A stretch of 39,601 nucleotides of DNA from Chiloscyllium plagiosum (GCF_004010195.1 NC_057718.1:101466629-101506229), one strand, 5' to 3'; positions 1-39,601 are shown, counted from the first letter of the stretch. Program-made: numbers and translations. The notes: generated by a model from the sequence alone, not told the origin.

Positions 1-1403
1 GAATCTGTGCAGAGGGTTGCAGAGGCCAAGTCATAGAGATGTACAGCATGGAAACAAACCTGTTGGTCCAAACTGTCCACGCCGACCAGATATCCCAACC
101 CAATCTAGTCCCACCTGCCAGCACCCGGCCCATATCCCTCCAAACTGTTCCTATTCATATACCCATCCAAATGATTCTTAAACATTGTAATTGTACCAGC
201 TCCACCACTTCCTCTGGCAGCTCATTCCATACACGTACCACCCTCTGTGTGAAAAAGTTGCCCCTTAGGTCTCTCTTATATCTTTCCCCTCTCACCCTAA
301 ACCTATGCCCTCTAGTTCTTGACCCCGCGGCCCCAGGGAAAAGACTTTGCCTATTTACCCTATCCATGTCCCTCATAATTTTGTAAACCTCTATAAGGTC
401 ACCTCTCAGCCTCCGACGCTCCAGGGAAAACAGCCCCAGCCTGTTCAGCCTCTCCCTATAGCTCAAATCCTCCAAGCATACCAGACGCCTTCCTCACTAT
501 CCTATCTACCTGCGATTCCACTTTCAAGGAGCTATGTGCCTGCACTCCAAGGTCTCTTTGTTCAGCAACACTCCCTCGGACCTTACCATTAAGTGTATAA
601 GTCCTACTAAGATTTGCTTTCCCAAAATGCAGCACATCGCATTTATCTGAATTAAACTCCATCTCAGCCCATTGGCCCATCTGATCAACATCCCTTTGTA
701 ATCTGAGGTAACCCTCTTCGCTGTCTACTTCACCTCCAATTTTGGTGTCATCTGCAAACTTCTAACTGTACCTCTTATGCTCACATCCAAATCATTTATG
801 TAAATGACAAAAAGTAGAGGACCCAGCACCAATCCTTGTGGCACTCCACTGGTCACAGGCCTCCAGTCTGAAAAACAACCCTCCACCACCACCCTCTGTC
901 TTCTACCTTTGAGCCAGTTCTGTATCCAAATGGCTAGTTCTCCCTGTATTCCATAAGATCTAACCTTGCTAATCAGTCTCCCATGGGGAACTTTGTCGAA
1001 TGCCTTACTGAAGTCCATATCGATCACATATACCGCTCTGCCCTCATCAATCCTCTTTATTAGTTCCTCAAAAAACTCAATCAAGTTTGTGAGACATGAT
1101 TTCCCAAGCTCAAAACCATGTTGACTATCCCTAATCAGTCCTTGTCTTTCCAAATACATGTACATCCTGTCCCTCAGGATTCCCTCCAACAACTTGCCCA
1201 CCACCGACATCAGGCTCACTGGTCTATAGTTCCCATTGAGTGCCTTTAAGACCAAGATAGATAGGTTCTTGATTGGTAAGGGAATCAAGGGTTACAGGGA
1301 AGAGGCTGGAGGATGGGGTTGAGGAACATGTCACCCATGATTGAATGGTGGAGTAGATCCGATGGGCTGAATGGCCTAATTCTGCTCCTTTTCCTTCTGG
1401 TCT
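1..1403 (+). mobile_element. Older CR1-type LINE 3' end (family B), split into 1-34 and 1234-1403 by a younger LINE
   Basis: gaggccaagtcat (to 34) continues as cattgagtgcctttaagaccaagatagataggttcttg...gggctgaatggcctaattctgctcc (1234-1403). The same 3' end occurs at 13018-13275 and 24385-24452. Confidence 0.7.
30..1234 (-). mobile_element. 5'-truncated CR1/HER1-type LINE (family A): RT C-terminal half plus 3' UTR, decayed
   Basis: Minus-strand ORFs give [65 protein letters not shown] and RERLNRLGLFSLERRRLRGDLIEVYK. The tail is catctctatgac. It has frameshifts and an internal deletion near 475 relative to the copy at 20537-22102. Confidence 0.93.
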
Positions 1404-1612
1404 AAGTCAGATATTGCAGAAGATCCAATGAAAACTCATAGTGTGTACACCTGTTGTTTAGAGAGAATTGGTTGAATTAACTCCATTTCACTTCATCACT
1501 TCAGGGGTCCCTTTTTAGCGTGAATTGTCAGGCTGGAACTCGGGGGGAGGAAATGCTGAATTGAGTCAATCAAGTCTACATATAGACAAGCCACCAAAAT
1601 GCAAACAATTGA

Positions 1613-2935
1613 ATAAGAATAGTAACAGGAGCAGGCAATTCGGCCCCTCAAACCTGTTCCCCCATTTAATAGGATTGTGGCTGATTCAACATTCCTCACA
1701 TCCACTTTCCTGCTCTTTTCCCTTAACACTTTATTCCCTGACTGATCAAGAATCTATCTACCCAGCCTTAAATATATACAAGGACTTTACCCCCACAGCT
1801 CTCTGTGACAAGGAGTTCCAAAGACTCTCAACCCTCTGAGAGAAGAAATTCCTCCCCATCTCCGTCTGAAATTGGTGCCCCTTTATTCTGAGTCTGTACC
1901 CTCTGGTCCTAGCCTCTCCCATGAGGGGAAATGTCCTCTCAGTATTGACCCTGTCAAGCCCCTTAAGAATCCAATATGTCTCAATGAGATCACCTCTTAT
2001 TCTTCGAAACTTCAGTGAGTAGAATCCCAGCCAGTTTAACCTTTGCTTATAAGACAATCCCTCTCATACTAGGGATCATCCTCATGTACCTTCCCTGATC
2101 TGCCTCCAATTAATTATCTTTTTCTTAAATAAGAGGTCCAAAACTGTTCTCAGTACGCCAGACATGGTCTCCCAGCACCTTGTACAGTTGCAGTAAGACT
2201 TCCCCACTCTTATACTCCAGTCCCCTTGAAATGAGAACCAACATTTCATGAGCCTGCCTAATTACCTGCTGCACCTATGTGCTAACTTTATGTGTTTAAT
2301 GTACAAGTTCCCCCCCCCCCCCGTCCCTTTGTGTTGCAGCTGTCTGCAGTCTTTCTACATTTAAGTAATAATGTTCTTTGTTCTCCCTTCCAGAATGAAG
2401 AACTTCACATTTTCCCACATTATTCTCTACTTGCCAACATTTTGCGCACTCACTTAACCTATCAATATTTCCCTGTATGCTGTTTGTGTCCCACTCGTTC
2501 CTGATGAAGGGCTCCTGCACGAAATGTCGATTTTTCTGCTCCTCGGTTGCTGCCTGACCTTCTCTGTGCTTTTCCAGCACCACGCTCTCAACTCCCTCTC
2601 ATAACGTGCCTTTCACCTATTTTTGTGTCGTCTGCAAATTTGTTTACAGTACATTCACTTCCTTCCTCCAAGCCATTAATATGCATTGATGACAGTTGCG
2701 GTCTCAGCACTGATCCCTGTGGAACCCACTGGTTATGGGTCGCCAATTGGAAACGAACCCCTCCCTCTGACTCGCTGTTTCCTGCCCATCAGCCAATTCT
2801 CTATCCACGCCAATATACTACCTCCAACACCATGGGCTCATATCTCATGAAGAAACTTTTGGTGGGATCCCTTGTCGAATGCCTTCAGGAAGTCCAAATA
2901 CAACATATCTACTGGTACCCCTCTATCCACTGTGG
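1613..2935 (-). mobile_element. CR1-type LINE 3' fragment (family B), decayed
   Basis: ORF 1758-2057(-) MSYKQRLNWLGFYSLKFRRIRGDLIETY...RNFFSQRVESLWNSL, ORF 2296-2583 KCEVLHSGREN, and the family-B 3' UTR at 1613-1700. Confidence 0.88.
2497..2594 (+). mobile_element. Penelope-derived short repeat (family P1) with a degenerate hammerhead motif, inserted in a CR1
   Basis: ttcctgatgaagggctcctgcacgaaatgtcgatt...ccagcaccacgctctc matches the arms at 5293-5384 and 38381-38477. Possible TSD tcccactc/tccctctc. Confidence 0.8.
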
Positions 2936-2946
2936 TACATGAGTCT

Positions 2947-3166
2947 AACACAGAAAATGCTGGAGAAACTCAGCAGCACCTGAGAAGAAAGAAGCAGAGT
3001 TAATATTTCAAGTGCAGTATCACTCAGAGTACTAGAGAAAAGTCACACTGGACTCAAAACATTAACTCTGGTTTTCTCTCCACAGATGCTACCGAACCTG
3101 CTGAGTTTCTCCAGTGTTATCTGGAATCGTTTCAGATTTCCAGCATCTGAGGTACTTTGCTTTTAT
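2947..3166. mobile_element. Penelope-derived fold-back element (family P4), decayed hammerheads
   Basis: Inverted arms acagaaaatgctggagaaactcagcag...agagttaatatttcaagt versus ggactcaaaacattaactct...ctgctgagtttctccagt, followed by the extension ttcagatttccagcatctgagg. Confidence 0.75.
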
Positions 3167-3650
3167 GGGCATCGAAAGGTTCCTATCTGGATGCATCACA
3201 GCAATACTATGGCAACTGCTGTTCCCAACACTGCAAGACATACAGAGAGCTGTGAACTCAGCCCAGTCCATAAGGCAAACTAGCCTCCAATCCATTGGCT
3301 CCATCTATACATCCTACTGCCTTGGGAAAGCAACTGACATCATCAAAGATCCCTCCCATCCCAGTTATACTCCCTTCCACCATCTTCCATTGGGCTGAAG
3401 ATACAAACATTTGCATACACGTTTGAAGAGATTCAGGAACAGCTTCTTCCCCGTTGTTATCAGACTTTTGAATGGACCTCTTTAATATTAATGTTGATCT
3501 CTCTCTGCACCTTCTCGGCAGCTGGAACACCCCGTTCTGTTACCCTGCTGCACTTGTATAGCACCATCTGCCTGTAAAGCACATAAGACAGCACTTTTCA
3601 CTGTACCTTGCTACATGTGACTGTAACAAATCAAATCAAATCTAATCTAA
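3167..3650 (+). mobile_element. Rex1/Babar-type LINE 3' fragment
   Basis: Translates to IERFLSGCITA...QRAVNSAQSI...LGKATDIIKDPSHPSYTPFHHLPLG and RFRNSFFPVVIRLLN. The 3' UTR has cttttcactgtacct..tacatgtgac and an (aaatc)n tail. Confidence 0.8.
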
Positions 3651-3772
3651 TGCATCACCGATAGCCTGACATAATCACCATAGGTGAATTGGAGATGCTG
3701 GTGTTGGACTGGGGTATACAAAGTTACAAATCACACAACACCAGGTTATAGTCCAACAGGTTTAATTGGAAG

Positions 3773-3807
3773 CACTAGCTTTCGGAGTGTCACTCCTTCA
3801 TCAGGTG
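3773..3807 (-). ncRNA. Minimal type I hammerhead ribozyme motif (intact core)
   Basis: Minus strand reads CAC-CUGAUGA-A-GGAGU(GAC)ACUCC-GAAA-GC-UA-GUG, with helix I CAC/GUG, a 5-bp helix II and palindromic AGCU helix III. Activity is unproven. Confidence 0.7.
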
Positions 3808-4125
3808 GTTGTGGAGGGCACAATTGTAAGACACAGAATTTATAGCAAACGTTTACAGTGTGATGTAACTGAAATCATACATTGAAAAATACCTTGATTG
3901 TTTGTTAAGGCTCTCATCTGTTAGAATGACCATGATAGTTTCACTTCTTTCATATGTAAATCACAAAACGTTTTTTTAAAAGTTACATTCTCAGGTTAAC
4001 TGCTTTTAAAAAAAGATGAGAGCCTTAACAGACAAGCAAGGTATTTTTCAATGTATAATTTCGGTTACATCACACTGTAAACTTTTGCTATAAATTCTGT
4101 GTGTTACAATTGTGCCCTCCACAAC

Positions 4126-4160
4126 CACCTGATGAAGGAGTGGCGCTCCGAAAACTAGTG
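4126..4160 (+). ncRNA. Minimal hammerhead ribozyme motif (helix III palindrome mutated)
   Basis: CAC-CUGAUGA-A-GGAG(UGGCG)CUCC-GAAA-AC-UA-GUG. Confidence 0.55.
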
Positions 4161-4452
4161 ATTAGATTAGATTAGATTACTTACAGTGTGGAAACAGGCC
4201 CTTCGGCCCAACAAGTCCACACCGACCCGCCGAAGCGCAATCTACCCATACCCCTACATCTACCCCTTACTTAACACTACTGGCAATTTAGCATGGCCAA
4301 TTCACCTGACCTGCACATCTTTGGACTGTGGGAGGAAACCGGAGCACCCGGAGGAAACCCACGCAGACACGGGGAGAATGTGCAAACTCCACACAGTCAG
4401 TCGCCTGACTCGGGAATTGAACCCGGGTCTCTGGCGCTGTGAGGCAGCAGTG
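4161..4452 (-). mobile_element. HE1-type tRNA-derived V-SINE, young, slightly 5'-truncated
   Basis: Minus strand has the B box gggttcaattcc, the V-domain tgtgtggagtttgcacattctccccgtgtctgcgtgggtttcctccggg, a CR1-like tail and (taatc)n. It is flanked by agtg at 4157-4160 and 4449-4452. Confidence 0.92.
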
Positions 4453-5175
4453 CTTCCAATTAAACCTGTTGGACTATAACCTGGTGTATTGTGGTTTGTA
4501 ACCATAGGTGAAGGGCATTTTCCCAGAAGATAAGACCAGTAAAACTGCTAATGACATGTCCTGGTCTGGTCGCCTTTTATGCATCAGAATGAAGCTGTAG
4601 TGTGACCAGTGCATTCATCTCCAAGTGTTACTGGGTTTTTTTCAATGGATGTTTCTTCTGGGTTAGCAGTAACTTTGGGGAAAGTCATTTTGCAGAGTAA
4701 GGCCGGTGAACCAAAAGATTTTGCCATTTGATTGGCAATTGAATTTTTCAAGCTATTTTCAGGTATCCGTAAGTGACAGTCCTTTCCTTAATTTAAAAAT
4801 AAGTCATTCGAGCAGTTCAACACTGACTTTGAAATAATTAAGTACATCATAAAATTAATTCAGGTTCCAGATACATGGGCCTGACATTTTGATATATCTA
4901 AGTACAAGCCCATGGGATTGTAGCTGTCCACACAAAGTAATTATTTGAGACAAAACTGGTAATCACAGAAGTTAATTACATGTAGTGTTTAAATTAGTTT
5001 GATACGGTGAGTTTCAGATGGTCTAACTTTTACTGATAACGTGCATCATTTAAATGTTTGCAGTAGAAGTGACAAAAATATGTTGAATTAAACCATGTAC
5101 TTACATAGCATCATGACAAACATCCTTTCCAGGCTTTAATGTGCAAATTGTAGGGAACAAGGCAAAGAATGGCTG

Positions 5176-5384
5176 AGAGAAAGTGAGGAGTGCAGATGCT
5201 GGAGATGAGATTCGAGAGTGTGGTGCTGGAAAAACACAGCAGGTCAGGCAGCATCCGAGGAGCAGGCGAATCGATATTTCGGGCAAAAGGGTTTCCTGAT
5301 GAAGGGCTTTTGCCCGAACTGTTGATTCTCCTGCTCTTCGGATGCTGCCTGACCTGCTGTGTTTTTCCAGCACCACACTCTTGA
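5176..5384. mobile_element. Penelope-derived fold-back element (family P1)
   Basis: 5212-5289 is an inverted repeat of about 5307-5384. The plus arm has cctgatgaagggcttttgcccgaac (GAAA mutated). The left arm has about 35 nt extra. Confidence 0.85.
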
Positions 5385-6432
5385 TATCGTACTTACACCT
5401 TGCCACCAGAGGAGGTGCCCAAATGTTCCCACTAATGGATGCTGGTCCTGTAGTGTGACGTGTTTATACAATCAGCCTCCATTGTACATAGAGGTACGGG
5501 AATTGGCAACTGGAAAAGTCAGCAGGAAGATCTTATAGCGTATCAAGGACATTTTGAGATTTCAGCAAACACCCTTTTATTGATTAAATCCTGTTGCATT
5601 GACACGGGTTCACTATTGACATTAAATGTCATGCTCTGTCAGGAACTGATTGTTAATTGTTTCTATGAATCAGCGTGATGGAATGGACAACTCAGCAATT
5701 TCGCTCAAACTAACCACTCAGTTCCAGAGGAAATTGCCAGATTCCTGAAACTGATCTTCAAAGCTTGTCCTTTCTCTAGTGCGGTCGACCCAGCAGTGGC
5801 TGGATATTCTGAATGAATAAGCGTACACAGAAGTTTCAGGATTAACAATGTTCAGCAGTTCTCAAAGGAATGTTTCCAATATTCTGGGTCAATTCGGGGA
5901 ACAAGTTGGAAGGAGTCTGTGATGGGTCCCATGCCACAACATTGGCGTTTGCTTGAGAACTCCACTACCACCTACATTTAGCTCCTTTGAGATTCACAGA
6001 TGTTGGCACTGCTGAAATTATAATGAAGGGATTTACTCCATATGTAAGCAGAGATTAAGCACCTTGCATCTGAACATATTGATTTCCTTTGCCTACTGAA
6101 ACACAGACTATGGCTTGAATGAGCGAAGAATGGTATTGTAGGTTTCCTATACAATAGAATAATAATTTCATTTTAACACCAGGTTGACCTGCTTCAATCT
6201 CATTAATGAATTGATTTTTTTTTTGTTTAAACAATTTCAATATAAGCAGTTTTGTTTCACAAGTCGCAATTGTTAATTGAAATGCTTTGAGTTTTTTTAA
6301 ATGTTGAAGGTACGGTACAAGTTAAAGTTAGTGTTGAATTGTGCGCATCGCATAGAAATGTTAAAGGGGTCCTTCACTGTTAGTCCACATTTTAAAACTG
6401 GATCACCTTTATAAAGTCAGTGGATTTCTCCT

Positions 6433-6657
6433 TGTTCTGACTTAGCAGATGAGCATGGAGGCACTAACCACACACAATAGATTGGTTAACACGAGAACAT
6501 GTATGTTAATTTATTGAGGATTTGAGAAGTGTTACACAGGTGGAGAACTTGTTCACACGTCTGACACAGACTCAATAACTTTGTACATTAGATCATTTGC
6601 CAGCTAGCGATGTGTATCAAAAACAGAAGCATGCCCACTCAAAGGTACATCACAACA
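6433..6657 (-). mobile_element. Possible solo LTR
   Basis: Minus strand starts tgttgtgatg and ends gtcagaaca (TG..CA, imperfect terminal inverted repeat), with aataaa about 75 nt from the 3' end. No TSD seen. Confidence 0.35.
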
Positions 6658-6937
6658 ACAGCATCAACAGATTCTTGAGCCTCATAGTAACAGTACTGAG
6701 GAGGTACCACAAGGTGCAGTGGGGAAAGGCCACTGTCTGAGGTCATTCCACTAAAGTTAAATGACATTTGTTCAGTTATTGGACCCTCCTTGTGCTTCAA
6801 ATGCTTGTAAATATAATCTTGTGCAAGAGACACTTTTGGTTTTTTTGTTGGAAAGAGTCAAACTCCAGTGTTTGTTTGGTTCCTTGATATGCTATTGTAC
6901 AAAACCGAACTGCATTTGTGACCAAGTATACACAAAC

Positions 6938-7227
6938 ATAAGTATATAAGTTTGCTCGCTGAACTGGAAGCTTTGTTTTCAGACGTTTCGTCACCGTGAA
7001 TAGGTAACATCATCAGTGAGAGTTTCCTGGAAATGAGATCACCCACCTTAAGAAACCAAGACCTATAATTAGAGAGATGGGACATAGCACAAGGGCTTCA
7101 CCGGAGACTCTCACTGATGATGTTACCTAGTCATGGTGACAAAAGGTCTGAAAACAAACCTTCCAGCTCAGCGAGCTAACTTACATACTTATCATCAACC
7201 TGAACTATAAATCTTCTTAAAAATCGC
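6938..7227. mobile_element. Penelope-derived fold-back element (family P3), hammerhead on each strand
   Basis: 6938-7031 is an inverted repeat of about 7099-7192, with a 35-nt extension at 7193-7227. Degenerate TSD atacacaaacata (6928-6940) / atatacaaagata (7229-7241). Confidence 0.85.
6979..7019 (-). ncRNA. Minimal type I hammerhead ribozyme motif (intact core)
   Basis: Minus strand reads UCA-CUGAUGA-U-GUUACC(UAUUCAC)GGUGAC-GAAA-CG-UC-UGA, with a GUC cleavage triplet and palindromic ACGU helix III. Confidence 0.72.
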
Positions 7228-7339
7228 GATATACAAAGATATTTTTATGAATAACGTATGTTTTGAAATTAAAAAAAAGGACAGTGTCTATCCTGTTTGT
7301 CTGTCAGATGAGACTTTAAACCGAGATCCCAAACTGCTC

Positions 7340-8071
7340 AAAAACAAGAAAACAAGTTGCTGGAGAAACTCAGCAGATCTAGGAGAAAGTGAGGACGGCA
7401 GATGCTGGAGATCAGAGTCAAAGGTGTGGTGCTGGAAAAGCACAGGTCAGGCAGTTTTCGAGGAGCAGGAGAGTTGACGTTCCAAGCATGAGCTCTTCAC
7501 CAGGAATGGTGAAATCAACATTGACGCCGTGTATTTGGAGGGTCCAAAGGCGGAAGATGAGGAATTCTTCCTCAAGGCGTCAGATGGCTAGAATTTGGCG
7601 GTGGAGGAGGCACAGGTCTTGCATGCCCTTGACAGAGTTGGAGAAGGTGTTAAAGTGTTCGGTCACAGGGTGGTGGGGTTGTTTAGTACGTGTGTCCCAG
7701 AGATGTTCTCTGAAACGTTCTGCAAGTTGGCGTCCTGTCTCCCCTATGTAGAGTAGACCACATTGAGAGCATTGGACACAGTAGATGAGGTGTTTGGATG
7801 TGCAGGGAAATCTCTGCTGGATGTGGAAGGATCCTTTGGGGCCTTGGATGGAGGTGAGGGGGGAGGTGTGGGCTCAGGTTTTACACCTCTTGCAGTGGCA
7901 GGGGAAGGCGCCGGGACTGAAGGGTTAGTGGGGCGGGGTGCAGCATGGATCTAGCGAGGTGGTTGTGGAGGAAGTGGTCTCTGCGGAATACTGAAACTCA
8001 GCAGGTCTGGCAGCATCCGTGGAGAGAGAAACAGAGTTAACGTTGTGAGTCCAGTGATGCTTCTTCAAACT
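7340..8071 (-). mobile_element. Penelope-derived repeat (family P4), split into 7340-7380 and 7993-8071
   Basis: gttgctggagaaactcagcagatct ... gaaactcagcaggtctggcagcatccgtggagagagaaacagagttaacgttgtgagtccagtgatgcttcttca, flanked by ctgctc at 7334-7339 and 8072-8077. Confidence 0.78.
7381..7992 (-). mobile_element. 5'-truncated Penelope-like element (Neptune-type): GIY-YIG endonuclease remnant plus P1 terminal repeat
   Basis: Manual minus-strand translation gives PGAFPCHCKRCKT*AHTSPLTSIQGPKGSFHIQQRFPCTSKHLIYCVQCSQCGLLYIGETGRQLAERFREHLWD. It is followed by a decayed hammerhead (cctggtgaagagctcatgcttggaacgtc). 16-bp TSD at 7365-7380 / 7993-8008 (15/16). Confidence 0.9.
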
Positions 8072-8530
8072 CTGCTCTCCCAGTTCAACATAATCATTCT
8101 CATCTTGCTATTTAGGTGAAGGGCTAATTAAATCCTCCATGAATCCTACAACAATGCTTATCTTCTGTCACCATCCTAACAAACAGATCATTCTGTCATT
8201 ATCACAGTGCTTTTAGAGGGAGCTGTTCACTGTGTTTTCTACATTGCAACAATTACAACAGTTGAAAAATATTTTATCGACTTCTGGTGATTGTGAAAGG
8301 TGCTATAGAAATTCATAAGAAATCAGAGCAGGAGTAGACCATCTGGACCATCTACTCTGCCTTTCCATAAGATTGCGGGTTTTTTTCAGGGTTATTTTTA
8401 CTGTTTGCAAAAATACTCACGAGCTGACAAAACACTGCTTTCCTGATTGAAACTGTACAACTGCTGAAGCCTACCCTGCAGCCAATACTTTCCTTCTTTG
8501 AGCTCCTCACACTCTTCACCCTCGATTAAG

Positions 8531-8750
8531 GGAGAAAGTGGGGACTGCAGATCCTGGAGATCAGAGACGAGAGTGTGGCGCTGGAAAAGCACAGCTGGTC
8601 AGGCAGCATCTGAGGAGCAGGAAAATTGATGTTTCAGGCATAAGCTTTTCGTCAGGAATTGAAGAGCTAATGCTTGAAACGTCGGCTCTCCCGCTCCTCG
8701 GACACTGCATGATCGGCTGTGCGTTTCCAGTGCCACGCTTTTTCACACTC
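8531..8750. mobile_element. Penelope-derived fold-back element (family P1), decayed
   Basis: ggagaaagtggggactgcagatcctggag...gtttcaggcataagcttttcgtcagg, then the inverted arm tgaagagctaatgcttgaaacgtcggctctcc...ccagtgccacgct. Confidence 0.78.
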
Positions 8751-8927
8751 CAATAAGGAGTGACTTGATTGGGTTTGCACACTTATAAATCGGATTGTGG
8801 AGCAATTGTTTGTGGAGAAACAAAAGATTGATATCTTCCACTTTACCGTATCAAATATTTGATATCTGAGTGAATAAAAATAAAACTATTTTGGAAATGA
8901 AAACAGAAATCTTTCCTTATCTTGCAG

Positions 8928-9001
8928 GCTTTCCTCAGGACGATGCAGCTGAGATCGCGGTGTCGACTGTGAAAGAATGGCTGACTGAGAAACAAGCTTT
9001 G
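8928..9001 (+). CDS. MACROD2: Internal coding exon of a macrodomain ADP-ribose glycohydrolase (MACROD2-like; MACROD1 not excluded)
   Basis: Acceptor ctttccttatcttgcag, donor G|gtatgt, 74 bp, phase 1 to 0. It encodes (G)FPQDDAAEIAVSTVKEWLTEKQAL, which aligns without gaps to recalled human MACROD2 GFPNEPAAVIALNTIKEWLAKNHHE and MACROD1 GYPCEAAAEIVLATLREWLEQHKDK. Long flanking introns favour MACROD2. Confidence 0.85.
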
Positions 9002-9871
9002 GTATGTAATGTTTGTATGTTCCTCGGGAGAATTTGACCAGCGAACTATCAAACTGCTTTACATCATGGGTCGATTGTTTTGTGAATTGAGTTCTGCATT
9101 GGCTGAACCCAGCGTGGTTACTGAGCTTGAGACCTTTAGTGGTCAGTCCTAGCGGGGAGTTTACCAAATGAATTCTGAAGTGGTTACATTGAAGAGTCTT
9201 TCGGTCATCAATCTTAGAGGTAGGCGCCCTCGGGTGTTAAGTGATTGAAGTGTAATGCGAGGAGGTTAAACTCTATGGCCTAATATTCGTTTTTGTTATC
9301 AAATAACAGTCCCTATTGGATTACCCAACCCTCAAAAAAGCAGTAGATAAGAATTTAGCCTCTTTTGTCTTTAACTTAAAGCCAAGTGATTGTGTGCAAT
9401 TCTTCTTTCATCCCTGGTTATTGAGGAGCCTCATTATTTCTGACATTTGCTCTGTTGAACTGTACCCTGAGATCAAAGTGATCCCAGGCTTGTGTCCAAG
9501 CATTGCAGCTCTTTATTTAGAATGCGCATTCTGTAACAGAACTATTTCCGTAGTGGTTTGCAAGTGGCTCCCTTCACCCACCGTGAGTAAAGAGCCAAGT
9601 GAGTATTTTGCAGCTGATGTTGGTAATGCGCCAAGGATTGCAACGGTCATGTTCTGAACCGAGAGACAGTGGAGAAACATGATCATCGTCTCCCCTTCTG
9701 ACCCCGTTTCTCAGTTTCTTAGACCAGGCCGCTGGATGTTAGGTGAAGGATGGAAGAGGCAACATTGGCGAGACGTCTGCTGCGTGGCCTGTTACTTCGT
9801 TGATGCTTACATCTGAGCTGAGGTGGGATTTCCACCAGTTATTGTTCGCATCTGATGAAATGGACACTCCA

Positions 9872-10700
9872 AACAAAAAATGCTGGAGATCGCAGCAGGT
9901 CAGGCAGGATCCATGGAGAGAGAGCAAGCTTACATTTCGAGTCTCAGATGACTCTTCATTAGAACTGATGTGAAATGTGGAGGGGACAGTATTTATGATA
10001 TAGTGGAGGAGTTGGGATTGGAGTGCGAGGCGAATAAAGATGTTGGTAGTTGAAATTAATGGGAATGTGAGAATGGCAGAATAATGGTGTGTCTAACTGC
10101 CAGACTGGAAAGAACAGACAGTCCCAGTGGAGTGGGGGAGAGGGAAGAAAGGACTCGGTGACAGAGAATGGAGCAAGTAAAGCTAAATGAAAGGGAAGGA
10201 ATGGGAATGGGTTCACAATCTGTCGGTGTTGATCTCCGTATTCAGTCCAGAAGGTTGTAGAGTGCCCAGTCTGAAGATGAGATGTTGTTCCTCCAGTTTG
10301 TGCTGTGATTCACTGTGGAGCACTGCAGCATACCCAGGACAGGGCGGGCATGCGAGCAGGACACTGTGTTAAAATGACCGGCTACAGGAAGGTCGAGGTC
10401 GTGCTTGCGCACAGACTGGAAGTGTTCTGCAAAGCAGTCACCCGGTCTGCGTTTGGTTTCTGTAATGTGGAGTAGGCCACATTGGCTGCAGCGAATACAA
10501 TACACAAGATTAGAGGAGGTGCAGGTGAAATGTTGCTTCGCCTGGAGTGACTGTTTAGGCCCTTGGATAGTGAGCTCGGATGAAGAGGCATTTAGAGTCA
10601 AAACATTAGCTTGCTCTCTCTCCGATGCTGCCTGACCCGCTGTGATCTCCAGCATTTGTTGTTTTCAGTACTGATTCCAGCATCGGCAGTGATTTGCTCC
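9872..10700 (-). mobile_element. 5'-truncated Penelope-like element with a GIY-YIG remnant and inverted terminal repeats (P4-related)
   Basis: ORF 10242-10655(-) QGPKQSLQAKQHFTCTSSNLVYCIRCSQCGLLHITETKRRPGDCFAEH..PVAGHFN. Arms 9872-9967 and 10573-10664 are inverted, each with a decayed hammerhead. TSD gaaatggacactcca (9857-9871) / gaaatgggcactcca (10701-10715). Confidence 0.9.
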
Positions 10701-11646
10701 GAAATGGGCACTCCATTTCTGCTTAGTAACTCGCTGATCACCCAAATGGACCTAAGTAATGTGTCTGATGAAAGATCCCAAGATCAAGAATCCTATCTAT
10801 CAGTTTATAGCACTAATAAAGGTCCCAGAGTGTTTGCATGCACCTTCCCTCAATGTGACTATGGAATAAGTTGCAGTCTGAAGACATGTTGACAGATCTT
10901 CAGAAAAGATTTGTTCCCGTGTAAACAGTTTAGCAAAGAGAGATGCTGTCTGTTTGCACGATGGTTTCACCAGTCTATATAACATGTCACTTGTGCATTG
11001 AAAAACATGTCAAAGGTCCATAAGGGACACTTGAACTGAATCTAATTAGGATCAGATGTTTGCACTGGTTCAGACAGCTCCAGAATGAATTTAATTCCGA
11101 GTTAATCCTGTAATTGCAAGGATGCCTTTTCAAATCAGATTCACTTTGATTTATGCAAATTCATAACAATTAGTTGGCTCTGCTTAATTTAGATTGACTG
11201 TTAATTCTAGTAAGCTTTAATCACCAGCCTGCAGCTAAATGATTTATGCTATTGTGCCAGACTCTGAATTACAGCTATTTATTTCATTTGCAACTTGCGA
11301 AGATTTACACAGAGCCCTTCGTTGAGTTTTCTTTTTGGATTCACCTTTAGCTGCTCTGGAGACTCTGCACTGATTCCTGTTTAGTGACTGAAGAAGGAAT
11401 ATACTGTTTTAAAATTGACCAGAATGTATACACTGGCCTCTTCCTTATCCCTTACATGTCCATAGACAATCAGTTACACAATGCAATTTCAATGCAGTGG
11501 AGGGAAATTACAATCCCAATGAAATCTCAATGCTTTGGGAAAACAATGGTGATGTGGGACTGAATGATGGGAGACCAGGTCCTTGCCCATGCAGAATGAG
11601 ATGATGGATTTTCTTTGTTGAGTTTAGCTGTATAGAATGCCATAAA

Positions 11647-11843
11647 GGGGTCATGTAGCTCAGTTGGCTGGATGGCTAGTTTGCAATGCCGAGTTTTATT
11701 CCCATACCGGCTCAGGTTACCATGAAGGCTTTGCCCTTACCTGAGGCATGATGACTCTCAGGTTAAACTCCCCTCCAGTCGCCTCCCTGTAATGAGAGAC
11801 TGCAGCCTTATGATCATTTGGGACAATGGTGACTTCAACTTTA
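11647..11843 (+). mobile_element. tRNA-derived SINE, family unassigned
   Basis: A-box-like tagctcagttgg, decayed B box, body cctgaggcatgatgactctcaggttaaac and a ggtgacttcaacttta end. Confidence 0.55.
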
Positions 11844-12033
11844 TAGGCTGCTGTTTCCCAGTTGCCTTGGCAACATTAAACTAGATCGGCTTATTTCATT
11901 CTGTTAGTAAATCAAGTTTCCTGCACTTGTGAGACGGAGTGATACTCAGTTTTATTTGTGAATAATGTAGCGTGGATGCCAGGTTTCATATATCCAGAAA
12001 GATCCACAGCGTGGGCCTGCATGGGTGAAGTTG

Positions 12034-12565
12034 ATTTTTGATTCGATTTGATTTATTATTGTCACATGTACTGAGATACAGTGAAAAGTATTGTTTTGTG
12101 TGCTGTCCAGTCAAATCATACCTTACATAAGTACATCAGGGTCATAGAACAGAATGCAGAATATAGTATTACAGCTACAGAGATAGATCAACCTAATATA
12201 TATGAGAGGTCTGGTCATAAGTCTGATAACAGTGGGGAAGAAGCTGTTCTTGAATCTGTTGGTACATGTTTTCAAACTTTTGTATCTTCTACCCGATGGA
12301 AGAGGGTGGACGAGAGTGTAACCGGGGTGGGAGGGATCTTGGATTAAGTTGGCTGCTTTTCCAAGGCAGCAAAGAATATAGGCTTCATTACCACATGCCA
12401 ATCCCTCTAGTGGAGGGAAGGCTGGTTTTCGCGATGGACTGGGTCTGGACTGTGTTCAGATCTCTCTGTAATTTCTTGCGGTTTTGGGCAGAGCAGTTAC
12501 TATAGTGAGCTGTGATGGACCCAGAAAAGATGCTTTCTGTGATGAATCTGTGACAATTGGGAAGG
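12034..12565 (-). mobile_element. Rex1/Babar-type LINE 3' fragment
   Basis: ORF 12123-12401(-) CLGKAANLIQDPSHPGYTLVHPLPSGRRYKSLKTCTNRFKNSFFPTVIRLM, 3' end catgtgacaataataaatcaaatc. Homologous to 3167-3650. Confidence 0.82.
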
Positions 12566-13017
12566 CTCTGTGTGGATCAGAAGTTTGATCAGAATAGTTT
12601 GCTTTATTTGTTAGTGAGTAGTAACCGCAGCCAGTTACTGAACCAGTTAAGGTAAGTCTGCACTAGTAGAAGCAGTCCTAGTATTTTCCTTGTTGTGGAC
12701 ACCCCATGAAAGTAAATTGTTTCTGGCTACTTATCAACTCCTTTACTTACCTTAGATACTTTGGCTGCATCACCTCTTATTTGTGTATAATGCAACAGAT
12801 ATCGGCCTCAACTGGGCAGTGTTTATTTTGATGTGACCATTCATCTGGTTTTATTTTGCTGATACAGACTTGCCATTAACCCTTCCTCAGCAACTTCAAA
12901 CTAAAAATTGTCTGTTTAAAACAGATCAAATCCATGCATTCTCAACTTAGTGGTCTGCACCTAGCTTTGAACTTGTGTGGCATTGTAAATGGAAAACAAC
13001 ATGTTTGTTACTGAGCA

Positions 13018-13275
13018 CGTTTAAGGCAAAGATGAGGATGACTGTCTTCTCTTAGAGAGTAGTGAATCTGTGGAATACTGGACTGTTGGAGTTGGCTTGG
13101 AAGTAGGTTCAAGGCTGAGATAGACAGATTTTTGATCAGCAAGGGAATCAATGGTTATGGGGAAAAGGCAGGAAAATGGGGTTGAGAAATATCAGATCAG
13201 CCATGAGTCTATTGGATGGTGGAGCAAACTGGATGGATTGAGTAACCCACTCCTGCTCCTACCTCTTCTAGTCAG
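13018..13275 (+). mobile_element. CR1-type LINE 3' end (family B)
   Basis: ttctcttagagagtagtgaatctgtggaat...gatcagccatgag...cactcctgctcct, homologous to 1234-1403. Confidence 0.75.
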
Positions 13276-13502
13276 TTTGGGTTTTTTGAATGCAGGAAGT
13301 GTTAATGTTCCTTGTCTTGGCTTCGTTCTTGCCCAATGCCCTCTAGTTCTGAAAATGGAATATCTGAGGAAACATGGCATTGTGAGCTCTATCAGGAGTA
13401 CCTGTTCCATCAGAACTGAATGCTAATCACTGTCCACACAAGATGGAACCACTAACTCTGATGAACTGATTGTCAGTAAAGGTCTTTCTGGAGTTTATAG
13501 CA

Positions 13503-13841
13503 CAGTCGGTTCTGATATAACAGTGTTGGCTGCGTTAGTCAGAGGGAAATGGGTCTGCGTGGGTTACTCTTCGGATGGTCAGTATGGACTTGTTGGGCTG
13601 AAGGGCCTGTTTCCACACTGTAGGGAATCTAATCTAATAACGCGATAGCTCTGCTCTTGTGAGATCTCACGTTATAGGAAAATCACGCAATAGCCACGCC
13701 ATTTAAACCAATGGGGCCGGAATTGCATTATAGCCAATACAGGTAAGGAAAGTTCACGTTCTACAAGTAATTGTCTAAATTCTTCAATTACATTAAAGCC
13801 AATTCGTGTTGAAGAAACACATGCTATAGCAGAACTGACTA
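13503..13841. mobile_element. Tc1/mariner (Tigger/pogo-like) MITE
   Basis: TIRs cagtcggttctgatataac / gctatagcagaactgacta, TA on the right and CA (mutated TA?) on the left. No ORF. Confidence 0.6.
13522..13636 (+). mobile_element. HE1 SINE 3' fragment inserted in the MITE
   Basis: ggacttgttgggctgaagggcctgtttccacactgtagggaatctaatcta, with TSD ataac at 13517-13521 / 13637-13641. Confidence 0.8.
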
Positions 13842-13907
13842 TATCTACGATTTCTTGCCCTCAGTGTGGAATGTCCTGTTTATCTCCAAAAGATGTTCAA
13901 CCTTTAC

Positions 13908-14205
13908 TTTATTCATCCACGGCTTGTGGGCATCTTGACAATGTTAATATTTGTTGCCCATCCCTAACTACCCTTACAGAGGTGATTGTGAGCCACCACC
14001 TTGAACCACTGCAGTACCTGAATTGTAGGTACACCCACAGTGCTGTTAGGGAGGGAGCATCAAGAATTTGACTCAGCTGAAGGAATGACAATATATTTCC
14101 AAATTAGGATGGTGAGTGGCATAGAGGGGAACTTGCAGTTGGTGGTGTTCACCCTGTATCTGTTGCCGTTGTCCTTTTAAATGGCAGAGGTTATGGATTT
14201 AGAAG
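13908..14205 (-). mobile_element. LINE 3' end (CR1-group, clade uncertain; family Z)
   Basis: ttgttgcccatccctaactaccctt...ggtacacccacagtgctgttagggagggag...ggggaacttgcagttggtggtgttc, homologous to 19608-20103 and 37735-38150. Confidence 0.65.
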
Positions 14206-14227
14206 GAATTGGAATAAGTAGATCTCT

Positions 14228-14472
14228 AATGGTTAGCCCTGTGGCCTCACAACACCAGAGACCTGGGTTTGATTCCAGCCTTGGGTGACTGTCTGTGTGG
14301 AGTTTGCACCTTCTCCCCGTGTCTGCGTTGGTTTCCTCTGACAGTCCAAAATGTGCAGGTTAGGTGGATTGGCCATGCTAAATATGGAGTAATGAGGGGG
14401 GCTGGGTCTGGACAGGTCGGTGCAGACTTAATGGGCTGAATAATCTTTTCTGCACTGTTGGGATTCCATGAT
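14228..14472 (+). mobile_element. HE1-type V-SINE, older and internally deleted
   Basis: tggttagc..gcctcacaacaccagagacctgggtttgattcc...tgtgtggagtttgcaccttctccccgtgtctgcg. Confidence 0.82.
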
Positions 14473-16545
14473 CTGTTAGGAAAATCATTTGAAAATTCAT
14501 TTCAGGCTGTTTGCCGAGGTTACAGCATGTTCAGATCTTGAAGTTCAGGTTGGCCTGATAGGTGCAGATATATTTTACTGCACGTTTGGACAAAGCAATT
14601 CCTCAGCCATCTATTTTGCTAAAAACCGTTGTAGTTTTAGTCTTCTGAAGTTTCTAATTTTTCTTATTCACCCCTTGTATGCTGACCTCAGCATCCAGAT
14701 CTTTGTTTTGGTAGTTCTTGCAAACTGATCCATTAGGAGGAAAGCCATGCACACATTAAAAAAAGTTGCTGGTTTCATTTGCGAAATTCTTCTGAAACTC
14801 TATGTATGTTTGTGCCTCTTTGATATAAGCAGACAGCCTGCAATTGACAAAATCATGGACTTTCATGGAGTCTGTCTTTGGGTCCTTTATGAGTCAGAGA
14901 ATCGCAGAAGGATGGCTACGCTGCAGAAGGAGGCCCTTCGGCCCATTGTGTTGGAACTGGCTCTTCAAACGAGCTTCATTACCTCATGCTAATCCCTCTG
15001 CTTTCTGCCCTTGCACACTCATAAGGGGCTTCCTCTGGCATTCCATTTGGAATATGACCACGTGGAACAAAGTTTCATGCCTTTAATAGGCATTTCTGCT
15101 TAGTTTTTATTCAGTTGGTATGTTGTGTATGAGCACCAGCAGCATTTTGCAAACGGGTATTTTTTGCTGGAACTATCTGGGGTATCTTGGGGAGATCTGC
15201 TGCCACCAATCCTTCTTACTGGTTTCACTCGGGCTACTCATACTGTGTGGGGAAAGATGGCCACGCCACACCTTAGGGAGAAGATAGTGTCTGTCTTAAT
15301 TAAGCAGTAAAGGTTTATTGCATAATATTTAGTGGCTAGTTATTATTACACTAAAACACATGATTGTCTCTTGTGAGACATCAAGCTCAACCTAAGTATA
15401 ATCACACATTATATTTTAGCTTCATGCTGTCAACACCAAAAAAAATCATTCAGGAACTCTCTGTCCCTCTGATTAAAACATTGAGAACTCATAGGATACA
15501 CCCAACTCTGGTTAGCACATCCTAGGAACAGTCCTTTACAATCTCATGGGCAGAGTTTATCTTGTCTAACCAGTTAACCCTTTCAGATACAATGTAATAC
15601 AATGTTAGTTTTGTAAACCAATAATCATTTCGACCCAAGAGTAGTTCTTAGTATGAAACCAGCATTAAGGTGAAATCTATTACAGTGGCACAACGGTGTG
15701 TTGATCTGTGATATGCCTATGAAGTCTTAAAAATCCTGTCTCTGTAAGGACTTTCTGTCAGCTTTTTCCATCGTTCATGATCAAGTCTATTTTTATAACA
15801 GAAACTGGTCACCGTGGTCAAGAAAGTTTCCAGAAGCAAAACAGAAATATAACAATGGGAGCATCATTTCTGGTTTTGCATTAAGGGTTAAATAACATTA
15901 CCATGAACCAATTGTTTCCTGGCCTTTAACATCTCTTCACCTAAAAAAAAACTACATTTAGCTTTAATTCATTATGTGATCAACTCGAATATGTAAATTC
16001 TTGCAAGTCTATTTGAAAAGCATGCTACAGCAAACAGTCTACAGAGTTTGCTTGCAAATGCCTTTCTTGAATGACAGCAGGCTTGTGACAAAGATGACAA
16101 CAATGTCCTCTGACTTTAACAATCCTCCAATGAATGCACTGAGTGGGCGATCAGATGAGACCTGGTCACTTATTGCAGTGAGGTTTCTAGTTGTCACCGA
16201 CAGGGGAATTAAATAATCATCTCTATCTGGGCTGGAAGTAGTGCTTTCACTAGACGGTGCCCAGAATGATTGATGTATAAAAAGCACTTACCATATCTAA
16301 GACTTTTTTAAAAGGACTGTGATCTTCTAATAAAGTTGTTAATCAAGGCATAAATATCAATTTTGTGGCAACATTTAAATACAATAGTAATGAGAATAAT
16401 TAGGCACTTGTTTTTGGCCAGACTCAAATGGCTGAATGGCCTCTTTCAACACTGCAGACCTCTATGACTCTATGATTTAATTAGGTGGTTATGAACTAGT
16501 AATTCTTTTGCTTCAAGTGTTATTTTCAAAGTTGTATTTTCTTTT

Positions 16546-17102
16546 CATACAGCTCGGAAACAGATCGTTGGGTCCAACCAGTCCGTACCAACCATAATCC
16601 CAAATTAAACTAGTCCCAGTTGCCTCCAAACCTTTCCTATGCATGTACCTATCCAAATGTCTTTTAGCATTTAACTGACCCACGTCCACACACGAACCAC
16701 ACTTGCTGTAAAAAAATTTCCCCTCATGTCTTTTTTAAATCTCTCTCCTCTCACCTTAATTATATGCCCCTTAGTCTTGAAATCCCCCATCCTAGGGAAA
16801 AGGCAACTACCATTAAAACTATCTGTACCCCTAATTATCTTATATACTTCTGTAAGGTCTCCTCTCAACCTCCTACACTCCAGTGACAGAAGTCTCAGCC
16901 TATCCAGCCTTTCTTTATAATTCAAACCTTCCTTACCCAACTACATCCTGGTAGATCTCTTCTGAACCTCCTCCAGCTTAATAATATCCTTCTTATAACT
17001 GGGTGACCAGAACTGGACACAGTATTCCAGAAGCTGCCTCACCAGTGTCCTTTACAACCTCAACATGAAGTCCCAACACCCATGCTCCAAGGACTGAGCA
17101 AT
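16546..17102 (-). mobile_element. CR1-type LINE 3' fragment
   Basis: ORF 16671-16940(-) GLNYKERLDRLRLLSLECRRLRGDLTEVYKII..RGERFKKDMRGNFFT, with a family-A-like 3' UTR. Confidence 0.87.
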
Positions 17103-17519
17103 GATTATGTCCATGTTGGGGGGGAAAATATCTTTTGGGGGCAATTTGACTATTATTTTCTTCCCCAAGTATTTTTTTTCTCATTCTCCACATTAGGATC
17201 ATGATTCCAGTTTTGAAATCAATGGAAGTTAATTGGAAGTGCCACAGAAATCAACCAGGGTTCCATTCAATTGCTGAAATGTGGTAAATCTTAGAGATTT
17301 TAACATTTTTAGCCTTTTCTTTCAGTATAGCCATCATATTTCTCGTAATAGGGCTTTTAAGATTGCGGGCAATTGAACACGTGTTACAGGTTCAATTTAA
17401 CTCGTATTTCATTGGCTGAAGATTCAGCAGGGCAGAACCAATGAGGCATTGCACTCAATTTGGGGCCTAAGATTTAAAATTCCACCGTAACAGGTAAGTT
17501 AAGAGGAGACTAGCCTTTG

Positions 17520-17980
17520 CTTTAACATGTTCCTGTTAATGTGAATGTCACTGCCAAGGCCAGCATTTATTACCCAGCACTTTATTGAGGATGTGATGTC
17601 TTCCGGCACCATTATGGGAGTCTGCTTACAGTGTTTCCCCCAGCAACTGCCTACTAAAACAGATAGGACTTGCTGGAGCAGTGGGCAGCTAAGAAGCAAC
17701 CCAATTGCTGTGGGTCAGCAGTCATGTGTAGGCTAAAATGGGTTAAAGTTGCCAGTTCTCCTCCCCTGGTAGACTTCAATGAAGCAGATGGGTATTTACA
17801 ACAAGGCCATCCTTTCACAATTATTAATAATAAGACTGGCATTTAATTCCAGATTTATTAACCAATTGATTGTAAATTCCATCCCCAGTTGCTATGCTGG
17901 GATTTTAACTCATGTCTCTGAAGTATAAATCCCGTGGTTCTAAATTACTAATCCAGTAAAATTACAACTGAACTACTGTA
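17520..17980 (-). mobile_element. Old tRNA-derived SINE with a family-Z LINE tail
   Basis: Reverse-complement homology to 24810-25488 (ggccagcatttatt tail, ttaattccagatttatt, gggattttaactc B-box region). Confidence 0.6.
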
Positions 17981-18900
17981 CTTTAAAATAGCAAATAATT
18001 GAAGGATGTATGTGCACTGAAAATCCCTTTCAGATTATTTCTTGCCGGAATTGAGCATGCAGATTTGCTGGACAGGAGGGAGATCTTCCTTTGAGCATAT
18101 TTCTTCCTGCTTTTGCCTCTTGGCTTAACAGTCATTTTTTGGTAAACCCCTCTTAACAAATTCAGGTATGGTCAGCATCTACCCGTTTATACAAAGGGGA
18201 GAATTTTCATCAGTCCTATCATTACCAACCCAAACTAAAAAATCCAACGTCATCAATTAAAGGAGAGAAGCAGGATTCGTCATTAATCACACTGATTAAT
18301 TGCATGTGAATCTAACATTCATGCAGAACCAGGAACAATTAAAAGAACTTGAACCTGATGCCATGTATCAAGAATTTGTTACAGTCATTCATGCACAGAA
18401 ATGTTCTGCTAAATAGTGTATCCTGACAGCGAGATTTATAATTGTTGACTTGAAGCGTAGCCCTTTAATGAAAATCTTTTCACAGTGCTCTTAAAATAAA
18501 ATCAGCATCACACCTCTAATTACTGGTAAATGTGAACAGGTGGGTAAATATTATTCCCCATTCTTTAACATTGACCATCTATATTAACACACATGAATTA
18601 TGTTTTGTCCAACAGGCATTTTGTACTAATTGATCAAAGTCCCATTTTCTGCCTTGTGTTGCTGCACCAGATTGCAAAAAGAACTTTTTGAATTAAATGG
18701 ATTCTATGTTTTGACCTCATCTCTTCCCTTTTAGCAATGTTTAAAATCTATCTCTCAGCTGCACAACCTGGAATCTTAGATGAATGCAAGTCATTTGAGC
18801 TCCAATATTGCTGGTAGATTAAATTAAACCTTTCTTGAAAGCAAGTGATGCTTGAGAAAATAAATCAACTCTGTCCTCAACTGAGAAAGTTCTGATCTAG

Positions 18901-19450
18901 TCATAAGAACATCGGAACAGATAGAGGCTGTTCAGCCCTTTGAATGTGCGCTACTATCTGGGCATAGCATGGCTTATTTATCCTAACTGTACCTGGTCAC
19001 TTGGGCTGCTCACCTTTTTAATCCTTTGCTGAATTACAATCTAACAACCTCGGTTTTACAATGATTAGTTGAGCTATCATCTATTGTTATTTCTTGTGGG
19101 AGAGAGTCCCACACCTTTCCAAAGTATTTCCTAACTTCTCTCTTGCAGACCCCTCTTTGACTTTAATATTATGTTCCTTTTCCAAGTTTGTCTGCATGCA
19201 CCCTGTGGAATCCTTCCGCAATTCCAAAGAAAGACTCCAATCAAATGATCCTGAACCTTCTGGATTCCAGGGAACACAAGCTATAGTTTGTATAATCCCT
19301 CCTTATGTTCTAACCCTTGGAGCCTCAGGAAATTCTGGTAAATCTACACTGTCCAAAGCCAGTAGATTCCTGCTGTGCAGAGCACTCCAGATGTGACTTA
19401 ACCAGGGCTTTGTTTAGTTGTTGCAGGAGCTGCTGTATTCTAGATCTCTA
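18901..19450 (-). mobile_element. Highly decayed CR1-type 3' fragment
   Basis: cataagaacatcggaacagatagaggctgttcagccc tail, gtgggagagagtcccacac and cactccagatgtgacttaaccagggctttgt. Confidence 0.55.
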
Positions 19451-19607
19451 GTTATAATGATCGGGTCAGCAGCGTGAATTCAGAACTTCAAGGAGATGTC
19501 TGATCCTATTGTTATGAAAAACCATTTCAAGTGGACTCCCAGAATCAAACCAGCAGAAGAATGGAGGTCAATCTTATGGATACATGCAAATTGCTGATGG
19601 TTTTTGT

Positions 19608-20103
19608 TTTTTCCACTCGTTGGGTTCTGGGAGCCACTGGCCTGGGCTAGCATTTATTGTCCATCCGTAGTCACCCTTGGGAAGGTAGTGGTGAGCTGCC
19701 TTCTTGATCTGCTGTGCCAATGGGATGTAGTTAGACCACCAAAGCTGTTAGGAAGGAACGGCGACATATCTCCAAGTCAGGGCGGTGTGTGGAAGGGAGC
19801 TTGCAGGAGACTGCGTTCCCATGTTTCTGCTGCCCTGTCCTTCTCGATGAAAGTGGTTGTGTGTTTAAAAAGATGCTACCTTAAGATCTTTGGTGAATTT
19901 CTATCTTGTAGATAGTAGCAGCAGTGTGGACTGAACATTGTTAAGTGGAAGAAGTAACATCTCTAGATGTGGTGCCAATCAAGCGAGCTGCTTTGTCCTG
20001 GATGGTGTCAAGTTTTGTGACGATTATAGGAGCTTAAGTGGGGAGTATGCCATCACACTCATGACTTGTGCCTTGTTGATGGCTTTGGGTAGTCAGGAGG
20101 TGA
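19608..20103 (-). mobile_element. LINE 3' fragment (family Z)
   Basis: Minus strand encodes a decayed LLTTQS..NKAQVMSVMAYSPL and LDTIQDKAARLIGT. The 3' end is gacaataaatgctagcccaggccag. Confidence 0.72.
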
Positions 20104-20536
20104 TAATGAAGCTCACCCTTTGGCCTTAATGCCTGATTTCACTGCGTAGTCAACTCTGGACTGGTATTCCACCAGCTTGTAACAGTCTTTGAAAAGCACA
20201 GTGGAAATCGAAGTCTCAGTACCTCCTTCCGCTTGTGGTACTTGTATCTTAACAGAGAGAGCCATCATCATCATTTCTTTTTTCAGTCTCTCCAAGTGAT
20301 GTAATTTATATTCATTAGAGGGAGAGAACTATCCTTTGCTTTCTGCCAAGTGGTATAAGATGTCACAAGGGGTTACAATGCTATGTGGCCCAAGTATGTA
20401 AATATGGTTCAGAGTTCCTCTTCAGGCATGGTCCGATTTCAATGTCTTTTGCTAATTTATAGGAATTATGTGGGAATATTGGGCTTAGGGCTAGGAATCA
20501 GCCATTTGGCCCTTCAAGCCTGCTCGACCATTCAAT

Positions 20537-22102
20537 CAGATAAATTCCCAGGACCTGATCAGATGTACCCTGGAACTCTGTGGGAAGCAAGGGTAGTGAT
20601 TGCTGGACCCCTTGCTGAGATATTTGTATCATCGATAGTCACAGATGAGGTTCCAAAAGACTGGAGGTTGGCTAACGTGGTACCACTGTATAAGAAGAGT
20701 GGTAAGGATAAGCCAGGGAACTATTTACCATCGAGCCTGACATCAGTGGTGGGCAAGTTGTTGGAGGCAATCCTATGGGACAGGACTTACATGTATTTGG
20801 AAAGGCAAGGACTGGTAAGTGATAGTCAATATGGCTTGATGCCTGGGAAATCGTGTCTCACAAATTTGATTGAAATTTTTTTTGAAGAAGTAACAAAGAG
20901 GATTGATGAGGGCAGAGCATTGGACATGATCTATTTGGACCTCAGTAAGACGTTTGGCAAGGTTCCTCATGGGTGACTGGTTAGCAAGGTTAGATCTCAT
21001 GGAATACAGGGAAAATTAGCCATTTGGATACAGAACTGGCTCGATGGTAGAAGACAGAGGGTAGTGGCGGATGGTTGTTTTCCAGACTGGAGGCCTGTGA
21101 CCAGTGGAGTGCCACAAGGATCGATGCTGGCTCCACTACTTTTCATCATTTACATAAATGATTTGAATGTGAACGTAGGAGGTATAGTTAGTAAGTTTGC
21201 AGGTGACACCAAAATTGGAAATGTAGTGGACAGTGAAGAAGGTTACCTCAGAGTACAATGGAATGTTGATCAGATGGGCCAATGGGCTGAGGAGTGGCAG
21301 ATGGAGTTCAATTTAGATAAAAGCGACGTACTGCATTTTGGAAAAACAAATAATCAGCAGGACTTATACACTTAATGGTAAGGTCCTAAGGGGTGTTGCT
21401 GACTAGAGAGAGTTTGGAGTGCAGATTCATAGTTCCTTGAAAATAGAGTCACAGTGAAGGAGGCGTTTGGTATGCTTTCCTTTATTGGTCATGGTATTGA
21501 GTACAGGAGTTGGGAGGTCATGTTGCGGCTGTACAGGACATTGGTTAGGCCATGTTTGGAATATTGTGTGCAATTCTGGTGTCCTTGCTATCAGAAGGAT
21601 GCTGTGAAACTTGAAAGGGTTAAAGAAAATTGACTAGAGTGTTGCCAGGGTTGGAGGATTTGAGCTACAGGGAGAGGCTGAACAGGCTGGGGCTGTTTTA
21701 TCTGGAGTGTCAGAGGCTGAGGGGAGACATTATAGAGGTTTATAAAATCATGAAGGGCATGGATAGGGTAAATAGACAAAGTCTTTTCCCTGGGATTGGG
21801 GAGTCCAGACCTAGAGGGCATAAGTTTAGGGTGAGAGGGGAAAGATATAAAAGGGAGCTAAAGGGCAACGTTTTCACGCAGAGGGTGGTATATGTATGGA
21901 ATGAGCTGCCAGAGGCAGTGGTGGAAGCTGGTGCAATTATAGCATTTAAAAGGCATCTGGATGGGTATATGAATAGGAAGGGTTTGGAGGGATATGCCAA
22001 GTGCTGGCCAATGGGACTAGATTACGTTAGGATATTTGGTCGGTATGAAGGAGTTTGGGCCGAAGAGTCTGTTTCTGTACTGTACATCTCTATGACTCTA
22101 TA
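20537..22102 (+). mobile_element. 5'-truncated CR1/HER1-type LINE (family A), longest copy, decayed
   Basis: [72 protein letters not shown] and RERLNRLGLF. Tail tgtacatctctatgactcta. Contains stops and frameshifts. Confidence 0.95.
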
Positions 22103-23455
22103 ACATTCTCATTGTGGTCTCAGCTACGCTGTCCTGTCTGCTTCCTCCGTCACCTTGACTCCCTCCCAACTCCTGGCGTCTCCCTTAGTAAGCACTGACA
22201 CTTCCTCTCGGCACACCATTTCAAAGCCCAGGCTTACACATGGTCACAGAATGTCTCAGGTACTGCGAGACCTGGGTCTCCGAGAGCAGGAGCACACCGT
22301 TAAGGGTCTAGAGCGAGTGACAAAAAGTTTCCATCGGCGAATGCAATATTATTCATGTCCCATCTGTTGGTGCAGTTCTAAATTGGCATAAATATATATC
22401 CCATCTGTTCGTCTAGTATTAAACTGGAATGAACACACGCTCCACCTGTTATTACAGAATTGAACTGGTTTAGATGTTTATTTCATCGTTCTCTGTGCAG
22501 TCGTGTGTGACTGCATTCGATAAAGAGTGGGGTCATCTTTTTAGTCTATGTGCTGCCAAGGTATAAACTGCTAAGGTATGCAGAGTAAATCGCCTGTCCA
22601 ACCTGTCCTCAAAGCACAGTAATGCTCGTGAATTATGTGATGGATGTCAAACCGCCTTGGGGATGACAGAAGGCACACGTGCTAAATTTTATCTCTCCCC
22701 TGTCTGCACTGGAGAGATATAAATGGGATTGTTTCTGTTGACTTTGTAGATTGAGCCCAGGGTGATTGCAATTGTTTCAGCCTCGCTGTAGTATTTTAAA
22801 TGCAGTGTGGGGGTGTGGCACCAGCATGTTGGTGTTAAATTGTCTCCTTCGCAGAGATTCTCTCTCTCCATCTTCAACGATTTTATATTGGACGTTGGTT
22901 AAGCAGGAGTGTGCCAATGGTTTTTCAGTATATGAGCTGGCTCCTTAAGATGTTTTCAAATCAGTCTATCAGAAATATTATTGCACACCTCTGGGACTTG
23001 AACCTGCGTCTCCTGCCTCAGAGGTCGAGGTACTACTGCTGTACCACAATGGTTCCTAAGCTGACTTCATTAATTTTATTTTCCAACATGCTGCCTAGTC
23101 TTGAGTGGTCCATTGTGACCTTGGCTGGTTATCCCTCATCCACTCTGCAGTTTTTCACTCAGCAAGTGCACTGTCTCCCCCAAATACTTTGTGTCTTCCA
23201 GGGTTGACAGGTCTGTCCTACGAAGAGAAATTGGTTCGATTGAGCTTGTATTCACTAGGTTTTACAAGTATAATGGGGAATCTGTTTGAAATGCATCATA
23301 AAATTCTAACAGAGCTGGACACGCATGGTGCAGGGAGGATATTTTCTCTGGTTGGAGACTCTACAATCAAGGGGCACAGTCTCCGGATACAGGGTAGGCC
23401 CTTTCAGACTGAGATGAGGAGATGTTTCTTCACTCAAGGGGCAGTGAACCTGTGG

Positions 23456-23716
23456 GGTGGCATGCTGGCTCAGTGGTTAGTGCTGATGCCTTGCAGCACG
23501 AGGGACCTGGGTTGGATTCCATCCCCAGGTGACTGTGTGGTGTTTGCACATTCTCCCTGTGTCTGCGTGGGTTTCCTCCCACAGTCCAAAGATGTGCAGG
23601 TTAGGGTGGATTAGCATGGGAAATGTCCAGTTGCAGGGATAGGATGGGATGCTCTCCAAAGGTGTGACTTGTTGGGCCGAATGGCCTGTTTCCAGACTGT
23701 GGGGATTCTGTGATGA
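23456..23716 (+). mobile_element. HE1-type V-SINE with 11-bp TSD
   Basis: ggcatgctggctcagtggttag (A box), gggttggattcc (B box) and V-domain. Perfect TSD tgaacctgtgg at 23445-23455 / 23717-23727. Confidence 0.9.
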
Positions 23717-23843
23717 TGAACCTGTGGAAAGTTCTGCCACAGAAGTCTGTGGAGGACAAGTCACTAAATATATTGAAGAAAAATAATTTTCTATATTAAA
23801 AGCATCAAGGGATATGGCACTGCAATAAAGGATCAGACATGAT

Positions 23844-24384
23844 CTGCATTTTGGGAAAGCAAATCTTAGCAGGACTTATACACTAAATGGTAAGGTCCTA
23901 GGGAGTGTTGCTGAACAAAGAGACCTTGGAGTGCAGGTTCATAGCTCCTTGACAGTGGAGTCGCAGGTAGATCGGATAGTGAAGAAGGCGTTTGATATGC
24001 TTTCCTTTATTGGTCAGAGTATTGAGTACAGGAGTTGGGAGNNNNNNNNNNNNNNNNNNNNNNNNNNNNNNNNNNNNNNNNNNNNNNNNNNNNNNNNNNN
24101 NNNNNNNNNNNNNNNNNNNNNNNNNNNNNNNNNNNNNNNNNNNNNNNNNNNNNNNNNNNNNNNNNNNNNNNNNNNNNNNNNNNNNNNNNNNNNNNNNNNN
24201 NNGGTGGAGGCTGGTACAATTGCAACATTTAAGAGGCATTTGGATGGGTTAATGAATAGGAAGGGTTTGGAGGGATATGGGCCGGGCGCTGGCAGGTGGG
24301 ACTAGATTGGGTTGGGATATCTGGTCGGAATGGACGGGTTGGACTGAAGGGTCTGTTTCCATGCTGTACATCTCTGTGACTCTA
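23844..24384 (+). mobile_element. CR1 family A 3' fragment spanning an assembly gap (N 24042-24202)
   Basis: LHFGKANLSRTYTLNGKVL..VESQVDRIVKKAFDML / VEAGTIATFKRHLDG, tail tctctgtgactcta. Confidence 0.9.
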
Positions 24385-24809
24385 AGTAGATTGGTGGAGC
24401 AGGTTCTCAGGGGCTGAATGACCTACTCCTGCTCCTGGTTTCTATGGTCCTGTGCTCCTTGCTTCAATCATTCCATAGTAAGTGAAATGTAGTTCCATAT
24501 TCTCATCACTGGATGAGCAACAGAGCTTCTCCTGAGTACTTTATTTGATTTACTGGTGACAGTCTTATCTTTTAAAGCCCTTTAGTTTTGAACTCATCCA
24601 CAAACTGAAATATTTTTTCTGCTTCTACCCTTTTGAATTCTTTCACAACCTTAAAGACAGTGATCAGGGCTCTGCTGAGACCAAAGGTTCCTAACCTGTT
24701 CAATCTTTCTTGGTAGCTCGAACCTCTCAGGCCTGACATTATATTAGTGAATCTTTCGCACTTCCTCCAATTCTTCTGCATCATCTTCATAATGCAGAGA
24801 CAATAATAC

Positions 24810-25488
24810 AGGTGGTGATGGCCTAGTGGTATTATTGAAGGACTGTTAATCCAGAGACCCAGGTGATGTTCTGGGGACCTGGGTTTGAATCCTGCCACAG
24901 CTGATGGTGGAATTTGAATTCAATAAAAAGTTGGAATTAAGAGTCTAATGATGACCATGAATCCATTGTCAATAGTTGGGGAAAACCCATCAAGTTTACT
25001 AATGTCCATTAGGGAAGGAAATCTGGCATCCTTACCTCATCTGGCCTACATGTGACTCCAGATCCACAGCAAGGTGGTTGACTCTTGACTGTCTTGTGGG
25101 CAATTAGGGATGGGTTATAAATACTGGCTTAGCCAATGATTAGATTACTTTACAGTGTGGAAACAGGCCCTTCGGCCCAACAAGTCCACACCGACCCGGT
25201 GAAGCGCAAACCACCCATACCCCTACATTTACCCCTTACCTAACACTACGGACAATTTAACATGGCCAATTCACCTAACCTGCACATCTTTGGACTGTGG
25301 GAGGAAACCGGAGCACCCGGAGGAAACCCACGCAGACACGGGGAGAATGTGCAAACTCCACACAGTCAGTCGCCTGAGGCGGGAATTGAACCCGGGTCTC
25401 TGGCGCTGCGAGGCAGCAGTGCTAACCACTGTGCCACCGTGCCGCCCACCACCAATGATACCCTCATCCTGTGAATTAATAAGGAAAC
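24810..25488 (+). mobile_element. tRNA-derived SINE with a family-Z LINE tail, interrupted by HE1
   Basis: A box tggcctagtgg, B box gggtttgaatcc, body tagggaaggaaatctg..tggcctacatgtgactccag and tail gggcaattagggatgggttataaatactggcttagcc. Confidence 0.75.
25141..25451 (-). mobile_element. Full-length young HE1-type V-SINE with 8-bp TSD
   Basis: Minus strand begins gggcggcacggtggcacagtggttagcactgctgcctc. TSD ccaatgat at 25133-25140 / 25452-25459. Nearly identical to 4161-4452. Confidence 0.93.
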
Positions 25489-25879
25489 AGAACTATTCAC
25501 AGTGCTCAAAGCTGCATAGGTTTAACATAACTTCCCTGCTTTTGAATTCCGTTCCTCTTGAAATGAACCCCAGTGTTTTGCTACACTTTTTAATGCCTGT
25601 TTTAACCTGGGTCAGCACCTCAAATCCTTTATAATTCTGTATTCTTCTCAATCTCTTGAGGCCTCCATCCATTTTGGACTCATTCACTCCAAGGAGTAGG
25701 AAGTCTCCTTATTCTTCTGACCAATATGCACCACTTCGCACTCATCTGCACCAAAAATTAATTTAAATGAATATTTGGCAAGCTCATCTGCATTATCTCC
25801 TTACTTGGTTCTTCCAAAGCCCTTCTGGTTGGCATCCCATTTTCCACCATCAGTAAACTCCAATTCATCATGAACTCAG

Positions 25880-26320
25880 TCGTTCCCCACCTCCCACTCA
25901 CCTACCAACCTGGTCACGTTGGCTTTTGTTGCCTCTGTCACTCAATGCCTTCAATTTGAAATTCCCATTCCCTTCTTGCTCCCATTGAGCCTGACACAGC
26001 GACAGTGCCTTCCACTGTTTATGTTCAAATGAACCCACCCAAGGTGCTTCATCTCCAACTCTTCTAAGAACCTCCTTTAGATCATCCATTATGGCCAGGT
26101 TTTTGGTCACCCTTCCTTTTGTGCCTTTTTTCCTACATGATAGTAATAACTGCACTTTGTAAGTACTTACCGGACTATGGATCATTCTGCAGTCATCAAA
26201 GGCGCTACAGCAATGGAAGTCTTCCTTTCTTTACCTCGGCCTCCATCGATTTCTGATTATGCCTCGGAGGGCCCCTGAGAGATTTGTCAATGTTAAAGTG
26301 ATTATATAAATGCAAGTTGT
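25880..26320 (+). mobile_element. Decayed L2-like 3' ends
   Basis: ccaggtttttggtcacc, aaaggcgctacagcaatggaagt and atgttaaagtgattatataaatgcaagttgtt resemble L2/Deu-SINE tails. Confidence 0.4.
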
Positions 26321-26740
26321 TCTTCAAACAAATCCTTAATTCTTCTTTAAAAGAATTTATGGACTTTATTTCACTGATGATTTATGACAAAGAATTCCAC
26401 ATTCTAACCACCCTCTGTGTAAAGGATTTCTCTCTAACTGCCCTTCAATTCTTTTTTGTGATTATCTTAAATAATTATGGTCGGTGGAAACAATACATCA
26501 TTGCTCATTACCACTTCAGAATCAAAATATCTCTGACAGATTGTCCATTAATCAAACCATCTATAGTTTATTGAAAAAAAATCCCATCTTCTCAAGTTTC
26601 TGCTCATAACTGTGAATTCTCAACATCAGTAGTAGCTTAATGGACATCTGCTGTACTTTTCCTGTTGCTTTTATATTCAACATACAATGGGATGTCCAGA
26701 ACTTAAGACTCAAATGTTAGTTCAACTCCTGGCCTTTACA
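26320..26740 (-). mobile_element. Highly decayed CR1 fragment
   Basis: aaagaattccacattctaaccaccctctgtgtaaagga (FTQRVVRMWNSL on the minus strand) and tgtccagaact. Confidence 0.5.
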
Positions 26741-26945
26741 AACTCTCACTTTCATTGTTAGTCTGTTCTCAGTTTGTAGATGCAGAAGAAATGATCACAT
26801 TTGCCCCTCCTATATCCCGATCTATTTATGCTGCAACCTTTGATTGACAAAAGGTACTTCTTGGTTGCATTGAAAAGCTCACTAATTAAGTCGTATAATT
26901 TCCAAACTAATCTTTGATTTATTTACGGGATGTGGGTTTTGCAGA

Positions 26946-28384
26946 ACAGTGGTTAGGCCACTTTTGGAATACTGCATTCATTTCTGGTCTCCTTGCTGCA
27001 GGAAGGATGTTGTGAAACTTGAAAGGGTGCAGAAAAGATTTACGAGGATGTTGCAAGGGTTGGAGGATTTGAGCTACAGGGAGATGCTGAATAGGCTGGG
27101 GCTGATTTCCCTGGAGGGTCGAAGGCTGAGGGGTGACCTTATAGAGGTTTATCAAACCATGAGAGGCTTTACCAATAGGGTGAATAGCCAAGGTCTTTTC
27201 CCCAGGGTAGTGGAGTCCAAACCTGAAGGGCATAGGTTTAAGGTGAAAGGGGAAAAATTTAAAAGGGACCTCAGGGGCAACATTTTCACACAGACGGTAG
27301 TGTGTATATGGAATGAGCTGCCAGAGGAAATAGTGGAGGCTGGTACAATTATAACATTTAAAAGGCATCTGGATGGGTGTATGAATCGGAATGGTTTAGA
27401 AGGATATGGGCCAAGTGCTGGCAAATGGGACCAGATTAATTTAGAATATATAGAGTTTTTTGAAGAAGGTACAAAGAGGGCAGTGTGATGGATGTGATCT
27501 ATGTGGACTTCAGTAAGGCATTCAACAAGGTTCCCTATGGGAGACTGGTTAGTTCTCATGGAATACAGGGAGAACTCGCCATTTGTATACAGAACTGGCT
27601 CAATGGTAGAAGACAGAGGGTGGTGGTGGGGGCTTGTTTTTCAGACTGGAGGCCTGTGACCAGTGACCAGTGGAGTGCTGGATCCACTACTTTTCGTCAT
27701 TTATATAAATGATTTGGATGTGAATATAAGAGGTTTGTAGTAAGTTTGCAAATGACACCAAAATTGGTGGTGTAGTGGACAGCGAAGAAGGTTATCTCAG
27801 ATTACAACAGGATCTGGACCAGATGGGCCAATGGGCAGAGAAGTGGCAGATGGAGTTTAATTCAGATAAATGCGAGGTGCTGCATTTTGGGAAAGCAAAT
27901 CTTAGCAGGATGGATACACTACAAGGGTGTTGCCAGGATTGGAGAATTTGAGCTACAGGGAGAGGCTGAATAGGCTGGGGCTGTTTTCCCTGGAGCGTCA
28001 GAGGCTGAGGGGTGATCTTACAGAGGTTTAAAAAATCATGAGGGACATGGATAGGATAAATAGACAAAGACTCTTCCCTGGAGTCGGGGAAACCAGAACT
28101 AGAGGGCATAGATTTAGGGTGAGAGGGGAAAGATATAAGAGAGACCTAAGGGACAATTTTTTCACATGAGGATGTTATGTGTATGGAATGAGCTACCAGA
28201 GGATGTGGTGGAGGCTGTTACAATTGCAACATTTAAGAGGCATTTGGATAGGTATATGAATAGGAAGGGTTTGGAGGGTTATGGACTGGGTGGTGGGACT
28301 AGATTGGGTTGGGATATCTGGTTGGCATGGATGGGTTGGACTGAAGGGTGTATTTCTGGGCTGTACACCTCTATGACTCTGTAA
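26946..28384 (+). mobile_element. Two CR1 family A fragments in tandem (about 26946-27450 and 27451-28384)
   Basis: ORF 26949-27488 runs VRPLLEYCIHFWSP..GKWD and then jumps back to IEFFEE. The second copy has DVIYVDFSKAFNKVP, a deletion near 27915 and the tail tctatgactct. Confidence 0.9.
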
Positions 28385-28404
28385 CTATGAAATCAGAATC
28401 AATT

Positions 28405-28743
28405 GCTCCTCCCACCCCCATTTGCCCTTAGGAAGCTGGGAGAGAACTTCCTCCTTGAATTCAACTAGAGGCTTCTCAAGGGGCATTTAACAGTCAACCA
28501 CAGCATTGTAGGTCTGGAGTTACATGTCGGCCAGACCAGCTTAGAATGGCAGATTTGCTTCCTTCAAGGAGACCAGTGAACCAAGTGGGAGTTTATAACA
28601 ATCCAGCAGTTCACGGCCATGAATACTGCCTGTTTAATCCAGAATTAATTTGACCGATTGAGTTTAAACTCCCCAGCTGCAGTGGTGTGGATTTGAACTC
28701 ATGACTCTGGATCATTAATCCAGGCCTCTGGATTACTATTCCA
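28405..28743 (-). mobile_element. tRNA-derived SINE (same family as 24810-25488)
   Basis: ggtctggagttacatgtcggccagacc...gatttgaactcatgactctggatcattaatccaggcctctggattacta. Confidence 0.65.
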
Positions 28744-29039
28744 CCCCTGAAATACAAGGACAATGGGATGCCACAATGTCAACTACTCACTGTCCCTATG
28801 ATGAATGACCTCTTATTCTCATCTCCCCTATCCTTCATCTGTTTATTTTCTCCTGCATTCTTCCATGGTCCTCATCACACTTTGCCTTGTCCTTAATTTG
28901 CTTTCACCATTAAATTTCGAGATTGCTTCCTCCCACTATCCTAAATTCAGATCATTCACATGCATTCAGACGAGCCTTGCTGCGTGTTTTCAATCCGAGA
29001 GATACTTATGCAGATTCGCTTGGTAGTGCAGAACTTGAA

Positions 29040-29220
29040 TATTTCTGAAAAGAGAGACACTTTGCCAAAGCTTTTCCTCTCGCGATCATCAGGACACATG
29101 CGAGAATTCCAAATCTCAAACAATCAGAACAATTGATACCACAGGAGAGGAGTGCTGGCTGGTTGGCAAGCTAACACTGATTGGTCAAGATGTTCCCATG
29201 GAGCAAGCAACAATGAATCT
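29040..29220 (-). mobile_element. Possible further hammerhead-bearing repeat (family P5), degenerate
   Basis: Minus strand 29096-29063 reads UGUC-CUGAUGA-UCGCGAGAG-GAAA-AGCU-UU-GGCA. Confidence 0.45.
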
Positions 29221-29377
29221 TAGGCTGCCCAAGCTCCCAAATAATTCAGCAAAGCTTGAACATGCCCCTTTTGTTTGCAGAGGATATATTCTTGTGTTTG
29301 AGTTTATCTCAATCTCCTAATGTCTCTGCTAAGTTCTCAATGTGGTTCGTTTACGCTTTCTAGATGTGACTTAACTT

Positions 29378-29838
29378 GGACGGCACGATGGCTCAGTGGT
29401 TAGCACTGCTGCCTCACAGCCCCAGGGACTTGGGTTCGATCCCAGCCTCTGTGTGGAGTTTGCATGTTCTCCCCATGTCTGTGTGGGTTTCCTCTGGGTG
29501 CTCCGGTTTCCTCCCACAATCCAAAAGATTAGGTGACATGGCTATGCTAAATTGCCCAGTGTTCAGGGATGTGCAGGTTAGGTGCATTAGTCAGGGGTAA
29601 ATGTAGAGTAATAGGGTAGGGGAATGGGTCTGGGTGGGTTACTGTTTGGAGGGTCGGTGTGGGCATGTTGAGCTAAAGGGCTTTTGCCTGAAACGTCGAT
29701 TTTCCTGCCCCTCGGATGCTGCCTGACATGCTGTGCATTTCCAGCACCACTCTAATCTAGTCTCTGATTTCCATCATCTGCAGTCCTCACTTTTGCCTTG
29801 TTGGGCTGAAGGACTTGTTTCCACACTGTCGGGATTAT
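29378..29838 (+). mobile_element. HE1-type V-SINE interrupted by a P1 repeat (29677-29798)
   Basis: ggacggcacgatggctcagtggttagcactgctgcctcacag, gggttcgatccc, V-domain. Insert agggcttttgcctgaaacgtcgatt...cagtcctcactttt. Duplication at 29666-29683 / 29799-29816 (15/18). Confidence 0.88.
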
Positions 29839-30929
29839 ATGTCCTTCCTACCCAGGGTACGAATGCTGTTGCGAGTATGACACCCACCCAACACCTAGGA
29901 TTGAGGAGAGGCCCAGAAGCAGTCAGCGATGTTGGGAGGGAGGTCATGGAGGATGCTTGAGGAGGGGAGTTCCTCTCCCTGATGCTGGGTTGCTCGATTG
30001 GTCGCTCAGTATGTTTGAACAAGGTTTCTGTTCCAAGATCTCCAAACTAATATGCCAGGGTTTGTTTATCTGATTCCTCGCACAGTGAGTTCACTATCTA
30101 TCGCTGGGTTAATATTCACAATAATTATCCACTGAAGCACCCCATTGGGTAGCGAGGCAAGGAGACCATCCATGGGCTCTCTCCTAATCAACCTAATGAA
30201 GGTAGGAGTGGGGTCTCCATTTCTCACCCTCCTGCCTGGTTTAAAAGCACACCCTGTTATCCACACGCCAAGTGGGAGGTCACAGGTTTCCACCCATTGG
30301 CCCTGTTACTCTCCACACTTGCTGCCTGACATGCTGAGGCTTCCCAGGATCTTCTGCATGCACGGCACTCGTTTTGGGGCAGTTTCATTCTGTGTGAGTT
30401 CCCCTTATGAAGGGTGACCTTCCAACACTCAAGGAACAACCTCAGAATCCCTCCTGTCAGGCTGGAGGGACAGTCGGGGGAGGAGCGAGAGTTGAATAAG
30501 GTTTCAAAACCCAGACCCCGCACCCCCCACCAGGGCCTCGGTGGCATTTTTCAGAAGACCCTAAACTCAGGCTCCACTGTCAGTAGGAACCTCTGGCAGA
30601 CTGTAACTGACACACTTTTGAGTATTACGTTACAGTTTCCAGTGGATGGTAGAGATAGGTAGTAGGATTTCAAGACGTTATTGTGATTGGCTGCGATCAG
30701 AAAGATCAGGTGTTTTCTTGGAGATACGCTTGTCCAGTATTTCAGCTTGGCAGGTTTACTGTGCAGGATGTCAGCACCATAGGCTTGAGTGAACAGGTAT
30801 TTGCCTATAAGAGTCTTACTGGGGCAGAGTGACAGGCTCCTGATTTCCGAAAGATGTTTTCATGCAACAGTTCGCCACTCGATTATTTTATTCACCAGTT
30901 TGATTTAGAAGCATTCATCAAAGAAACAG

Positions 30930-31060
30930 AGTGCTCTGATAAAGGGTCATTGAACCTGATATGTCGACTCTGTTTTTCTCTCTCCCCAGACCTGCTGAGT
31001 TTCTCCAGCAATTTCTGTTTTTGTTTCAGATTTCCAGCCTCTGCAGTTCTTTGGTTTATT
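30930..31060 (+). mobile_element. Penelope-derived repeat (family P4), decayed hammerhead
   Basis: ctctgataaagggtcattgaacctgatatgtcgactctgtttttctctctccccagacctgctgagtttctccagcaatttctg...tttccagcctctgcag. Confidence 0.72.
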
Positions 31061-31126
31061 CCAGAGTCCCCCTCATACTTGACTTTTCCCCTTCACTGGA
31101 GGCTAACTGTCTCCATTTAATGATAA

Positions 31127-31504
31127 AAAGGAAGTCTTTCATTTGTATGGCGCCTTGCATGACCTACGGATACTCCAGAATGCTTTATAGCCAATTAGGC
31201 ACTTTCAAAACTTACTCAATGTTGTAGGAATTCACACACACTGAGGCTAGCAGTGTAACGTTGACCAGAATACCTGTTGTTGTGATGCTGGTTGAGGGAC
31301 AAACATCAGGACCCTAGGGATAACCCACCTTCTCTTCTTTGTGAGTTCCTTGGCAGCCATTTGTTCAAGTAGCTGTGACCTTTGACCGACAGCACCTCAG
31401 GGGTATCGACTTAGATTTTGTGCTCAGGTTTCCAGAGTGGGTCTTGAACCCACCACCAGCAGACTCGGGAGGCAAGGGGCCTATTCACTGAGCCACAGCT
31501 GTCA
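31127..31504 (-). mobile_element. Deu-domain SINE (SacSINE1-like)
   Basis: Minus strand has the tRNA head tgtggctcagtgaa..gtgggttcaagaccc, cctcaaccagcatcac..ctggtca and the tail aaggcgccatacaaatgaaagac. Confidence 0.68.
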
Positions 31505-32845
31505 CTGCCAGCATTTCCTGGTGCTGTGAATGCCCGAAGCCAGAGTGTGGCCTTTGGTATTTTGCTGTGCAGCCATTAGAACTCCCGCAGGCAGAGCAAC
31601 AGCAGCCGCTGAAACGGCCTTTTATTTTTGAATACATTCCTCGCTCCCGCAGTCAGATTGAGAAATTGCTGGGTGACTAGAGCAGATGCAATTCTGTAAC
31701 CAATGCTTTCTGAACCCCATGCCTTAGCTGGCAGGACAGAATCCAAGAAGCTCTCATTAAAACTTTGTTCTGTGACTCCCTGCTCCTTCCCCAGTGTCAC
31801 GTCACATTTCATTCCCCTGAATCCTCCTGGGAGGCTAGTTACTGAAGCTGACAACACAACTGTACAAATATCTCCATAAAGGTACGGTTACGAAAGACTG
31901 CCTCTCCAGTTTGCAAAGACAATCCCAGCATTGTGGCAAAAACTCAGAACAGGCAGCTTGCAGTGTATCACTCTGATAATTATCTCCTGTTTGTGAAGCA
32001 AAAATCACATTATATTCTCTCATACAAAGGTTGCACAGTGGAGAGACTCGGATTCTTGCAAATATGCCTGTATTTTCTCGGAGGGAAAATAATTTGATCA
32101 GGAGTAGTCCGCGAGGTTTTTAAAACAAATTTACTGGCAAGTTTCAAGATGAGCTCATACAGTTCTGTCAGTGAGTGGCTTAATACCTGCAAGTTGACCA
32201 CTTCTTCCTGTTATTTGAAAGTTTCTCAGCTTCAAAGGTCAAAGCAATTAGCTCAAGATACTTCTGCTTGTCTTGCTCAGGACCTGGAGTTTCACAAAGT
32301 GTCAGCCCGTAGTCACAAAGCATTACAGGATGCCAAATTTCCATTTCTACTTCTGCTGGAATGATTAGCTTTTCAAAGTCTCCTGTCTGGAGTCATCTCA
32401 ATCAACCCTGAGGCAACTACTCAATACAGTTCAGGAGCTGTGATTCGCCGTCAGTTATGATAAATATTGAAAACCATTCACCCAATTCCAGTTTTCATAG
32501 CATCATTTTTCTCTGCTACCCAACAGGAACTCTCTCGATCTCCAAGTTGACGAGAGATTCTCAAGAATCTTGCAGCCACTGCATGTAGATTCCAGTGAAA
32601 ATCTGCTAATGGGGTTTTCTGTCTTCAGTTTGCTTCGATTGAATTTGCATATTCAGTAGTTAGTTGCTCCCAAAGCATTTCTACCTCAACTGCTTTAAAA
32701 TGTTGGCAGTAGATCTTGTTGTGTCACAGTGTAAATATCCTGAATGGTTCCCTTGCTGCAGAGAACCCAGTCCCCAACACTTGAGTTGGAGATTGGTGCA
32801 TTCCTAATGCTAGGCCAGACAGCCACCTGCAAGGGACCGAACTCA

Positions 32846-32945
32846 GAACAAAAATAGAAATTGCAGGAGAAACTCAGCAGGCCTGGCAGTGTCTTTGGAG
32901 AAAGCAGTGTTACTGTTTTGAGTCCAGTGACGCTTCTTCAGAACA
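32846..32945 (-). mobile_element. Penelope-derived repeat (family P4), decayed hammerhead
   Basis: Minus strand gttctgaagaagcgtcactggactcaaaacagtaac...ctgctgagtttctcctgcaatttct. Confidence 0.72.
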
Positions 32946-34026
32946 GTAAAGACCCTTTGTTGATATTTCCTGGACTTAGCAAGGAGCAAAGACAGTTCCT
33001 TATTGGTCCATTGGAGATGTGTCTTCTATTTGCAAAGTCAACCATTCTATCAATCCTTGGAAACACTTCAGTTGATGGTCTGGTTGTAGAAAGATGGAAA
33101 CTTTTAGATAGACTCAAATATACTTACACGTATGCTGTTGTTCAACAAAACTGATTAATCTGTACCAGTAACTGTGATATTCAAGCATAGCTTTCAATAT
33201 TTCTGTTGCAATTTCAGTTTCCCATGACTGATTTGTATTTCACCCTTTCAGAGGTCACGAATGACCATTTTGTTTAACACAGATAAACTAGATTAGATCA
33301 CAACTGTAAAGACTGCCAAAAATTGCCTCACCATTTCATTTGGAGTGGGAATTGGTCCTTGCAGTTTCATTGTGACCTCACCACAATCAATTCAAGGATG
33401 AGTTTCACAATATTGGATTTGGTTGTTGCTTTGGCTTGTAAGAGTCTGATACGAAGCAATTAAATAATGCTCATCTTTTGATTTCATCCCCCCGTCCCCC
33501 CCACGGTGCAAGTCTTATAATGATTGACAGAAGGGTTTTATCTTTTGAGTAGCAAATTTGCTGCGATCTGGAAGACAGAAATATATAGATGGTACATTTG
33601 CTGTCAAAAGGACATTTGAGGAAGTGCAAGTTGGGTTCAAAAAATGAAACTGGACTATGTTGCTAAGAAAGCTCCTTGTTTCCCCTCATTTTAAGTAAGA
33701 AAATGAAGGTTTAAATAGAGATGTACCTCTTCTGGAAGTCATGAGACCCCATACTATAAGCAAATTTTCAATATCTTCAACCACGAATGTTCCCTGTACT
33801 TGAAAGGAGCCTTTGCAGAGAGATGGGGCATGAGAAGGGAGAGGGATGAACTTCTATCTCAGAGCAGTACTCTGAGGGGCTGTCCTCTAACATTGTATGA
33901 TTCAAGGCACTTAGTAGCAAAGCAATTAATTAATTGCATTGTGCAGTAGCAGTGGAAACGTTTTATATAATGTCTTTAATTTAGCTTGTTTCAAGAGCAC
34001 TCCCTGAATATCTGTGCATGACTTGT

Positions 34027-34165
34027 AAATCATAGAATCCTTGCAGTGTGGAAGCAGGCCATTCAACCCATTGACTCCATACCAACCCTCTGAAGAGGAT
34101 CCTACCCAGACCCACCTTCCTACCCTGCCCTCCTGCATTTGCCATGACTAATCCACTTAACGTGG
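34027..34165 (-). mobile_element. HE1 SINE 3' fragment
   Basis: catagaatccttgcagtgtggaagcaggccattcaaccc..accaaccctctgaagaggatcctacccagaccc. Confidence 0.7.
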
Positions 34166-35400
34166 CCTGGGCAACAACCCCCACAACTTTGAGCATATTG
34201 ACAAAAACGTACATGACAGATACGTCTATCACAAAGTATATTCCAACAAGTAAATTCAAATTGTCCGGTTGATTGGCATCTGATCCCGAAACAAGTAGGT
34301 AATTTTGAAAATACATTAAAATATTGACAATTTATGTAGTCTGTAGCTACTCCCAGTCATCATTGAAAGCGGCCTTTCTTAGATAATAATAGCAAGCAAA
34401 ATTAAATAACATTGTCTGTGACGTTTCTAATGAACCTTAATCATGGAATGAATGATATTTTCATTCATCGCAGGTCACTGCCTTACAATTCCGTGTGTGG
34501 ATAATTGTCTTTTACAAAGCAGGGATCTAACTTTGAGGTGAAGTTGCTTACAGCTGATGGTGAGATTCTGTGGCACTTTTCATAAAGGTTGGCAGGAAAG
34601 AATTGATGTCGGCTTATTAATTCCCAAGCAGTGCTTTTCAAATAATCTGTGCTGATAAATTCCTTAAAAGTGTGACCGAGAAGCAGTGAGCCAGTTTAAG
34701 AATGTGATCCTGGTGCTGCCCAGCTCTTAACCACTTACCTTGATGGTTTGTTGATTTATCTCCTTGTTTTGTCCCATTGTTATTTTCTTCCAACAGTAAA
34801 ATTGTGAACATCATAGGTGATGTATCTGGTGTGTTGGGAAGCTGTGGATTTTTAGATGGCGGAATTGTTTTGCATATTTCTGTTCCCTGTAATGTGCTTA
34901 AGTGCCCAAATAAAATGGGAGCATATTCATCATGATTACAAAGGCCTTCGCTATCCTTGATAAATTGGAGTTTCCAGTTAAGTGCAATTTGAATTAATGA
35001 GATTTTACTGTAATTAGAATTAAGTGAATGTCATTTTGAGTAAAATGTTTTTGTAATGTCAGTTGCTTATTGTGGTGCTTTCACTAGCAGCCATTTTCGT
35101 TTTAATTGGCAGTGTGTAAAAATAAAATTAAAAGCTGGTTTATTTTTAAAGTGCTGCATTACACATTGTTGATTGCAGCTAAACGTTACAGAGCATCTTG
35201 TGCCTGATTGCTTCAGAGTCCTTTGTGTTTCTGGTGGGTATAACAGACAATAGTTACCCTCTTGCATTTTGGGATTTCTGTGTCTCAGCTTAGCTGCCTC
35301 TGTACCGCATCAAACAGCGCACCACAGACCCCCGACTGATTATATACGGCACTGTTAACTTCTGCTCACTGGATTGGTAGTGTAGCTGTTCAATCTTAAC

Positions 35401-36050
35401 TAGGAAGATAGATACAGGAGTAGGCCATTCAGCCCTTCGGGCCTGCTCTAGCATTCAATAGGAACATGGCTAATTGAACATCTTTCACCCGCACGTCCCC
35501 ATGACCTTTTACTCCATCAATAATCAAAAATTTATCAAACGCTACTTTTTAATCCCTCAGTTCTGCGGAAGGGTCACTGAACCTGAAATGTTAACTCTGA
35601 TTTCTCTCCATGGGTGGTGCCAGACCTACTGAGCTTTTCCAGCAATTTCTATTTTTGTTAGTACTTTATAAACATACTCAAAGACTAAGCTTCCCGGTCT
35701 GTCAGGGATCGAAATTTGCAAGGAATCACAACACTCTGAGTAAACAAACTTCTCCTAAGCACAGTCCTCGATAGATCTCCTTTACGGTTCACTGGTGCTC
35801 TTGGCTCGAGAATCCATAACCAGGGGAAATATCTTACCCTGACTATCCCTTTAAGAGTTTTGTAGACTTTAATGAGATCCCCTCTCCTTCAAGTCTGGTA
35901 AACTCCTCCCAATGACAATCACATCTTTCCCGAGAGAAGGAGACCAAAACTGCACACAGGTACAAGGCCCGACACAATAAAGCAAGACATCACTACTCCT
36001 GTACTCAAAATCCTCTTGTGATAAAAGGGAACATTTCATTTACCTTCCTA
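35401..36050 (-). mobile_element. CR1 family B 3' fragment containing a P4 repeat (35559-35659, +)
   Basis: caggagtaggccattcagcccttcgggcctgct tail, ggagaccaaaactgcacacag, and the insert agttctgcggaagggtcactgaacctgaaatgttaactctg. Confidence 0.72.
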
Positions 36051-36051
36051 A

Positions 36052-36958
36052 AGGGCAGTGAGGGGGATGGAGTCCCAGAGAGGGGGTCAGTGAGGGGGAT
36101 GGAGTCCCAGAGAGGGGGGCAGTGAGGGGGATCGAGTCCCAGAGTGGAGGACAGTGAGGGGGATCGAGTCCCAGAGTGGGGAACAATGAGGGGGATCGAG
36201 TCCCAGAGTGGGNNNNNNNNNNNNNNNNNNNNNNNNNNNNNNNNNNNNNNNNNNNNNNNNNNNNNNNNNNNNNNNNNNNNNNNNNNNNNNNNNNNNNNNN
36301 NNNNNNNNNNNNNNNNNNNNNNNNNNNNNNNNNNNNNNNNNNNNNNNNNNNNNNNNNNNNNNNNNNNNNNNNNNNNNNNNNNNNNNNNNNNNNNNNNNNN
36401 NNNNNNNNNNNNNNNNNNNNNNNNNNNNNNNNNNNNNNNNNNNNNNNNNNNNNNNNNNNNNNNNNNNNNNNNNNNNNNNNNNNNNNNNNNNNNNNNNNNN
36501 NNNNNNNNNNNNNNNNNNNNNNNNNNNNNNNNNNNNNNNNNNNNNNNNNNNNNNNNNNNNNNNNNNNNNNNNNNNNNNNNNNNNNNNNNNNNNNNNNNNN
36601 NNNNNNNNNNNNNNNNNNNNNNNNNNNNNNNNNNNNNNNNNNNNNNNNNNNNNNNNNNNNNNNNNNNNNNNNNNNNNNNNNNNNNNNNNNNNNNNNNNNN
36701 NNNNNNNNNNNNNNNNNNNNNNNNNNNNNNNNNNNNNNNNNNNNNNNNNNNNNNNNNNNNNNNNNNNNNNNNNNNNNNNNNNNNNNNNNNNNNNNCCCGG
36801 AGTGGGGGGCAGTGAGGGGAATGGAGTCCCAGAGAGAGGGGGGGGGGGGGAAATGAGGGAATGGAGTCCTGAAGTGGGGGCAGTGAGGGGAATGGAGTCC
36901 CAGAGGGGGGGATAGTGAGGGGAATGGAGTCCCGGAGAGGGGGAAAGTGAGGGGAAGC
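36052..36958 (+). repeat. G-rich minisatellite, about 31-32 bp unit, spanning an N gap (36213-36795)
   Basis: Unit cagtgagggggat(g/c)gagtcccagag(a/t)gggg repeated about 5 times on each side of the gap, with a gggaatgg variant on the right. Confidence 0.92.
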
Positions 36959-37081
36959 AGTCCTGGAGAAAACGTTCCTTGGAATAGCTGAGTGCGGAGC
37001 GGACTGGAGGCTTGGAGCAGAGCAGGGATTGCTGTTGGCCTGGGGTCTGGCGCGGGTGGGGAAGCCCCTGCACTGAGCTAC

Positions 37082-37287
37082 TGCAATGTGATGTTTCTGT
37101 GTAATTTGTTTATTTAACTGGAATGACTATCGTTTTAACTGTGTCTTATTTCTGTAGAGTAATGTAACTCTTTATTCCTCTTATTGTATCTAAGATTTAT
37201 ACCTAGGTACTTGTACGTAAGAGGCAACATTGTAAACTTTTCACAGTACTCCTGTACATCAGTACTTGAGTATACGTGGCAATAAAG
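37082..37287 (+). mobile_element. Possible Rex1-like 3' UTR / non-autonomous derivative
   Basis: aacttttcacagtactc...tacgtggcaataaa resembles the ends of 3167-3650 and 12034-12565. Confidence 0.4.
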
Positions 37288-37734
37288 GATATTTTACCCC
37301 CCACACTACCACCTGACTGTGGTAGTCCTTATTTTTCCCCAGCAACCATATCGTGTGTGTGCAGGTGTCAGACACAGTGAAAAACAATAAGTATGTAAAT
37401 CTTTATTTATATTCCACCACCAGGAAGAAAGGAATATAAAGGATATTCTATTCTGTTCTAATAACCTGCAGCACTTCAGTGACATGTTGACAAGGATTTC
37501 TAAATTCTTTGCTACATCTATGTTTTCCAGCTTTTCACGGACAGAGTTGTGTTTAAATTGCCTGGAAAAGCCCCAGCGAGTGCTGACAGTTTCTGATAGG
37601 CAGATTCCCAGTTGTGATCCACTGTCAGCACCCTCCAGTCTATGTAAATTGATGGACATACTGCACATTCATTGTGAGTGGTGTCACAATATCGTTACTG
37701 GACTAGTAAGCCTGGAGCTCCTGTATTTCCCAGG

Positions 37735-38150
37735 CAGGATGCTGTGTGGCTTGGAGAGGAACTTGTGGTGTTGTTTTTTCCCATGTATCTGCTGTTCTTG
37801 CCCTTTGTGGTTGAGGGGGTTGGAAGAAACTGTGGACAGTGGGTTGAGAAATCACTGCAAGTGCCTCTTGTAGATTACATGGTGCAGCTACTGTGCATCA
37901 TTGCTGAATGTTGAAGATGGTGGTAGAGTGAATGTTTGTGGATGGATTGTCAATCAAGTGGACACCTTTGTTGATGGTGTCAAGCTTCTTGAGTGTTGTT
38001 GGAGTTGCCCCCATCCAGGGCAAGTGGGGAGTATTCCATCACACTCCTGACTTGTGCTTTGTAAATGGTGGGCAGGCTTTGGGGAGTCAGGAGGTGCAGC
38101 AATCCCAGCTTCCAACCTGCTCTTGTAACCACAATATATACTTGGCAGGT
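37735..38150 (-). mobile_element. LINE fragment (family Z)
   Basis: ORF 37980-38171(-) HLLTPQSLPTIYKAQVRSVMEYSPLAL. Confidence 0.75.
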
Positions 38151-38340
38151 TTGTCTAATTTCTGTCACCATTGGAAGAAATTAGGCTCCCATTTTTAATT
38201 CTTGCAATGGTCGATAGGTGCCTTCTTTTCTTTTATCATAGACCCTCTCGCCAGCGGATCAGAAAATTCTTGACCCGAGGCAGCATTGCCTAATTGAATG
38301 TTCGATAATAGTCGAGATTAGCGTGGTGCTGGAGCAGGAA

Positions 38341-38375
38341 AATCAACGTTTCGGGCAAAAGCCCTTCATCAGGAA
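38341..38375 (-). ncRNA. Minimal hammerhead ribozyme motif (intact core)
   Basis: Minus strand reads UUC-CUGAUGA-A-GGGC(UUUU)GCCC-GAAA-CG-UU-GAUU. Helix I is very short. Confidence 0.62.
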
Positions 38376-38380
38376 GCCCA

Positions 38381-38415
38381 TTCCTGATGAAGGGCTTTTG
38401 CCCGAAACATCGATT
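38381..38415 (+). ncRNA. Minimal hammerhead ribozyme motif (helix III CpG-decayed)
   Basis: UUC-CUGAUGA-A-GGGC(UUUU)GCCC-GAAA-CA-UC-GAUU. Confidence 0.5.
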
Positions 38416-39509
38416 TTCCTGCTCCTCAGATGCTGCCTGACCTGCTGTGCTTTTCCAGTACCATTCTAATCTCGACTCTGGTTTCCAGCATCTGCAGTCC
38501 TCACTTTCACCTGTTCGCCTGTTCGGTAATAGTGTTTGTCGTGAATTTTTACCTCTCTTGCCTTGCACAGTCCATTTCACCGGTGTGTTGAACCCAGAAC
38601 CTGGCACATTAATACTAATTTGGCACTAACTTTACAAAGATGGCATTTAAAAAGCAGGGTGACTCCTGGATATAGCCAGAGACACTTTTTGTTAATAATT
38701 TATTGACGTATTTGAAAGGACAGTATTAAAGGAACTACTAAGTGAAAACACTAAGTGCGATTTTTCTTAACGTGATGAGTAATTAAGCTGTGATTTGTGT
38801 GATAATTGCGCCCTTTGTTATAAAAGCATCATTAATACGTGTGGAGTGCTATGCTGCAATACCACACGGATCAAGTTTATTTTGCTGTCTGATGTGTACA
38901 TACCTGTTTGTGAAATGAATAATAGCAGCTGCCAGACTTTGAGTGCCATTTAGTTTTGCTGTACACCTGCTGTAGCACCTCAGGTAATGTATCAGCAAAG
39001 TGCGACAATGCTGTTGAAAGCTGAAAGCGAGACACACCAGCACATTCTGTCTCTCCGTCTCTCTCGCTGCTTGCTGGGACTTCATTAGAGAGTTAACCTT
39101 TTGCAATTTAGAATGCTGCTGTTTCAGCTTCACTTCCAAGGATGCTGAAGTCACCCCTTTTCATGTTAACATTTAGACCCGTGCAGATGCCACTTGTTTT
39201 GAACAGCTAACAAGCCTGGGGTTTTCACTCGTGCCTTTTTTTTCAATGCAAGTTGACTCGCTGGCATTTGTGCTTTGCGGCTGAACCCAGTCGGATACTT
39301 TCTGGAAAAATCCGTGTTATGCTAATTCAGTCAAAGGCAACATTGCAGGATTAGTGAAAAGGAAATAAGAGACGCCTCCTCCATTTGTGATTTCTGGTTT
39401 CCTCACTCTCTGAGTGGAGCAATTCATCCTCAGCTCGGGGCTGCCCCCTTGTTCTGAGAGTGGGACCTGTGGGCTGAATGGAAGGAGCTGCTGTGGTATC
39501 TGCCTCACA

Positions 39510-39601
39510 TTTCTCCATCCCATCCCCATCTCCATATCTCTCCCTCCCCATCTCCATATCTCCATATCTCTCTCTCTTCCCCCCCCCCCCATCTCCATAT
39601 C
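39510..39601 (+). repeat. Pyrimidine-rich simple repeat (ccatctccatatctc-like)
   Basis: Repeated catctccatatc and ccatc units running to the window end. Confidence 0.75.

Follow-up and report, generated by a model that had tools for sequence, protein, structure and literature searches.

Short Penelope-like end-pieces with minimal hammerhead motifs in a MACROD gene of the bamboo shark

Results

Repeat families and their location

The repeats scattered through a stretch of 39,601 nucleotides of Chiloscyllium plagiosum DNA (GCF_004010195.1 NC_057718.1:101466629-101506229; here called the window) are short, mostly decayed end-pieces of Penelope-like elements (PLEs) with a small hammerhead motif. 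Sequence comparison supports their assignment as putative remnants of PLE 3′ terminal repeats with minimal type I hammerhead motifs. The arrangement has been described in other animals since 2014 and is real but ordinary; as a catalogue entry, the window extends minimal PLE hammerheads to the bamboo shark and leaves the concept unchanged.

Family profiles run over the window identify 14 insertions with 21 hammerhead-bearing arms (P1, 9; P2, 2; P3, 2; P4, 8), matching the "about 14" repeats of an earlier note on this DNA. Seven of the 14 insertions are head-to-head pairs and seven are solo arms. They are clustered, with 9/14 located within 2.5-10.7 kb and none found by the four profiles between 10.7 and 29.6 kb. 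The note had put the density at roughly one copy per 3 kb and expected a very large genomic complement; even spacing is not seen, and the complement is supported for P1 by read depth. It had also counted four to five families, of which four hold; the fifth is one decayed, unconfirmed copy that fails a 2-bp helix II test and has no second copy in the window.

The host gene is MACROD, as proposed, but the region is not a single intron, since a host exon divides it into two. Shark MACROD proteins match this exon letter for letter, and a zinc-macrodomain gene, the top solved-structure match, was rejected as host on that ground.

Host exon
8928-9001, +: MACROD2-like exon, 74 bases

P1
2497-2594, +: solo stub with perfect core boxes and a broken helix II, within a CR1-type LINE remnant
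5176-5384, both strands: head-to-head pair, junction inside the hammerhead, tail on the - arm
7381-7992, -: tailed copy that carries a GIY-YIG remnant and landed in a P4 stub; target duplication 15/16 (7365 and 7993)
7508-7945, -: GIY-YIG endonuclease remnant, abutting the hammerhead without a 3′ spacer
8531-8742, both strands: head-to-head pair joined at the CUGA box, - arm tailed
29676-29798, +: solo stub truncated within the CUGA box, with a SINE as its insertion site; target duplication 12/14 (29666 and 29799)
38313-38519, both strands: head-to-head pair, + arm tailed; target duplication 13/14 (38299 and 38520)
38342-38375, -: minimal hammerhead with an intact core, a helix I of 2 bp, helix II GGGC/GCCC and the ACGU palindrome
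38381-38414, +: minimal hammerhead, core perfect, palindrome lost through a CG-to-CA change

P2
3689-4500, both strands: head-to-head pair, tail on the - arm, + arm broken by a SINE at about 4161-4447; 12/12 target duplication at 3677 and 4501
3773-3807, -: minimal hammerhead, fully intact, CAC/GUG, GGAG/CUCC, AGCU palindrome
4126-4160, +: minimal hammerhead, core perfect, palindrome lost

P3
6938-7229, both strands: head-to-head pair, tail on the + arm
6979-7019, -: minimal hammerhead, fully intact, UCA/UGA, GUUACC/GGUGAC, ACGU palindrome

P4
2947-3163, both strands: head-to-head pair, decayed, tail on the + arm
7342-7380, -: 3′ part of a stub split off by the P1 insertion
7993-8070, -: 5′ part of the same stub, with a decayed hammerhead
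9872-10700, both strands: head-to-head pair around a 3′ spacer and a GIY-YIG remnant, + arm tailed; target duplication 14/15 (9857 and 10701)
10216-10571, -: frameshifted GIY-YIG remnant, with the P4 hammerhead about 250 bases further downstream
30925-31062, +: solo stub with tail, GGGUC-type helix II, decayed
32851-32945, -: solo stub, decayed
35553-35661, +: solo stub, GGGUC-type helix II, one core mismatch

Other
30311-30349, +: P1/P4 downstream-motif fragment lacking a hammerhead, outside the 21 arms
about 29069-29095, -: possible fifth family, CUGAUGA...GAAA, 6-base palindrome, no sound helix II

The hammerhead motif

A strict descriptor (all 12 core positions, helix II of at least 4 bp, helix I of at least 2 bp) finds 5 motifs in the window and 0 in each of 60 dinucleotide shuffles. 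When helix I is required to have at least 3 bp, there are 3 motifs against 0 in 40 shuffles, and with one core mismatch allowed, 11 motifs against a shuffle mean of 0.27 (maximum 2); 9 of these 11 fall in the P1-P4 families and 2 in no family. The motif occupies the same position within each repeat family. All four families fit the consensus given for minimal PLE hammerheads in PMC4209133 (CUGANGA/GAAA/UH, an extra base before helix II, the G10.1-C11.1 pair and a palindromic linker).

The three intact cores that had been singled out, at 3773-3807(-), 6979-7019(-) and 38341-38375(-), are confirmed and are the only 3 of the 21 arms to combine a perfect core with both helices and the palindromic linker. 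The core is not invariant among copies, as had been claimed: 7/21 arms are free of core mismatches, 9/21 have one or two, and 5/21 are cut or too decayed to score. None of the 8 P4 arms has a perfect core. The earlier helix assignments are correct, with helix II being GGGC/GCCC in P1, GGAG/CUCC in P2, GUUACC/GGUGAC in P3 and GAGUC/GACUC-like in P4. Helix I has 3-4 bp in P2, P3 and P4; that of P1, previously left unlisted, is UUC/GAU, with two contiguous pairs followed by U.U. The linker reads ACGU or AGCU in the three intact arms; CG decay has removed it in most others (the linker CG is changed in 6/18 cells), and the P4 palindrome is seen in decayed forms only.

Double changes between P1 and P4 preserve pairing at 5/9 pairs (two related groups, 12 of the 17 P1/P4 arms used). 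The P1/P4 cells are paired in 74%, as compared to 12-49% for slid partners, and 0/500 shuffles reach 74%; the count of doubly changed pairs is reached by 101/500 shuffles. The covarying helices of the earlier note are an overstatement: putative covariation rests on few lineages, and the double changes come mainly from P1 versus P4. Copies decay about neutrally, and the P1 core shows no excess conservation (non-CpG changes 3/73 in the core versus 21/247 downstream, p=0.31). Six of the seven pairs were folded as + strand RNA, and all are predicted to form long arm-to-arm hairpins (-76 to -259 kcal/mol). For the P1 monomer, the lowest-energy prediction departs from the hammerhead fold.

Relationship to Penelope-like elements

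The PLE terminal-repeat reading of the earlier note is upheld by the GIY-YIG remnants, the published consensus, and the signature of tail, inversion and target duplication. The two remnants reported to adjoin repeats, in P1 (7508-7945) and P4 (10216-10571), are both present and tie these families to PLEs. Pfam matches GIY-YIG at 7583-7873 (E 4e-5) and does not detect the P4 remnant; tblastn with shark RT-GIY-YIG proteins matches both (E 2e-50 and 4e-17). The linker of the P1 remnant reads C-x4-C-x2-(stop), which is Neptune-like, and the extra-cysteine motif is complete in homologs P0002-P0004. The Neptune clade is described as having an additional cysteine motif in the linker that precedes the endonuclease (PMC8557442). 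In the P4 remnant, the linker region is cut away and the Neptune-like placement is by similarity only. The reverse transcriptase has been lost from the copies in the window; in homologs P0001 and P0002, RT-like sequence lies upstream. No ORF remnant lies beside P2 or P3 within the window, so their PLE identity rests on the motif, the tail and the inversion, to which P2 adds a target duplication.

Insertion anatomy

In most units, truncation has left arms of 90-140 bases. In 7/7 head-to-head pairs, one arm is longer by about 30-45 bases (the tail), and pair centres vary from copy to copy. Clear target duplications of 12-16 bases flank 5 of the 14 insertions (12/12, 14/15, 13/14, 15/16 and 12/14); for the other 9, none was found, with 2 showing shorter or mismatched candidates. 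In P1 and P4, 16/17 arms begin about -10 to +11 from the first base of the core, which is the front edge of the hammerhead and not the cut site. We found no published description of such a front-edge start. There are no tandem hammerhead units in the window; of its six tandem-repeat rows, none lies over these repeats.

Abundance and reads

The read comparison covered the window up to 10800, P2 excepted. Reads recruited by P1 reach about 10^5 times the depth of single-copy sequence, with very deep ORF bins as well (112,610 and 275,277 in run X1). The depth suggests that the bamboo-shark complement is among the largest known. The insertion at 8028 is common to a second organism with 2-3% divergence, and those at 5356, 8560 and 8714/9900 are probably shared with it as well. 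Flanks before 5293 are unlike one another in 826 and 912 contigs (agreement 0.35 and 0.34). The host exon is covered by RNA reads. In RNA run X21, 98% of 5,006 reads run on into unlike sequence, and no pile of molecule starts or ends is seen; cleavage and start sites are poorly captured by a poly(A) single-cell library such as this one.

A 19-base motif common to P1 and P4 is absent from the viral contigs searched and occurs at 48 loci in metagenome contigs. The 48 loci were rejected as chance matches: 0/48 have an upstream hammerhead core, and the profile matches barely exceed the motif.

Discussion

Proposed origin

We consider it highly probable that the repeats are 3′ end-pieces of four PLE families with a minimal type I hammerhead, which likely inserted themselves and are likely inactive today. 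Insertion would have used the element's own endonuclease and reverse transcriptase. By analogy with published work on a lizard element, the protein would nick the target and begin the cDNA downstream of the hammerhead, at either of two adjacent internal sites, with the tail included or not; two such start sites (PMC11167929) would account for the tail. Copying would run towards the 5′ end of the RNA, with P1 and P4 copies usually stopping at the hammerhead front edge, and a second, untailed copy would often be joined in mirror image. In the parent elements, the ACGU/AGCU palindrome may have served to pair the hammerheads, which would have cut weakly, either as dimers or when assisted by protein.

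More tentatively, and on balance doubtfully, the RNA of the Neptune-like families might start at the hammerhead front edge, in which case the stubs would be complete strong-stop copies joined in pairs by a dimeric enzyme. If so, the ribozyme would sit at the very 5′ end of the RNA, and one step of the Penelope transposition cycle would be preserved in about 10^5 or more dated insertions. Were P1 and P4 copies to stop at the front edge because the RNA begins there, shark genomes would hold a very large natural record, with which one could test how PLEs make tails, inversions and terminal repeats, and what role the ribozyme plays.

The same front-edge starts would also suit short P1/P4 units that form a non-autonomous family of their own, SINE-like or retrozyme-like, whose transcription would begin at that edge and which would be mobilised in trans. 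The many contigs with unlike flanks before 5293 agree with this, as does a 2026 preprint deriving animal retrozymes from PLE terminal repeats (bioRxiv 10.64898/2026.07.22.740005). We regard such a family as unlikely, because tandem units are absent from the window, P1 and P4 are also joined to GIY-YIG remnants, the ORF bins are themselves very deep, and pair centres differ between copies; the missing pile of RNA ends points the same way as a weak test.

Miniature inverted-repeat DNA transposons, with the hammerhead match as inherited debris, would explain seven insertions with long inverted arms, several of them with target duplications. This origin is very improbable and largely refuted: the arms are asymmetric in 7/7 pairs, the centres vary, seven arms are solo, the duplications vary in length (12-16 bases), and one pair encloses a GIY-YIG remnant.

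It is equally improbable that the MACROD pre-mRNA contains active hammerheads that influence how it is processed. The + strand arms at 2501, 4129 and 38384 retain a perfect core, RNA reads cover the exon, and the antisense orientation of 3/3 fully intact motifs could reflect selection against sense cutters. However, the palindromic linker is lost in all three + strand arms, 2501 also lacks helix II, 4129 and 38384 lie within predicted arm-to-arm hairpins, an orientation of 3/3 arises by chance 1 time in 8, and the P1 core is not conserved in excess. No cutting is expected in the pre-mRNA because the three intact motifs are antisense and the paired arms are predicted to fold together.

Chance matching of the motifs is refuted by the shuffles, the constant position in each family and the pairing-preserving double changes, even though an Rfam search at E up to 10 gives nine matches with none of a hammerhead family and two one-mismatch matches lie outside the families.

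Comparison with known systems

Minimal hammerheads in the terminal repeats (pLTRs) of metazoan PLEs were described by Cervera and De la Pena in 2014 (PMC4209133). The shark motifs share with those the type I core, the extra base, the G-C closing pair, the palindromic 2-base linker and the short helix I. The elements are also alike in having several families per genome, truncated elements mostly as solo copies, and opposite-strand pairs 100-700 bases apart. The 2014 paper puts solo copies in the thousands. The alignment in that paper (56 motifs, 40 species) has no cartilaginous fish, whereas the families here are from a shark. Its counts of about 4,000 (coelacanth) and 9,000 (Xenopus) are descriptor hits and not comparable with the summed P1 depth of ~10^5.

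Endonuclease-bearing (EN+) PLE insertions are described with an inverted 5′-truncated copy, a tail of 30-40 bases at one end and a target duplication (Arkhipova et al. 2013, PMC3846280; Craig et al. 2021, PMC8557442). The shark insertions resemble them in having arms joined head to head, a tail on one side, a target duplication that encloses the complete unit and insertion into other PLE copies, and differ from those described in these papers in their short arms (90-140 bases) and in the P1/P4 junctions at the hammerhead front edge.

The anole Poseidon element PAc (Frangieh et al. 2024, PMC11167929) likewise has two neighbouring 3′ ends downstream of the hammerhead. According to that report, its enzyme nicks and extends both strands; its hammerhead needs protein in order to cut, and insertion in vitro does not require the hammerhead. 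PAc belongs to a clade other than that of the Neptune-like P1 and P4, and the shark families are known from sequence alone.

Non-LTR retrozymes (Cervera and De la Pena 2020, PMC7229834; Li et al. 2026, bioRxiv 10.64898/2026.07.22.740005) are, like the shark repeats, short and non-coding, with type I hammerheads related to PLE terminal repeats (PMC7229834). As described there, they are defined by tandem head-to-tail units and have canonical hammerheads, whereas the window has solo and head-to-head arms with minimal ones. The preprint of Li et al. lists retrozymes in one chondrichthyan. This one-species count is all that we found on shark PLE hammerheads in the literature; supplements, Repbase or Dfam may name shark families.

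An initiator-like word, TCAGTT, lies just upstream of the core in two P4 copies, and TCACT overlaps the P3 core. As a sign of a transcription start they are a weak hint, being short and noticed post hoc, and P3 arms do not stop there. In fly Penelope, the intron end that meets helix I is about 120 bases downstream of the start.

Census of hammerhead-bearing repeats

P1 to P4 are four families of short Penelope-like element (PLE) end-repeats, each copy, or arm, carrying a minimal type I hammerhead. A census by BLAST and with profiles made from the window's own copies gives 14 insertions with 21 arms (P1, nine; P2, two; P3, two; P4, eight), in line with the roughly 14 repeats counted in the earlier note. 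The repeats span about 3.8 kb (9.7% of the window's called bases). Nine insertions lie within 2.5–10.7 kb, and these profiles find none between 10.7 and 29.6 kb. The core is perfect in seven arms (none of them among the eight of P4), has one or two mismatches in nine, and is cut or too decayed to score in five, so that the invariant core claimed earlier holds for seven of the 21 arms. Core, both helices and palindromic linker occur together in only three arms, 3773–3807(-), 6979–7019(-) and 38341–38375(-), exactly those that had been named as intact. P4 comprises two types, GAGUC/GACUC and GGGUC, and both 3' strands are seen genome-wide in the loose ends of mapped reads. Four of the proposed four to five families stand; the remaining candidate is the first of the following features.

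~29069–29095 (-), region 29000–29140: single decayed motif, with CUGAUGA and GAAA boxes and a palindrome of 6 bases, no sound helix II
30311: fragment without a hammerhead, additional to the 21 arms

The decayed motif does not pass a check for helix II and occurs only once in the window; it may be a fifth hammerhead family.

The motifs exceed chance. A strict descriptor, which requires an error-free 12-position core, four or more pairs in helix II and three or more in helix I, matches three times in the window and never in 40 dinucleotide shuffles; when the minimum for helix I is lowered to 2 pairs, there are five matches against none in 60 shuffles. Permitting one core mismatch as well gives 11 matches against a shuffle mean of 0.27. 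Nine of these fall in the repeat families; the other two, 37235(-) and 14569(-), are probably chance. None of the window's nine weak Rfam matches is to a hammerhead family.

Penelope identity and insertion anatomy

Two insertions, one of P1 and one of P4, run on upstream into GIY-YIG remnants, which bears out the earlier assignment to PLEs.

7508–7945 (-): GIY-YIG remnant beside P1 (Pfam GIY-YIG, E 4e-5)
10216–10571 (-): GIY-YIG remnant beside P4 (shark-protein match; missed by the Pfam GIY-YIG scan)

Shark proteins spanning RT-like sequence to GIY-YIG match both (E 2e-50 and 4e-17, respectively). The P1 remnant carries a cysteine linker, described in PMC8557442 as a mark of Neptune-type elements. 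P1 and P4 have a common downstream motif after the hammerhead; no ORF remnant adjoins P2 or P3 in the window. Head-to-head pairs make up seven of the 14 insertions, each with one arm ~30–45 bases longer than the other (the tail). Target duplications are clear at five insertions (12/12, 14/15, 13/14, 15/16 and 12/14) and absent or doubtful at the other nine. The P1 copy with the GIY-YIG remnant is nested in the downstream motif of a P4 stub, a short solo copy (7342–8070; duplication 15/16). Pairs, tails and duplications match the PLE anatomy of inverted truncated copy, one-sided tail and target duplication (PMC3846280; PMC8557442).

PMC4209133 (2014) reports genomes with several hammerhead families, solo copies in the thousands and pairs on opposite strands. 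All four families fit its minimal-hammerhead consensus; its alignment contains no cartilaginous fish. A 2026 preprint (Li et al. 2026, 10.64898/2026.07.22.740005) gives counts of hammerhead retrozymes and of PLEs for one chondrichthyan, and PLE expansion in whale-shark introns is published (10.1101/443036). The papers searched contain no description of the P1–P4 shark families. The observation is real and was correctly read, and P1–P4 belong to an already described type.

Helix pairing and decay

The pairing alignment holds 12 of the 17 P1 and P4 arms; of the five omitted, three are truncated P1 arms and two are P4 arms in advanced decay. When the sequences are fitted to the hammerhead helices, 74% of 100 cells are paired; shuffles give 68% (0/500 reach 74%) and slid partners 12–49%. 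Both sides have changed at five of nine pairs, a count that 101/500 shuffles reach. These double changes mostly divide P1 from P4, and the covariation therefore amounts to two or three lineages; the covarying helices claimed earlier were overstated. Non-CpG changes in P1 number 3/73 in the core and 21/247 downstream (p=0.31), so that core retention is not significantly better, and the linker CG is altered in 6/18 P1 cells. P1 helix I has just two contiguous pairs, and folding prediction gives the P1 monomer a lowest-energy structure other than the hammerhead. The hammerhead structure appears to have been under selection in the parent elements, with the window copies decaying.

The 5' boundary

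In 9/9 P1 and 7/8 P4 arms, scored by eye, the upstream start of the arm, or 5' break, falls between roughly -10 and +11 relative to the first base of the core. The predicted cut site is ~28 bases downstream of that base, apart from the break. In the P1 copy with an ORF, the ORF end joins straight to position -5; the P4 copy has a ~250-base spacer. Before 5293, the flanks disagree in 826 and 912 contigs (agreement 0.35 and 0.34), compared with 0.58–0.79 where family sequence runs on in mapped contigs. The window copy itself starts at this place, so the unlike flanks support a front-edge boundary and do not amount to a distribution. Against one simple rule, P2 and P3 arms reach further upstream, mapped depth is high over the ORF bins, and the 5,006 mapped RNA reads (poly(A) single-cell library) show no pile-up of RNA ends. 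Either P1/P4 RNA starts at the hammerhead's front edge, which we consider doubtful, or the polymerase stalls on the hammerhead structure. The P1/P4 front-edge boundary is the one feature for which the published literature searched holds no match.

Abundance and age

Reads of four runs were mapped on 5100–10800 at 80% likeness. At P1 position 5216, summed depth is 853,677 against 4.68 at unique sequence in run X1, and 1,955,471 against 16.3 in run X11; the ratio of 1–2 x 10^5 is an order of magnitude only, not a copy number. Ratios at P3 (6998) and P4 (9945) are a few hundred, old copies recruiting poorly. Contigs from a second organism, 2.3–3.4% different, reach 29–43 bases into elements at 5356, 8028, 8560, 8714 and 9900. 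Bridging needs 31 bases, exceeded at 8028 only; that insertion is common to both organisms, and three further ones are likely to be.

Host gene and fate in host RNA

The window's source is a bamboo shark of the Chiloscyllium type. The 25 residues encoded at 8927–9001 recur unchanged in two macrodomain proteins of Chiloscyllium, and MACROD2-named proteins in five of the remaining shark records are similar to them; MACROD1-like is the name given in two records. Against solved structures, the exon peptide matches human MACROD2 (E 0.0013) and MACROD1 (E 0.24).

8928–9001 (+): host MACROD exon, 74 bases, bounded by AG and GT

This exon places the repeats in two introns, not in the single MACROD intron assumed earlier. 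No other 6-residue word of a 385-residue homolog occurs in any frame of the window. Intronic sequence at 9540–9587 serves as the last exon of the predicted Chiloscyllium protein P0007 (14/16 residues identical); the peptide is missing from full-length homologs, and this exon is likely a gene-model artefact.

In the anole element (PMC11167929), the protein nicks both strands and cDNA synthesis begins downstream of the hammerhead, at two adjacent internal sites; this hammerhead needs protein in order to cut and is dispensable for insertion in vitro. By analogy, the shark protein would nick both target strands and cDNA would begin at two such sites, which would yield arms with and without a tail. 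Minimal hammerheads probably act as dimers that form via the palindrome, and their activity in vitro is weak (PMC4209133; review PMC6765202). Cutting of MACROD pre-mRNA by the window hammerheads is unlikely, because the three intact motifs are antisense, the three sense arms with a perfect core have no palindrome, and the six pairs that were folded give long predicted hairpins. The intact hammerheads (3773–3807, 6979–7019 and 38342–38375) are all antisense to the host gene, each with a sense partner that has no palindrome; 3/3 is not significant.

Other repeats in the window

The remaining repeats include several putative SINE copies and many RT-bearing LINE remnants, several of them nested and presumably CR1-like.

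4161–4447: SINE with short tandem tail, inserted three bases past the point where the P2 + arm is predicted to be cut
~25142–25437: fuller copy of this SINE
near 14215–14470, 23459–23710 and 29382–29830: further SINE copies
29–1291, 20359–22100 and 26886–28385: LINE remnants with RT (Pfam RVT_1 at 728–1291 and 20359–20973)
36053–36970: G-rich minisatellite, 32-base unit, present on either side of an assembly gap of 584 bases
3200–3640 and 12060–12520: related repeats, one inverted relative to the other (80% across 172 bases)

A short repeat at 7230–7282, directly after the P3 tail, has a near-AATAAA signal and an A run; AATAAA at 7255 is restored in 28/28 and 2/2 RNA reads, and the repeat probably represents the 3' terminus of a further retroelement. 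The repeats at 3200–3640 and 12060–12520 are ends of another retroelement family.
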